Of a DNA stretch of 32,000 nucleotides, positions 1 through 32,000 are shown one piece after another (positions within the stretch are counted from its first letter, which is position 1; each line of letters starts with the position of its first letter). The DNA comes from Candidatus Electrothrix sp. GW3-4 (lineage in GTDB: Bacteria; Desulfobacterota; Desulfobulbia; Desulfobulbales; Desulfobulbaceae), in the NCBI RefSeq assembly GCF_037902255.1, contig NZ_CP147990.1, positions 3,690,001 through 3,722,000 of the forward strand, read 5' to 3'. The notes beneath the pieces were generated by a model. It ran no database searches and was not told the DNA's origin. It saw nothing but the letters and a program-made list of their open reading frames with translations. The translations under genes were made by a program, and so were the position numbers.

Positions 1-1
1 G

Positions 2-619
2 GCCGACGTGGCGATTCCTTCACTGGACTCGGCCCTGCCAATAGGCTTCAGAAGGATTGACCGGCCGGCCCCCTGCGTTGATCTGGACCTGGTCATTGAG
101 GGCCTCATTACCTTCTCCCATCAATATGACGGAAAGATATGGCTGGAGATCCTCTTTGCTGAGGGCATCAACGACTCTGCCGAGGAAGTTGCGGCTCTCC
201 GGCAAGCGGTCAATCGGATGCGGCTTGACCGCATCCAGCTGAACACGGTTGCCCGCCCCCCCCTGGAATCCTTTGCCCACCCGCTCAACAAACAAGGCAT
301 GGCAGCGATTGCACAGCAATTCCAGCAAGACAACCCCTTGCGCCCTGTCGACCTACTGGCCTTTAAAGCGAGCCAGGACGACGAGGCCGAAGACCCAAAA
401 AAGTTTTTTTTCAACCTTGATCGTGCAGCCGATAAACAGGCCTTCACGGTTGAGCTTGTCGATATGTTAAAACGACGGCCATGTACGGCCGCTGATATCA
501 ACCGCACCTTTCATCTGGGAGGGGCGGAAAAGGTTGAGCTGCTGCTTGACACCCTTGTGCAGAACGGTCGCATACAAAAACGAGTCTATGGAGATACGGT
601 CTATTATCAATATCAATAG
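2..619 (+). CDS. Radical SAM family protein, C-terminal part (5' end lies outside the window)
   Basis: The reading frame is open to the window edge; the GTG at 8 is only the first possible start. The segment ...RIQLNTVARPP... and the acidic C-terminal region resemble COG0731-type radical SAM proteins. No CxxxCxxC motif is visible because the N-terminus is missing. Confidence 0.45.
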   Translation, partial: ADVAIPSLDSALPIGFRRIDRPAPCVDLDLVIEGLITFSHQYDGKIWLEILFAEGINDSAEEVAALRQAVNRMRLDRIQLNTVARPPLESFAHPLNKQGMAAIAQQFQQDNPLRPVDLLAFKASQDDEAEDPKKFFFNLDRAADKQAFTVELVDMLKRRPCTAADINRTFHLGGAEKVELLLDTLVQNGRIQKRVYGDTVYYQYQ

Positions 620-706
620 ACCATCTCTCCATATGTCCGTTCCACAAGGTGCTGCACCCAAAAGCAGGGGCTTATATTGTTTATTTAAAAGCAGGAATAG
701 AGCACT

Positions 707-2854
707 ATGACCAATGAGACAGAACAAGAGATCAAAAAACAGGAAACCCAAAAAATACGCAAGGTAAGCACCGGGGCCTGGTGGAAGAGCTTTAAGAAAA
801 AAAAGGTCGAGAAAAACAGTCGGGCCAACGAACAGGCTCAAGAGGTGAAAGCAAAACCGGGAGCGCCCGAGAAAACGCAGCCCGCTGAGCCTGAGCAGAT
901 CAAGCCTGCCCCCCCCAAATCCCAGAACAAGGCCAACCGCAAGCCCAAACGCCCGACCAAGCAGACATCAGCCAAAACAGCGCAACAAGCCCCTCCGGCA
1001 GAGCAGCCTGTAAAGGAAGCACAGGAAACCACACCGGAACAAGCCGAGACCACCGGAGTCCAGGAGGAAAAGAAAAGACCCTCGCGCAGGCCCCGGAGGC
1101 GAGGCAAGAAACCCGCTGCTGCGCAACAATCTGTAAAGGAAGAAAACAAGCAAGAAGCTCAAGAACAGGCCAAGGACCAAGGAGAGGCGCAAAAGGAGCT
1201 CCAGGAAACCAGGACGAAAAACACGCCCTCGAAGGCAAACAAGGCAAACCGCAACAAACAGGCCCCTGCGCAAAAGGCAAAAAACGCCCCAAGCAAGCAG
1301 GAAAAGGCGGACAGCATTGAAGAAGAAAGCGAGCAGAACCAGCAAAAAAAACAAAAGGTCCGCCTGCTGATCAATGCAGAGGAGCCCGAAGAATGCCGGA
1401 TTGCCCTGGTGGAAGACGGTCGCCTGGAGTCCTTTCACGTCAACACGGTGGTGCGCGAGCGGACCAAGAATAATATCTATAAGGGCCGTATTGTCTCTAT
1501 TGAGGCCAATCTCCAGGCCGCCTTTGTGGAAATCGGCACTGGCCGCAACGGCTTCCTGCCCTTTAACGATATCCACCCGGAATATTATCGGCAGGATATC
1601 AGCGAACAGAGCCGTCAGCTGATCAATCAGCAGCAGTGGAAAAAGCTCAAGATCGAAGATGTGATCAAGCGGGGCCAGGAGGTCCTGGTCCAGGTGGTCA
1701 AAGAGGTCACGGGCAATAAGGGCGCCAATATGACGACCTATCTCTCCCTGCCCGGACGTTGCCTGGTCCTTATGCCGGGCAGTGACAGCGCGGGCATCTC
1801 CCGCAAGATCTCCGGGGAACAGCGGCGGAGTCGGTTGCGCGAGATCATGTCCGACTTCAACATCCCTGAGGGCGTGGGCTATATTGTCCGCACAGCCAGT
1901 GCAGAAATCACCAAGACCGCCCTGCAACAGGATCTGCACTACCTCACCGGCCTGTGGACGGAGATCAAAAAACGTGGTCAGACCATGCCAGCCCCGGCCC
2001 TGGTCTATGAGGACCAGGACACGGTCCATCGTTTTCTCCGGGATCATTTCACCCAGGATATCCAGGAGATTATTGTTGATACGGATGATTCCTACAATCA
2101 GGTCACAAAATTTGTTGATCTGCTCCCGACCCGCCAGAAAAAGGTCCTGGTCAGGTTGCATCGCGGGGCCAAGCCCATCTTTAATCAGAGCAATATTGAA
2201 GAGCAGATTGAGTCGATCTACCAGCCCCAGGTGCAGCTGCCATCCGGCGGCTCCATTGTCATTGATCCCACCGAGGCCCTGGTGGCCATTGATGTCAACT
2301 CCGGTCGGACCTCGCAAAAGGGCGATTTTGAAAAATCCATCTTTCTCGCCAATATGGAGGCAGCAGAGGAGCTGGCCCGCCAACTCCGTCTACGGGACCT
2401 GGGCGGTCTGATTGTGGTGGATTTTATCGACATGCGGAGCAAGAACAACATCAAGGAGGTGGAGAAGAAGGTCAAGAATGCCATGAAACGGGATAAGGCC
2501 AAGGTGGATATCAGCCGGATCTCCCGCTTCGGCCTGATGCAGATCTCCCGCCAGAAGATGGGTGCGCCCATTGAGAAAGGCAGCTATCGCCGTTGTGAGC
2601 ATTGTGAAGGTCGCGGAGTGGTCCGCTCTGTGGAGACCCTGGCCCTCTACTATCTCCGTCGCATCCAGACTGGAGTAACCCGCAAGAAGGTAAAAATTGT
2701 GGAAGCCGAGCTACCCCTGGAGGTTGGGCAATATCTGCTTAATAAGAAGCGTGCCGAGATCATGGAGCTGGAGAATAAGCATCAGGCCCGCATTATTATC
2801 CTACCCAACCCTGGGATGAAACCGAGCGAGAACAATATACGCTTTCTTGCCTAA
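707..2854 (+). CDS. Rne/Rng family ribonuclease (RNase E/G catalytic core) with a ~220-aa low-complexity N-terminal extension
   Basis: 715-aa ORF. S1-domain signature LLINAEEPEECRIALVEDGRLESFHV...IYKGRIVSIEANLQAAFVEIGTGRNGFLP. DNase-I-like region VIDPTEALVAIDVNSGR. Zn-link CEHCEGRG. AGGAA lies upstream of the ATG. Confidence 0.92.
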   Translation: MTNETEQEIKKQETQKIRKVSTGAWWKSFKKKKVEKNSRANEQAQEVKAKPGAPEKTQPAEPEQIKPAPPKSQNKANRKPKRPTKQTSAKTAQQAPPAEQPVKEAQETTPEQAETTGVQEEKKRPSRRPRRRGKKPAAAQQSVKEENKQEAQEQAKDQGEAQKELQETRTKNTPSKANKANRNKQAPAQKAKNAPSKQEKADSIEEESEQNQQKKQKVRLLINAEEPEECRIALVEDGRLESFHVNTVVRERTKNNIYKGRIVSIEANLQAAFVEIGTGRNGFLPFNDIHPEYYRQDISEQSRQLINQQQWKKLKIEDVIKRGQEVLVQVVKEVTGNKGANMTTYLSLPGRCLVLMPGSDSAGISRKISGEQRRSRLREIMSDFNIPEGVGYIVRTASAEITKTALQQDLHYLTGLWTEIKKRGQTMPAPALVYEDQDTVHRFLRDHFTQDIQEIIVDTDDSYNQVTKFVDLLPTRQKKVLVRLHRGAKPIFNQSNIEEQIESIYQPQVQLPSGGSIVIDPTEALVAIDVNSGRTSQKGDFEKSIFLANMEAAEELARQLRLRDLGGLIVVDFIDMRSKNNIKEVEKKVKNAMKRDKAKVDISRISRFGLMQISRQKMGAPIEKGSYRRCEHCEGRGVVRSVETLALYYLRRIQTGVTRKKVKIVEAELPLEVGQYLLNKKRAEIMELENKHQARIIILPNPGMKPSENNIRFLA

Positions 2855-2864
2855 GTCAGCACCT

Positions 2865-2910
2865 GCCCGGAGTGTTCCTCCGGGCGGATATATCTCGCCC
2901 TTTCAGGGCG
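2865..2910 (+). terminator. Two stem-loops downstream of the ribonuclease gene (candidate intrinsic terminator; weak U-tract)
   Basis: First hairpin: GCCCGGAG-tgttc-CTCCGGGC at 2865-2885, a perfect 8-bp stem. Second hairpin: CGCCCT-ttc-AGGGCG at 2896-2910, followed by ATTCTT. Confidence 0.4.
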
Positions 2911-3003
2911 ATTCTTGCAACAGGGGACCCTGAAGGGGTTCACAAGGCCAGCGCAGGGGAACAGCCTGCGCATGACGTCATCTCTAACCATTGAACGAAG
3001 ATC

Positions 3004-5730
3004 ATGGAATTGCTCGCAGTCTGGGGAATAGGCAAGGCGGTTTTGCCCTTTTTTCGCCCCATCCTGGAAACCATCGCCAAGGACGTGGCCAAGGATGCCG
3101 CCAAGAGCTACGTGGGCAAGTGCTTTAAGAGCGTCTTTTCGGTCATCCACAAGGATGCCCTGAGCAAGGCCACCGGTCTGGCCCTGAAAGAGCTCCTCGT
3201 CCTCATCGAAGACGAGTTCATCCGGGCGGATATCGAAGAGGAGCGGCTGCCCACCTGGACCGAGGACCTGCGCCGTTTTGTCGAGCAGGACCGGGTCTGT
3301 CAGGCCATTGCCGATCTCTTTCTCCGGCCTGAGGCCATCCCGGAGCCGGGCAGCTTTGCCCTTGCCTGGCAGGAGCTTGAAGGTGCCCAACCCCTGCCGG
3401 ACGGATTCAACTGGAAGTACATCAGCAGGCGTTTCTCGGCCAAGGTCAAGGAGATTCGTCATTCCTCTCCTGAACTCCGGGAGACCTTCGAGTCCCTGGC
3501 CAAGGCCCAGGACTCCGCAGCCCTGCAGGAGCTGGCCGGTCTGCCGCCCGGTTTCAATCTGGATACCTACCGCGAGGCCCTGTTCGAGCGCTACGGCAAG
3601 CTGGACTTTGCCAGCCTGGATGTCACCGGGCCCTACTATGATAATGTCCGTCTCTGGAAGGTCTTCGTGCCCCAGTCGGTCCGGGAATGCCATGAGTACG
3701 ACCCGCAGCTGCTGGAGGTCCCCAAGGAAGAGCTGCAACGCCAGGCCGAGGCGGGCGAGCTGGACCCGGAACAGCTGGCCGAGTCCGAGCGCTTGCATGA
3801 GGAGCGCAGGCGGGCCTATGTCAACCAGCCGCCGCGCCCGGTGCTCGAAGTCGCCAACGATACCGCAAGCCAGCGCCTGCAACGCCTGGTCATCCTCGGT
3901 GATCCCGGTTCGGGCAAGTCCTGCCTCCTGCAATACCTAGCCCTGGCATGGGCCAAGATCGACGATCCCAACCAGCGCTACACCGCCCCCCTCCCCCTGC
4001 TCATCGAGCTGCGGGCCTATAACCGCTGGCCATGTCCCAACGGCAAGGGCTTTCTCAAGTACCTGCACGAGTCCTCCACCTGGCATCGGCTCAATCAACA
4101 GACCCTCCATCATCTGCTCGGTCAGCCGGGCCGCGTTGTCCTCCTGTTGGACGGGCTGGACGAGGTCTTTGACCCGGTGGAGCGCGAGCAGGTGGTCAAC
4201 GATATCCACCGTTTCAGCAACGAGTACAAGCAGGTTCGCATTGTGGTGACCTCGCGGGTGGTGGGCTATAGGTCCAAGCGCCTGCGTGATGCTGAGTTCC
4301 GCCATTTCATGCTCCAGGACCTGGATAAGGAACAGATCAGCAGCTTTCTGGAGAAATGGCATACGGTCACCTTTGACAAGCTGGAGGAAGGCGCGACCAA
4401 GCGGGAGCGGCTGGCCAAGGCCATCGAGCGATCCAAGTCCATCGGCCAGCTGGCAGGCAATCCCCTGCTTCTGACTATGATGGCCATCCTCAACCGCAAC
4501 CAGAAGCTGCCTGACGATCGGGTGGACCTGTACCAGCAATGCTCCCGCCTCCTCCTCCATCAATGGGATACCGAACGGGCCCTGGGGGATTTCCCCGGCC
4601 TGAGCGAGGAGATCGGCCTGCGGGAAAAGACCACCATCCTCCGCACCGTGGCCTATGCCATGCAGACGCACCAGGCCGAGAACACGCGGGCCAACTATAT
4701 TGATGGCCAGGCCCTGGAGAAGCTGATTGAGGAGTACCTCCATACCGAGTTACGTTTTGAGCAGGCACGGGCCGTGGCCCGGGCCTTGGTTGAGCAGTTA
4801 CGAAGGCGGAACTTTATCCTCTGCTACCTGGGTGGAGACAGCTACGCCTTTGTCCATCGGACCTTTCTGGAGTATTTCTGTGCGGCCGAGATCGTCCATC
4901 AGTTCAATGTGGCCAAGACGCTCAGCGAGCAGGATCTAATTGATTTGTTCGATAAGCACTGTGGGGACGATGACTGGCGCGAGGTGCTGCGCCTGATCTG
5001 TGGGCAGATTGATGAGAAGTTTGCCGGACGAATTATTGCCCATCTGACGGAACGGGTAGATATGGAAGCGTGGGATGGAGAAATGCCGTTGCCGGAGTTG
5101 GTGCTGGCGGTTTGGTGCTTGAGCGAAGTTAGAAATTTAAATAAAATTCAGGAGAAGATAGGAGGAGACCTGCTGTTAAAAGTTGTTGGCTGTTTTTTAA
5201 GAGGAACAAGAGGAAATCATCGTCTTGCTTGGCAACTGCTTGCAGCGGCTAAGGATATTGGCACTGTATGGCCAGGAAAATTCCGATTTGATTTTATATT
5301 GCAATACCCTGTAGAGTGGTGGGAATTTCAGGTCACATGGCCTCAATTTTTAGCGGCTGTTTTCAAGCAACGCCGGTGGATAGAACAACTTGCCGGTGTG
5401 GAAAATAATTTTATTCGATCAGGTTCTTTTTTTACTTTAAATCAATACTGGCCTGATGAGAAAGCTTATCAGCTTTTTAAAGAGTTTTCTCGTTTCGATG
5501 GAGCAGCAGCTTCATTTTATGGAGGCAAGCATTCCAAGTTTGGTAAATTTATATTTGAACGTGTTTTATTGTATCATGATCCTCGCAATCCCATCCCCGT
5601 CGAGCACATCCAACAAGCCGCAGAAGAAGCCGGTATTCCCCCGTATAAAATCGACGAAACCGTGCGCTCTCTTTCAGAGCACATGGGCTGGGACATCACC
5701 AAAGGCAGCGAGGCCGGGAAGCTGGCATAA
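3004..5730 (+). CDS. NACHT-domain STAND NTPase (bacterial NACHT, candidate anti-phage / conflict-system protein)
   Basis: 908-aa ORF. Walker A LVILGDPGSGKSCLL at about 3898-3921. Walker B VVLLLDGLDEV at about 4135-4167. GNPLLLTMM motif typical of the NACHT/winged-helix region. The ~290-aa helical N-terminal region and the C-terminal region are unassigned. Confidence 0.85.
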   Translation: MELLAVWGIGKAVLPFFRPILETIAKDVAKDAAKSYVGKCFKSVFSVIHKDALSKATGLALKELLVLIEDEFIRADIEEERLPTWTEDLRRFVEQDRVCQAIADLFLRPEAIPEPGSFALAWQELEGAQPLPDGFNWKYISRRFSAKVKEIRHSSPELRETFESLAKAQDSAALQELAGLPPGFNLDTYREALFERYGKLDFASLDVTGPYYDNVRLWKVFVPQSVRECHEYDPQLLEVPKEELQRQAEAGELDPEQLAESERLHEERRRAYVNQPPRPVLEVANDTASQRLQRLVILGDPGSGKSCLLQYLALAWAKIDDPNQRYTAPLPLLIELRAYNRWPCPNGKGFLKYLHESSTWHRLNQQTLHHLLGQPGRVVLLLDGLDEVFDPVEREQVVNDIHRFSNEYKQVRIVVTSRVVGYRSKRLRDAEFRHFMLQDLDKEQISSFLEKWHTVTFDKLEEGATKRERLAKAIERSKSIGQLAGNPLLLTMMAILNRNQKLPDDRVDLYQQCSRLLLHQWDTERALGDFPGLSEEIGLREKTTILRTVAYAMQTHQAENTRANYIDGQALEKLIEEYLHTELRFEQARAVARALVEQLRRRNFILCYLGGDSYAFVHRTFLEYFCAAEIVHQFNVAKTLSEQDLIDLFDKHCGDDDWREVLRLICGQIDEKFAGRIIAHLTERVDMEAWDGEMPLPELVLAVWCLSEVRNLNKIQEKIGGDLLLKVVGCFLRGTRGNHRLAWQLLAAAKDIGTVWPGKFRFDFILQYPVEWWEFQVTWPQFLAAVFKQRRWIEQLAGVENNFIRSGSFFTLNQYWPDEKAYQLFKEFSRFDGAAASFYGGKHSKFGKFIFERVLLYHDPRNPIPVEHIQQAAEEAGIPPYKIDETVRSLSEHMGWDITKGSEAGKLA
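5658..5730 (+). repeat. Direct repeat copy 1: the last 24 codons of the NACHT gene
   Basis: AACCGTGCGCTCTCTTTCAGAGCACATGGGCTGGGACATCACCAAAGGCAGCGAGGCCG... recurs at 6311-6385. Confidence 0.9.
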
Positions 5731-5818
5731 GGGCGAAAAATTTTCTCCCTTACTGTTTCTGTGCTATAATGAAGAATTAGCTGGAGTATGACCAAAAAGA
5801 AAACTGTGGAGCAACGTC

Positions 5819-6286
5819 ATGGAATGGGCTGAAGTCATAGGCAACCCCCTTTTGCAGAATCTTCCCTTCAAGATCGAGCTGAACCGCTTCGGCAAAATCC
5901 TCATGAGCCTGGCCTCCAATCAGCACGGACGCATCCAGGGCCGGATGGCTGCGAATCTTGTCAATAAGCTGCCCAACGGTGAGGTCATCACGGAATGCTC
6001 TATCCAAACCTCGGAGGGAGTCAAGGTGGCCGATGTGGTTTGGGCCTCGGATGAGTTCATCCAGACCTTTGCCTATGAAACCCCGTATCCCAAGGCCCCG
6101 GAAATCTGCATTGAGATCGTTTCCACGTCAAACTCCAAGGCGGAAATTACCGGCAAGGTGGAACTCTATCTGGCAAAGGGTGCGCAGGAAGTCTGGGTAG
6201 TCTATGAGGACGGCAGAATTACGACCTTCAGCCATATCGGGGAAATCAAAAAAAGCTCCTTGGTCCCTGATGCGCAGAAGCTCTAG
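5819..6286 (+). CDS. Uma2 family (DUF820) restriction-endonuclease-like protein
   Basis: 155 aa. The segment PEICIEIVSTSNS...KVELYLAKGAQEVWVV matches the PD-(D/E)xK-type core of Uma2/DUF820 proteins. TGGAG lies upstream of the ATG. Confidence 0.75.
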   Translation: MEWAEVIGNPLLQNLPFKIELNRFGKILMSLASNQHGRIQGRMAANLVNKLPNGEVITECSIQTSEGVKVADVVWASDEFIQTFAYETPYPKAPEICIEIVSTSNSKAEITGKVELYLAKGAQEVWVVYEDGRITTFSHIGEIKKSSLVPDAQKL

Positions 6287-6310
6287 GTGCCAGACATTCG
6301 TTAACGTCTC

Positions 6311-6385
6311 AACCGTGCGTTCACTTTCAGAACACATGGGCTGAGATATCACCAAGGGCAGCGAGGCCGAGAGGTTTCCGCATAA
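6311..6385 (+). pseudogene. Orphan copy of the NACHT gene 3' end (direct repeat copy 2)
   Basis: It translates in frame as TVRSLSEHMG*DITKGSEAE..., against ETVRSLSEHMGWDITKGSEAGKLA* in the intact gene. About 6 mismatches in the first ~58 nt: 5 synonymous plus TGG->TGA. Confidence 0.85.
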
Positions 6386-6688
6386 TCAAAAGAACGCATA
6401 AATAAGGGTATTGCGCACCTCGACGATCTTTCTCCATTCATAGGGGGATAACGCTTCAGCACAGGACCAGGAAGGTCGCTATCCAGAGCTCTCTGCCAGG
6501 AGGAGGGAGAGAGACGGACCCCAGGCCTGCCGCCCTGCCCCCTCATCCCCCCCCCGAAAAAAAGAACCCCACACGCTTTCCCCTTGAACTTTCCGAAAAC
6601 ATACGATAGTTGTCTATACTTCTCTCGACTCTTTCTTCCGCCAATTCCGGCTGGCAACAAACAATACAATGGCTTTTGCTACACTATA

Positions 6689-7801
6689 ATGAAACTCAAC
6701 ATCCCCCAAAACATCGCCGACATCATCCCCTATCCCCCAGGCAAACCCCTGGAGGAACTGGAACGCGAATACGGCATCAAAGACTCCATCAAGCTGGCCT
6801 CCAACGAAAACGCCTGGGGACCATCCCCTAAGGCCGTGGCAGCAGCCCAGGAAACCCTGAACGGCCTGCACCGCTACCCGGACGGGTCCAGCTACCATCT
6901 CACCCAGGCCGTGGCCCAGTGGACCGGCGCAGCTCCGGAAGAGATCATCCTCGGCAACGGCTCCAACGAGGTGATTGAATTCCTGGTCAAGGCCTTTGTC
7001 CGCTCCGGCGACGAAGTGATCACCAGCCATCCCTCCTTTCTCATGTACCAGAAATTCGTGCAGGTCCGGGGCGGCACCAACGTGGTGATCCCGCTCAAGG
7101 AGATGCTCCACGACCTGGAGGCCATTGCCGCCGCCGTGACCGAGCGCACCCGGCTCATCTTCCTCGACAATCCCAACAATCCCTGCGCCACCCTGGTCAG
7201 CAAGGAGGACTTTGCTGTATTTCTCCGTAAACTGCCCGAAGAGGTGGTTGTGGTGCTGGATGAGGCCTATATCGACTTTGTCGAGCCGGAACAACGGATT
7301 GATGTCCTCTCCCTGATCCGAGAACCCGAAGGTATCCCGGCAGTGGTCTCCCTGCGCACCTTTTCCAAGGCCTTTGGTCTTTCCGGGCTGCGGGTGGGCT
7401 TCGGCATCATGCATGCGGAGATCGCCTCCCTGCTCCATCGGGTCCGCCAGCCCTTTAACATCAACCTGCCTGCCCAGGCAGGAGCCTTGGCCGCCTTGAG
7501 CGACAGCGAGCATTATGACAAGACCATGACCGGGACCGCAGCGGGCCGGGAATGGCTCTCCGAGCAGGTCCGTGCCCTGGGCTGCAAGCCCTATCCCTCC
7601 TGCACTAATTTCTTTCTCATTGATGTGCAGGGCGATGCCACAGCCCTCTACGATGCCATGCTCTATAAGGGCGTGATTGTCCGCTCCATGAAGGCCTACG
7701 GCTATACCAACTTCATCCGCATCACCATCGGCACTGAGCAGGAGAACCAACGCTTTGTTACTGCGTTAGAAGATTGTCTCAAGGAGCTCGGTTATGTCTG
7801 A
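6689..7801 (+). CDS. hisC: Histidinol-phosphate aminotransferase
   Basis: MKLNIPQNIADIIPYPPGKP...LASNENAWGPSP...SLRTFSKAFGLSGLRVGF (PLP-lysine region). I placed the start at the internal ATG at 6689, not the non-ATG start at 6584. Confidence 0.9.
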   Translation: MKLNIPQNIADIIPYPPGKPLEELEREYGIKDSIKLASNENAWGPSPKAVAAAQETLNGLHRYPDGSSYHLTQAVAQWTGAAPEEIILGNGSNEVIEFLVKAFVRSGDEVITSHPSFLMYQKFVQVRGGTNVVIPLKEMLHDLEAIAAAVTERTRLIFLDNPNNPCATLVSKEDFAVFLRKLPEEVVVVLDEAYIDFVEPEQRIDVLSLIREPEGIPAVVSLRTFSKAFGLSGLRVGFGIMHAEIASLLHRVRQPFNINLPAQAGALAALSDSEHYDKTMTGTAAGREWLSEQVRALGCKPYPSCTNFFLIDVQGDATALYDAMLYKGVIVRSMKAYGYTNFIRITIGTEQENQRFVTALEDCLKELGYV

Positions 7802-8519
7802 GCAGATGCCTGAACAGGGAACCAACGCCGCACCGGATAAACTACGGGTCGTCACCATTGACGGCCCTTCCGGGGTGGGCAAATCCACGGTCAGCCGGAG
7901 GGTGGCGGCCGAACTGGGCTTCACCTACCTGGACACCGGGGCCATGTACCGGGCCGTGGGCTATGCCTGCGCCCAGGCTGGCATTGAGGTGGACGACCCT
8001 GCTCACCAGGAAGCACTGAACAAGCTGCTGGCCGAGTTGGATCTCCGCCTCCTCCCGCCGGAAAAGGAGGGCGATGAGGTACGGGTCTTTCTCGGGGATG
8101 AGGAGGTCAGCGCGGCCATCCGAATGCCGGAGATGAGCATGGCCGCCTCCCAGGTCTCTGCTGTTCCGACGGTGCGGGCCCGCCTCACCGTGATGCAGCA
8201 GGAAATGGGCAAGGCCGGGGGGCTGGTGGCTGATGGTCGGGATACCGGCACGGTGGTCTTTCCCCAGGCTGCCTGGAAATTCTACCTGGATGCCTCGCCG
8301 GAAGAGCGCTGCCGCCGCCGGGTGGCCCAGCTCCGGGAACGGGGCCAGGAGGTGGATGAGCAGGAGACCCTGGCCCAGATCATCGAACGCGATCGGAATG
8401 ATCAGGAGCGGACCATTGCTCCCCTGGTCATGGCCGCAGATGCCCTGCATATTGACTCTTCCCACATCAATGCGGATGAGGTCGTAGCGCGAATGCTGGA
8501 GGTTGTTTCTTCGGGGTAA
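7794..8519 (+). CDS. cmk: Cytidylate kinase
   Basis: [37 protein letters not shown]. The start overlaps the hisC stop by 8 nt (ATGTCTGA). Confidence 0.93.
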
Positions 8520-8589
8520 TTATACACCAACAAGGCATCGGGCATTGCAAAAGAGCGCATATAATCAATTCGTCCCCAGAGGAGAAGCC

Positions 8590-9336
8590 ATGGCCATCCC
8601 ACTTCCTAAGAATGAATCGGACCGGCTCAAGGCCCTGAAACGGTATAAGATTCTCGATACGCCGCCAGAGCAGGAATTTGACGATATCACCCTGCTCGCC
8701 TCCTTTATCTGCGAAACACCGATTTCTCTTATCACCCTACTTGATGAAACCCGCCAGTGGTTTAAGGCAAAGGTAGGGATCTCGGTCTCTGAAACCTCGC
8801 GGGAAGTGGCCTTTTGCAATCATGCCATCACCCAGCCGGAGATGCTCATCATCCAGGATGCACTCAATGACGAGCGCTTTGCCGCTAATCCTCTGGTGAC
8901 AGGAGCCCCGAACATCAGATTCTATGCAGGCTCGCAATTGGTCACCCCTGACGGCTACCAGCTGGGCACCCTCTGTGTGATCGACCGAAAGCCGCGTGAG
9001 CTCAGACTTGAGCAACTCCGTGCCCTTCGGGCATTAGCGCGTCAGGTTATCTCACAACTTGAGCGGCACCGCTCCTCCTGCAACCTACAACAGGCCAACA
9101 AGATCCAGGAAGAACTCATTGCTGAGCTGCAAGAGGCCCTCAGCCGTATTGAGACCCTGGAGGGCATGATTCCCATCTGCGCCCATTGTAAAAAGATCCG
9201 CGATGATCAGGGCTACTGGCATCAGGTTGAGGCCTACATCGGTCAGCTCTCATCGGCTGAGTTCGATTTCTCCCATGGGATTTGCCCTGACTGTATGCAG
9301 AACCTCTATCCGGAGTTTCATGACCCGGAAGATTAA
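8590..9336 (+). CDS. GAF-domain sensor protein with a coiled-coil and a C-terminal CxxC...HGICPxC zinc-ribbon-like module
   Basis: GAF N-terminal signature [27 protein letters not shown]...FCNHAI...RFYAG. C-terminus [53 protein letters not shown] lies 5-10 nt upstream of the ATG at 8590. Confidence 0.8.
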
Positions 9337-9550
9337 TCCTGAGTCTTCCCTACGCTTTCATCTTAACTTTTTCCCAGATTATGGTACGCTGGACTGATGT
9401 AGCCCGTTTCTGCAGCATACTCCCATACTGAATGTCCCTCAGGGGATCAATCCGCTCAGGGTCTTCTCCTGAGTACACGGTACAACGGTACAGGTCAGGA
9501 CGCTTGGCGGCATCCCTCCGTTCACGACAACTACTTACTATAATGAGATT

Positions 9551-10537
9551 ATGTCTACTCCATTGAAGAAACTCATTGTCATCTTCCCTCTTCTCCTCCT
9601 CGCTGCCTGCGCAAACCTGCCGCCAGCCCATCCGCCAGAGGATAAACTCCTCCTCTACACCATTGCGGATGAAGAGACCCTGCTCAGTCGCTATGCCCCG
9701 GTCTTTGCCATTGAGGATGCCCAGGAGAGCTCTAACAGGATCGGCACGCCCAGCGCCAAGCTTGGGCCGGGGAAAGAGGAGATCATTTATGTGGATCCGA
9801 AGACTCCTACGGTCTATGCCAGGGAGGATCAGTTCGCGACCAGGAAAGGGCAGTACACCAACCTGATCTACCGCATCCATTTTGAGGAGGTACCGGATAG
9901 CTTTTTTCCCTATTACCTGGGCGCGGGTAAGAACATCGGCCTGCTCTTCATCATCACCCTGAATAATGAGAACGAGCCGGTGCTCTACACCTCGGTCCAT
10001 ACCTGCGGCTGTTATCTGGCCTTTGTCCCGACCTCGTACACACCGGCGGATGTCCTGCCCAAGGGCTGGCAGAAAGGACGGCAGACGGTGTACTCCGAAA
10101 GCCTGCCTGGCCTGCTTGATCACCGGAGTGACGCACCAGAGCAGGACAAGGTGGTATTCGTTATCCGGGGCGGCAACCACCGGGTCAAGGATATCTGGCT
10201 GGCAGACAAGGGCTTCCTGCCTGACTACAAGAAGATCACAGCGGACCTCCAGCCCTTTGGTGCCTTGCAAATGCTTCCGCTGGGGGAGCAGCGGGCCACC
10301 TCGTTTTATGAGACCTCCGGCCCGAGAAAAGGCTACGTAAAAGGGAGTCATAAGTCACGGGAACGGCTGTACATGAGCTGGTGGGCCTTTGACTGGCAGA
10401 TTGGTGAGGATAAGAAGCTGGGCAAGAATAAATATGATGGAGTGACCTTTTACACCAGCCTGAAGCCCTGGGCCAGAGAGGCCTCTGATTTGCGGGATTT
10501 TGTGACCTTTGCGAAGTATTGGGGGTGGAATTTCTAG
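9551..10537 (+). CDS. Hypothetical lipoprotein
   Basis: 328 aa. Signal peptide with lipobox LLLLAAC. No family recognised. Confidence 0.7.
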   Translation: MSTPLKKLIVIFPLLLLAACANLPPAHPPEDKLLLYTIADEETLLSRYAPVFAIEDAQESSNRIGTPSAKLGPGKEEIIYVDPKTPTVYAREDQFATRKGQYTNLIYRIHFEEVPDSFFPYYLGAGKNIGLLFIITLNNENEPVLYTSVHTCGCYLAFVPTSYTPADVLPKGWQKGRQTVYSESLPGLLDHRSDAPEQDKVVFVIRGGNHRVKDIWLADKGFLPDYKKITADLQPFGALQMLPLGEQRATSFYETSGPRKGYVKGSHKSRERLYMSWWAFDWQIGEDKKLGKNKYDGVTFYTSLKPWAREASDLRDFVTFAKYWGWNF

Positions 10538-10561
10538 GGAAAGATACCTGATAAGGGGAGT

Positions 10562-11155
10562 ATGATCATGTCGCTATTGAGCAATCTTTTTGGTTGGAAG
10601 AAACCCTTGCCGGAGGCAAAGCAGAGGGAACTGGCAGCCTCGCTTCTTCAAGAGGCACAAGCACTTGCAGCGAATAAGCCGAAAAAAGCGCTTTCCCTGC
10701 TTCGTCGCAAAAGTAAACCCGCTTATGATGTACTGCGCATCGGAGGGGCGATGCATGGCGAATTCCGCAGTCTGGTCGTGAGGATACGGTCAAGACGGGA
10801 GCAATGCCCATTCCTTCCTTCCACTGCGGTGGAGGTAATCTGTTGGGATACCTGGCAGGATCCCATGTTCCACGACATCGCTGATCGCACCCGCAAAACA
10901 GAGGCCGAGGTCTTGTATATCCCCCCATCGCCCAAGCGAAACCCTAGAGACGCAATGGCCGAGCTTGAGGCCTTGCAGATGCTGTACGATCCAGAGGTGG
11001 GCGTGATGACCATTGGTGAAAAAGGGGTGTTCCTGCGCTGTTCGCTGATTTTGGCAGCGGTAGGTAACCTCCCGGATGATGCTGAAGAAATCATTCAGGA
11101 TATGTTGGATCAGGCCAAGGTTCAGGGACTGAAGGTCGGGTGGATTACGGTGTGA
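10562..11155 (+). CDS. Hypothetical protein (the start may be the ATG at 10568)
   Basis: 197-aa ORF with core-like GC content. AGGGGAG lies just upstream. No recognisable domain. Its 3' end is duplicated at 12763-12858. Confidence 0.55.
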   Translation: MIMSLLSNLFGWKKPLPEAKQRELAASLLQEAQALAANKPKKALSLLRRKSKPAYDVLRIGGAMHGEFRSLVVRIRSRREQCPFLPSTAVEVICWDTWQDPMFHDIADRTRKTEAEVLYIPPSPKRNPRDAMAELEALQMLYDPEVGVMTIGEKGVFLRCSLILAAVGNLPDDAEEIIQDMLDQAKVQGLKVGWITV

Positions 11156-11210
11156 TTCTAAGCTGGCTTTTGACAGAAATATTCTTTAGCTGTCCTCAGG
11201 CCGGTTGTGG
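11118..11210 (+). repeat. Direct repeat copy 1: the last ~38 nt of the 197-aa ORF plus ~55 nt of downstream sequence
   Basis: AGGTTCAGGGACTGAAGGTCGGGTGGATTACGGTGTGA...AGAAATATTCTTTA...GTTGTGG recurs at 12763-12858 at roughly 80% identity, with a 1-nt indel. Confidence 0.85.
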
Positions 11211-11262
11211 CCGGGGATTCCAAAGTATCCACCCTGCCAACCCACCAGGTAAAATCAACCCA

Positions 11263-11312
11263 TTGACTTTAAATATAGCTATGCTATGCTAAGATCAAAA
11301 TAATGATCTTAG
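11263..11312 (+). promoter_or_regulatory. Candidate sigma70-type promoter plus a palindromic operator/RBS hairpin upstream of the ATPase gene
   Basis: TTGACT at 11263-11268, a 16-nt spacer, then TATGCT at 11285-11290. Perfect palindrome CTAAGATC-n8-GATCTTAG at 11289-11312, overlapping the AGGTGA ribosome-binding site. Confidence 0.35.
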
Positions 11313-11321
11313 GTGAAAAAC

Positions 11322-12758
11322 ATGAAGAAAGTCTCAGCAGAACAAGTGATTAAACGTCTCAAGATTGAAAACCCTTGGTGGGAAACACGAAAAATACCAA
11401 CGGCCTATCTTGCGTTTAAGCCTCGATCTTACCTTGAGCTTTTCTACCCTTTAGTTCAGACCAAAAAAATTCGACGAGCAACGGTCTTGATGGGGCCGAG
11501 ACGAGTTGGCAAGACCGTAATACTCCACCATACTATACAGAACCTCATTGACAGTGGTTATGACCCCAACAAAATAGGATATTTCTCTGTAGATCACCCC
11601 ATTTACAATGGATTAGGCCTAGAGGAATTACTTGAACTTTTTTCTGCGGCGACTGAAGCTAACTATCACGAGGATGAGTGCTACATCTTTTTTGATGAAA
11701 TACAATATCTCAAGAATTGGGAAAATCATCTTAAACTTCTTGTAGACCGTCAGCCAAACTTAAAATGTACCGTGTCTGGGTCTGCTGCGGCAGCATTGAA
11801 ATTAAAAAGCTCAGAATCTGGAGCAGGAAGATTTACAGATTTTCTTCTGCCGCCATTAACATTTCACGAATATCTGGAGCTTTTAGATAAAAATAATCTG
11901 GTTATACCACCAAGCGAAGCGAATGGTTTTTTCAAACCACGCAATATAGAAAAATTAAACGAAAGTTTTATTCACTATCTTAACTATGGAGGATACCCGG
12001 AAGTTATTTTCTCCGACATAATCCAATCAGACCCAGGTCGTTTTATCAAAAGTGATATTATCGACAAAGTTCTTCTGAGGGATTTGCCGGGTCTGTATGG
12101 TATTCAAGATATACAGGAACTCAACTACCTTTTTACAACACTAGCTTTTAACTCATCAAACGAAGTGTCCTTGGAAGAACTATCCAAAGGATCAGGTGTA
12201 GCTAAAAATACGATAAAAAAATACATTGAGTACTTAGAAGCGGCTTTTCTTATTAGAACAGTTCATAGAATAGACAGAACAGCTAAGCGCTTTAAGCGTG
12301 CCAATTTTTTTAAGGTTTATTTGACTAATCCGTCTATTCGAAGTGCCTTATTTTCTCCTGTTACTCATTCGGATGAAGCTATAGGGGCTCTCTCGGAAAC
12401 AGCTATATATTCTCAATGGTTTCATTCCGACACCTTACTCCATTATGCTCGATGGAAAAACGGAGAGGTTGACATCGTTCACTTGAACAAACAATTAAAA
12501 GTCTCGTGGGCTATCGAGGTTAAATGGACGGATAGATTTTTCACCAGACCTCATGAGCTGAAGAGTCTTATTCAATTTTGCCACTCAAATAATGTTACAG
12601 GGGCTGCTGTAACGACTATGACAAAATCAGAAAAAGTAACCGTTGAGAATGTTAATTTTGATTTCATCCCCACAAGTTTATATTGTTATACAGTCGGCTA
12701 TAACATCGTAAAAGGTAAACAAAATATAAGAGAGGGGCTAACCAGCGGAGCAACCTGA
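11322..12758 (+). CDS. AAA+ ATPase of the COG1373 / DUF4143 family (an alternative GTG start is at 11313)
   Basis: Walker A LMGPRRVGKTV. Walker B YIFFDEIQYLKNWE. C-terminal GEVDIVHL...WAIEVKW resembles a PD-(D/E)xK core. GC content is low relative to the neighbours. Confidence 0.8.
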   Translation: MKKVSAEQVIKRLKIENPWWETRKIPTAYLAFKPRSYLELFYPLVQTKKIRRATVLMGPRRVGKTVILHHTIQNLIDSGYDPNKIGYFSVDHPIYNGLGLEELLELFSAATEANYHEDECYIFFDEIQYLKNWENHLKLLVDRQPNLKCTVSGSAAAALKLKSSESGAGRFTDFLLPPLTFHEYLELLDKNNLVIPPSEANGFFKPRNIEKLNESFIHYLNYGGYPEVIFSDIIQSDPGRFIKSDIIDKVLLRDLPGLYGIQDIQELNYLFTTLAFNSSNEVSLEELSKGSGVAKNTIKKYIEYLEAAFLIRTVHRIDRTAKRFKRANFFKVYLTNPSIRSALFSPVTHSDEAIGALSETAIYSQWFHSDTLLHYARWKNGEVDIVHLNKQLKVSWAIEVKWTDRFFTRPHELKSLIQFCHSNNVTGAAVTTMTKSEKVTVENVNFDFIPTSLYCYTVGYNIVKGKQNIREGLTSGAT

Positions 12759-12762
12759 CCGC

Positions 12763-12858
12763 AGGTTCAGGGGCTGAAGGTCGGGTGGGGTTACGATGTG
12801 AGCCTAAGGTAGCTTTTAGTAGAAATATTCTTTATTTGTCTTTTAGCACAGTTGTGGG
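12763..12858 (+). repeat. Orphan direct repeat copy 2 of the 197-aa ORF 3' end and its downstream region
   Basis: It reads QVQGLKVGWGYDVSLR*, against KVQGLKVGWITV* in the intact gene. It lies between the ATPase and NYN genes. Confidence 0.85.
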
Positions 12859-13025
12859 CGCATATCAGGTGGTTTCGGCTTGTTTTTCCTTGGGGTGGTG
12901 GTAATGTCTTGCTGTCGCGAGAAGATGATAATTTGATAACCGGGAAAATAACTCCAGCTATAGGATGATATCCTATCATTGTTTTCAGGTTATCCATACT
13001 GTTAGAAAAACAAATAGGAACACTC

Positions 13026-13832
13026 ATGGTATCCCCACGATTAGTTGCAAAAATAGAAACAGAAGAGCCGACTCTTAGTTTGGCTGTTTTAATTGATGCT
13101 GATAATGCTCAGGCCGCTGTGATCGAAGGTCTACTTGCAGAAATTGCTAGATTTGGCGAAGCCACCGTAAAACGCATCTACGGTGACTTCACAGCACCAA
13201 CAAGTGCATCATGGAAAAAAGTTCTACAAAAATATGCCATTAAACCAATCCAGCAATTTGCCTACACAACCGGAAAAAACGCAACCGACAGCACAATGAT
13301 TATTGATGCAATGGATTTACTTTACACCCGTAAATTTAATGGCTTCTGCCTCATTACAAGCGATAGTGATTTCACCGGCCTAGCTATGAGAATACGCGAA
13401 GAAGGTCTAACTGTTCTTGGTTTTGGTGAAAAGAAAACTCCAATGGCTTTCCGTAACGCCTGCCATAAATTTATATTTACAGAAGTGCTTCGACCCACTC
13501 AAGAAGATGAACAAAACGACTCCCCCCAGCTAAGTGAAAAGCATAAAAAATCCTCAGAACCTCAAGCCTCTTCTTCGCCACCTCCTTCAAACAACATATT
13601 TCCTGAAAAATTCATTCTCACAGCACTTGATCAATCAACAGATGATACTGGTTGGGCACAACTCGGAACATTTGGTAGCTACCTAACTAAATTGCAACCC
13701 GATTTTGACTCAAGACTTTATGGTTACAAAAAACTCTCTGATTTGGTTAAGGCCAAAAATAATCTCTTTCAAACTGAAGAAAGAGAAGCACCAAGTGGAA
13801 ATCAAAAAATTCTTTATATCAGGGCAAAATAA
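13026..13832 (+). CDS. NYN (LabA-like) domain protein with a C-terminal OST-HTH/LOTUS domain
   Basis: LAVLIDADNA...KRIYGDF...GKNATDSTMIIDAMDLLY...CLITSDSDFTGLAMRIREEG (NYN acidic residues). C-terminal GWAQLGTFGSYLTKLQPDFDSRLYGYKKLSDLV (OST-HTH). Low GC content. Confidence 0.8.
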   Translation: MVSPRLVAKIETEEPTLSLAVLIDADNAQAAVIEGLLAEIARFGEATVKRIYGDFTAPTSASWKKVLQKYAIKPIQQFAYTTGKNATDSTMIIDAMDLLYTRKFNGFCLITSDSDFTGLAMRIREEGLTVLGFGEKKTPMAFRNACHKFIFTEVLRPTQEDEQNDSPQLSEKHKKSSEPQASSSPPPSNNIFPEKFILTALDQSTDDTGWAQLGTFGSYLTKLQPDFDSRLYGYKKLSDLVKAKNNLFQTEEREAPSGNQKILYIRAK

Positions 13833-13861
13833 ACATCAACATTTTCAACAATACAATCTAA

Positions 13862-14713
13862 ATGACCCAAATAGATCAATTTGAAAGTGTATTCCGGGCA
13901 GCGGCACACGATGCCTTTGAGTACAGGGCCATAGCATTTCCTCGCGTGCTCTTCGTCACCGATGGCAATGCCGAACAGAGCAAGGCCTTTGTCCAGCAGA
14001 CGCTTGACTATGCGACCAATTTAAAGAACGCAGAAATCGAACTGGTGCATGGTGAGGAGTTCCGAACCACCACCGAACTGCTGGAAAAGGTGACCGCCCT
14101 TCACCCTGACCTGATCTGCACCTATCGGAATCTGCACAGCAGGGCCTGGAAATACCGGCACAGCCTGGGAGAGCACCTGGATGTGCTGCTCCAGCAGACT
14201 GCTATGCCGGTTCTGGTCATGCCGCATCCAGAAGCTGGCTTTGCCAATGCTGATGCCCTCCGGGAGATCAAGATTGTCATGGCCATGACGGATCAGCTGG
14301 CAAATAACCATGCGCTGGTCAACCATGCAGTCAGTTTTGTGGCACCGTACGGAGAGCTCTACCTGACCCATATCGAGGACAAGGCGGTCTTTGAGCGCTA
14401 CATCAATGCCATCTCCAAGATACCCAGCATTGACACGGATGAGGCCAGGGAACGGATAGCGCACCAGTTGCTTGAGGACCCCATTCATTACACCAGCTCC
14501 TGCCAGGAGGTCCTGGCGGCGCAGGGGCTGTCCCTCAAGGTCCGTCCTCTGGTGAGCTTCGGGCATCATCTGACGGAATATCGCCAGGCTGTTGAGTCGC
14601 ACGCGGTCAACCTGCTGGTCATGAATACCAAGGATGACGAGCAGCTGGCCATGCACGGGCTGGCCTATCCCCTGGCGGTTGAATTACGCCAACTCCCTTT
14701 GCTGATGCTGTAA
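13862..14713 (+). CDS. Tandem universal-stress-protein-like (USP) domain protein
   Basis: 283 aa with two USP-like halves (RVLFVTDG...PVLVMP and IKIVMAMTD...NLLVMNTKD). The canonical G-x2-G-x9-G(S/T) ATP-binding motif is not evident. Confidence 0.45.
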   Translation: MTQIDQFESVFRAAAHDAFEYRAIAFPRVLFVTDGNAEQSKAFVQQTLDYATNLKNAEIELVHGEEFRTTTELLEKVTALHPDLICTYRNLHSRAWKYRHSLGEHLDVLLQQTAMPVLVMPHPEAGFANADALREIKIVMAMTDQLANNHALVNHAVSFVAPYGELYLTHIEDKAVFERYINAISKIPSIDTDEARERIAHQLLEDPIHYTSSCQEVLAAQGLSLKVRPLVSFGHHLTEYRQAVESHAVNLLVMNTKDDEQLAMHGLAYPLAVELRQLPLLML

Positions 14714-14715
14714 TC

Positions 14716-16092
14716 ATGGAACATGCCGTTACCCATGCCTCGCATGGCACCACACTCTTCTTTACCGGTGTTCTTGTCCTGCTGATCGCCTCCCTGGCCC
14801 TGGAAGAAAAGATACACGCCAAGAAATCCCTGATCGTCGGCCTGTTTGCCGCTGTCCTCCTCTTTCTGGACGGGATGCTCGGCCTGCTGCCCTTTGGCCC
14901 GGTCACCCTGCCGAATGGGCATACGCTCAACATGCCGGTGTATATTGAAGCTATTGACTGGGGCGTGATCGCCATCATTATCGGCTCCAGCATTTTTGTC
15001 GATGTGACCTCCCGTTCCGGTCTGTTCACCTGGATTGCCATTAAACTTACTAAACTGTCCTGCGGTGATCCCCTCAAGTTGCTCTGGTATTACGGGATCA
15101 TGACGGTGGTGTTCTCTGCCGTGCTGAACAACGTGACCGCCATGATTATTGTCGGTTCCTTGTCCGCAGTCTCCCTGAAACGGCTGCAGCGGGAAGAACA
15201 GCTGCTGGGCTTTCTCCTGATTGAAGGATTACTCACCAATATCGGCGGCCTGCTGACCCTGATCAGCTCGGTGCCCAATATTATTATCGGGACCACAGCC
15301 GGTATCAGTTTTATGACCTTTTTCCTCAAGGCCAGTCCCTACGTGCTCGTGGCCACTGCTGCGACCATCTGGTTGGGTGCCCGTCTCTTCAGGATCAGCA
15401 AGTTGCGCGATGCCGAGGAAATCGCCGCTGCCAAGCAGCATGTTGCCGGGTTCGATGAGAACGACGGCATTGAAAGCCAGGGCTTTTTCTGGTTCGGTGC
15501 GATTATGCTGGGCGCGTTCATTCTGGTGATTGCCACTACCTCAGTCCTGCCGGTGGTCAGCAGCCTGGGCATGGGCTACGTGGCCCTGACCTTTGCCCTC
15601 ATCATGCTGATCCGCTTCAAGCATGAGGTGGATCAGTTCTACAAGGCGGTGGACTGGGATCTAATCGGCTTTTTCATGGCCCTGTTTGTGGTGATCCATA
15701 TGCTGGAATACGCCGGGGTGCTGGACCTGATCGGCCAGGGCATCACCCGGATCATCGGTGAGGAGGAAAGTCGTTTCGGGGTCGGGGCCCTGCTCTTCTC
15801 TTCTGCGGCCTTCAGCAGTGTCACGGATAATATTCCGCTGGCCGCCATGCTCGGCAAAATCCTTGCGGCCCAGGGAACCGCAGCGGACTCACCGCTCTGG
15901 TGGTCCGTGATCTTCGGTGCCAACCTCGGCGGCAACCTCACGCCCATCGGCAGCGCCTCGACCTTGGTCGCGGTCACCATTATTTATAAACACGAGCTCA
16001 AACTGTCCTTTGGTGGGTTTGTTCGCAAGGCCTTGCCCTTTGCGGTACTGCATATCGCCCTTGCTACGGTATATGTACTGGTATTTTTCTGA
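14716..16092 (+). CDS. ArsB/NhaD (CitMHS-like) family permease
   Basis: 458-aa polytopic membrane protein. DNIPLAAML and GGNLTPIGSASTLV are hairpin-like motifs typical of the ion-transporter superfamily. It starts 2 nt after the USP-like gene. Confidence 0.6.
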   Translation: MEHAVTHASHGTTLFFTGVLVLLIASLALEEKIHAKKSLIVGLFAAVLLFLDGMLGLLPFGPVTLPNGHTLNMPVYIEAIDWGVIAIIIGSSIFVDVTSRSGLFTWIAIKLTKLSCGDPLKLLWYYGIMTVVFSAVLNNVTAMIIVGSLSAVSLKRLQREEQLLGFLLIEGLLTNIGGLLTLISSVPNIIIGTTAGISFMTFFLKASPYVLVATAATIWLGARLFRISKLRDAEEIAAAKQHVAGFDENDGIESQGFFWFGAIMLGAFILVIATTSVLPVVSSLGMGYVALTFALIMLIRFKHEVDQFYKAVDWDLIGFFMALFVVIHMLEYAGVLDLIGQGITRIIGEEESRFGVGALLFSSAAFSSVTDNIPLAAMLGKILAAQGTAADSPLWWSVIFGANLGGNLTPIGSASTLVAVTIIYKHELKLSFGGFVRKALPFAVLHIALATVYVLVFF

Positions 16093-16173
16093 AATTTACA
16101 AAAAAACACGTTATCATTGGCTGACACAGAGCCCTACGCCTTTTTCCTGAGACAAAAACAGCCCGACCGACTT

Positions 16174-16422
16174 ATGAGCGAAGAGCAACCAAATGACCCA
16201 TTGCACGGTGTAACCTTAAAGGATATCGTCAACTTCCTTGTTGATTGTTACGGCTGGAAAAAACTGGGAAGATGGACAAAGATACGATGCTTTGTTAATA
16301 ATCCTACAATAAATTCCAGTCTTAAATTTCTCCGAAAAACACCTTGGGCAAGGACAAAGGTAGAAAATCTCTACCTTGTCACAAAAAGAAACCAACAGAA
16401 TAAACCGAAAAGGGGGGGATGA
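16174..16422 (+). CDS. VF530 / DUF2132 family small DNA-binding protein
   Basis: [61 protein letters not shown] is the DUF2132 signature. I preferred the ATG at 16174 over the TTG at 16117. Confidence 0.8.
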
Positions 16423-16423
16423 C

Positions 16424-16909
16424 ATGCAAGCCGCAACCCAACGCTTCATCCGCATCGGTACAGCCAGCATCGGCCTCATCGGCCTGGATGTAGCCCTGAA
16501 CACCATTGCCCGCCAAGAGGTGAGCGAAACCGAGGCCGTGGATTTCCTCTTTAGCGAGGTCCGTCGCCAGAACTATATTCCACCAGGGAATGCTGAAAAA
16601 TATAAAGAGGCCCTCCTGACCGCCTATCGCAAGCATTGTAATATCACCACTGAGGAGGAAGGCCTGGTCATCCGCATCTTCGGGACCGGTTGCGTTAGCT
16701 GCAACAGCCTCCAGACCCTGGTGATTGAAATACTCGATCACCTGAAGCTGGCCGCAGATATCGAGCAGATTCACGACCCCGATGAGATCGGTCGGGCCGG
16801 AGTCACCATGACGCCTGCTCTGATGATCAACGGAACCCTTAAAAGCACTGGCCTCATGCCCACCCCGGCCCAGGTCGAACAATGGATCAAGGAAGCAAAT
16901 CATGTCTGA
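16424..16909 (+). CDS. Thioredoxin-like (MTH895/TM0996-type, Thioredoxin_3) protein with an ~85-aa N-terminal extension
   Basis: IRIFGTGCVSCNSLQ...GVTMTPALMINGTLKSTG (CxxC thioredoxin-fold). AAAGGGGGGGA lies upstream of the ATG at 16424. The stop overlaps the next gene. Confidence 0.7.
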   Translation: MQAATQRFIRIGTASIGLIGLDVALNTIARQEVSETEAVDFLFSEVRRQNYIPPGNAEKYKEALLTAYRKHCNITTEEEGLVIRIFGTGCVSCNSLQTLVIEILDHLKLAADIEQIHDPDEIGRAGVTMTPALMINGTLKSTGLMPTPAQVEQWIKEANHV

Positions 16910-18176
16910 TCAACCGAATCTTCTCATTGCCTGGCTTGAACAGGCAGGTCTTTCCCATAGCCTTGCGGTCCCCCTGACCTATACCCTGATCATCTTTGCG
17001 GTCTTTCTTGCAGCCCTGCTGGCAACCTGGCTTGTTCGTCGTTTCGTGGTCAGCTCGCTGATCAAGGCCATCCACAATAATCGCCTGAGCTGGGATGACG
17101 CCCTCACAGATCACCATTTTTTCACCCGGCTGTCCTGGTTTGTCCCGGTCCTTATTTTCTATGTTGCTCAGGATATTCTCCTTCCCCCGGATTCGCAATG
17201 GTTGGAACTGGTTCCCCGCCTGATCTTCTGTGGTTTTATCCTGGCCGGAATCCGGACAATCAGTGCCCTGCTCAAGGCGACCAACAGCATCTACCGCTTC
17301 CGTCATCTCCAAACCGGTAAGACCATTCGCGGCTATATTGATGCCATCAGGATCGTCGTCTACCTCTTCGGCGCTATCTTCATGATGAGCACCCTCACCG
17401 GTCGCTCGCCCTGGGGTCTGCTTTCTGTCATGGGGGGCCTGACTGCCCTGACCATGCTCATCTTTCGCGATACCATCCTCGGCTTTATCGGGGCGATTCA
17501 GCTCACGACCAATGATATGATTCGAGTGGGGGACTGGATTGAGATGGCGTCTCACGGTGCGGACGGCGATGTCATAGAGGTCTCCATTCACTCGGTCCGG
17601 GTACGGAACTGGAATAAGACCATCACCACCATCCCCACCTATGCCCTGATTGCCAATCCCTTTAAAAACTGGCGCGGCATGACCGAGTCCGGGGGACGAC
17701 GAATCAAACGAGCCCTGCATCTTGACATGACCTCGATCCGTTTTCTGAGCGAGGAGGAACTGGATAAGCTGGGAGAGATTCGTATCCTGCGGGACTATCT
17801 CCACAGCAAAAGGGAGGAAATCAAGAAATACAACAGAGCGCGCGGTGCAGAGGCAAGCGAGGCCATCAACGGCCGCTGCCAAACCAATGCCGGGCTCTTC
17901 CGGGCCTATATTGTCGCCTGGCTCCAGGAGCACCCGAAGATCCATAAAAAAATGACCTTCTTAGTCCGCCAGCTGGCACCCGGCCCCAACGGCTTACCTA
18001 TGGAGATCTATGTCTTTAGTAATGACCAGGTTTGGGCCAATTACGAGGCCCTGCAGGCTGACATCTTTGATCACCTGATCTCGATTCTACCCTATTTTCA
18101 TCTCCGCGTTTTTCAAGAACCTTCTGGATACGACTTTAAAGTGCTCGCTCATCCCCCGCAAAAATCAGCGGAGTAG
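16902..18176 (+). CDS. Mechanosensitive ion channel (MscS) family protein
   Basis: IRVGDWIEM...GDVIEVSIHSVRVRNWNKTITTIPTYALIANPFKNW is the MscS beta-domain signature, with N-terminal TM helices. Confidence 0.88.
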   Translation: MSDQPNLLIAWLEQAGLSHSLAVPLTYTLIIFAVFLAALLATWLVRRFVVSSLIKAIHNNRLSWDDALTDHHFFTRLSWFVPVLIFYVAQDILLPPDSQWLELVPRLIFCGFILAGIRTISALLKATNSIYRFRHLQTGKTIRGYIDAIRIVVYLFGAIFMMSTLTGRSPWGLLSVMGGLTALTMLIFRDTILGFIGAIQLTTNDMIRVGDWIEMASHGADGDVIEVSIHSVRVRNWNKTITTIPTYALIANPFKNWRGMTESGGRRIKRALHLDMTSIRFLSEEELDKLGEIRILRDYLHSKREEIKKYNRARGAEASEAINGRCQTNAGLFRAYIVAWLQEHPKIHKKMTFLVRQLAPGPNGLPMEIYVFSNDQVWANYEALQADIFDHLISILPYFHLRVFQEPSGYDFKVLAHPPQKSAE

Positions 18177-18189
18177 AGTAAGAGGGGGG

Positions 18190-18230
18190 AGAGGCACGCG
18201 GTGCAGCAGCAGTGCAGGCACCGCGCCTCT
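18190..18230. terminator. GC-rich stem-loop between convergent genes (candidate bidirectional terminator)
   Basis: AGAGGCaCGCGGTGC...GCACCGCGCCTCT: a 13-bp stem with a 1-nt bulge, between the mscS-family stop (18176) and the stop of the minus-strand small ORF (18252). Confidence 0.5.
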
Positions 18231-18251
18231 GTTGCCCTTTCGCAGCGCTTT

Positions 18252-18479
18252 TTACACTTCCTGCACGATGTAACTGCACTCAGCAATAATATCCTCTCGA
18301 TCATGAGAACACTCAGCAGGCTGCTTATTCGGGCATTCTGCATCATACCACCTGTTGCCAGCAATCGTCATTGCTTCATCCTTGGACTCGGCTTCCACTG
18401 TGTATCGCTGCTGATCCATTTTGCAGGTACAGGCCTCAGCGCGTTTTCCCGGTGTAATTTTTACCGTATATTTCGGCAT
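18252..18479 (-). CDS. Hypothetical small Cys-rich protein (75 aa)
   Basis: A strong AAGGAGG sits 6 nt upstream of the ATG on the minus strand. The protein has six cysteines. No family recognised. Confidence 0.5.
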   Translation of the reverse strand: MPKYTVKITPGKRAEACTCKMDQQRYTVEAESKDEAMTIAGNRWYDAECPNKQPAECSHDREDIIAECSYIVQEV

Positions 18480-18894
18480 AATCAGAACCTCCTTGCTTAA
18501 TATTTCCTTTAAACAACAAAATCACCTTGGTGGCGGACAAAAAATTGACCGCCTGCAATGCGAAATCTTCCAACATACCATTCTCTTTAAGAAAGAAAAG
18601 AAAAAAGGCTCCAAAAGTACAAAATGGTATTCCCCTGAAGCTTCCTCTACGCCCCTGCTCAAAAATTTCGGGCAGCCAAACAGGTCGCCAGGGAATCAAT
18701 GAAAATTCATTGGCTTTCACCTGGATCTCCGCTATCATTACTTTATAATACGCGAGTAAGAAGACGAGGACACTGTCCCTCTAACTTGACAATGGGGTCC
18801 ACTTTAATCAAGAAATCGTGCAAATTCTTGCAGAGCAGCAAGTAAAGAACGTGAACAACACAAATGGAATAGTCTTAAAAACGGAGGGGACAAC

Positions 18895-19224
18895 ATGATG
18901 GTTGTCGCAAAAATTCTCGTCTTTCTTCTGGGGATGAGCGTGGCGGTCCAGGTCGTAGCCGCCTTTTATGGGATCATTGATCTTTGGTATGCAATCCGTA
19001 CCGAATACCCTCGGGTTCTTAAGGGCATCCTGTTTTGGTGCGGCATCAGCGCTCTCATTGCCTTCCTGGTGGGCGAGGACCTGCGCATGGCCTTTCTTAG
19101 GGGGATGGTCTTTTATCTCCCTTTTTACGTGGCCAATTTCTATATTCTTCAGTCCATCATAAGATATCGCTACAAGAAGGGGGAAGAAGTCATAGACAAA
19201 GAACAGCAGCAAGAACCCTATTAA
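18895..19224 (+). CDS. Hypothetical small membrane protein (109 aa, ~3 TM helices)
   Basis: GGAGGGG lies upstream of the ATGATG start. Hydrophobic segments: VVAKILVFLLGMSVAVQVVAAFYGII, ILFWCGISALIAFLV, MVFYLPFYVANFYIL. Confidence 0.55.
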   Translation: MMVVAKILVFLLGMSVAVQVVAAFYGIIDLWYAIRTEYPRVLKGILFWCGISALIAFLVGEDLRMAFLRGMVFYLPFYVANFYILQSIIRYRYKKGEEVIDKEQQQEPY

Positions 19225-19244
19225 TCTTCAATAATTAGAAAAAA

Positions 19245-19556
19245 CTATTTTTCCTCGTATAATTCCCGGTACAGTTTTGCCGCACAATCAGGACAGATAC
19301 CGTGGCTGAATTCCGCCTCAGAATGTTCGCGTATATAGGACTCGATCTGACTCCAATAGCCCTTATCGTCTCGTATTTTTTTACAGGAGGCACATATTGG
19401 CAAAAAACCGCTTAATATCTTCACCTGAGACATAGCTTCCTGCAATTTTTGCGTTCGTTGCTCGACAAGCTCTTCCAACTCATCCTTATATTGACTGAGC
19501 TCCTTTTCAGCAGCCAGCCGCTTTTTCATTTCATCCAAGGAGTTCATCACAATATA
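19245..19556 (-). pseudogene. C-terminal fragment of the IS-interrupted Cache receptor (coiled-coil plus CxxC...HGICPxC module)
   Basis: ...[92 protein letters not shown]. The first ~21 codons of the tracked ORF (19245..19619) read out of the IS end. Confidence 0.8.
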
Positions 19557-21421
19557 AAGGGTGTTGAAAAGTACCCCTGCATAGAGCAATTTCAGTTGTC
19601 CGAGATGCTCAATAAGCATTTTTTTCGTTTGTTAGTGTCACTGCAATCTGATGTCGAGCACTTTCCAGGCGGAATTCAACCTTTTTCAAAAAGCCACTAT
19701 GGGCAAGGCTCTATTTTTTGGACAAGCCGACTGTCAGAAACAGCAAAAATGAACAAACGGGTATTTTTGTAGCTGTAATAATTTAGATTGTTGTTTTGGT
19801 CCTTCTGCTATGCTGCCATTTTGAAGAGTGGCAGTTGCGGTGACTTTTTAGCAGGTATTTTTTTGCGGGTTCCTATCATTTTCAACAATAACAAGGAAAT
19901 ACTGCTGAGCGTACATCGAGCTGTGATCGCGGACTGACCGCGAACCCGAACGGTTTCAAGGCCGGTTTGATGTTTTAACAGGTTGAAAGGTCGTTCAGAA
20001 TTTTTGCGAATATCGTGTGCCTCCTGTATCTGCTCGACATGGTAAGGTATTCGCTGGAAAAAGCCTCTGTCTAACGGTATGCATCGACATTGCGGACAGC
20101 TTCCTTTGAGAAGACATTCACCTGTATTTGCAGCACATTTATACTCGTGATGATTCCCTTCGACGCCTGCATACTCCATAGGAACAGAACATTCATCATG
20201 GCAGAAAACAGTGCCTTTGACAGCATCAACATTATCCGGTGTAGATACTGTAGAACAGGGTGGAGTTGTCACGTATACACCTGTTTTATTGTACAATGAT
20301 CCGTCATTGTCATGATAGGCGGTATCGGCGGTGATGAGTTTCATCTTAACCCCCATAGCCTGCGCCACATCGACCAAAAGCGAAAGAAAGTGACTATCAT
20401 GGTGATTTGCCGGTGCAAGCAAAGATATGATCGGAAAACTATGATCAGTTTCAGCGTCAATTGCAGTTAACGTATGCAGACGATAGCCGACTACGTACAC
20501 AGATTTGTCACGCTTGTTGCGTCGTTTTCCACAGTCGCTGTCGAGATCATTGTAAATGCGTATATTTTGACCATTGATATTCAATGAAGCCAGGGGGATT
20601 TTACATTCATTGGCCAGTTCGGTAGAGTCCACTCCGTGCAGGATATGGTCACCAAGCATCCCGGACTGCAAAAAATGATGCAAAATATAAACCGTAATAT
20701 TAATCTGTTGGACAAATGTGAGGGAATTACGGAATTTGCTAAGCTGAGTATGGTCGATCATTGTTTTTTCACGCAATGACAATCCGATAAAGGCGCGATT
20801 CTGTTTGCGGTCAAGGCCGAGGTATTCTTCATCACAGAATTTTCGGTAGCTGATTTCTGGATACTTGATCGTCTTGAGCAGTTCGGCACGGAACATGTTG
20901 TGAGGGAAAAAGTCCCGCATAGCAGGACTATAGCCGTCATAAGCTAACAGGCGATTGATAATTTCGTTGTCAAGCAGCTGGTCGATAAACTGGAGCTCTT
21001 CATCTTTGATATATTTGGCGAAACGCCTTTCGCCAAAAAGCTTTATGATACTGTTATTTTTTGATTCATTGACAATATCGGCCATCTGATCAAGGCTGAT
21101 AATCCCCTTTGTCGGAACCTGTTGCTCCACGCCGAGCAGCTGATCTGGGGTGGCTGAAATATCCTGCTTGAAATCATACTCGCCCGCGACCTGCGCGAGG
21201 ACTTTTCGAGAGATTTCCTTTTTGGTCTTACGGTTCAGCCGGTTCCAATTAGGATAGTTTTCCTTAAGCTCTTTTTGTACGAGACGTTTGATATTTTTAT
21301 TATGCATAATGCCTGAAATGGGTAACGAATTAACATTATTAACTTTTCGTCATTATACAGGGTTTTTTCGACTTAAGCAACTGTTTTTGTGTAATATTGA
21401 AGTGTTCTTTTCAACACCCTT
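19557..21421 (-). mobile_element. Insertion sequence, 1865 bp, with 18-bp terminal inverted repeats and a 5-bp target-site duplication
   Basis: Left end AAGGGTGTTGAAAAGTAC (19557-19574). Right end GTTCTTTTCAACACCCTT (21404-21421), which is the reverse complement AAGGGTGTTGAAAAGAAC; 17/18 match. ATATA flanks both ends (19552-19556 and 21422-21426). The element encloses a single transposase ORF. Confidence 0.85.
19808..21307 (-). CDS. DDE transposase (IS4/IS5/IS1182-type superfamily; exact IS family not assigned)
   Basis: 499 aa. Candidate catalytic regions: ILHGVDSTELA, KLITADTAYHDNDG, and a C-terminal RKNSERPFNLLKHQTGLETVRVRG block typical of DDE_Tnp_1-type enzymes. Confidence 0.8.
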   Translation of the reverse strand: MHNKNIKRLVQKELKENYPNWNRLNRKTKKEISRKVLAQVAGEYDFKQDISATPDQLLGVEQQVPTKGIISLDQMADIVNESKNNSIIKLFGERRFAKYIKDEELQFIDQLLDNEIINRLLAYDGYSPAMRDFFPHNMFRAELLKTIKYPEISYRKFCDEEYLGLDRKQNRAFIGLSLREKTMIDHTQLSKFRNSLTFVQQINITVYILHHFLQSGMLGDHILHGVDSTELANECKIPLASLNINGQNIRIYNDLDSDCGKRRNKRDKSVYVVGYRLHTLTAIDAETDHSFPIISLLAPANHHDSHFLSLLVDVAQAMGVKMKLITADTAYHDNDGSLYNKTGVYVTTPPCSTVSTPDNVDAVKGTVFCHDECSVPMEYAGVEGNHHEYKCAANTGECLLKGSCPQCRCIPLDRGFFQRIPYHVEQIQEAHDIRKNSERPFNLLKHQTGLETVRVRGQSAITARCTLSSISLLLLKMIGTRKKIPAKKSPQLPLFKMAA

Positions 21422-22131
21422 ATATAGAAAGACAGCAGGAGAGTAACCGCAATAATAATAAATGAAATACAGAGTAACCCCTTTGTCAGATGAGCTATCT
21501 CATCGTTGATTTCCTCAAAAAAAATACCCGTGCCAATAACCCAGCCCCAAGGTTTGAAGAGTTTCACATAAGAAAGCTTGGGAACAATGTGTACAGGCCC
21601 CCTTGTCCATTTCCAGTAATATTGAGCATATCCTCCGTCCTTACTCCTTGCCAGAGCAATGAATTCCTTAAACAGATATCGGCCTTCTGAATCGGTAAAA
21701 GTGGACATATCCTTACCCTCCAGTCGCCTTAAACGGGGATGCATGATCATGGTTGAGTGGGTATCATTAATCCAAAAATACCCTCTTCCTGCAAACCCAT
21801 AACGAATTTCCCGTATCTGCTCTATCGCCATCTTTTGCCCAAGCTCAAGGGAAAGCTCACCAGACGTTACCAGCTGATTATATTGCCGTAACATACTTAT
21901 AACGGTCTGAACCTCACCTGAAATCAACGCTTTTTTCTGGGCAAGAAGATTATACTTAACAACAGGCAGGGCAACGACAAAAAGGATGACAACAAAAAGA
22001 AGAATCGTCAGGACAGAAGGGAGGACAATGCGAATCATCTCCTTTTTATACAGCTGACTCGTCCCATCAATCATGATACGCTCGCGTACTCTGGCAGCCA
22101 CCTCTGCTATATTAGACACACTCTTCCTCAA
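21422..22131 (-). pseudogene. N-terminal fragment of the IS-interrupted receptor (TM1 - single Cache domain - TM2)
   Basis: TM1 IRIVLPSVLTILLFVVILFVVALPVV. Cache-like GYFWINDTHSTMIMHP...YYWKW...KPWGWVIGTGIF. TM2 LLCISFIIIAVTLLLSFY. The tracked ORF (to 21373) then runs into the IS end and stops. The true start codon is uncertain (TTG at 22131 or downstream). Confidence 0.8.
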
Positions 22132-22225
22132 CCTCCTCCAGGACCGTTCTCAACTGATTGATGGGAGTTTCCAGGGCCACAGGGCGCTGAACGTATACAA
22201 AACGTCTATATCCGAGAATGTCTCA

Positions 22226-23122
22226 TCAGCCCTTATTTGCTTTCAGAATACACTCCAGCTCGCATGCCGCTGCATAGGCGACAATTTCCTCTTGCAAAAA
22301 TTGCACATAAGGACAATCAATTACAGCAAGAAGAGAATTTCGAACCATATATTTCCTGCTCTGTTTCAGCGGCTCAAGCGCTTCAAGGATGTAACTAAAG
22401 ATCTGTGGACGGCGGCAGACCAGAGGGCGCTGACTGTATACGGTGCAACGTCCGTTCTGTTCAAGGGCGGGACAGGATGCATCCTTGGGCAGGATCATGC
22501 TCCAGCCGTTTCGCCAATGCACCAGCTCCGGGTTGCCGCATTGATCAGCACCTTGATAAAAAGGACGCCCCTCAATCTGTAAAACAGCATCGTCCGACGC
22601 CGTATCAAGGGCCGACGTGGACCGACTCTCGGATGTATCATGGCGGGGCAAAGAAAAGAGCTTGGTCTCAGCATCCTGCAAAGGGATCTCAAAGAACTCC
22701 TGGGCCATTGCTTTCTCCGGGCCGACACAGCAAAGCCGACAATGACAGGGCGCACAAAGGCAGGAGTTGATCTCCTCCAGCTCCGCCTCCAGAATACGTT
22801 GGTTGATCAAAACGGTGCAGGCCGAGACGGCATCCACTGGCTGGCCTGACGCATCCACCACCTCTGCGTTCAGCTCCTCCGGTTGATTATCTGTGCCCAC
22901 TGTTTCCAGTAACTGCAGCTGATCAAGATACCGGCGTAATAACTTATCCGGCTCCGGGTAGACCGTGTAAGGTGTCTCAATCGGCCCTGTCATCTCCGCA
23001 ATGATGTCTTCAACCTTTGCTCCAGGGCCGCTGAGCTGATACATAAACTGCACCATGGAGACCAACGGCAGCACCGGCTGTTTCAGCAGGGCCATGCCAT
23101 CCTGGAGATCTTCTTTTTTCAC
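22226..23122 (-). CDS. YkgJ-like cysteine-cluster (UPF0153-type) protein with an extended N-terminal region
   Basis: CLCAPCHCRLCC cluster, and a C-terminal CPALEQNGRCTVYSQRPLVCRRPQIF resembling the YkgJ CxxCxxCC...CP.L....C.IY..RP..CR motif. Confidence 0.5.
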   Translation of the reverse strand: MKKEDLQDGMALLKQPVLPLVSMVQFMYQLSGPGAKVEDIIAEMTGPIETPYTVYPEPDKLLRRYLDQLQLLETVGTDNQPEELNAEVVDASGQPVDAVSACTVLINQRILEAELEEINSCLCAPCHCRLCCVGPEKAMAQEFFEIPLQDAETKLFSLPRHDTSESRSTSALDTASDDAVLQIEGRPFYQGADQCGNPELVHWRNGWSMILPKDASCPALEQNGRCTVYSQRPLVCRRPQIFSYILEALEPLKQSRKYMVRNSLLAVIDCPYVQFLQEEIVAYAAACELECILKANKG

Positions 23123-23329
23123 CTTTTACTCTCCTGTTCTTCTGTATAAATATGAAATCCCCCCTCAAAATACACAAGATTCAAATCTAAAACAAGCAGA
23201 AGCGATATTTTTCCATGCACTTGAAATTACCTTTCTCCTTTACAGCAGGCAAGAAAATTATTAGTTATCAGCATACGGAAACAAAAGACACAGTTACCCG
23301 ATATAATTTTTTCAAGTTTACTTCCGATA

Positions 23330-23833
23330 ATGGCTATCAGAGAAATAATAACCTATCCTGCTCCGGTTCTCCGGAAAAAAGCAGTAAAAATAGAAGCATT
23401 TGACCACGAACTTCGTGAGCTGACTGATGACATGGTCGAGACCATGTATGCCGCCCAGGGTGTTGGATTGGCTGCAAACCAGATCGGTATTGCCGAACAA
23501 ATCGTGGTTGTTGATATCTCTACCCAGGAAGACGAACAGAAAAACATCGTCCTCATCAATCCTGTTATCTCCGAGGGGGAAGGCAAGGTACTGGATCAGG
23601 AAGGCTGCCTGAGTGTCCTGGAGTACAGCGCCAAGGTGGAACGCTTCCAAAAGATCCGGGTTACGGCCCAGGATCTGGAAGGAAAAGAATTGGATTTCAT
23701 TGCCGAAGACCGTTTTGCCCGCATCATCCAACACGAGGTGGATCATCTGCACGGCACCTTATTCATTGACCGGATAAGTAGCCTAAAACGGGGCCTGTAC
23801 AAGAAAAAACTCAAAAAAATCTTAAAAAATTAA
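23330..23833 (+). CDS. def: Peptide deformylase
   Basis: GVGLAANQIG, EGCLS and QHEVDHLHG are the three canonical deformylase motifs. Confidence 0.95.
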   Translation: MAIREIITYPAPVLRKKAVKIEAFDHELRELTDDMVETMYAAQGVGLAANQIGIAEQIVVVDISTQEDEQKNIVLINPVISEGEGKVLDQEGCLSVLEYSAKVERFQKIRVTAQDLEGKELDFIAEDRFARIIQHEVDHLHGTLFIDRISSLKRGLYKKKLKKILKN

Positions 23834-23848
23834 GAGGAATATTAAGGA

Positions 23849-24790
23849 ATGAGTGATCCTCTGCGTATCATTTTCATGGGGACCCCCGATTTTGCCGTGC
23901 CCAGTCTTCAGGCCCTGCTTGACTGCCCCGACCAGGTGGTAGCGGTGGTCTGTCAGCCCGATCGCAGGCAGGGACGGGGGAAAAAACTCTGTCCACCGCC
24001 TGTGAAGATCCTGGCGGAAGAGACAGGGGTGCCTGTCCTCCAGCCGACCTGTATCTGTGATAATGAGTTTTTGAAAACGATCAGCGATCTCCAACCAGAC
24101 CTGATCGTGGTCACGGCCTACGGGAGAATCCTGCCCGGTCGCCTGCTCAACCTGCCCCGGTTTGGTACTATCAATGTCCACGGCTCCCTCCTGCCCAAAT
24201 ACCGGGGGGCGGCACCCATTCAATGGTCAGTCATTAACGGAGAAGCCGAGACTGGGGTGACTATCATGCAAATGAACGAAGGCGTGGATACCGGCGATAT
24301 CCTGCTCTCAATCAAACTCCCCATCAGTGAGGACGACACCAGCGGCACCCTGTTTGCCAAGCTGGCAGATCTGGGCGGGCAGGCCCTGTTCGAGGCATTG
24401 TCGCGGATCAAGCAAGGTAATCTCACCCCTATTCCACAGGATGATACGTTGTCCTGTTCCGCTCCCATGCTGAAAAAGGAGATGGGCCAACTTGATTGGA
24501 CCAAGTCTGCACAGGAGCTGCATTGCCTGATCCGTGGTCTTGACCCTTGGCCTTCAGCCTATGGTTTTATTGATGAACGACGCTTTCGTTTCTTCAAGCC
24601 TCAGGTGATTGCAGGCGAGGTAACAGAGAAACCGGGAACTCTCTGTCGAGCCGATAAAAATGGCGTACTGATCGCCACGGGCAAGGATTATCTGCTGATC
24701 CGGGAGATCCAACCAGAAGGCAAAAAAAGGATGTGTGTCCAGGCCTGCATCTGCGGAATGAAGCTACCCATAGGGGAGCAGTTCACCTAA
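23849..24790 (+). CDS. fmt: Methionyl-tRNA formyltransferase
   Basis: IIFMGTPDFAVPSL...PDRRQGRGKK...NVHGSLLPKYRGAAPIQW. It lies immediately downstream of def. Confidence 0.95.
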   Translation: MSDPLRIIFMGTPDFAVPSLQALLDCPDQVVAVVCQPDRRQGRGKKLCPPPVKILAEETGVPVLQPTCICDNEFLKTISDLQPDLIVVTAYGRILPGRLLNLPRFGTINVHGSLLPKYRGAAPIQWSVINGEAETGVTIMQMNEGVDTGDILLSIKLPISEDDTSGTLFAKLADLGGQALFEALSRIKQGNLTPIPQDDTLSCSAPMLKKEMGQLDWTKSAQELHCLIRGLDPWPSAYGFIDERRFRFFKPQVIAGEVTEKPGTLCRADKNGVLIATGKDYLLIREIQPEGKKRMCVQACICGMKLPIGEQFT

Positions 24791-24816
24791 TTTATCCAAG
24801 CTCGCAGAACTGACGC

Positions 24817-26043
24817 ATGTCGTTTTTAGGCAAGAAGATCTGCTACCTGGATTGTTTTTCCGGGGTCAGTGGTAATATGCTCCTGGGAGGCCTGCTCAAT
24901 GCAGGCTTAGCGCTGGAAGCCCTCCGGGAGGCGCTCGGTCTTCTCAGGCTTCCGGGTTGGGAGCTGAGCAGCACCCCTGTTATGCAATCCGGTTTACAGG
25001 CCACCCTAGCCCAGGTTCAGACAGAGGAGAACAGAGCCCATCGCCATTTCTCCGATATCCGTGCCCTCCTGGAACAATCGGAACTGGACCAAGCCGTTAT
25101 CGACCAATCCCTTGCCGTGTTCACCCGGCTGGCCGAGGCAGAAGCCCATGTCCACGGTACCACTCCTGAAAAAATCCATTTCCACGAAGTGGGGGCCCTG
25201 GATGCGATCATCGATATCGTCGGGACGGTTGCTGGCCTGCATCTCCTCGGCATAGAAGAGATTATCTGCTCTCCTCTGCCTATGCCTACTGGCGGCTGGC
25301 TCCATTGCCAACACGGAGCGCTGCCCCTGCCTGCCCCGGCGGTCTGCGAACTCCTCAAAGGGGTCCCTGTCTTCGGGGAGAGCCTGCAACAGGAGCTGGT
25401 CACCCCCACCGGTGCGGCCCTGGCTGCGGAATTGAGCAGCACCTTCGGCACGCTGCCTCCTATGACCCTGAAACTAAGCGGTTACGGAGCTGGGACCATG
25501 CAACGCCAGGACGGTCGACCCAACCTACTCCGTTTGCTCATCGGACAAAGCCACTCTGCTGCCGAAGCGCAACAGGTGGAGGTCATTGAGACCCATCTGG
25601 ATGACTGGAACCCGGAGGTCTGGCCCCATGTGGCAGCCAAGCTGATGCGGGAGGGCGCACTGGACATCAGCCTTGTACCCATCCAGATGAAAAAAGGGCG
25701 CCCCGGTTTCCTCCTCCGCCTCCTTGCTGATCCGGCCCATGCTGCGCATCTCAGGAACTCCGTCCTCAACGAAACCTCTGCCATTGGTCTTCGTTTTCAT
25801 ACTGTCCAGCGCATAACCCTGCCCAGAACCAACATTGAGCTCACCACCCCCTGGGGGACCGTGCGGGCCAAAAAGGTAACCACCACTGCGGGGGTCAGGA
25901 TTACCCCGGAGTACGAGGACTGTACGCGTCTGGCAGAAGCACACAATATCCCCTTACTAAAAATCTATGCTGCGGTTGCAGAATTGAGCGGCACGGTTTC
26001 CGTTCATTCCCACGAACCGCCAAGACACGACATTCCCAAATAA
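24817..26043 (+). CDS. larC: Nickel-pincer cofactor biosynthesis protein LarC (DUF111 family)
   Basis: YLDCFSGVSGNMLLGGLLNAG...HFHEVGALDAIIDIVG...ETSAIGLR are LarC/DUF111 signatures. Confidence 0.88.
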   Translation: MSFLGKKICYLDCFSGVSGNMLLGGLLNAGLALEALREALGLLRLPGWELSSTPVMQSGLQATLAQVQTEENRAHRHFSDIRALLEQSELDQAVIDQSLAVFTRLAEAEAHVHGTTPEKIHFHEVGALDAIIDIVGTVAGLHLLGIEEIICSPLPMPTGGWLHCQHGALPLPAPAVCELLKGVPVFGESLQQELVTPTGAALAAELSSTFGTLPPMTLKLSGYGAGTMQRQDGRPNLLRLLIGQSHSAAEAQQVEVIETHLDDWNPEVWPHVAAKLMREGALDISLVPIQMKKGRPGFLLRLLADPAHAAHLRNSVLNETSAIGLRFHTVQRITLPRTNIELTTPWGTVRAKKVTTTAGVRITPEYEDCTRLAEAHNIPLLKIYAAVAELSGTVSVHSHEPPRHDIPK

Positions 26044-26045
26044 TC

Positions 26046-26504
26046 ATGGATAAACTCTTCATGTTCATCGCCACTGGGGCCTATAGCGGCTACCTGCCCA
26101 AAGCTCCCGGCACTTGGGGTTCCCTGGTCGGAGTGCTGCTCTGGACACTTGGCCTGCATCGACTTGCTCCTGCTGCCTATGCCGGTATGCTGGCGGGAAT
26201 CCTGCTGATCGGCACGGCGGCAGCCGGGGCTGCGGAAAAGATCGTGGACCGAGGCGATCCTGGCCTGGTGGTCATTGACGAGATTCTCGGTCAGCTGATT
26301 GCCTTGTCCCTGGCACCTTCGCATCCCCTGGCCGCTGTTGCTGGCTTTGCCCTGTTTCGCTTCTTCGATATCCTCAAGCCCTTTCCGGTATCCTGGCTTG
26401 ACCAGCATATTCACGGCGGCCTGGGTATCATGCTCGACGATGTGATGGCGGGAATCTACGCCCTTCTGGTTCTGCAAGGGTTGATCTGGCTGGTGGGGAG
26501 CTAA
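26046..26504 (+). CDS. pgpA: Phosphatidylglycerophosphatase A
   Basis: GYLPKAPGTWGSLVG...VVIDEILGQ...FRFFDILKPFP...GLGIMLDDVMAGIYA. Confidence 0.9.
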   Translation: MDKLFMFIATGAYSGYLPKAPGTWGSLVGVLLWTLGLHRLAPAAYAGMLAGILLIGTAAAGAAEKIVDRGDPGLVVIDEILGQLIALSLAPSHPLAAVAGFALFRFFDILKPFPVSWLDQHIHGGLGIMLDDVMAGIYALLVLQGLIWLVGS

Positions 26505-26722
26505 CACCTAACACATAATGAACAATGCTGTTACACGAGCAGAAAGAGACAAGTGAAGCTCTCTGCTTGAAGTACAAAGACTGCGGACGGTGAGCTGCTT
26601 CAGCCTCTCGCAGGAGCCGGGCCAACTTCACGGCCTGATTGCCCTTCACTGAGCCAAATGCCGGAGGATGATTTGGGCTAACTAATCAGACCGCAAACTG
26701 ACACCCTCTAAAAGGCAGCAAC

Positions 26723-27490
26723 TTATGTCGAAAGAAATCTGTCTTCTTGAGGGGATAGTATCTGCTGTAGTAGCATCGGAAGCATAAGAATACTGCAATA
26801 TACAGTCAAATTGCTGAATCTAAAATCCGAGGCAGGAGCTATGACAAGATAAGGCAGCCAGTATATCACCCCTAACAAGAGGACAAATAAGTATCTTCTG
26901 TAGTTCTCTCCGAGCCGTTCTTTGTAGTAATGTATTAAAAAGAGCTGGAGAAAGATCAAAACGAAATAGACCCAAACCAAATACAGAGGCGTTTTCGTCA
27001 GGAACCAGTTGGCAAGCCTTGCTGCCGCATTTATTGCCTTTGGATGGTGGAACTCAAGGCCTTTTGTCAAATAATGATCAAAGACAGTGACCTCATATGG
27101 ACATATAATCGGTTTTTTTATTCCAAGCAGGTAAGACAGCATCCTGCCCCGAATCTTTAAGTAGGCTTCAGGATATTGCAGGATTAACCGGATAAAGTCT
27201 TTCTTAAATGTTTTGTCTGGAAATGATTCTTTCCAGATGCTCCATTTAATATATTCCAACGAGAGCATAGTTGGGGCGTAAGGAATATACATTTTCTTGA
27301 TCTGTTCAACCGTAAGCGGCTCAACAAGCTCCTTGGCTAGCGATTCAGGAATAAGGTTTTGTTCCAGCTCTGCCGACATCCCCCATAGGTCAAGCATGAG
27401 AGAAGAATTCTCAAGATGGTATATTTTGTTTTCTTCTTTTACAAGAGTAGCTGTTATCCAATTGTTTAACTGAATGCTTCCATACAACAT
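26723..27490 (-). CDS. Membrane protein, probably the C-terminal part of a frameshifted polytopic (GT-C / polymerase-like) protein
   Basis: 255 aa, low GC content, C-terminal TM helices. It comes into frame with the upstream ORF if the A8 tract (T8 on the + strand, 27519-27526) gains one base. Confidence 0.55.
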   Translation of the reverse strand: MLYGSIQLNNWITATLVKEENKIYHLENSSLMLDLWGMSAELEQNLIPESLAKELVEPLTVEQIKKMYIPYAPTMLSLEYIKWSIWKESFPDKTFKKDFIRLILQYPEAYLKIRGRMLSYLLGIKKPIICPYEVTVFDHYLTKGLEFHHPKAINAAARLANWFLTKTPLYLVWVYFVLIFLQLFLIHYYKERLGENYRRYLFVLLLGVIYWLPYLVIAPASDFRFSNLTVYCSILMLPMLLQQILSPQEDRFLST

Positions 27491-27501
27491 TATTGCGGTT
27501 G

Positions 27502-28092
27502 CTATGATGATTCCTGTATTTTTTTTATTGCGCTGCCTTGGATAAGCGTTGAGAAAAGATAGACACTATACGGAACCACACAAACAATGGCATTGTGCCG
27601 AACAGACATCCCGTAAAAAAAAAAGAGGAATGATGCCATCAGAAGCCACTTGTTTCTTGTGGTTTCAAAGGTGAAAAGCAGGGCGATAGACATGGAGAGA
27701 GAAGCAAGCATTGAAACATCCTTCCATATAACGCCGTTCATGAAAAATATCGGCGGAAACAGTCCAAGAAAGAGGATAAAGACTGCTCTGTGAATGGTCT
27801 TTGAAAAGAAAAATCTCCCCAGAATATAGAGGGAGGCGTAGTAAACGGCATTATGGAATATCAGCATTCCTTGCTGGCCATGGGTGATCTTATTGAGGAT
27901 GCTCCAAAGATACACCATGGAGGGCGGATACCAATTGCTGATATATTCTGGATGCAGTGCCTCATGCCACTGATTGACAGAGTCCACTGACATAGCACCA
28001 GGATAGAAGATGTAGATCACCGTCAAGACGAGGACTATGCTCAGGAAGGCATCAGCAGGGACAACTTTTTTTAATGATGGGTATATTTTCAT
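27502..28092 (-). CDS. Membrane protein, probably the N-terminal part of the same frameshifted polytopic protein
   Basis: ~196 aa from the ATG at 28092, with 5-6 TM helices. The loop motif YPGAMSVDSVNQW follows TM1. It ends 15 nt after an A8 run. A C8 tract lies 7 nt upstream of the start. Confidence 0.55.
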   Translation of the reverse strand: MKIYPSLKKVVPADAFLSIVLVLTVIYIFYPGAMSVDSVNQWHEALHPEYISNWYPPSMVYLWSILNKITHGQQGMLIFHNAVYYASLYILGRFFFSKTIHRAVFILFLGLFPPIFFMNGVIWKDVSMLASLSMSIALLFTFETTRNKWLLMASFLFFFYGMSVRHNAIVCVVPYSVYLFSTLIQGSAIKKIQESS

Positions 28093-28398
28093 TGCCAAAG
28101 GGGGGGGACGAAAAAAGAATGGTGATGCTCATGAGATTAAAGTTGTCCTCGAATAGCTCCTGGGCTCCCAAAAACAGCCACTTAAAAAACGCAAAATGGG
28201 GCTACAAGCTTATATGGGGTTCACTTTAATCCCCCTTCATATATAGATATAAAGGATAATTAAGTGTATAACTCGAGTTACTTACCCCTTGGCGCCACCC
28301 CTGTCAAGAGAAAATTTCCAAGCCAGAAGATCATCCTGTCCAGCTGGAGCCCCCCTAGAAACAACCAAACACACGTTCCATTTCCCGCATATTTCCCA

Positions 28399-28427
28399 TT
28401 GACATCTCTCCCGCCCCTTTCTATCAT
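28399..28427 (+). promoter_or_regulatory. Candidate sigma70-type promoter for livGF
   Basis: TTGACA at 28399-28404, a 17-nt spacer, then TATCAT at 28422-28427, about 60 nt upstream of the livG ATG. Confidence 0.4.
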
Positions 28428-28489
28428 ACTCGACAGACTCTTATTTCAAGAGCGATGCCATACGGTTGAACCCTAAACAAAGCCCCCTG

Positions 28490-29257
28490 ATGCTCCTCGA
28501 AGTAAAAAATATGACCCATTATTTTGGAGGACTGCGGGCCGTGCATGGCTTTAACCTCCAGATTGATCCAGGCCAGATCCACGGCCTGATCGGCCCCAAC
28601 GGGGCGGGAAAGACCACTGTCTTCAACCTGATCACCGGGGTGTACACGCCCACCGAGGGAACCCTGACCCTTGCAGGAAAAAAAATCCGGGGTAAGGAAC
28701 CCCATCACATCGCCTCAATGGGCATCGGCAGGACCTTCCAGAACCTGCTCCTCTGGCGGCATATGAACGTGCTGGATCATATCCGACTGGCCCATTATTC
28801 CCAGCTCAGCTACGGCCTGTTCGGGGCCTTTTTCGGCACCCCGGCCTGCCGACAGCAGGAAAAAAAGGTCAAGGAGCATTGCTACCGACTCATGGAGACC
28901 TTTGATATCAGCCAGTTTGCCGACCAGATCGTGGGCAGCCTGCCCTATGGGGCCCAACGCCGGGTGGAAATGGCCCGGGCCATGGCCACCAACCCAAAGA
29001 TCCTCTTCCTGGACGAACCCACAGCAGGCATGACCCCAGATGAGCTGGTCAGAATGATTGCAATTATCCGTCAGGTTCACCGGGAATTCGGGGTGGCTAT
29101 CTTCCTTATTGAGCATCGGATGAAATTTGTCATGGAGCTCTGCGACAGCATCCAGGTCCTGGTCTTTGGCGAAGTCATCTCCCAGGGACCACCGGAGTCC
29201 ATTCAGAACGATCCCAAGGTCATTGAAGCCTATCTCGGTACAGAGGATATTCATTAA
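28490..29257 (+). CDS. livG: Branched-chain amino acid ABC transporter ATP-binding protein LivG
   Basis: LLEVKNMTHYFGGLRAVHGFNL...GLIGPNGAGKTTVFNLITG...LPYGAQRRVEMARA...LFLDEPTAGM. I preferred the ATG at 28490 over the TTG at 28466. Confidence 0.88.
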   Translation: MLLEVKNMTHYFGGLRAVHGFNLQIDPGQIHGLIGPNGAGKTTVFNLITGVYTPTEGTLTLAGKKIRGKEPHHIASMGIGRTFQNLLLWRHMNVLDHIRLAHYSQLSYGLFGAFFGTPACRQQEKKVKEHCYRLMETFDISQFADQIVGSLPYGAQRRVEMARAMATNPKILFLDEPTAGMTPDELVRMIAIIRQVHREFGVAIFLIEHRMKFVMELCDSIQVLVFGEVISQGPPESIQNDPKVIEAYLGTEDIH

Positions 29258-29970
29258 TGCAGCTTGTCGTTGAAAATCTCACTGTTTCCTATGGCAATAT
29301 CCGGGCTCTACACGGGATCAGCTTTTCCGTGGAGCAGGGCGAGATCGTGACCATCATCGGGGCCAACGGGGCGGGCAAAAGTACCACCCTCCGGGCTATC
29401 TCCCGAATGATTCCAGCAGAAGCGGGATCAAAGGTAGAATTCATGGGCCAGGATATCCTCAAATATCCAACCGACAAGGTGGTGTCCCGGCTTGGTATCT
29501 CCCATGTGCCGGAAGGCAGGATGATCTTCGGTAATCTTACCGTGACTGAGAATCTCACCCTGGCCGCCTTTGCCCGTAAGGATAAGGAGGCGGTGAACAA
29601 GGACCGTAAATGGGTCTTTGATCTCTTTCCCCGTCTGGAAGAACGAAAAGACCAGTTGGCTGGGACCCTGAGCGGTGGAGAGCAACAGATGCTGGCCGTA
29701 GGCCGGGCCTATATCAGTGGCCGGAAGATTATGCTCCTGGATGAACCTTCTATGGGGCTTGCGCCCCTGCTGATGCTGGATATGTTCGAGTCCCTGAAGG
29801 AGATCAACCGGACCGGAACCACTATCCTGCTGGTGGAGCAGAACGCCCGGCTGGCGCTGAAGTTTGCTCAGCGCGGTTATGTGCTGGAGAACGGGAAACT
29901 GGTGTTAGAAGGTAAGGCCGAGGGGCTGCTGGATGATCCGGCGGTGAAAAAGGCGTATTTGGGGGCGTGA
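29257..29970 (+). CDS. livF: Branched-chain amino acid ABC transporter ATP-binding protein LivF
   Basis: LTVSYGNIRALHGISF...IIGANGAGKSTTLRAIS...LSGGEQQMLAVGRA...LLDEPSMGLAP. The start overlaps the livG stop (TAATG). Confidence 0.9.
   Translation: MQLVVENLTVSYGNIRALHGISFSVEQGEIVTIIGANGAGKSTTLRAISRMIPAEAGSKVEFMGQDILKYPTDKVVSRLGISHVPEGRMIFGNLTVTENLTLAAFARKDKEAVNKDRKWVFDLFPRLEERKDQLAGTLSGGEQQMLAVGRAYISGRKIMLLDEPSMGLAPLLMLDMFESLKEINRTGTTILLVEQNARLALKFAQRGYVLENGKLVLEGKAEGLLDDPAVKKAYLGA
29821..29970 (+). repeat. Direct repeat copy 1: the last 50 codons of livF
   Basis: The 150 nt recur at 31575-31724 with 14 differences (about 91% identity). Confidence 0.95.
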
Positions 29971-30105
29971 ATGATCAGACTCTTGAAGCGCGTACAGGTG
30001 AGTCAAAAAAAATAACGTATCAAATTTGTTATATATTGAACATTGATCAGTTAGCTTTGTCACTCGACAGGAACAGCAAAAAAATAGGAAGAAGAGGAAC
30101 GCCGC

Positions 30106-30690
30106 ATGAAAACTTTCAAACCAATTATTGTCTTTATACTTATGCTTCTGGTGGTGGATTCCGCAACCGCACAGGAGGTGCAGAGTGTAGTGCGAAGTCC
30201 TCTGGGCGGTATAGCTGTCGGCCCTTCAGGGCTAGCAACTGCTGTAATACATACCCGACCTTACTGCTGCCCATCAACCGCACTGGAAGTATATACTGAT
30301 GAAATAGTAGGAGAGGAGAATCTTCAATGGGTGCTGTTTGGATTCAGCGTCCCGATAGAAAAAAGCATGAGGGAAATATCCGGGGTTGAGGTATGTTATG
30401 AGATTAAGTCTGATCTGCCAGGACGGACATATATCTCCCAGACAAGATTAACTGATATGAGTACCCCTGATGCAGCATATGTGCAGGTTGATGACAGCAC
30501 AGATCGTACAGAACTCGGCCCGCAATGCTATATAAGCAACGGCCATTTTAAGCCTGACGGTTCCGTTGCTTTGCATCTGAAAGTCGTCTTTGGAGATCCC
30601 GATGATACAATTACGATAGGCAGCACGAGGCTGCTTATAACTCATTCTTCGCCGCCGCTTGTAGCTCCTATGATGCTGCTTCTGGACTGA
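30106..30690 (+). CDS. Secreted protein of unknown family, paralog A (194 aa)
   Basis: Signal peptide MKTFKPIIVFILMLLVVDSATA|QE. Conserved PYCCPSTALEV, EVCY, ISQTRLTDMSTPDAA, GPQCY. GAGGAA ribosome-binding site. Low GC content. Confidence 0.75.
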   Translation: MKTFKPIIVFILMLLVVDSATAQEVQSVVRSPLGGIAVGPSGLATAVIHTRPYCCPSTALEVYTDEIVGEENLQWVLFGFSVPIEKSMREISGVEVCYEIKSDLPGRTYISQTRLTDMSTPDAAYVQVDDSTDRTELGPQCYISNGHFKPDGSVALHLKVVFGDPDDTITIGSTRLLITHSSPPLVAPMMLLLD

Positions 30691-30749
30691 CTTGGAAAAA
30701 AGAGAAGTAGAATCCGGTTACTCTATTCATAGAAAAGAATCATTCCACA

Positions 30750-30772
30750 GGAAGCGAACTGCTTCCCTTTGT
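30750..30772 (+). terminator. Weak stem-loop between the two paralogs
   Basis: GGAAGC-gaact-GCTTCC followed by CTTTGT. The stem is short and the U-tract poor. Confidence 0.3.
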
Positions 30773-30838
30773 CAAAAAAACAACTGGTATTATCAGGTAA
30801 CGATAAGAGCTGAAAAACAAGAATAAGAGGAGAACAGC

Positions 30839-31378
30839 ATGAAGATTTTATTTAAATCAATCGTCGTCATCGCGCTTATGATGTCAGCGGCAGGGTCTGC
30901 AACAGCGGAGGAAGTGCAAAGTATAGTGCAAAGTCCTCTGGGCGGTATAGCTGTCGGCCCTTCGGGACCGGCAAGTGCTGTGATATATACCCAACCTTAT
31001 TGCTGCCCTTCAACGGCACTTGAAGTACGTGCCAATAGCGTAGTGGGTGAGAATGATTTTCAATGGGTGAATTTCGGCCTTAGTCTTCCTATAGAAAACA
31101 ACATGAATGCAATATCCGAGGTTGAAGTTTGTTATCAAATTATATCTGCCCAGTCTGGAAGCACATATATCTCCCAGACAAGATTAACTGATATGAGTAC
31201 CCCTGATGCAGCAACAGTGAAACTTGATGACGGAACTGATCGCACTGATCTCGGCCCCCAATGTTACGTGACAAATGGTAACATTACCCCTGAGGGGACT
31301 ATTACGCTAGCACTGAAAGTCGTCTTTGGCGATACTGAAGATGCAATTATTATAGGTAGTACCAGGCTGCTGTTCTGA
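30839..31378 (+). CDS. Secreted protein of unknown family, paralog B (179 aa)
   Basis: Signal peptide MKILFKSIVVIALMMSAAGSATA|EE. Roughly two-thirds amino-acid identity to paralog A by eye, with the same four conserved Cys. AGGAG ribosome-binding site. Confidence 0.75.
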   Translation: MKILFKSIVVIALMMSAAGSATAEEVQSIVQSPLGGIAVGPSGPASAVIYTQPYCCPSTALEVRANSVVGENDFQWVNFGLSLPIENNMNAISEVEVCYQIISAQSGSTYISQTRLTDMSTPDAATVKLDDGTDRTDLGPQCYVTNGNITPEGTITLALKVVFGDTEDAIIIGSTRLLF

Positions 31379-31574
31379 TTTAAACATAAGCGGAGCCCTC
31401 CTCACAAATTCTGTCAACATTAACCAGAGAATCTTTAAACTGACACCGGATGAGTGATCGCCGAATCCTCCTCTGTCTCGTGCGAGACTTAATGCTTGCA
31501 GCAATGGGGTACCGAAAAAAATAACGGGTGGATTATTCAAAATCCAGATAGAAATTAACCAGGCATCTTGCTCC

Positions 31575-31724
31575 ACTATCCTGCTGGTGGAGCAGAACGC
31601 CCGGCTGGCGCTGAAATTTGCTCAGCGTGGTTATGTGCTGGAGAATGGAAAACTGGTCCTGGAGGGTAAAGCCGAGGACCTACTGGATGATCCGGCGGTG
31701 AAAAAGGCGTATTTGGGGGCCTAA
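31575..31724 (+). pseudogene. Orphan livF 3' fragment (direct repeat copy 2)
   Basis: It encodes TILLVEQNARLALKFAQRGYVLENGKLVLEGKAEDLLDDPAVKKAYLGA*, one amino-acid difference (G->D) from livF residues 188-237. There is no upstream livF sequence, start codon or RBS. Confidence 0.9.
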
Positions 31725-31809
31725 AGGTTTCCGTAGCGGTGGTTGATGACCAAACCGAAAAAAGAACGGATGTATGCGCTACAGCATTGCTCCATGCCAA
31801 TCTCAAGCA

Positions 31810-31845
31810 CGACGAACTACCCGTTTCGTCGCCTTTCTCTTTTAT
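31810..31845 (+). terminator. Intrinsic terminator downstream of the orphan livF fragment
   Basis: CGACGAA-ctacccgt-TTCGTCG followed by CCTTTCTCTTTTA, about 85 nt after the orphan stop codon. Confidence 0.55.
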
Positions 31846-32000
31846 CTCCCCTTACCTCCACCTAACTCCATCCTCTGGACAAACAAACACGGCGTACAAA
31901 AATAACACTTCCCTCTTGTCGAGGTAAAAAAAATTGTACTTCGATAGTATTTATGCTATCCTAAAGAAAAAAGGTTAGTCTTTACTCATGCTATGTGATC

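Follow-up and report, generated by a model that had tools for sequence, protein, structure and literature searches.

How does the end of a conserved gene come to lie stranded beyond an accessory gene, and why would this recur along one chromosome? The window analyzed here is a 32 kb stretch of the genome of the cable bacterium Candidatus Electrothrix sp. GW3-4. At three of its loci, termed P1, P2, and P3, an intact conserved gene is followed by accessory cargo and then by an orphan copy of the gene's end, which we call a stump. The original prediction took these for cassettes captured through short 3′-end hooks. We found all three repeat pairs where they had been placed, and the structures are real, not assembly artefacts. 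With moderate confidence, we explain the stumps as footprints of homology-anchored illegitimate recombination (HFIR-like or Campbell-type) between sister Electrothrix lineages.

Stumps in the GW3-4 window

The features of P1 are as follows.

3004–5730, + strand: intact gene of P1, a NACHT/STAND NTPase of 908 aa (Pfam NNH2 and NACHT)
5658–5719, + strand: copy A, 62 nt, inside the terminal 73 nt of the NACHT gene
5819–6286, + strand: cargo, Uma2 (DUF820) of the PD-(D/E)XK family, 155 aa (Pfam)
6311–6372, + strand: copy B, an orphan NACHT 3′ fragment with an in-frame TGA at 6342–6344
6372–6440, + strand: R element copy 1, ~70 nt from the end of orphan B, AGGTTTCCG..AAAAGAACG..GTATTGCGC

The two P1 copies align without gaps over 62 nt at 89% identity, with a score of 89 (best shuffle, 25); scores for all pairs were likewise far above those of shuffles. 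Within the 62 nt, five codon differences are synonymous, one is nonsense (TGG to TGA at 6342–6344), and one is non-synonymous. The Uma2 cargo matches the PADLOC candidate family PDC-S03. The whole structure, including the NACHT gene, is also present in an independent Logan short-read assembly (contig L001), and because copies A and B have no run of ≥31 nt in common, there is no assembly-graph ambiguity at P1. In L018 and L019, a block of Uma2 and a NACHT-like stump follows other genes, with no NACHT upstream; the stump may have moved together with Uma2, or further insertions may have displaced NACHT. At nine other Uma2 loci in metagenomes, no flanking duplication was found.

At P2, the conserved gene is h197, a hypothetical gene with orthologues in L004 and L028.

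10562–11155, + strand: h197, 197 aa, intact gene of P2
11118–11213, + strand: copy A, the last 37 nt of h197, its stop codon, and ~60 nt of 3′ UTR
11243–12762, + strand: cargo unit, comprising a promoter-like TTGACT, a palindrome, and the COG1373 gene
11291–11310: the palindrome, AAGATCAAAATAATGATCTT
11313–12758, + strand: cargo gene, AAA_14 plus DUF4143, equivalent to COG1373 (Pfam; PADLOC PDC-S01)
12763–12860, + strand: copy B, an orphan frameshifted by a 1-nt insertion

Copies A and B match over ~97 nt at ~80% identity, with two 1-nt indels. In L004 the site is empty: h197 runs directly into sequence that in the window lies beyond orphan B, so that copy B is collinear with the right flank of the empty site. 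The occupied structure was also found in a second species (contigs L028/L029). Because divergence is about even, at 78–86%, among the five available copies (two A, two B, and one from the empty site), donor and resident copies are indistinguishable at P2. Between GW3-4 and Rat3 the COG1373 unit is ~97% identical and its flanks ~87%, which shows exchange between lineages to be ongoing. The cargo unit also occurs at 79% identity in an unrelated context in L030, where the locus has no flanking duplication.

The third locus adjoins the branched-chain amino acid transport genes livG-livF, which have stumps on either side.

26518–26639, + strand: livG 5′-end orphan, comprising the pgpA-livG spacer and ~45 decayed codons, with a 21-nt deletion
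26723–28098, − strand: cargo of two genes between the livG 5′ stump and intact livG
28466–29970, + strand: intact livG-livF, encoding branched-chain amino acid ABC ATPases
29257–29970, + strand: livF
29819–29971, + strand: P3 copy A, the last 150 nt of livF, including its TGA stop
30106–31378, + strand: P3 cargo, two paralogous small secreted proteins (signal peptides)
31573–31725, + strand: P3 copy B, an orphan livF 3′ end with a TAA stop
31725–31800, + strand: R element copy 2, at the end of P3 orphan B
31810–31831: terminator-like hairpin after R element copy 2

The P3 copies match over 148–153 nt at 91% identity (29819–29966/71 versus 31573–31720/25). Counting TGA/TAA, they differ by 11 synonymous changes and one non-synonymous change, where in situ decay of the orphan would be expected to give ~58% non-synonymous. 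In situ decay is thus rejected (P ~1e-3), and the codon pattern indicates that both copies diverged under purifying selection. As GW3-4-specific substitutions are common to both, the copies are alleles of sister lineages. P3, whose two copies have identical stretches of >31 nt in common, was seen in one assembly only. The cargo paralogs (30106–30690 and 30839–31378) are ~70% identical to each other in nucleotides, have no Pfam match, and belong to a family confined to Electrothrix and a few other Deltaproteobacteria. The cargo identities proposed earlier were borne out, by Pfam for Uma2 and COG1373 and by signal peptides for the paralogs. In Electrothrix sp. AR4 (L077), too, the paralog pair is found beyond the 3′ end of livF, on the far side of a Uma2 gene and an IS fragment; it immediately precedes ruvA and is not followed by a stump. 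The region 3′ of livF differed in all seven species sampled.

A fourth stump in the window, absent from the original prediction, is the livG 5′-end orphan at 26518–26639. It sits directly after pgpA, its ancestral place, and aligns to the pgpA-livG junction of E. scaldis with a score of 116 (shuffle maximum, 27), a match also supported by tblastn. The adjoining cargo genes encode proteins of 255 aa (no Pfam match) and 198 aa (weak PMT_2 match), and neither occupies this position in E. scaldis, Rat3, or L081. Because this stump is a 5′ end on the other side of the liv operon, stumps are not specific to 3′ ends, which contradicts a system built on 3′-end hooks.

Recurrence and junctions

Related Electrothrix genomes contain at least five further cases: cmk with HEC-02, an ATPase pair, as cargo in L004; FN3 with PDDEXK_2 in L002, where two fragments lie in tandem; and, in Rat3, fmt with DUF4351, livF with Uma2, and brnTA. 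Uma2 homologues adjoin the end of NACHT in GW3-4 and that of livF in Rat3/AR4, with a matching repeat in both places. The enrichment anticipated earlier was observed: at a score cut-off of ≥34, stumps were found at 10 of 196 Electrothrix gene ends, whereas a reverse-complement control gave 0/204 and unrelated contigs gave 2/385.

The cmk repeat of L004 spans 89 nt at 98% identity. The last 15 nt and stop of the intact gene are of natural E. marina type, and the stump and its flank are of E. laxa type, so the end adjoining the cargo did come from another lineage. Such a mixture of alleles would be expected of donor-derived gene ends, not of target-site duplication. The idea that the two copies come from different lineages therefore holds at cmk; at livF the lineages are close sisters.

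The repeats of the eight cases are 25 to 153 nt long, and in five of the eight the cargo/stump junction lies 0–24 nt past the cargo stop codon. No motif was common to the cargo junctions of the eight cases, as the prediction of no common core had it; that prediction did not quite hold on the right side of the orphans, as a related ~70-nt element (AGGTTTCCG...AAAAGAACG...) starts precisely at the right edge of the orphan at two loci of the three, P1 and P3. No tyrosine or serine recombinase was found among the ~50 window ORFs tested, in agreement with the earlier reading. The sole transposase in the window is an IS4-like DDE gene (19808–21307, − strand). The window has no tRNA or tmRNA and no Rfam RNA match, and no terminal inverted repeats were found at the loci. 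No integrase was seen in the window, in any of the eight cargos, at livF in seven species, or at seven cmk loci. Without a recombinase, tRNA target, terminal inverted repeats, or a shared cargo-junction motif, the argument against a single site-specific att system stands.

Alternative origins of the stumps

Assembly error, by concatenation of haplotypes in a metagenome-derived genome, is barely credible. The GW3-4 genome is a MAG-type assembly, and the single assembly and shared runs of P3 would suit this account, but P1 recurs in an independent short-read assembly with copies lacking a common run of ≥31 nt, and P2 recurs in another species and in that species' Logan contig, which answers the concern about artefacts. 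Moreover, the left edge of each stump adjoins cargo rather than the rest of the gene, an outcome that a mis-join in shared sequence cannot yield. Long target-site duplications, in which fill-in of a staggered break, as a DNA fragment is captured by a transposition-like or end-joining process, would create two copies that diverge later in place, are highly improbable as a general account and largely refuted for P3 and the L004 cmk locus. Such duplications would put repeats directly beside inserted DNA, as seen here; the 98% identity of the L004 pair would mark it as recent, and the P2 copies are roughly as diverged as orthologues. Yet the intact end in L004 is a natural allele different from that of the stump, the synonymous divergence of P3 rejects decay in situ, no transposase or terminal inverted repeats accompany the loci, the range of 25–153 nt matches no known transposase, and the repeats stop short of the cargo unit boundaries.

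Integrative elements that restore the 3′ end of their target, such as phage 21 and e14 at icd of Escherichia coli and many tRNA/tmRNA islands, carry a replacement end and leave the native 3′ fragment at the far junction, with mostly synonymous differences. An intact gene, an element, and a displaced, synonymously differing 3′ end are the classical signature of such integration, and the tandem fragments of L002 resemble accretion at a single att site. The repeats would then be attL/attR of elements whose integrase was lost by deletion, or which integrases encoded elsewhere mobilize in trans (CIME-like). We nonetheless consider this quite improbable: icd-type elements have a defined core and either code for a tyrosine or serine integrase or rely on one, and neither an integrase nor a common core was found at the Electrothrix loci. 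The cargos, at only 0.3–1.7 kb, are packed with intact genes, unlike decayed islands; the six or more unrelated targets would require equally many integrases; and a 5′ stump is unexpected. We give just as little credence to nuclease homing, in which a PD-(D/E)XK cargo protein (Uma2, DUF4143, or Rpn/PDDEXK_2) would cut the empty allele near the gene end, and double-strand-break repair would copy in the nuclease gene with a cleavage-resistant, synonymously recoded end. PD-(D/E)XK-type domains or remnants are present in four of eight cargos (Uma2 twice, DUF4143, and PDDEXK_2), a fifth being DUF4351, and the Uma2 and Rpn families are known to have expanded to many copies per genome (PMC9403480). 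There is also a close architectural equivalent: the mORFs with carboxy-terminal duplication at fungal mitochondrial atp6, atp9, cox2, and nad3 in Allomyces and Glomus (PMC3630166). They show the identical order of gene core, inserted foreign C-terminus, ORF, and stranded native C-terminus, the two ends coming from different lineages and differing mostly synonymously (PMC3630166). However, mORFs are organellar genes for LAGLIDADG or GIY-YIG homing endonucleases (PMC3630166), whereas the Electrothrix cases lie on a bacterial chromosome, carry mixed cargo (PD-(D/E)XK genes, an ATPase pair, a toxin-antitoxin pair, and secreted proteins), and include a 5′ stump, which homing leaves unaccounted for. 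The cargos of P3, L004, and brnTA hold no DNA endonuclease, most Uma2 loci lack flanking repeats, and the Uma2, DUF4143, and Rpn families are not among known homing endonucleases.

The hook cassettes originally proposed, circular or linear units of one accessory gene and a short conserved-gene end that integrate through the hook alone, would form a distinct, recombinase-independent class of mobile element. This we judge unlikely. Compact cargo with tight junctions past the stop codon, nearly constant cargo orientation with the upstream gene, the Uma2-stump block kept in three contexts, Uma2 homologues beside matching repeats at both NACHT and livF, similar COG1373 unit boundaries in the unrelated L030 genome, and a Logan contig (L029) consisting of cargo bounded by the repeat would all fit. 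The end overlap of L029, however, is what a de Bruijn assembler produces at any 30-nt repeat and is no evidence of a circle; the flanking repeat is missing at the nine other Uma2 loci and at the L030 COG1373 locus; and a 5′ stump exists. Nor need the cargo be a cassette, as the P3 pair lies 3′ of livF in AR4 with no stump after it, and the homology used may extend beyond the short repeat, as the entire conserved gene could act as the anchor. A dedicated new element class is not needed to account for the structures.

Proposed recombination between sister lineages

Recombination between sister lineages would proceed from a situation in which donor and resident hold different genes beside the same conserved gene. 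Sister-lineage DNA would pair with the resident chromosome through that gene (NACHT, h197, or livGF; cmk or fmt in relatives). One crossover, within the conserved gene, would be homologous, and the other end of the incoming piece, having no homologue, would be joined non-homologously inside the resident gene end. The product would be an intact gene with a donor-type end, the donor's neighbor gene or genes as cargo, and a resident stump still joined to its original flank. Integration of a circularized fragment by a Campbell-type single crossover would have the same outcome. Either side of an anchor could be used, yielding 3′ stumps (P1 to P3) or 5′ stumps (livG).

This reading is supported by the empty P2 site in L004; the alleles of different species in the L004 cmk intact end and stump; the 11-to-1 excess of synonymous changes between the livF copies; the stumpless P3 cargo of AR4; the mirror-image livG 5′ stump at the ancestral pgpA-livG junction; the lack of a recombinase, tRNA, terminal inverted repeat, or common cargo-junction motif; the recurrence and enrichment of the pattern in Electrothrix; and the higher identity of COG1373 than of its flanks between GW3-4 and Rat3. 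From these we infer the pathway itself and the direction of transfer. Against it, junctions within 24 nt of the stop in five of eight cases are tighter than random non-homologous joins predict, L018 and L019 have the Uma2-stump block with no NACHT gene ahead of it, the model does not account for the R element, and the even divergence of the P2 copies does not separate donor from resident. We also know of no established DNA uptake or competence in cable bacteria, which counts against such recombination.

In Neisseria minimal mobile elements and core-gene-flanked defense hotspots, strain-variable accessory genes lie between conserved genes. As in Electrothrix, accessory genes rich in defense or selfish functions swap at one position by homologous recombination in conserved flanks; those systems, however, use homology on both sides and duplicate no gene ends, whereas the Electrothrix cases lack a conserved far flank and retain a stump. 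A close parallel is HFIR (homology-facilitated illegitimate recombination), reportedly described by de Vries and Wackernagel in 2002 and in related work on natural transformation in Acinetobacter, S. pneumoniae, and P. stutzeri. It likewise has a single homologous anchor beside foreign DNA, a non-homologous second junction, no site-specific recombinase, and short foreign segments gained beside conserved genes. HFIR is known from laboratory selections, usually with deletion of recipient DNA; in Electrothrix the join would fall inside the anchor's own end, duplicating the stump, and footprints of this kind are common in the natural genomes of a lineage that has not been cultured. The cargo would then be the donor's own neighbors of the anchor, mostly fast-turnover accessory genes, typically candidate defense genes, PD-(D/E)XK nucleases, and toxin-antitoxin pairs.

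Gene-end repeats and gene content of the window

Re-analysis by gene calling and Pfam matched the gene calls and Pfam assignments of the original prediction. In the left part, the gene order is RNase E/G, a NACHT NTPase, Uma2, an aminotransferase, cmk, a GAF gene, two hypotheticals, AAA_14+DUF4143 (COG1373), and NYN; in the right part, an intervening block is followed by def, fmt, larC, pgpA, two minus-strand genes, livG, livF, and two secreted paralogs. The livF product matched a protein of GW3-4, a cable bacterium, at 100% identity, and queries with the cytidylate kinase matched Electrothrix/Desulfobulbaceae loci only. The three predicted loci with gene-end repeats are all present and rank as the window's top non-paralog direct repeats. 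Each consists of an intact gene, a cargo, and an orphan copy of the 3' end of that gene, here termed a stump; copy A is the intact end and copy B the orphan.

Repeat pairs (A versus B, gapped alignments) and associated element
5658-5719 versus 6311-6372: NACHT gene end (P1), 62 nt, 89% identical; cargo Uma2, 5819-6286
11118-11213 versus 12763-12860: end of h197, a conserved 197-aa hypothetical gene at 10562-11155 (P2), about 97 nt, about 80% identical; cargo COG1373, 11313-12758
29819-29966 versus 31573-31720: livF end (P3), 148 nt, or 153 nt counting to the stop, 91% identical; cargo two secreted paralogs, 30106-31378
6372-6440 and 31725-31800: R element, AGGTTTCCG..AAAAGAACG..GTATTGCGC, also listed as AGGTTTCCG..AAAAGAACG..GTAT(T)GCGC..CTCCAT

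These structures are not assembly artefacts, as an independent Logan assembly contains an identical P1 and P2 occurs with the same junctions in the related genome Rat3. The left edge of every stump abuts cargo, never the remainder of the gene.

The direct repeats flank the cargo, and one of them overlaps the 3' end of the target gene, which is the att-like arrangement of integrative elements. In architecture, the loci are a textbook match to integrase-borne elements that restore the 3' end of their target gene, but here no integrase was found: in Pfam searches, neither the roughly 50 ORFs tested from the window nor the cargos of relatives showed a tyrosine or serine recombinase, bearing out the earlier claim. 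In a small sample, we also found no integrase-bearing elements at the same gene ends (livF in seven species, cmk at seven loci), and no third repeat copies, a sign of tandem att accretion, were found. The window contains no tRNA/tmRNA or Rfam RNA. Integron cassettes are defined by IntI, attI, and attC with R'/R'' cores, whereas neither IntI nor a common junction core was found in the window, and each repeat is specific to its gene. The features of a transposon with target-site duplication are likewise lacking, as there are no convincing terminal inverted repeats at the cargo ends and no transposase in the cargos, repeat lengths over the cases are not fixed (25-153 nt), and the intact cmk end of the related locus L004 is a foreign allele. 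An 18-nt, 78% near-end pair in the L004 cargo was rejected as a terminal inverted repeat, since it overlaps TATAAT-like boxes and is probably a chance match. Repeats running out to the cargo unit boundaries, as in a long target-site duplication, were also rejected, with permissive alignments beyond the repeats reaching shuffle level. Neither do the loci resemble diversity-generating retroelements, as Pfam detected no reverse transcriptase among the window ORFs, and substitutions between repeat copies are of all types and not confined to adenines.

The sole transposase in the window is an IS4-like DDE gene (19808-21307; minus strand, 499 aa, within the region 19808-22131). It abuts the 3' side of a Cache-domain gene, which encodes 252 aa in the window versus 319-334 aa in E. 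scaldis and Rat3. The adjacent low-GC region (18200-19800) contains small ORFs only, without Pfam matches, and E. scaldis has a PPDK-like gene there.

The original prediction held that the junctions share no common core. This stands for the cargo junctions, which have no shared motif, but not for the right ends of the P1 and P3 orphans, where a related element of ~70 nt, the R element, is present. Its onset is the exact right end of the orphan at these two of the three loci, and its 9-mers AGGTTTCCG and AAAAGAACG occur in the window only at these two sites. The gapped score of 38.25 between the two copies was reached by 0/2000 shuffles and by 1/1972 random window pairs. The right flanks of P1 and P3 are not significantly similar over 300 nt, and only the first ~70 nt are related. 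The element was absent from all other Electrothrix and related loci compared. Matches to the R pattern in viral_contigs (45) were dismissed, being about the chance number estimated for 18 specified bases and a 31-value spacer.

Comparative analysis of the three loci

At P2, L004 represents an empty site, in which h197 continues directly with the sequence found after orphan B in the window. Rat3 also has the A-cargo-B structure, and its cargo-B junction is identical to that of GW3-4. The COG1373 genes of GW3-4 and Rat3 are about 97% identical, compared with about 87% for flanking core genes, and because of this excess the gene must have been exchanged recently. The COG1373 unit (promoter, palindromic operator-like site, and gene) is also found, at 79% identity, in an unrelated deltaproteobacterium (L030), where its neighbours are vapC and a response regulator and flanking repeats are absent. 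The palindrome, AAGATCAAAATAATGATCTT, has perfect arms and lies at 11291-11310 (about 4975-4995 in L030), preceded by a TTGACT box and followed by the COG1373 start codon; it is retained in the 79%-identical L030 copy and resembles an operator for autoregulation. As judged from L030, junction microhomology at P2 would be at most 1-2 nt. Pairwise identities among the five copies of this repeat are 78-86% and star-like, so donor and resident are not assignable, and a proposal that copy A is the outlier was dropped on the same grounds. One Logan contig from the Rat3 sample (L029, 1663 nt) is made up of the COG1373 cargo, with ends that overlap by 30 nt inside the repeat. This is compatible with a circle, yet ambiguous, because de Bruijn assembly gives the same result at any repeat of at least k-1. 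Downstream of the P2 orphan, where the window has an NYN/OST-HTH gene (13026-13832), Rat3 has an unrelated gene of 286 aa (L028 7851-8711); between CitMHS and thioredoxin, Rat3 has a Fic gene and the window a VF530 DNA-binding gene (16117-16422). We regard both replacements as further signs of frequent neighbour replacement.

At P3, codon comparison of the livF copies gave 11 synonymous and 1 non-synonymous differences. Under a decay model in which the intact copy accepts synonymous changes only and the orphan decays freely, ~58% of differences should be non-synonymous; the observed 1/11 has a P of about 1e-3, and the orphan therefore diverged while still a working gene end. For the NACHT copies at P1, the comparison gave 5 synonymous, 1 nonsense, and 1 non-synonymous. 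Both livF copies carry GW3-4-specific bases that are missing from three other species, and on this basis they are alleles of close sister lineages. Per-gene identities of livGF against four relatives revealed no anomalous mosaicism. A leftward extension of the livF orphan to 31488, from tblastn, was discarded, as the added 85 nt were not significant at the nucleotide or protein level.

Each species sampled has a different region downstream of livF, with ABC-3C-like genes in E. scaldis, GH31 in YB6, Uma2 in Rat3, an ApeP/SDR/LolA cluster in L081 (another relative), and PHO4 in E. marina. The E. scaldis genes form a three-gene CTD10 / MC6 / CTD10-DUF2326 cluster (L011 10725-13761), an ABC-3C-type conflict system that begins 10 nt past the livF stop, and no livF stump is detectable in that locus. 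In Electrothrix sp. AR4, livF is followed by Uma2, an IS fragment, and then the two secreted paralogs, which directly precede ruvA without an intervening stump and have a nucleotide divergence of about 75%. This arrangement suggests that, in some lineages, the P3 cargo is just ordinary neighbour DNA. The paralogs form a tiny family, for which a search of 5.8 billion proteins found only 26 homologues, mostly in Electrothrix with a few other Deltaproteobacteria, and match nothing in Pfam, NCBIfam, or PADLOC.

The livGF operon also has a stump on its left, of the opposite polarity.

Features upstream of livG
26518-26639: livG 5' stump, directly after pgpA; ancestral pgpA-livG spacer and ~45 decayed livG codons
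26723-28098, minus strand: two genes between the stump and intact livG, not at this position in relatives
From 28466/28487: intact livG, preceded by a new promoter-like region

The 5' stump has a 21-nt deletion and stop codons, and its alignment to the E. scaldis pgpA-livG junction scored 116 against a shuffle maximum of 27 (tblastn E about 1e-4). The operon is thus bordered by a 5' stump on the left and a 3' stump on the right in a mirror-image arrangement, and the stumps are not of the same age: that on the left is older and decayed, and the 3' stump is not decayed.

At P1, we collected 10 metagenomic Uma2 loci, 9 of which had flanks long enough for testing, and found flanking gene-end repeats at 0/9. 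In two of the comparison contigs (L018 and L019), a NACHT-type fragment comes straight after Uma2, and the upstream gene is higA-like or sulfatase-like, not NACHT; in another (L022), a NACHT end is followed by ~240 extra nt and then Uma2. Either the stump moved with Uma2 or later insertions piled up between NACHT and Uma2. A promoter-like segment of the CTTGAA-N17-TATAGT type (window 6552-6626; L004 5791-5867; L006, from E. laxa, 5101-5175) is upstream of the aminotransferase in the window and upstream of NACHT in two other Electrothrix species. As NACHT lies on differing sides of this promoter across species, the rne-aminotransferase interval is itself a variable hotspot. In L004, this interval holds additional minus-strand ORFs. 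The last ~800 nt of the window NACHT gene have a GC of 0.41-0.46 versus about 0.6, and no homology to the repeat-rich C-termini of L004 and L006.

Recurrence of stumps in Electrothrix

Related loci contain further cases.

Stumps in related loci
L004: cmk, a two-gene HEC-02 candidate defence system, and an 89-nt cmk stump at 98%
L002: two FN3-type gene-end fragments (903-977 and 2144-2218) around a PDDEXK_2/Rpn gene
Rat3 (L016): fmt, a DUF4351 gene, and a 39-nt stump
Rat3 (L016): livF, Uma2, and a ~35-nt stump
Rat3 (L016): a brnT/brnA pair between 78-nt repeats

The clearest and most informative case is cmk in L004, where the two copies are 98% identical over the 89 nt and diverge in the last four codons. 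The intact end is exactly the cmk end of E. marina (L003), and the stump and downstream flank match those of E. laxa (L006). As the intact copy bears a different natural allele, this is not a target-site duplication; a donor-derived gene end can give that allele. In L002, both repeat copies are fragments with no intact FN3-type gene attached within the contig, which suggests successive insertions at one site. A candidate in L020 was rejected, as its repeat is a conserved motif of two tandem HepT-like paralogs.

Stumps were also sought by comparing the last 150 nt of each gene with same-strand sequence in the 5 kb downstream, at a score cut-off of 34. In one run, 9/204 gene ends reached at least 34, against 0/204 in the reverse-complemented downstream control. 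In a second, 10/196 Electrothrix gene ends did so, 8 of them at 60 or more, compared with 2/385 and none in unrelated viral contigs (358 kb). The Electrothrix matches include a few paralog pairs or one locus seen twice, leaving about seven true stumps. The structures thus recur beyond the three loci and are enriched relative to controls, so that the original prediction is not refuted on this point; their density is roughly one per 20-30 kb of sampled Electrothrix DNA. Among cargos and neighbours, the PADLOC candidates are PDC-S01 (COG1373), PDC-S03 (Uma2), and HEC-02, alongside Rpn-type nuclease, BrnTA, and ABC-3C genes. Cargo is dominated by fast-turnover genes, which fits hotspot behaviour.

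Mechanism and significance

The stumps are best explained by recombination anchored in a conserved gene. This reading follows from the presence of both stump polarities, repeats of varying length, and the lack of a recombinase, terminal inverted repeats, or a junction motif, together with natural-allele gene ends, divergence of the purifying-selection type, an empty site, and cargo that is neighbour DNA elsewhere. Incoming DNA would derive from sister lineages with different neighbours; one crossover would be homologous, within the conserved gene, and the second join would be non-homologous, inside the end of the resident gene. With linear DNA, the process would resemble homology-facilitated illegitimate recombination (HFIR), and with a circularized fragment it would be a topologically equivalent Campbell-type crossover. 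HFIR is known from laboratory work and is the likely mechanism here: the left side of each structure is continuous with the conserved gene, and the cargo-stump junction is a novel join. Donor and stump lineages also differ, as seen in E. marina versus E. laxa at the L004 cmk and in the all but synonymous-only divergence of livF. To our knowledge, one-sided-homology recombination, although well studied in the laboratory, is rarely documented in wild genomes.

The original prediction, in which incoming DNA carries a short hook matching a gene end, captured the principle, but the conserved gene as a whole probably serves as the anchor, the livG 5' stump shows that 5' ends are affected as well as 3' ends, and there is no need to invoke a dedicated class of elements. 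Two rival readings, nuclease-assisted homing and dedicated hook cassettes, are nonetheless kept alive by four points that gene-anchored recombination leaves uncovered. The cargo-stump join falls 0-24 nt past the cargo stop codon in 5/8 cases, closer than would be expected of random joins; homologues of Uma2 are present at two different gene ends with a matching repeat at each; the Uma2-stump block is also found in other contexts; and the R element marks the right ends of the P1 and P3 orphans. The model for homing is the mORF, a mobile endonuclease ORF of fungal mitochondria, in which an endonuclease ORF carrying a foreign C-terminus produces the order seen here, of gene core, inserted C-terminus, ORF, and native C-terminus (PMC3630166). 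The ORF of an mORF is a homing endonuclease (LAGLIDADG, GIY-YIG, or HNH), whereas the cargos here are Uma2, AAA_14+DUF4143, and secreted proteins without an assigned family. PD-(D/E)XK domains are present in two of the three window cargos, though they are not known to be homing enzymes. Taken jointly, these alternatives would make conserved gene ends portable landing pads in Electrothrix, for a recombinase-independent system of compact single-gene cassettes (often Uma2/COG1373/Rpn PD-(D/E)XK nucleases or candidate defence genes), each with a short recoded copy of the host gene end used for insertion, perhaps nuclease-assisted as a bacterial counterpart of mORF homing, and with R (AGGTTTCCG..AAAAGAACG) marking the resident side. 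We consider this joint reading unlikely.

The combination of roughly one stump per 20-30 kb, no integrase, both polarities, and defence or nuclease cargo in a bacterial lineage appears to be undescribed, and literature searches on cable-bacterium mobile elements and on integrase-independent islands with partial duplications returned nothing relevant. Were compact cassettes or nuclease homing at work, rather than gene-anchored recombination, this would be a new bacterial mobility mode and would give a first function to the very abundant orphan families Uma2/PDC-S03 and COG1373/PDC-S01. If gene-anchored recombination is correct, the stumps would be natural, datable scars of one-sided-homology recombination, and their simple signature, a stump of a gene end no more than a few kb from the parent gene, would allow events, donors, and ages to be mapped in any genome. 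It would also account for the integrase-free shuffling of candidate defence, toxin-antitoxin, and nuclease genes beside core operons in this uncultured multicellular lineage.

Follow-up and report, generated by a model that had tools for sequence, protein, structure and literature searches.

A window of 32,000 nt, which is the whole stretch of DNA that was analyzed, encodes two copies of a C-terminal module consisting of an amphipathic helix with a fixed register and a core of about 50 residues with four invariant cysteines. Given that this module stands in place of a known output in tens of thousands of proteins, it is most likely a transmitter. Our preferred reading, to which we assign a probability of roughly 40%, is that it forms a metal-clasped dimeric transmitter relaying to a common partner encoded elsewhere, where the metal binding, the dimerization and the partner are what we infer.

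The two copies were recovered in a six-frame regular expression scan for C-x2-C-[KR][KR]-x-[RK] together with the rest of the motif. Their C-x2-C-K-K-I-R segments lie at 9178-9201 on the plus strand, in a protein with a GAF domain, and at 19371-19394 on the minus strand, in a receptor with a Cache domain. When compared by BLASTP, the C-termini share 57% identity over 72 residues with an e-value of 2e-31, which establishes the two copies as homologous and excludes a chance resemblance. Both of the peptides quoted in the initial annotation of this DNA were also located in the window by the scan; the peptides are correct as given, but the coordinates attached to them start one base out of the codon frame and run on through the stop codon.

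Alignments of 47 and then 275 sequences were used to derive the consensus L-x-G-[LI]-[LI]-P-I-C-[AS]-x-C-K-K-I-R-D-D-x-G-Y-W-x-Q-[IV]-E-x-Y-I-x-x-H-S-E-A-x-F-S-H-G-I-C-P-[DE]-C-x-x-K-L-Y-P. Across phyla, identity reaches 80% or more at about 30 of the 50 core positions. The spacing from C-x2-C to H-x2-C-x2-C is 26 residues, with no insertion or deletion, in all 276 members selected by the regular expression, a sample which, like the ranking by profile score, is skewed towards canonical members; in the canonical module 29 residues separate the two CxxC motifs. Ahead of the core, hydrophobic residues are conserved at positions -21/-20, -17, -13, -10 and -7, counted from the first Cys, without insertions or deletions in 218 members, and this fixed register indicates that the amphipathic helix belongs to the unit. 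The lead-in had earlier been described as a coiled coil resembling the signaling helix, and the family indeed displays a heptad-patterned helix. However, the heptad-like conservation covers only about 15-26 residues ahead of the core, and is thus shorter than the S-helix, which the available text of its description gives as a module of about 40 residues and five heptads situated between signaling domains (Anantharaman, Balaji and Aravind 2006, PMC1592074).

Besides the four invariant Cys, about 19 polar residues are conserved in the module, with the near-invariant set comprising K-K-x-R-D-D-x-G-Y-W, an E, H-S and S-H-G; judging from the alignment, these are more numerous than the fold alone should need. 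The C-K-K-I-R segment and a K-K following the last Cys are both conserved, and the core carries a net charge of -1.5 ± 1.7 on average. In proteins with tandem duplications the second module is often degenerate, with the four Cys kept and the His lost, which suggests that the Cys4 set is structural and the His functional.

The plus-strand copy is part of a GAF-helix-module protein of 248 residues, encoded at 8590..9336 including the stop codon; this gene call, made from the list of open reading frames (ORFs), is identical in independent assemblies. The ORF itself spans 8503-9336, and the ATG at 8590 is the likely start. Scans with Pfam and NCBIfam profiles matched a GAF sensor domain as the sole domain of the protein (PF01590, e-value 1.4e-11; residues 26-154, 8665..9051, plus strand). 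The conserved amphipathic helix follows at residues 176-190 (9115..9159, plus strand), as delineated by the column-wise hydrophobic periodicity of the family and by a helix in the AlphaFold2 prediction, and runs into the presumed metal-binding Cys4 (+His) core at residues 191-241 (9160..9312, plus strand), which was delineated by the regular expression, the family alignment and the motif spacing. The presumed metal ligands of this copy are Cys197, Cys200, Cys232 and Cys235, and His229 is conserved. From the CxxC to the H this copy has 28 residues in place of the 26 of the regex-selected members, a difference explained by a two-residue DF insertion before the conserved His. The longer spacing occurs in nine homologues of the GAF protein among the matches listed, the window protein included, and the DF insertion is present in all five inspected Electrothrix orthologues; its retention there marks it as a tolerated lineage variant. 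The copy is strongly acidic. The module is present in 118 of the 120 best full-length homologues of the GAF protein. Among the matches listed, such homologues are about 240 residues long and 54-57% identical over 98% of the length, and their hosts are Anaerolineae, Pontiella and cultured cyanobacteria, for example Halomicronema and Nodosilinea. In the window, hisC and cmk precede the GAF gene and two ORFs with no Pfam match follow it.

The minus-strand copy had been assigned to a single Cache receptor. Its sCache_2 and module parts are both real, but they are not one gene: an IS element has split it, as is evident from the inverted repeats, the TATAT direct repeats, the frame restored on removal of the element and an intact orthologue. 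This IS element (1865 bp, 19557..21421, minus strand) was delineated by its DDE_Tnp_1 and DUF772 matches, its inverted repeats and its flanks. It contains the ORF of a 499-residue DDE transposase (19808-21307); sequence comparison revealed imperfect inverted repeats of 27 nt at its ends (19557-19583 and 21395-21421), and direct repeats of 5 bp, TATAT, flank it (19552-19556 and 21422-21426). The N-terminal fragment of the receptor (21422..22131, minus strand), comprising a TM helix, the sCache_2 domain (PF17200, e-value 2.2e-38) and a second TM helix, was delimited by alignment to an intact orthologue. The sCache_2 domain lies in an ORF of its own (252 residues, 21373-22131, minus strand), apart from the 124-residue ORF holding the module (19245..19619, minus strand; boundaries from the ORF list and the IS ends). 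In the latter, native receptor sequence is confined to 19245-19551: the first 21 codons (19557-19619) are the end of the IS, and the codons that follow them span the 5-bp repeat. The amphipathic helix of this second copy falls at 19413..19457 (minus strand) by the family register, and its canonical Cys4 (+His) core, with the 26-residue spacing, at 19266..19412 (minus strand) by the regular expression, the spacing and the AlphaFold2 prediction. Deletion of 19552-21421 in silico yields an in-frame receptor of 338 residues that shares 83-86% identity with intact 334-residue Candidatus Electrothrix proteins along 97-98% of its length; the alignment with the 334-residue orthologue of Ca. Electrothrix laxa (83% identity) has no gap at the junction. 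The Ca. E. laxa locus has no IS element and is syntenic with the window, with PgpA, LarC, fmt, def, a CxxCxxCC protein and an MscS-type channel. This places the window in a cable bacterium, whose Cache-module receptor is a recent casualty of the IS, and the GAF protein is the sole intact example in the window.

A search of 1.84 billion cluster representatives (clusters at 50% identity) with a hidden Markov model of the alignment matched 24,794 clusters at an e-value of 1e-3 or better, 20,564 at 1e-10 and 6,567 at 1e-30; with one genome per species, at least 594 pattern matches were confirmed. Among the matches listed, the module occurs in roughly 19 phylum-level lineages, including Cyanobacteria. 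The best 80 of the at least 594 loci come from Thermodesulfobacteriota, Acidobacteriota, Spirochaetota, Nitrospirota, Chloroflexota, Verrucomicrobiota, Bacteroidota, Latescibacterota, Calditrichota, Neomarinimicrobiota, Cloacimonadota, Fibrobacterota, Sumerlaeota, Hydrogenedentes, Myxococcota and others. The description of the module as deltaproteobacterial in the initial annotation was therefore far too narrow, given its presence in Cyanobacteria, Chloroflexota, Spirochaetota, Acidobacteriota and Verrucomicrobiota. Between phyla, whole proteins of the GAF-module and of the Cache-module type retain 50-57% identity. Two module loci were found in 2.9 million viral contigs, and a single plasmid record contained a match; this near absence identifies it as a cellular, chromosomal family.

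The domain architectures place the module in the position of an output. Among 149 representatives it almost always lies at the C-terminus, the last Cys being followed by a median of 16 residues, and is preceded by the helix, in agreement with its earlier recognition as a recurrent C-terminal unit. PAS domains occur in the majority of these proteins, MASE6 in 17, REC in 16 and GAF in about nine; further partners are HAMP, dCache_1, PocR, Reg_prop/Y_Y_Y and HisKA_7TM, and all of these are input or receiver domains. No kinase, cyclase, phosphodiesterase, HTH or other output domain was matched in the 149 representatives scanned or in the two window proteins, for which this had already been noted. 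The module thus has the general attributes of a transmitter domain in these representatives: it is C-terminal, is joined by a helical linker to diverse inputs and occurs with no other output. The assertion that it must be the effector fits this slot and these partner domains as far as an output or transmitter goes, with the "must" drawn from architecture only. Eight representatives contain two modules by the full regular expression, and more do so if degenerate copies without the His are counted; the two-module sequences that were inspected read as head-to-tail duplications of the whole sensor-module unit. Modules of 69-73 residues that looked free-standing turned out to sit immediately behind a same-strand GAF, PAS or 7TM-PAS gene, or to overlap with it, and were set aside as split or frameshifted fusions.

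Clustering of the neighboring genes at 80 diverse loci revealed no conserved neighbor, the commonest non-signaling cluster being generic ABC ATPases at 9 of the 80. At four loci with orthologues of the Cache-module protein, neighbors are common only within Electrothrix and unrelated outside it. Accordingly, no known output protein was a constant neighbor at the 80 loci or at the Cache orthologue loci, and in the window no candidate partner gene is linked to the GAF gene. Several paralogues are found per genome: two lie in the window, and a tandem pair at another locus. Being unlinked and present in multiple paralogues is the pattern of outputs acting on a common target. The GAF and Cache modules are 57% alike, and each is up to 74% alike to modules of other phyla; with a likeness within the genome no greater than that across phyla, there is no sign of co-evolution with one common partner.

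Structure prediction with AlphaFold2 gave a mediocre first model from the helix and core with 47 sequences (pLDDT 75) and a confident second model from the Cache copy with a 90-sequence alignment (pLDDT 89.7, pTM 0.63). DSSP assigned E4-10, H11-17, H22-33, E35-41 and H44-50 in the second model, amounting to a predicted β-CxxC-α-α-β-CxxC-α topology, in which each CxxC spans a junction from strand to helix. The two strands are probably parallel, as read from the DSSP string, so that the four Cys can meet, which would make the core a metal-clasped β-α-α-β-α unit. Foldseek searches of the PDB with both models returned no significant match (best e-values 1.3-1.6, TM below 0.5), nor did a search of BFVD with one model (best e-value 0.45, TM likewise below 0.5).

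The module had been termed zinc-ribbon-like, and it does share with zinc ribbons and treble clefs the four Cys arranged as two CxxC in a small domain. The confident model is at odds with that term: the classical zinc ribbon is made of two β-hairpin knuckles and a three-stranded antiparallel sheet, whereas in the module each CxxC is predicted to lead into a helix and the strands to number only two. Foldseek gave no significant match to either fold, and the classical zinc ribbon was rejected; the curated profiles also remained below threshold (DZR_2 with 14-16 bits and Zn_ribbon_HMPTM with 12.7, where 27 is required, and zf-C4pol with 14-15, where the cutoff is 28.9). The C-terminal domain of Fur, Zur and PerR resembles the module in its CxxC…CxxC arrangement, α/β composition, similar size and a local [LI]-C-x2-C-[GK]-K-[IV] motif. 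In hhalign comparisons the probability was 4% for E. coli Fur and 2% for E. coli Zur, the latter being collinear over the whole core (42 columns) with an e-value of 0.024 that refers to a single comparison. PerR and Fur were the top Foldseek matches of the weaker first model only (PerR at a non-significant 1.6), and the Fur family is missing from the first 50 matches listed for the better model. Furthermore, Fur proteins carry their Zn(Cys)4 domain behind a winged-helix DNA-binding domain, whereas the module sits behind sensor domains. The likeness to Fur and Zur is treated as a topological resemblance only; membership in that family is unsupported.

Several other cysteine motifs were considered and rejected. 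The ZAS anti-sigma motif is H-x3-C-x2-C in a helical setting, in contrast to the H-x2-C-x2-C of the module (S-H-G-I-C-P-x-C) after a β-strand, and no zf-HC2 match was obtained. Rubredoxin-like Fe(Cys)4 sites differ in that the first knuckle of the module is C-x2-C-K (Lys in 96%) instead of C-x2-C-G, while its second, C-P-x-C, continues with variable residues where C-P-x-C-G would be expected; the Pfam matches at e-values up to 10 included no rubredoxin family. The Rad50 zinc hook likewise has a coiled coil ending in G-x-x-P-x-C and a CxxC that can share a metal between chains, and it was the best PDB profile match, at a non-significant e-value of 0.14 and covering just the helix and G-x-x-P-x-C. 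In the hook a single CxxC per chain caps an antiparallel coiled coil at its apex, and two chains share one Zn, whereas the module has two per chain and its helix presumably runs parallel in the dimer.

The initial annotation had named no characterized family for the module, and this was borne out by Pfam, NCBIfam, PDB, Foldseek and the literature, with no database assignment to a family of demonstrated function. Neither Pfam-A (2025 copy) nor NCBIfam 20 gave anything reaching threshold on the module, even for isolated modules searched at e-values up to 10; the sub-threshold zinc-finger noise consisted of DUF3039, zf-C4pol, DZR_2, Fin and DUF1289. Sequence searches of the PDB with single sequences and with a profile returned chance-level matches only. 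Public records label the proteins "GAF/cache domain-containing protein", "PAS domain S-box protein", "signal transduction histidine kinase" or "diguanylate cyclase"; the histidine kinase and diguanylate cyclase labels are backed by no domain. The module is undescribed in the accessible parts of the full-text literature, PMC3333781, PMC10468136, PMC5847659 and PMC1592074 included, these being incomplete collections that leave room for a description elsewhere. While the sensor-helix-output architecture is already known, the output domain itself is undescribed in the sources searched and has no detectable fold relative.

Known output domains offer parallels in arrangement. ANTAR (PF03861) is an all-helical RNA-binding output domain without cysteines. 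It shares with the module a size of about 50-60 residues, the C-terminal position, a coiled coil to REC, PAS or GAF and the lack of another output in the protein; the module differs in having Cys4, a predicted α/β fold and an acidic to neutral charge, and there is no sequence match between the two. GGDEF and cyclase domains act on nucleotides, GTP in the case of GGDEF, and the tips of MCPs act on CheA/CheW. The module resembles GGDEF domains and MCP tips in logic only, namely in an output that numerous paralogous sensors of a genome have in common under extreme conservation, with neighbors that are not conserved; their folds and sizes are unrelated to it, and their targets are known. According to the available text of Galperin et al. 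2018 (PMC5847659), HalOD2 is a halobacterial, REC-linked, uncharacterized C-terminal domain with two conserved CXXC motifs that is predicted to bind Zn, and it is similar to the module in these respects. By that description the two are nevertheless set apart: HalOD2 is found in few halobacteria, with the CXXC 20-25 residues apart, and is described on REC, whereas the module has a separation of 29, is bacterial and very large as a family, and is also fused to PAS, GAF and Cache.

In the preferred reading, a short amphipathic helix would run directly into a mini-domain of about 50 residues at the C-terminus of a one-component sensor, and two strand-CxxC-helix units would be clasped by the four invariant Cys on one metal ion, most likely Zn(II). 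In tens of thousands of proteins the module stands where a kinase, cyclase or DNA-binding domain would otherwise follow PAS, GAF, REC, Cache/TM, HAMP, MASE6 and other inputs. A dimeric sensor domain would shift the linker helices, and this shift would alter the juxtaposition of the two modules in the dimer, thereby baring or hiding a polar surface of nearly invariant residues (K-K-x-R-D-D-x-G-Y-W, E, H-S, S-H-G), which may contact a common partner encoded elsewhere in the genome, such that many sensors would converge on one hub in the manner of chemoreceptor tips on CheA/CheW. The transmitter slot, the rigid helix, the Cys4 set with about 19 polar residues, the paralogues and the missing neighbor together favor a cell-wide target. 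By analogy, this combination of traits appears typical of outputs with such a target and atypical of local DNA-binding or dedicated partner-switching modules. We infer the hub purely from the missing linkage, and against it we count that a 50-residue domain could be a mere structural or dimerization cap.

That last alternative would have the module act as a metal-stabilized cap similar to the Zn(Cys)4 of Fur, holding the linker helices while the output comes from the sensor domain, or while the protein is a ligand sink. The collinear alignment to the C-terminal domain of Zur and the PerR and Fur matches of the first model speak for it, as do the free edges of the two-stranded sheet, which in the model could pair across the dimer. 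On the other hand, these hhalign probabilities are 2-4% and the Foldseek matches have e-values of 1.3-1.6 with TM below 0.5; a cap would have no need of some 19 conserved polar surface residues or of an invariant His that can be lost, and response regulators and PAS proteins dimerize already without one. We consider this reading unlikely, and equally so that of a thiol or metal redox switch, in which oxidation or the loss of Zn or Fe from Cys4 would unfold the module and alter the oligomeric state of the sensor without docking, serving as a second input or an on/off lock. Here the four invariant Cys, placed by the model in two CxxC at strand-to-helix junctions, would have the local geometry of redox-active CxxC; thioredoxins are among the weak, non-significant Foldseek matches, the equally non-significant PerR match is to a Zn(Cys)4 redox switch, and a large number of the hosts live as anaerobes or in gradients, cable bacteria being one example. 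However, the structural matches are all non-significant, oxygenic cyanobacteria also carry the module, and such a switch does not explain why polar residues other than the Cys (K, K, R, D, D, E, H) are invariant, and leaves the downstream output of response regulators with REC and the module unspecified.

The remaining two readings strike us as very improbable. A nucleic-acid-binding finger, for DNA or RNA, would take the role that ANTAR or HTH domains have in other one-component systems. Small Cys4 fingers often bind nucleic acids, C-K-K-I-R is conserved, as is the K-K that follows the last Cys, and the order of REC, PAS or GAF, a coiled coil and then a domain of about 50 residues parallels that of ANTAR proteins; in the available text of PMC5847659, the archaeal HalOD2 with its two CXXC is likewise proposed to bind DNA or RNA. 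DNA binding was rejected as the leading idea because the core is net negative, and the GAF copy strongly so; moreover, near-invariant sequences among paralogues leave little room for target specificity, and the genomic context is not conserved, unlike that usual for local transcription factors. The other reading, of the same low probability and entirely speculative, is a miniature dimeric enzyme or a site for a small molecule, for example a nucleotide second messenger, with K-K-x-R-D-D, E and H at the interface. It would account for a conservation profile like that of GGDEF and cyclase domains, with invariant charged residues, many paralogues and no conserved neighbors, and for a His that is dispensable in degenerate second copies, comparable to the inactive partners of pseudo-heterodimeric enzymes. 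About 50 residues per chain is, however, very small for an enzyme, and no likeness in sequence or fold to catalytic or nucleotide-binding motifs emerged from the PDB profile, Pfam or Foldseek searches.

Sensors with only recognizable input domains are usually filed as "PAS/GAF/Cache domain-containing protein". For a large proportion of them, the C-terminus is a single, extremely conserved module that they have in common, which is absent as an entry from Pfam, NCBIfam and the PDB despite comprising at least 20,000 clusters at 50% identity and ranging from sulfate reducers and cable bacteria to cyanobacteria. A definition of the domain would bring an immediate gain in annotation, and to this the gain would be limited if the module is only a structural cap. 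It is distinctly unlikely that the module marks a new bacterial signaling pathway in which thousands of sensors and response regulators from roughly 19 phylum-level lineages act through a Cys4 hub-docking site or a minimal dimeric enzyme or receptor; if true, this would represent a new output chemistry or a hub on the scale of GGDEF or the MCPs. Finding the target would supply an output for thousands of orphan sensors and response regulators, and could reveal a hub or a system akin to second messengers.

The window shows synteny with Candidatus Electrothrix laxa, and its proteins share 78–86% identity with those of Electrothrix, which makes a cable bacterium the source of this DNA. The Cache-module receptor gene is broken directly after its second TM helix by a 1865 bp IS element, lying within 19552–21426 (a span that includes the flanking repeats); in Ca. 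Electrothrix laxa the orthologous locus is uninterrupted. The element was recognized by its DDE_Tnp_1/DUF772 transposase, its imperfect inverted repeats of 27 nucleotides, the first 15 of which are identical, and a TATAT target duplication. The immediate upstream neighbor of the receptor gene on the same (minus) strand, at 22226–23122, codes for a 298-residue protein with a CxxCxxCC domain (PF03692), which is putatively Zn/Fe-chelating. This gene keeps its position in Ca. E. laxa, and was not found in the equivalent position at the loci of more distant orthologs of the Cache-module receptor.

The GAF-module protein is typified by a two-residue DF insertion (D226-F227; 9262–9267) just before the conserved S-H-G. 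This insertion is specific to the Electrothrix orthologs, in which the spacing from the CxxC to the conserved histidine is 28 residues, as opposed to 26. The site marks the place where an otherwise indel-free module tolerates a change in length. Directly downstream of this gene, on the plus strand at 9551–11155, are two ORFs of 328 and 197 residues, neither of which has a match in Pfam; an independent assembly (locus L086) calls both in identical order. The window also carries a conflict- or defense-type gene cluster (3004–6286 and 11313–13832), with members coding for a NACHT NTPase with an NNH2 N-terminal domain, a Uma2-family endonuclease, an AAA_14/DUF4143 ATPase and a NYN-LOTUS (OST-HTH) protein. 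In a Kapaibacterium genome (L078, 6671–7084) a Fur-family regulator gene immediately follows a module gene, but given that this was seen only once it is probably a coincidence.

Several family representatives (P0121, P0123, P0125–P0130 and P0223) contain the whole sensor-module unit twice, head-to-tail, either as REC-module or as TM-domain-module pairs. The second module often retains the four cysteines and loses the conserved histidine, and is in this respect reminiscent of an inactive partner. Seemingly stand-alone modules of 69–73 residues (L083, 5001–5210; L084, 5001–5216; L085, 5001–5222) share their strand with a GAF, PAS or 7TM-PAS gene, which they either overlap or follow directly, and are probably fusions that are either frameshifted or genuinely split. 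Two tandem module genes (219 and 211 residues) in a Desulfurivibrio genome (L023, 5590–7425) exemplify local expansion of module paralogs. Module proteins such as P0271, P0277, P0497 and others are publicly named 'signal transduction histidine kinase' or 'diguanylate cyclase'; the proteins so named contain no kinase or GGDEF domain, and these names look like a systematic misannotation.

Follow-up and report, generated by a model that had tools for sequence, protein, structure and literature searches.

A second copy of the 3' end of an intact livF-like gene was found in Ca. Electrothrix antwerpensis GW3-4, separated from the first by a 1.6-kb cassette that carries two genes for secreted proteins. 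On balance, we favour the reading that this is an old accessory cassette with direct repeats, whose livF fragment has been repeatedly overwritten by homologous recombination with import of at least one foreign allele. The observations behind it are a direct repeat with a selection signature, a mosaic distribution of the differences, junctions shared with other lineages, absence of the cassette from most relatives, and an absence of mobility genes.

Organization of the livF locus

The following features were assigned in the window, which is the whole 32,000-nt stretch of DNA that was analysed.

28466–29257, + strand: livG-like HAAT-family ABC ATPase (Pfam ABC_tran and BCA_ABC_TP_C)
29257–29970, + strand: intact livF-like ABC ATPase, 237 aa, TGA stop (Pfam ABC_tran)
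29819–29971, + strand: left direct repeat, last ~50 codons and stop of intact livF (repeat search, alignment)
29971–30105, + strand: left junction spacer J1, directly after the livF stop (homology to contig L105)
30106–30690, + strand: cargoA, secreted 194-aa protein (ORF)
30691–30838, + strand: A-B spacer, with a conserved ~75-nt region upstream of cargoB (local alignments)
30839–31378, + strand: cargoB, secreted 179-aa protein, predicted beta-sandwich (homologues, AlphaFold model)
31379–31528, no strand assigned: right spacer (alignment; absent from L084, L103 and L104)
31529–31572, + strand: decayed 5' part of the orphan, livF codons ~173–187 (translation, local alignment, MAFFT)
31573–31725, + strand: right direct repeat, orphan livF 3' fragment, TAA stop (alignment, repeat search)
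31810–31831, + strand: modest terminator-like hairpin (7-bp stem, dG −8.5 kcal/mol, z −3.3)

The top NCBIfam match of the livG-like protein was LivG, at 264.7 bits, which was below the equivalog cutoff of 362. For the livF product, Pfam ABC_tran was matched at 1e-26 and BCA_ABC_TP_C weakly (0.003), and the top NCBIfam match, PRK11614 LivF with 256.5 bits, was below the equivalog cutoff of 441. The product was 92–95% identical at the amino acid level to other Electrothrix LivF proteins, and judging from these matches it can be regarded as LivF-like at the family level. The order pgpA-livG-livF was syntenic across all Electrothrix loci examined. No permease (livH/livM) or binding-protein gene was found in the window, so the locus did not qualify as a liv operon.

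The GC content of the insert (29971–31572) was 0.443 compared with 0.555 for livG-livF, in agreement with the low-GC two-gene insert described in a sequence-only reading of this DNA. Neither cargo protein gave a match in Pfam and NCBIfam searches. CargoA begins with a signal peptide, contains an invariant CC motif and ends in a hydrophobic tail; it is a paralogue of cargoB (67% amino acid identity). None of the 89 homologues of cargoB carried a Pfam domain. The AlphaFold model of cargoB (pLDDT 87) showed weak Foldseek matches to CBM4/CBM6 and to Eph ligand-binding jelly rolls (TM 0.45–0.55), and its fold is accordingly modelled as a beta-sandwich. Exact-protein look-ups of LivF, cargoA and cargoB found none of them on record.

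The A-B spacer aligned locally with sequence preceding the cargo genes in L083 and L084. A motif in the right spacer, CCTCCTCAC..TCTGTCAAC at 31397–31418, was found elsewhere only 2 nt after the livF stop codon of L001; this shared 22-nt motif, with an uncorrected p of 0.019 among ~27 tests, was not taken as evidence. Apart from it, nothing stood out when the right spacer and the post-orphan sequence were compared with the native livF flanks of other species, and no repeat copies of the spacers were present in the window or any locus. Where a good terminator had been proposed after the orphan (31810–31845), a hairpin was present, but it was modest rather than strong, with an interrupted U tract in its tail (CCUUUCUCUUUUAUC). 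Seven terminator-like sites were found in the region against 6.8 expected in shuffles. As had been proposed, no terminator-like site followed the intact livF (29971–30105). An Rfam scan of 26000–32000 and a tRNA scan gave no match.

Divergence of the two livF copies

The repeat search returned a gap-free direct repeat of 153 nt with 91% identity (29819–29971 and 31573–31725), the copies lying 1.75 kb apart. In the ungapped alignment of 29821–29970 with 31575–31724, 14 of 150 nt were different. Twelve codons were affected, of which ten differed synonymously (K, R, N, G, V, L (TTA>CTG), E, K, L and A), one changed the amino acid (GGG in the intact livF to GAC in the orphan, G>D), and one was the stop codon (TGA in the intact livF, TAA in the orphan). 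These counts reproduced the earlier ones exactly. By the Nei-Gojobori method, Sd was 11.5/39.0 and Nd was 1.5/108.0, giving dS of 0.375, dN of 0.014 and dN/dS of ~0.04, a value indicative of purifying selection. The probability of obtaining at least 11 of 12 synonymous changes was 4e-6 if both copies were neutral and 5e-4 if only the orphan had been neutral after a local duplication, these statistics resting wholly on 150 nt and 14 differences. When the differences were polarised with E. scaldis, all seven changes on the orphan lineage were synonymous and at third positions, for which the neutral probability was 0.265^7 (~9e-5). The earlier claim that the divergence arose under purifying selection was borne out by these results.

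It follows from divergence under purifying selection that the two copies would carry different alleles of a functional gene and would not represent a decayed local duplicate, and this is supported by the codon comparison. Neither copy stood out as the native one. The polarisation assigned 7 versus 6 sites to the two copies, and their identities to six livF orthologues were 133 and 132 of 150, which left them equidistant.

The orphan might also have come from tandem duplication of the livF end on the spot, with nothing but decay in situ afterwards; direct repeats such as these, 1.75 kb apart, are what a duplication usually leaves behind. Nevertheless, pure tandem duplication and decay was rejected by the selection statistics (P = 5e-4, and 9e-5 for the orphan lineage alone). 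We regard this explanation, together with that of an assembly or strain-mixing artefact considered below, as hardly credible.

Mosaic structure of the orphan fragment

The differences were not uniformly distributed along the repeat. The orphan was identical to the intact livF over 43 of 43 nt at 31573–31615, followed by a divergent patch of 67 nt at 31616–31682, another 38 identical nt at 31683–31720, and two differences at 31721–31724, in the last codon and the stop. Expressed in alignment columns, there were no differences in columns 1–41, 12 in 42–108 and none in 109–146, corresponding to 0/41, 12/67, 0/38 and 2/4 per block. This clustering was beyond chance (permutation p = 0.028). In the central patch pS was 0.62, dS was 1.30 and dN was 0.03, whereas dS was 0–0.11 in the flanking blocks. 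The dS of 1.3 reaches or exceeds the values of 0.80–1.10 obtained for livF between species. Alternating blocks of identity and divergence are the pattern of a recombination mosaic, and the orphan is such a mosaic, probably including a patch from a different functional livF allele. The earlier proposal that the orphan derives from another functional allele thus stood with respect to the selection signature, but a single uniform allele did not fit the mosaic.

The orphan had been thought to start at 31575, but a decayed continuation could be followed back to ~31529. The extension translates in frame as ..LFKIQIEINQASCS.. compared with ..MFESLKEINRTGT.. in LivF. Its local alignment to livF matched at 22 of 33 positions, with a marginal shuffle p of 0.039, and MAFFT also aligned 31529–31572 to livF. 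The change at 31573 from this decayed sequence to complete identity was abrupt. In total, the orphan would cover ~50–65 livF codons. The best reading is that the downstream copy is a non-functional remnant, and that the upstream copy completes the working gene.

Alternatively, the orphan could be a selected coding sequence, namely a LivF C-terminal mini-protein of ~45 aa that starts from GTG at 31587 (the 45-aa ORF spans 31587–31724) or is coupled to cargoB. This would account for its purifying-selection signature, and for pN/pS values of only 0.04–0.12 between orphans of different lineages. In L084 the stop codon of cargoB shares bases with an ATG (TAATG), and the gene calls include a 46-aa gene at this place. 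However, the start region was not conserved, a gap of 194 nt separates cargoB from the orphan in the window, and the 5' codons were decayed in both the window and L084. Moreover, the L103 copy was broken by an in-frame TAG, a 21-nt deletion and a frameshift, as expected under neutrality, and no gene with such a product was on record in the exact-protein look-up. A selected mini-protein was considered very unlikely.

Assembly reliability

The GW3-4 genome is closed; its Flye assembly used Nanopore reads no shorter than 4 kb, obtained from a single-filament enrichment in clonal culture (PMC11247825). An assembly chimera is unlikely because the genome is closed and long-read. Furthermore, the independent short-read contig L081 ended exactly at the last 31-mer before the repeat, and the branching point of the short-read graph was exactly the repeat edge. 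A contig or strain chimera, which would have undermined the sequence-only reading, was rejected on this assembly provenance.

In the short-read-polished genome, homopolymer errors remained at 27518 and 28349, a point on the side of an artefact. Pilon short-read polishing across the repeat might also homogenise identical blocks artificially; nearly all-synonymous differences, on the other hand, could not be created by polishing. The finding of the same architecture in unrelated metagenomes argued against both an artefact and a tandem duplication.

The cassette in other cable bacteria

At the same locus, the 1.6-kb cassette was absent from six Electrothrix genomes (L001–L005 and E. scaldis L107), in each of which different accessory genes follow livF. 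The homology with these cassette-free genomes ended at the livF stop codon. The region downstream of livF was an insertion hot spot in Electrothrix: E. scaldis has a conflict system at this place, and in other genomes it is occupied by Uma2 or other genes. A scan of genome collections with LivF gave 80 loci, none of which contained a second livF fragment or a cargo homologue. The collections contained no sister genome of the same species, the nearest LivF being 95% identical.

Parts of the same layout were found in other lineages. J1 was homologous to positions 32–163 of L105 (99 of 136 identical, 73%), where it follows the livF 3' end and precedes a cargoA homologue as in the window; the cargoA proteins were 71% identical. 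The cargoB homologues of L084, L103 and L104 are immediately succeeded by a 3' fragment of livF. In L103 and L104, livF begins at codon 183 right after the cargoB stop, and the junction in L084 is similar with a further 27-nt deletion. In our own reading of the junctions, a deletion from 'tctGAT' to 'gaGATcaacc' could convert the window type into the L103 type. Only in the window were the intact gene and the orphan seen on one contig; L103 and L105 are separate contigs of one sample, ERZ925367, that were assumed to belong to the same genome. L104 comes from ERZ23499198 and L084 from ERZ25073494.

The cargoB sequences of L084, L103 and L104 differed from that of the window by ~18% in nucleotides, and the divergence of the cassette from its homologues elsewhere was about 18–24%. 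For the window and L104 orphans pS was 0.61 and pN was 0.025, and the cargoB genes beside the orphans showed pS of ~0.4 and pN/pS of ~0.26. Evolution of the remnants is thus not neutral despite the age of the junction, the broken L103 copy being the contrasting case. The pS of cargoB between lineages is close to the species-level pS of livF (~0.5), and hence the cassette itself gave no direct indication of having moved horizontally in recent times. Decay of the remnant proceeded from 5' to 3' in the window, L084 and L103.

In L084, the spacer and Uma2 gene after the orphan were those that follow the intact livF in L004 and AR4; the same spacer was present in E. laxa (L002), lacking an intact Uma2 start. 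In this parallel case the orphan lies at the native gene end, which supports the earlier suggestion that it marks where the gene originally ended. In GW3-4 the window stops 276 nt after the orphan, and the post-orphan sequence weakly matched E. scaldis over 70 nt, at a point 6.4 kb downstream of the livF of that genome.

AR4 carries both cargo genes 1.3 kb downstream of livF, beside ruvA, with no orphan, and distant cargo homologues were also located near ruvCAB. This placement makes the cargo genes long-standing chromosomal residents of the livF neighbourhood. A metagenome scan with the cargo alignment gave distant homologues only (at most 58% identity), none of them linked to livF.

Mobility genes and origin of the cassette

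No recombinase, replication gene, tRNA, plasmid relative or phage relative was found for the cassette. The insert contained no ORFs besides cargoA and cargoB, which matched nothing in Pfam or NCBIfam. Searches of IMG/VR, plasmid and phage collections with cargoB gave no relatives, although absence from collections is not proof of absence. An integron-like cassette was rejected, there being no attC-like inverted repeats at the cassette boundaries.

It had been proposed that the geometry of the locus is that of a Campbell-type integration. In its strict form, this model would mean a recent single crossover by which a non-replicating circle carrying cargoA, cargoB and a livF 3' segment of another strain entered this livF. 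The geometry of full gene, cargo and 3' fragment fits such an event, as does an allelic divergence that is nearly all synonymous. The L084 orphan adjoins the native livF flank, and the conserved J1 and cargoB-livF' junctions resemble junctions internal to a mobile element. However, the left junction is shared with L105 and the cargoB-livF' linkage with L084, L103 and L104, and a recent single event was not borne out. The 18–24% cassette divergence implies that the transfer was not recent or that the donor is unsampled, and one reciprocal crossover alone would not give identical, divergent and identical blocks in succession. The chromosomal position of the cargo genes next to livF and ruvA or ruvCAB, and the lack of replication, transfer and recombinase functions and of plasmid, phage or IMG/VR relatives, also argue against a circle. 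We consider this explanation rather unlikely.

The locus could also descend from an integrase-driven island like e14 in icd or phage 21, in which case the integrase and most of the island would since have been deleted. In E. coli K-12, e14 leaves the icd frame intact and displaces the last ~50 codons beyond the insert as icdC, a C-terminal pseudogene at the far end (PMC13626634). The livF locus has the same geometry, with direct repeats of the gene 3' end at both ends of the insert and the upstream copy intact, and it lies in an insertion hot spot. Against this, no integrase or excisionase was found in five cassette-bearing contexts, the only transposase in the window is 8.5 kb away (19808–21307), and there were no phage relatives. 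Instead of a short identical core site, blocks of 43 and 38 identical nt were found around a diverged patch. Descent from an integrase-driven island therefore appears quite improbable.

A proposed history of the locus

For an old cassette overwritten by recombination, which is the reading that we favour, the following history is proposed. The cassette would comprise J1, cargoA, cargoB and the right spacer, lying in the chromosome between two direct copies of the livF 3' end. The architecture probably arose once by a duplicative event, for which Campbell-type integration and insertion with gene-end duplication would give the same topology, and it would predate the split of E. antwerpensis from several other Electrothrix lineages.

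Since no recombinase is present, the acting process would be general, RecA-type homologous recombination, presumably with three partners: the remnant, the resident livF, and the livF alleles of other lineages. Recombination tracts would replace the inner part of the remnant with sequence that until recently belonged to a functional gene, leaving blocks identical to the resident copy and a patch of 67 nt derived from another functional allele. The 5' edge of the remnant would be out of reach of the tracts and would decay for that reason.

Recombination from repeat to repeat could remove the cassette scarlessly, and the livF repeats could act as homology arms for its re-acquisition; loss and re-acquisition of this kind would explain the patchy distribution of the cassette. 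A further reading, which appears to us rather doubtful, is that of a recombinase-free mobile unit that carries its homology arm along, the arm being the captured 3' end of a conserved gene of housekeeping type. If true, such a unit would spread between Electrothrix lineages, and vanish scarlessly again, by host homologous recombination alone, and re-sampling of the arm from a functional livF in each cycle would explain why it has remained gene-like for far longer than expected of a pseudogene.

Comparison with known systems

The icd and icdC copies also differ mostly by synonymous changes, and recombination between them removes e14 and yields a chimeric functional gene (PMC13626634). The livF locus resembles e14 and phage 21 in icd in having an intact gene and a displaced 3' copy with mostly synonymous differences. 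In contrast to e14, a 15-kb prophage with its own site-specific integrase and SOS-induced excision, the livF insert is 1.6 kb with two secreted-protein genes and no recombinase; its repeat is a mosaic rather than one replaced block, and its junctions are conserved across species.

With a Campbell-type integrant, the locus shares the topology of full gene, insert, truncated 3' copy and native flank (the flank was seen in L084), as well as direct repeats that are able to recombine. It differs in the diverged cassette and the older, decayed edge of the remnant. As in gene conversion of silent cassettes or duplicated tuf genes, a non-functional copy has blocks identical to the expressed gene, and the remnant escapes the decay expected for its age. 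Unlike in those cases, one patch is neither neutral decay nor resident sequence and needs an allele of another lineage, and unlike silent cassettes the remnant has no evident role as a donor of variation. In sum, gene-end duplications of this kind are known, and the locus is a neat case of one rather than a new type of genetic system.

Implications for cable bacteria

Short-read assembly and SNP-based analyses of livF are easily misled by the repeat pair. From the repeats one would also predict that the two secreted-protein genes can be lost scarlessly and possibly amplified. The 3' end of livF is a recurrent boundary for accessory DNA in Electrothrix, and a short gene-end repeat can outlast speciation while remaining gene-like. 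To our knowledge, cable bacteria have neither been obtained in pure culture nor been genetically manipulated yet, and their capacity for gene exchange is essentially unknown. The locus provides a clean natural record of homologous recombination in these bacteria, including the import of an allele from another lineage.

Divergence of the livF tail repeat

Two secreted-protein genes (the cargo) lie between a livF-like gene and a second copy of its 3' end, termed the orphan or livF':

29257–29970, livF-like gene, ORF of a 237-aa ABC ATPase
29971–30105, J1, left junction spacer
30106–30690, cargoA, 194 aa
30839–31378, cargoB, 179 aa
31529–31572, decayed part of the orphan
31573–31725, orphan

As claimed in the sequence-only reading, the end of the livF-like ORF (29821–29970) aligned without gaps with 31575–31724, with differences at 14 of 150 positions; the repeat finder gave a pair of 153 nt (29819–29971 and 31573–31725, 91% identity). 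The claimed codon changes were also recovered: 12 codons differed, namely 10 synonymous changes, one G>D replacement and the stop (TGA to TAA). By the Nei-Gojobori method, Sd was 11.5/39.0 and Nd 1.5/108.0, corresponding to dS of 0.375 and dN of 0.014. If both copies are assumed to drift, 11 or more of the 12 changes would be synonymous with a probability of 4 × 10–6; if the orphan drifted and the gene was under selection, the value was 5 × 10–4. GC-to-AT mutation bias failed to save neutrality, because the repeat has 87 G/C sites, of which 36 are third positions, and at least 10 of 12 changes would fall there with P of about 3.5 × 10–3 (binomial estimate). When the 14 differences were polarised with Ca. 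Electrothrix scaldis as outside reference, 7 agreed with the intact copy, 6 with the orphan and 1 with neither. The orphan-lineage changes were all synonymous and at third positions (7/7), for which the neutral chance was about 0.265^7 = 9 × 10–5. Decay after local duplication was rejected on these statistics (5 × 10–4; orphan lineage, 9 × 10–5), and the near-purely synonymous divergence upheld the proposed origin from a different functional livF allele.

The differences were clustered (p = 0.028, chance unlikely). From 31573, identity to the intact copy jumped to 43/43 nt. This block was followed by a central patch of 67 nt with 12 differences (pS 0.62, dS 1.30, dN 0.03), the dS of which equalled or exceeded that of livF between Electrothrix species (0.80–1.10), and then by 38 identical nt and 2 differences in the last codon and stop. 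It was found that livF-derived sequence started upstream of 31573: the stretch 31529–31572 aligned in frame with livF codons ∼173–187 (..LFKIQIEINQASCS.. versus ..MFESLKEINRTGT.. in LivF), matching at 22/33 nt in the top local alignment (shuffle p = 0.039), and represents a heavily decayed livF stretch. A 12-mer, AAAAAAATAACG, occurred both at 30006–30017 in the left spacer and at 31515–31526, 14 nt upstream of the decayed start; this A-rich pair was at chance level (E about 0.2–0.3).

Reliability of the assembly

The Ca. E. antwerpensis GW3-4 genome, from an enrichment begun with one filament, was closed with Flye from Nanopore reads of at least 4 kb and polished with Pilon (PMC11247825); such reads bridge the 1.75 kb separating the repeats. 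Contig L081 (Logan SRR28154589), obtained independently from short reads, equalled the window over 3.85 kb except for two homopolymers. It ended at 29848, the final 31-mer ahead of the sequence shared from 29819, which is the expected de Bruijn graph branch point if both copies exist. An assembly artefact was rejected on assembly provenance, and a strain chimera is unlikely, given the closed long-read assembly and the contig end at the repeat edge.

The homopolymer differences (L081 5332–6702) were T8 versus T9 at 27518 and C6 versus C11 at 28349. They are probably leftover Nanopore error, with phase variation a possibility. Through the former, a membrane protein of 456 aa with a weak match to PMT_2 glycosyltransferase is broken into two ORFs:

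27502–28098, minus strand, 198 aa
26723–27490, minus strand, 255 aa

The livGF neighbourhood

The livF-like ORF matched Pfam ABC_tran with LivF as top NCBIfam match, and both it and the livG ATPase scored under the equivalog cutoffs. No permease or binding-protein genes were found beside the pair in window 28466–29970 or in any Electrothrix locus; the name 'liv' applies at family level only.

A LivF scan with one genome per species gave 80 loci. The order def-fmt-larC-pgpA-livG-livF was conserved in five Electrothrix loci (L001–L005) and in E. scaldis (L107), the closest (88.8% nt over livGF). None of these contained a second livF fragment or cargo homologue, so the claimed insert status of the 1.6 kb stands relative to relatives. 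Because the genes following livF differ in almost every Electrothrix species, its stop codon is a recurrent core/accessory boundary: a Uma2 nuclease in L004 and strain AR4 (L083), the same flank without an intact Uma2 start, which appears mutated, in E. laxa (L002), a 1021-aa gene in YB6 (L003 10793–13858), and a three-gene CTD10-MC6-DUF2326 conflict system in E. scaldis (L107 10725–13761). In the window, a 43% GC segment (26505–28465) with the minus-strand membrane-protein gene (26723–28098) lies between pgpA and livG, which abut in E. scaldis, L001, L002 and L004; since this insert is absent in relatives, livGF is bordered on both sides by accessory DNA.

The site just after the livF stop is an accessory-gene hot spot in Electrothrix, with Uma2 in L004, AR4 and contig L084. 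A motif, CCTCCTCAC(N2-5)TCTGTCAAC, was present once in the window (31397–31418, 19 nt 3' of the cargoB stop) and once among all 108 loci (L001 10716–10736, 2 nt past the livF stop). It may be a native livF flank relic or a shared regulatory/terminator element; multiple-test correction removed the significance of this sharing. Further accessory or defence-like genes of the window were:

3004–5730, NNH2-NACHT NTPase, accessory/defence-like
5819–6286, Uma2 nuclease, 57% aa identity to that 3' of livF in L084
11313–12758, AAA_14/DUF4143 ATPase, accessory/defence-like
13026–13832, NYN-LOTUS protein, accessory/defence-like
19808–21307, DDE transposase

The cargo proteins

The segment between the copies had 44% GC versus 55.5% for livG-livF. 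Its two genes code for secreted proteins that are paralogues, of 194 aa (cargoA) and 179 aa (cargoB); cargoB and WGN25_16490 of Ca. Electrothrix sp. GW3-4 were 100% identical. A signal peptide and the invariant motif PxCCPS were present in both, and cargoA had a hydrophobic tail at its C-terminus in addition. As modelled by AlphaFold (pLDDT 87), cargoB was a beta-sandwich with weak Foldseek likeness to carbohydrate-binding modules and to Eph ligand-binding domains (TM 0.45–0.55), and we read the cargo as a candidate secreted binding protein. Members of the family, with about 180 aa, a signal peptide and an invariant CC, had no Pfam match and occurred also in Micromonospora and Saccharothrix.

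Distant homologues (L097–L100) lay upstream of yebC-ruvC-ruvA-ruvB, which makes the family an old chromosomal resident near ruv genes; it is not obviously foreign DNA. Their neighbourhood was conserved as rho, cargo, a 321-aa protein and yebC-ruvC-ruvA-ruvB (e.g. L100 165–4901), and in AR4 (L083 3959–4816) cargoB was directly 5' of ruvA.

Recurrence of the junctions

Close cargo homologues (73–81% aa) were found in few places only. The first 31 nt of contig L105 were the end of a livF (TGA stop; 29/31 identical), followed by J1 (99/136 identical to 29971–30105) and a cargoA homologue (71% aa); the left junction is therefore common to both. An ATG directly followed the livF stop in each (TGAATG; window 29971–30015, L105 32–103), and the first seven codons (MIRLLKR) encoded the same protein despite 4 nt differences. 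This is probably nucleotide-level conservation and not a small ORF, because the frames diverge further on.

In contigs L103 and L104, livF from codon 183 directly followed the cargoB stop (TCTAA, then TCAACCGGG..), unlike in the window, where about 150 nt of spacer and decayed codons 173–182 intervene. A deletion from 'tctGAT' (cargoB stop) to 'gaGATcaacc' (livF) would convert the window form to the L103 form. The L104 remnant was intact over 55 codons. The L103 copy was interrupted in frame by a TAG and had lost 21 nt by deletion, with a frameshift besides; a reading of the orphan as a selected mini-ORF is contradicted by this copy and by the unconserved start region. L084 had the same junction type with an extra 27-nt deletion, and its orphan was followed by an 88-nt spacer (also in E. 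laxa) and Uma2, the flank of intact livF in L004 and AR4. This parallel case is direct evidence for the claimed position of the orphan at the original gene end; the 'good terminator' described after the orphan does not hold. AR4 had the order livF-Uma2-transposase fragment-cargoA-cargoB-ruvA, with no orphan in the locus.

Origin and upkeep of the remnant

Because the left junction is shared and the cargoB-livF' linkage recurs, one origin of the layout is indicated, which would predate the split of these lineages. The earlier proposal of a Campbell-type integration of a circle fits the topology, but a recent event of this kind in this genome is neither needed nor supported: the cassette was 18–24% diverged from all known relatives, had no plasmid or phage relatives, and carried no mobility genes. 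The geometry is also that of the e14/icd element (PMC13626634), but the recombinase of such an island was missing in all five cassette contexts.

Among cassette-bearing lineages, cargoB pS was 0.31–0.43, and a remnant of this age should resemble the disrupted L103 copy. Gene-like sequence was seen in the window remnant, in that of L104 and over the 3' two-thirds of the one in L084. Since the remnants are old yet gene-like (window versus L104 orphan, pS 0.61, pN 0.025), repeated overwriting from functional livF genes is suggested. The identical blocks in the window orphan point to exchange with the resident livF. Divergence after exchange would be mainly non-synonymous in a remnant and cannot account for the central patch, which must derive from another functional allele, imported into either remnant or gene. 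The decayed 5' edges would fit homologous-recombination tracts stopping short of the repeat end, because such tracts need homology on both sides and the end is out of reach. As a recombinase is absent, host homologous recombination would be the most economical agent.

The livF repeats would also permit scarless cassette loss, which fits its occurrence in no more than two named cable-bacteria genomes and a few metagenome contigs. The locus is a gene-end duplication around an insert, of a known kind, in this case with no integrase and probably kept gene-like through recombination.

Follow-up and report, generated by a model that had tools for sequence, protein, structure and literature searches.

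A tandem pair of predicted exported jelly-roll proteins in Candidatus Electrothrix whose mosaic identity is best explained by short-tract gene conversion after an old duplication

Analysis of a 32,000-nt stretch of the Candidatus Electrothrix sp. GW3-4 genome (hereafter, the window) revealed two tandem paralogous genes, A and B, whose mosaic of identical and diverged segments is best explained as an old duplication that would have been partly re-homogenised by later short-tract gene conversion. On balance, we consider it probable that A and B are exported jelly-roll binding proteins, that they descend from an old duplication followed by conversion, and that they reached their present position through an ancestral insertion linked to livF, all taken together.

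Both genes are located on the forward strand. Paralog A (30106–30690; 194 aa) comprises a signal peptide (residues 1–22; 30106–30171), a jelly-roll domain and a C-terminal tail (30637–30687), and paralog B (30839–31378; 179 aa) comprises a signal peptide (residues 1–23; 30839–30907) and a jelly-roll domain, with no tail. The two share 74% nucleotide and 67% amino-acid identity. The sequence-only reading had described tandem paralogs with Sec leaders ending in ATA, common motifs and four cysteines, as well as a hydrophobic C-terminal tail confined to A, and all of these features were recovered from the two ORFs. The leaders, as read from the sequence, start with an n-region that contains K, continue through a hydrophobic core and end in SATA ahead of Q or E, with AXA-type cleavage sites after MKTFKPIIVFILMLLVVDSATA (before QE) and after MKILFKSIVVIALMMSAAGSATA (before EE); export through these Sec-type leaders is predicted for both proteins. 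The motifs SPLGGIAVGPSG, PYCCPSTALEV, EVCY, YISQTRLTDMSTPDAA and GPQCY, with four Cys per protein, are common to A and B. The tail, ITHSSPPLVAPMMLLLD, is unique to A within the pair and is conserved in the A-type orthologues P0006 and P0007; the AF2 model places it with low confidence and assigns it no secondary structure.

Both are genuine genes of an expressed type, each predicted to encode a small exported protein. The forward-strand intergenic sequence between livF and A (29972–30105), which was also found 3′ of livF in the metagenome contig L024, contains a weak sigma70-like match at 30057–30085, identified by consensus only, and, some 9 nt ahead of the ATG, a ribosome-binding site (GAGGA). 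Likewise, the A–B intergenic sequence (30691–30838, forward strand) carries a GAGGAG ribosome-binding site ahead of B, and in its final ~70 nt it shows homology to the sequences that precede the pair genes in Ca. Electrothrix sp. AR4 and L022. Promoter and terminator scans detected nothing above shuffled expectation, and an Rfam scan of 28000–32000 returned no match. The spacer downstream of B (31379–31572) contains no credible gene, and neither this spacer nor the sequence at 31726–32000 exhibited similarity to AR4 or elsewhere in the window; nor did the spacer resemble related loci. No ruvA start was seen before the end of the window.

Directly upstream of the pair lies a full-length gene for a livF-type ABC ATPase (29257–29970, forward strand; Pfam ABC_tran), with 90% amino-acid identity to livF of AR4 and a dN/dS of 0.05. 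The 3′ end of this gene is present twice as a forward-strand direct repeat: copy 1 (29819–29971), the left bracket, is inside the intact livF, and copy 2 (31573–31725) is a detached fragment comprising the last ~50 codons and the TAA stop. The repeats are 153 nt long and 91% identical, with 14 nucleotide differences and one amino-acid change. Between them, no credible gene other than A and B was identified; these two have no Pfam match, and no integrase or recombinase was found within the bracket. The earlier description of the pair as the sole cargo of a livF-bracketed insert therefore holds for its content, but the arrangement is not a private recent insertion, as it occurs in at least one related genome. 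A counterpart of copy 2 lies 3′ of the B-type gene in L022, and a decayed one occupies this place in L025; the livF-fragment architecture was observed in L022 and in L024/L025, all short metagenome contigs; the arrangement is thus probably common to a second related genome, as judged from these contigs. In AR4, livF and Uma2 are uninterrupted, and the pair is located 1.2 kb further on, without duplication of livF.

The architecture is what would be expected had a segment made up of the livF 3′ end, A and B been inserted in an ancestor by a Campbell-type or homology-assisted event, rather than having arrived as an autonomous mobile element; the AR4 pair, close to livF with no such duplication, speaks against this origin. 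A recombination-prone spot 3′ of livF may host the pair, bracketed by the duplicated livF 3′ end. The same features could be read as a small non-autonomous mobile cassette, which would form a circle via the 153-nt direct repeats and re-integrate into the livF of other strains, with A and B as selected cargo. Several observations are in line with such a cassette: both genes are flanked by direct repeats that copy the 3′ end of the target gene; the differences between the repeat copies are such as two functional livF alleles would show; GC content is 44–47% in the bracketed region versus 53–59% in livGF; the native downstream gene of livF, Uma2, comes after the fragment in L022 and follows livF without interruption in AR4; and two more inserts of the same window, at Uma2 (5819–6286) and AAA_14/DUF4143 (11313–12758), are bracketed by a gene 3′ end. 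We nevertheless consider the cassette unlikely. Neither an integrase nor a transposase nor any recognisable att/attC structure was found inside it, AR4 likewise has its pair close to livF, and the genomes examined beyond Electrothrix carry the family gene as a single copy with no link to livF. Furthermore, since L025 retains the same architecture and the same left boundary with a decayed fragment, vertical inheritance of an old event is indicated. Genomic islands can integrate at gene 3′ ends and duplicate that end, as at tRNA/tmRNA-type att sites. The livF bracket resembles such islands in that a direct repeat flanks foreign-looking DNA of lower GC content and the left copy keeps the gene intact; however, the bracketed unit spans only 1.75 kb and lacks an integrase, its repeat copies, at 153 nt, are long and have diverged by 9%, and the structure is apparently inherited vertically in relatives. 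The literature on Uma2 mobility provided nothing informative.

For the mosaic itself, comparison of A and B confirmed the two exact blocks given in the sequence-only reading, of 51 nt (30427–30477 = 31163–31213, encoding TYISQTRLTDMSTPDAA) and of 33 nt (30195–30227 = 30931–30963, encoding SPLGGIAVGPS), and revealed a further exact block of 17 nt (30577–30593 = 31313–31329), all on the forward strand. The 51-nt block is the proposed gene-conversion tract: a run of this length was reached in fewer than 1 of 20,000 match-string shuffles at 74% overall identity (p = 5e-5). Permutation likewise gave p = 3e-5 for the run of 17 identical codons between A and B, and p = 6e-4 for a run of 25 synonymous-identical codons among the 119 codons that specify the same amino acid; the over-long tracts of identity therefore include synonymous sites.

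Comparison of the A/B pair with the AR4 pair classified 26 sites as concerted, 20 as following orthology and 5 as discordant, and the concerted sites were spatially clustered. Within the 51-nt block, three species-specific substitutions (ACT/ACC, ACC/ATC and CCT/CCG) are common to both paralogs of each genome, so that derived changes unite the paralogs of a genome to the exclusion of their orthologues. In a GENECONV-like test of 21 pairs, the within-genome pairs ranked first, the AR4 pair at p = 1e-4, with a run of 45 polymorphic sites in the same region, and the window pair at p = 0.005, a value that supports A–B conversion but fails correction for 21 pairs unless the pair is specified beforehand. 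The dS was 1.87 in variable segments and 0.43 in conserved ones, a 4-fold difference, although the segments were picked by amino-acid differences and the contrast is not fully independent of dS. Site counts, codon-run tests and the dS contrast thus bear out the gene conversion between copies that had been suggested from the letters of the pair. Around the SPLGGIAVGPS and YISQTRLTDM blocks, conversion would have made the conserved core uniform between the copies, and stretches without conversion would have retained the old divergence.

Part of the mosaic does reflect plain purifying selection, because the blocks of identity coincide with the motifs best conserved across the family. That purifying selection on motifs and chance account for the whole mosaic, with no conversion at all, is a distinctly improbable alternative in our estimation. 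It draws on the fact that the 51-nt and 33-nt blocks encode the family's two most conserved motifs, on the near identity of the same codons across all four Electrothrix genes, and on the modest value for the window pair in the GENECONV-like test; the identity at synonymous sites, the 4-fold dS difference, the three block substitutions held in common by the paralogs of each genome, the excess of concerted over discordant sites and the long run in the AR4 pair all speak against it. In addition, a more distant homologue, used as outgroup, has other synonymous codons in the block, and deep nucleotide-level constraint on the block is therefore not indicated.

The tufA/tufB genes exemplify how short-tract gene conversion can make duplicated bacterial genes evolve in concert. 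As in that case, tracts in A and B are identical at synonymous sites and species-specific changes occur in both copies; in A/B, however, conversion would be patchy and limited to the conserved core, and the copies are still 26% divergent. Since the tail is present in A only, the two proteins would be functionally distinct. The A-type tail and the 20 orthology sites are common to A and AR4, and the third A-type gene, P0007, is also tailed; by these shared characters, the duplication appears older than the split of the three Electrothrix-like genomes. An ancestral tandem duplication would have given rise to an A-type copy with the hydrophobic C-terminal tail and a B-type copy without it.

The sequence-only reading had also offered diversifying selection on loops, which we reject, since dN/dS was nowhere above 1 (0.2–0.3 in all pairwise comparisons) and omega between A and B was about 0.25 throughout (0.24 in variable segments, 0.28 in DSSP loops and 0.19 in conserved segments). 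Purifying selection acts along the whole length of A and B.

Scans of A and B against Pfam, NCBIfam and PHROGs yielded no match (Pfam/NCBIfam at E ≤ 10), apart from a chance match to CdiI at E 0.13, and in the PDB neither sequence nor profile searches returned a match with E below 0.7. The label of an unrecognised family is therefore correct by sequence; the proteins are, however, no orphans. A large protein database contained 89 homologues, and a library of representatives contained 262 clusters at 50% identity (E ≤ 1e-3), scattered over at least six phyla and not confined to cable bacteria; a scan of JGI metagenomes with B found one locus only, a distant one. The family is thus undescribed but widespread, and its fold class is recognisable as a CBM-like jelly-roll. 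Its signature consists of W76, SQxR, M119, P122, DDxTD and Y143 in addition to a vicinal Cys pair, and the motif P[YHF]CCPSTA is nearly invariant among stand-alone members. The nearest relatives outside Electrothrix have lipoboxes (e.g. LAGC, VAAC), and other relatives carry a TM anchor (P0092) or a T9SS sorting domain (P0125). No conserved neighbour genes were found around homologues in six other genomes, and genomic context is of little functional help because neighbours are not conserved across phyla. None of six ORFs near homologues matched the family HMM (0/6), so the tandem state is so far specific to the Electrothrix group.

AF2 models of the pair were confident (pLDDT 89.1 for B, with pTM 0.80, and 88.1 for A) and contained 11 strands in a β-jelly-roll/β-sandwich of the CBM type. 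The best Foldseek matches in the PDB were CBM70, CBM6, CBM4-2, CBM36, CBM61, CBM29 and CBM22, and the matches also took in adhesin domains of gingipain, domain III of Cry toxins and the ligand-binding domain of the ephrin receptor, with E values of 3e-5 to 6e-4, TM-scores of 0.43–0.59 and structural-alignment identities of 8–15%; matches in BFVD were jelly-rolls in tail-fibre and pectate-lyase proteins. A known adhesin or lectin family, a clear match to which would have counted against the sequence-only reading, was approached at the level of the fold, but such a match was absent. For the A/B domain, an extracytoplasmic ligand-binding role is predicted, most probably with a glycan ligand, in the manner of a lectin or CBM. 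Because the fold is very common, the TM-scores modest and the identity low, glycan binding may simply be the commonest function of such modules. Each protein would consist of a Sec leader followed by a single β-jelly-roll domain of ~150 residues and, in a Gram-negative host, would act as a stand-alone binder in the periplasm or cell envelope.

The wider family is consistent with this assignment. Its core (query residues 70–175) is fused to Pect-lyase_RHGA_epim/Beta_helix, Phage_depo_C, RCC1, Peptidase_C13, DUF7452, DUF6519 and FlgD_ig+CHU_C; A and B themselves are stand-alone, and the fusions of homologous cores are to pectate-lyase-like β-helix proteins as well as to Peptidase_C13, RCC1 and DUFs. 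Two contexts are glycan-related: a Micromonospora locus near CBM6, ricin and F5/8-C proteins and DsbA, and a GH127/GH3/fucosidase cluster with a family gene inside it (L018). The CBM families matched (4d0q, 2cdo, 2y6k, 7ay3, 2xom, 1gwm and 4xuo), CBM4 among them, share the predicted fold class and the extracytoplasmic location with A and B, whose homologues are appended to polysaccharide-lyase-like β-helix proteins. Unlike CBMs, to which they have no Pfam, NCBIfam or PDB sequence similarity and in none of whose defined families they could be placed, A and B are stand-alone, with their own signature and vicinal Cys pair, and their binding is predicted. A second likeness is to β-sandwich modules of phage tailspikes and depolymerases (CBA120 TSP4, 5w6h). 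The family core is N-terminal in proteins of 600–1100 aa without a signal peptide, the β-helix part of these long homologues matches tailspike PHROGs and Phage_depo_C, and the fold of A and B matches phage tail-fibre and pectate-lyase proteins; however, the N-terminal family module itself matches no PHROG, and A and B have leaders and lack an enzymatic domain. The long β-helix homologues were also considered as prophage genes, and the single context examined (L021) was a bacterial array of five paralogous β-helix genes rather than a prophage.

A bolder reading takes the family as an ancient new class of extracytoplasmic modules, marked by an almost invariant PYCCPSTA vicinal disulfide and by ISQTR...DDxTD and held at ~50% identity across Actinomycetota, Nitrospirota, Bacteroidota and Desulfobulbaceae by one universal envelope ligand, with A and B of this relative of cable bacteria, one of them bearing the hydrophobic tail, forming a heteromeric envelope component on a small livF-recombining cassette movable between strains; we regard this as a long shot.

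Among 242 domains, the cysteine pattern was CCCC in 95, xxCC in 40, CCxx in 3 and xxxx in 5, with few singletons. This co-occurrence suggests two stabilising disulfides, a vicinal C55–C56 pair and C98–C142. It is very doubtful that A and B are instead periplasmic handlers of Cu, Ni or another thiophilic metal, in which the vicinal Cys and the Met/Lys-rich C-terminal tail of some relatives would bind on a jelly-roll scaffold. Tails such as KPMMKMQMQKGTMKMKDKEGG, found in a subclade (P0018–P0022, P0025, P0030, P0031 and P0033), resemble Met-rich Cu(I) motifs, but neither A nor B has a tail rich in Met or His, and neighbouring cysteines of exported proteins are expected to be oxidised. The near-invariance of P[YHF]CCPSTA in stand-alone members would suit a metal site, yet the CC pair is missing in ~40% of the domains of the wider family; because it is lost as a pair with the rest of the signature retained, a structural vicinal disulfide is favoured over an essential metal site. 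RND/CzcB-type efflux genes, present at most 6–8 kb away in two loci (L002 and L017), are neither adjacent to the family gene nor conserved between loci, and the relation of the host to cable bacteria, which employ Ni/S cofactors (PMC11976967), is offset by the occurrence of the family well beyond this group.

A paper on the conduction machinery of cable bacteria does not mention such proteins, and nothing in the present data ties A and B to conduction. If the preferred reading, an exported jelly-roll binder, is true, the proteins would define a new, easily recognised domain family without a Pfam or NCBIfam entry, comprising ~260 clusters (50% identity) and marked by a conserved vicinal disulfide, a rare feature, and used both as stand-alone exported proteins and as an accessory module of β-helix depolymerase-like enzymes and peptidases; it would be of use for annotation and in the search for new glycan-binding specificities. 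The locus would also be a compact case in which an old tandem duplication and patchy gene conversion produce a mosaic that can be mistaken, from sequence alone, for diversifying selection. The cable-bacterium envelope has a polysaccharide-rich layer (PMC11976967), and the presence of A and B in relatives of cable bacteria would make them concrete candidates for envelope proteomes.

Genes A (30106-30690; 194 aa) and B (30839-31378; 179 aa) both lie on the forward strand, separated by a 148-nt gap, and a GAGGA-type ribosome-binding site precedes each ORF. Both products start with a predicted Sec leader ending in SATA and share the motifs SPLGGIAVGPSG, PYCCPSTALEV, EVCY, YISQTRLTDMSTPDAA and GPQCY, with four Cys in each; the tail ITHSSPPLVAPMMLLLD occurs in A only. 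The two are 74.2% identical in DNA and 66.9% in amino acid sequence. The sequence-only reading had described the pair accurately in its ORFs, leaders, motifs, cysteines, A-only tail and identical blocks.

Comparison of A with B on the forward strand revealed exact blocks of 51 nt (30427-30477 = 31163-31213), 33 nt (30195-30227 = 30931-30963) and 17 nt. Runs this long are unexpected from the overall identity of the genes, in terms of run length against a shuffled nucleotide match string (p = 5e-5), 17 identical codons in a row (p = 3e-5) and the run among same-amino-acid codons (25/119, p = 6e-4). Codon alignments covered this pair, the pair of Ca. Electrothrix sp. AR4 and a third pair on contigs L024 and L025, both from one metagenome. 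The A-type genes have the tail and 20 informative sites in common; therefore, the duplication is older than the divergence of these genomes. At 26 sites, the paralogs of one genome agree with each other and differ from the other genome, against only five discordant sites, and these two site classes are spatially clustered. The 51-nt block carries species-specific changes common to both paralogs of each genome (ACT/ACC, ACC/ATC, CCT/CCG), and a more distant homologue uses other synonymous codons there, so the block is under no deep nucleotide-level constraint. In a GENECONV-like permutation test (243 polymorphic sites), the two within-genome pairs ranked at the top, with a 45-site run in the AR4 pair (p = 1e-4) and a 12-site run in the same region of the A/B pair (p = 0.005). 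The dS between A and B was 1.87 in variable and 0.43 in conserved segments, whereas omega was low in both (0.24 and 0.19, respectively). Thus the mosaic consists of old divergence and converted tracts under purifying selection; of the two causes proposed earlier for it, gene conversion between copies held, and diversifying selection on loops was not supported. A and B are a clear case of tandem duplication partly homogenised by gene conversion: duplication came first, before the genomes of this strain, AR4 and L024/L025 diverged, and conversion in tracts then broke up the old divergence under purifying selection.

The proposed livF bracket around the pair is confirmed: a copy of the final 153 nt of livF (29819-29971) lies in the same orientation at 31573-31725, 91% identical, giving the order livF, A, B, spacer, livF 3' fragment. 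This arrangement is not private to this genome. L024 has an A-type gene after livF with the same intergenic sequence, in L025 the livF fragment after the B-type gene shares the left boundary seen here and is decayed, carrying an internal stop and a 19-nt deletion, and in contig L022 the livF fragment abuts a B-type gene and runs on into a Uma2 gene, which in AR4 comes after intact livF. All three fragments end in TAA and the intact livF genes in TGA. Together, these loci suggest that the detached fragment is the former livF end, pushed away as a livF3'-A-B segment entered an ancestor in what resembles a Campbell-type or homology-assisted event. The GC content of the bracketed DNA, about 10 points below that of livGF, and the differences between the two repeat copies of the window (14 nt, only one amino acid) fit acquisition from a related lineage. 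We do not call the bracketed segment a mobile element, since it contains no recombinase or att-like structure. The frame of the detached fragment is still open (45-aa ORF from GTG at 31587), and nearly all of its changes relative to the intact copy are synonymous. In L022 the equivalent fragment (1752-1892) begins with an ATG that shares bases with the stop of the B-type gene (TAATG). The fragment may be a relic that underwent recent conversion, or it may be translated as a mini-ORF.

Similar brackets occur elsewhere in the window. A NACHT/STAND NTPase gene (3004-5730) has its 3' end duplicated as a 62-nt repeat (5658-5719 and 6311-6372; 89% identical) on either side of a Uma2-family PD-(D/E)xK endonuclease gene (5819-6286), in the same pattern as at livF. 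A repeat of about 77 nt (11118-11194 and 12763-12840; 79–96% identical) spans the stop codon of an ORF (10562-11155) and recurs just past an AAA_14/DUF4143 ATPase gene (bracketed stretch 11313-12758), the third insert in 32 kb bracketed by the 3' end of its upstream gene. Imperfect 27-nt inverted repeats (19557-19583 and 21395-21421) enclose a DDE_Tnp_1 transposase gene on the minus strand (19808-21307), and the whole unit (19557-21421) is probably an IS element. Just upstream of livG, a minus-strand island (26723-28098) of low GC content (39–44%), similar in composition to the A/B region, encodes two multi-pass membrane proteins, one with a weak PMT_2 glycosyltransferase match. Next to fmt and pgpA is a gene for a LarC-type nickel-insertion protein (24817-26043; PF01969, E 6e-133); it has no link to the A/B pair, though the role of nickel in cable bacteria may make it interesting.

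Neither A and B nor a 45-member family profile matched Pfam, NCBIfam, PHROG or PDB sequences. Though without a named-family match, the proteins are not orphans: a search of a large protein database gave 89 homologues, and HMMER, run exhaustively on 1.84 billion cluster representatives, gave 262 clusters at E ≤ 1e-3. The nearest relatives (73–81% aa identity) are the tandem pair in the AR4 MAG, whose LivF is 90% identical to that of this strain, and metagenome contigs. The LivF identity points to a host that is most likely related to cable bacteria, within the Desulfobulbaceae. Outside the Electrothrix group, homologues are scattered (41–63% identity), always in single copy, in a deltaproteobacterial MAG, Motiliproteus, Micromonospora, Allorhizocola, Saccharothrix, Dadabacteria, Nitrospirota and Saprospiraceae. 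All stand-alone members are predicted to be exported, with varying modes of anchoring: A, B and many others have Sec leaders, the closest relatives outside Electrothrix have lipoboxes, homologue P0092 has an N-terminal TM region and homologue P0125 a C-terminal T9SS sorting domain.

AlphaFold2 with the family alignment as input predicted confident all-beta models for B (pLDDT 89.1, pTM 0.80) and A (pLDDT 88.1; tail unstructured, low confidence). Foldseek against PDB returned jelly-roll binding modules (E 3e-5 to 6e-4, TM-scores 0.43–0.59), comprising the CBM70 hyaluronan-binding module, CBM6, CBM4-2, CBM36, CBM61, CBM29 and CBM22, as well as ephrin-receptor ligand-binding domains, gingipain adhesin domains and Cry-toxin domain III. 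Sequence identity to these matches is 8–15%; they assign a fold class, not family membership. Among viral models, a similar jelly-roll domain was found in pectate-lyase proteins and in those of tail fibres.

The conserved core (B residues ~70–175) is also the N-terminal part of 600–1100-aa proteins without a signal peptide, the remainder of which is a pectate-lyase-like beta-helix with or without a phage-depolymerase C-terminal domain. In the single context inspected, these long homologues belong to a bacterial gene array and not to a prophage: on metagenome contig L021 (4873-15184), five adjoining pectate-lyase-like beta-helix genes, at least one with the core at its N-terminus and no signal peptide, lie next to ricin-type lectin and FG-GAP proteins. 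Further fusions join the core to Peptidase_C13, RCC1 repeats, DUF7452, DUF6519 and FlgD_ig/CHU_C. Among 242 aligned domains, W76, S112, Q113, R115, P122, D130, D131 and T133 are kept in >85%, and M119, D168 and Y143 in ~75–80%. The cysteines co-vary as two pairs (CCCC 95, xxCC 40, CCxx 3, xxxx 5; few singletons), from which we infer two disulfides, vicinal C55-C56 and C98-C142.

A rival role would be to bind metal via the CC pair and the Met/Lys-rich C-terminal tails of one subclade (P0018-P0022, P0025, P0030, P0031, P0033), e.g. KPMMKMQMQKGTMKMKDKEGG. Two findings weaken this reading: ~40% of domains do without the CC pair, and A and B lack such tails; A-type Electrothrix copies end instead in a conserved hydrophobic tail, THSS.P..AP.MLLL[KD]. 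Homologue loci showed no conserved genomic context, and two contexts were glycan-related. A promiscuous extracytoplasmic jelly-roll on glycan-active scaffolds behaves like an accessory binding module, so A and B probably have a ligand-binding, probably glycan-binding, role. With function inferred in this way, A and B represent an undescribed family, with a conserved vicinal Cys pair as a notable feature, within a known class, the exported jelly-roll binding modules.
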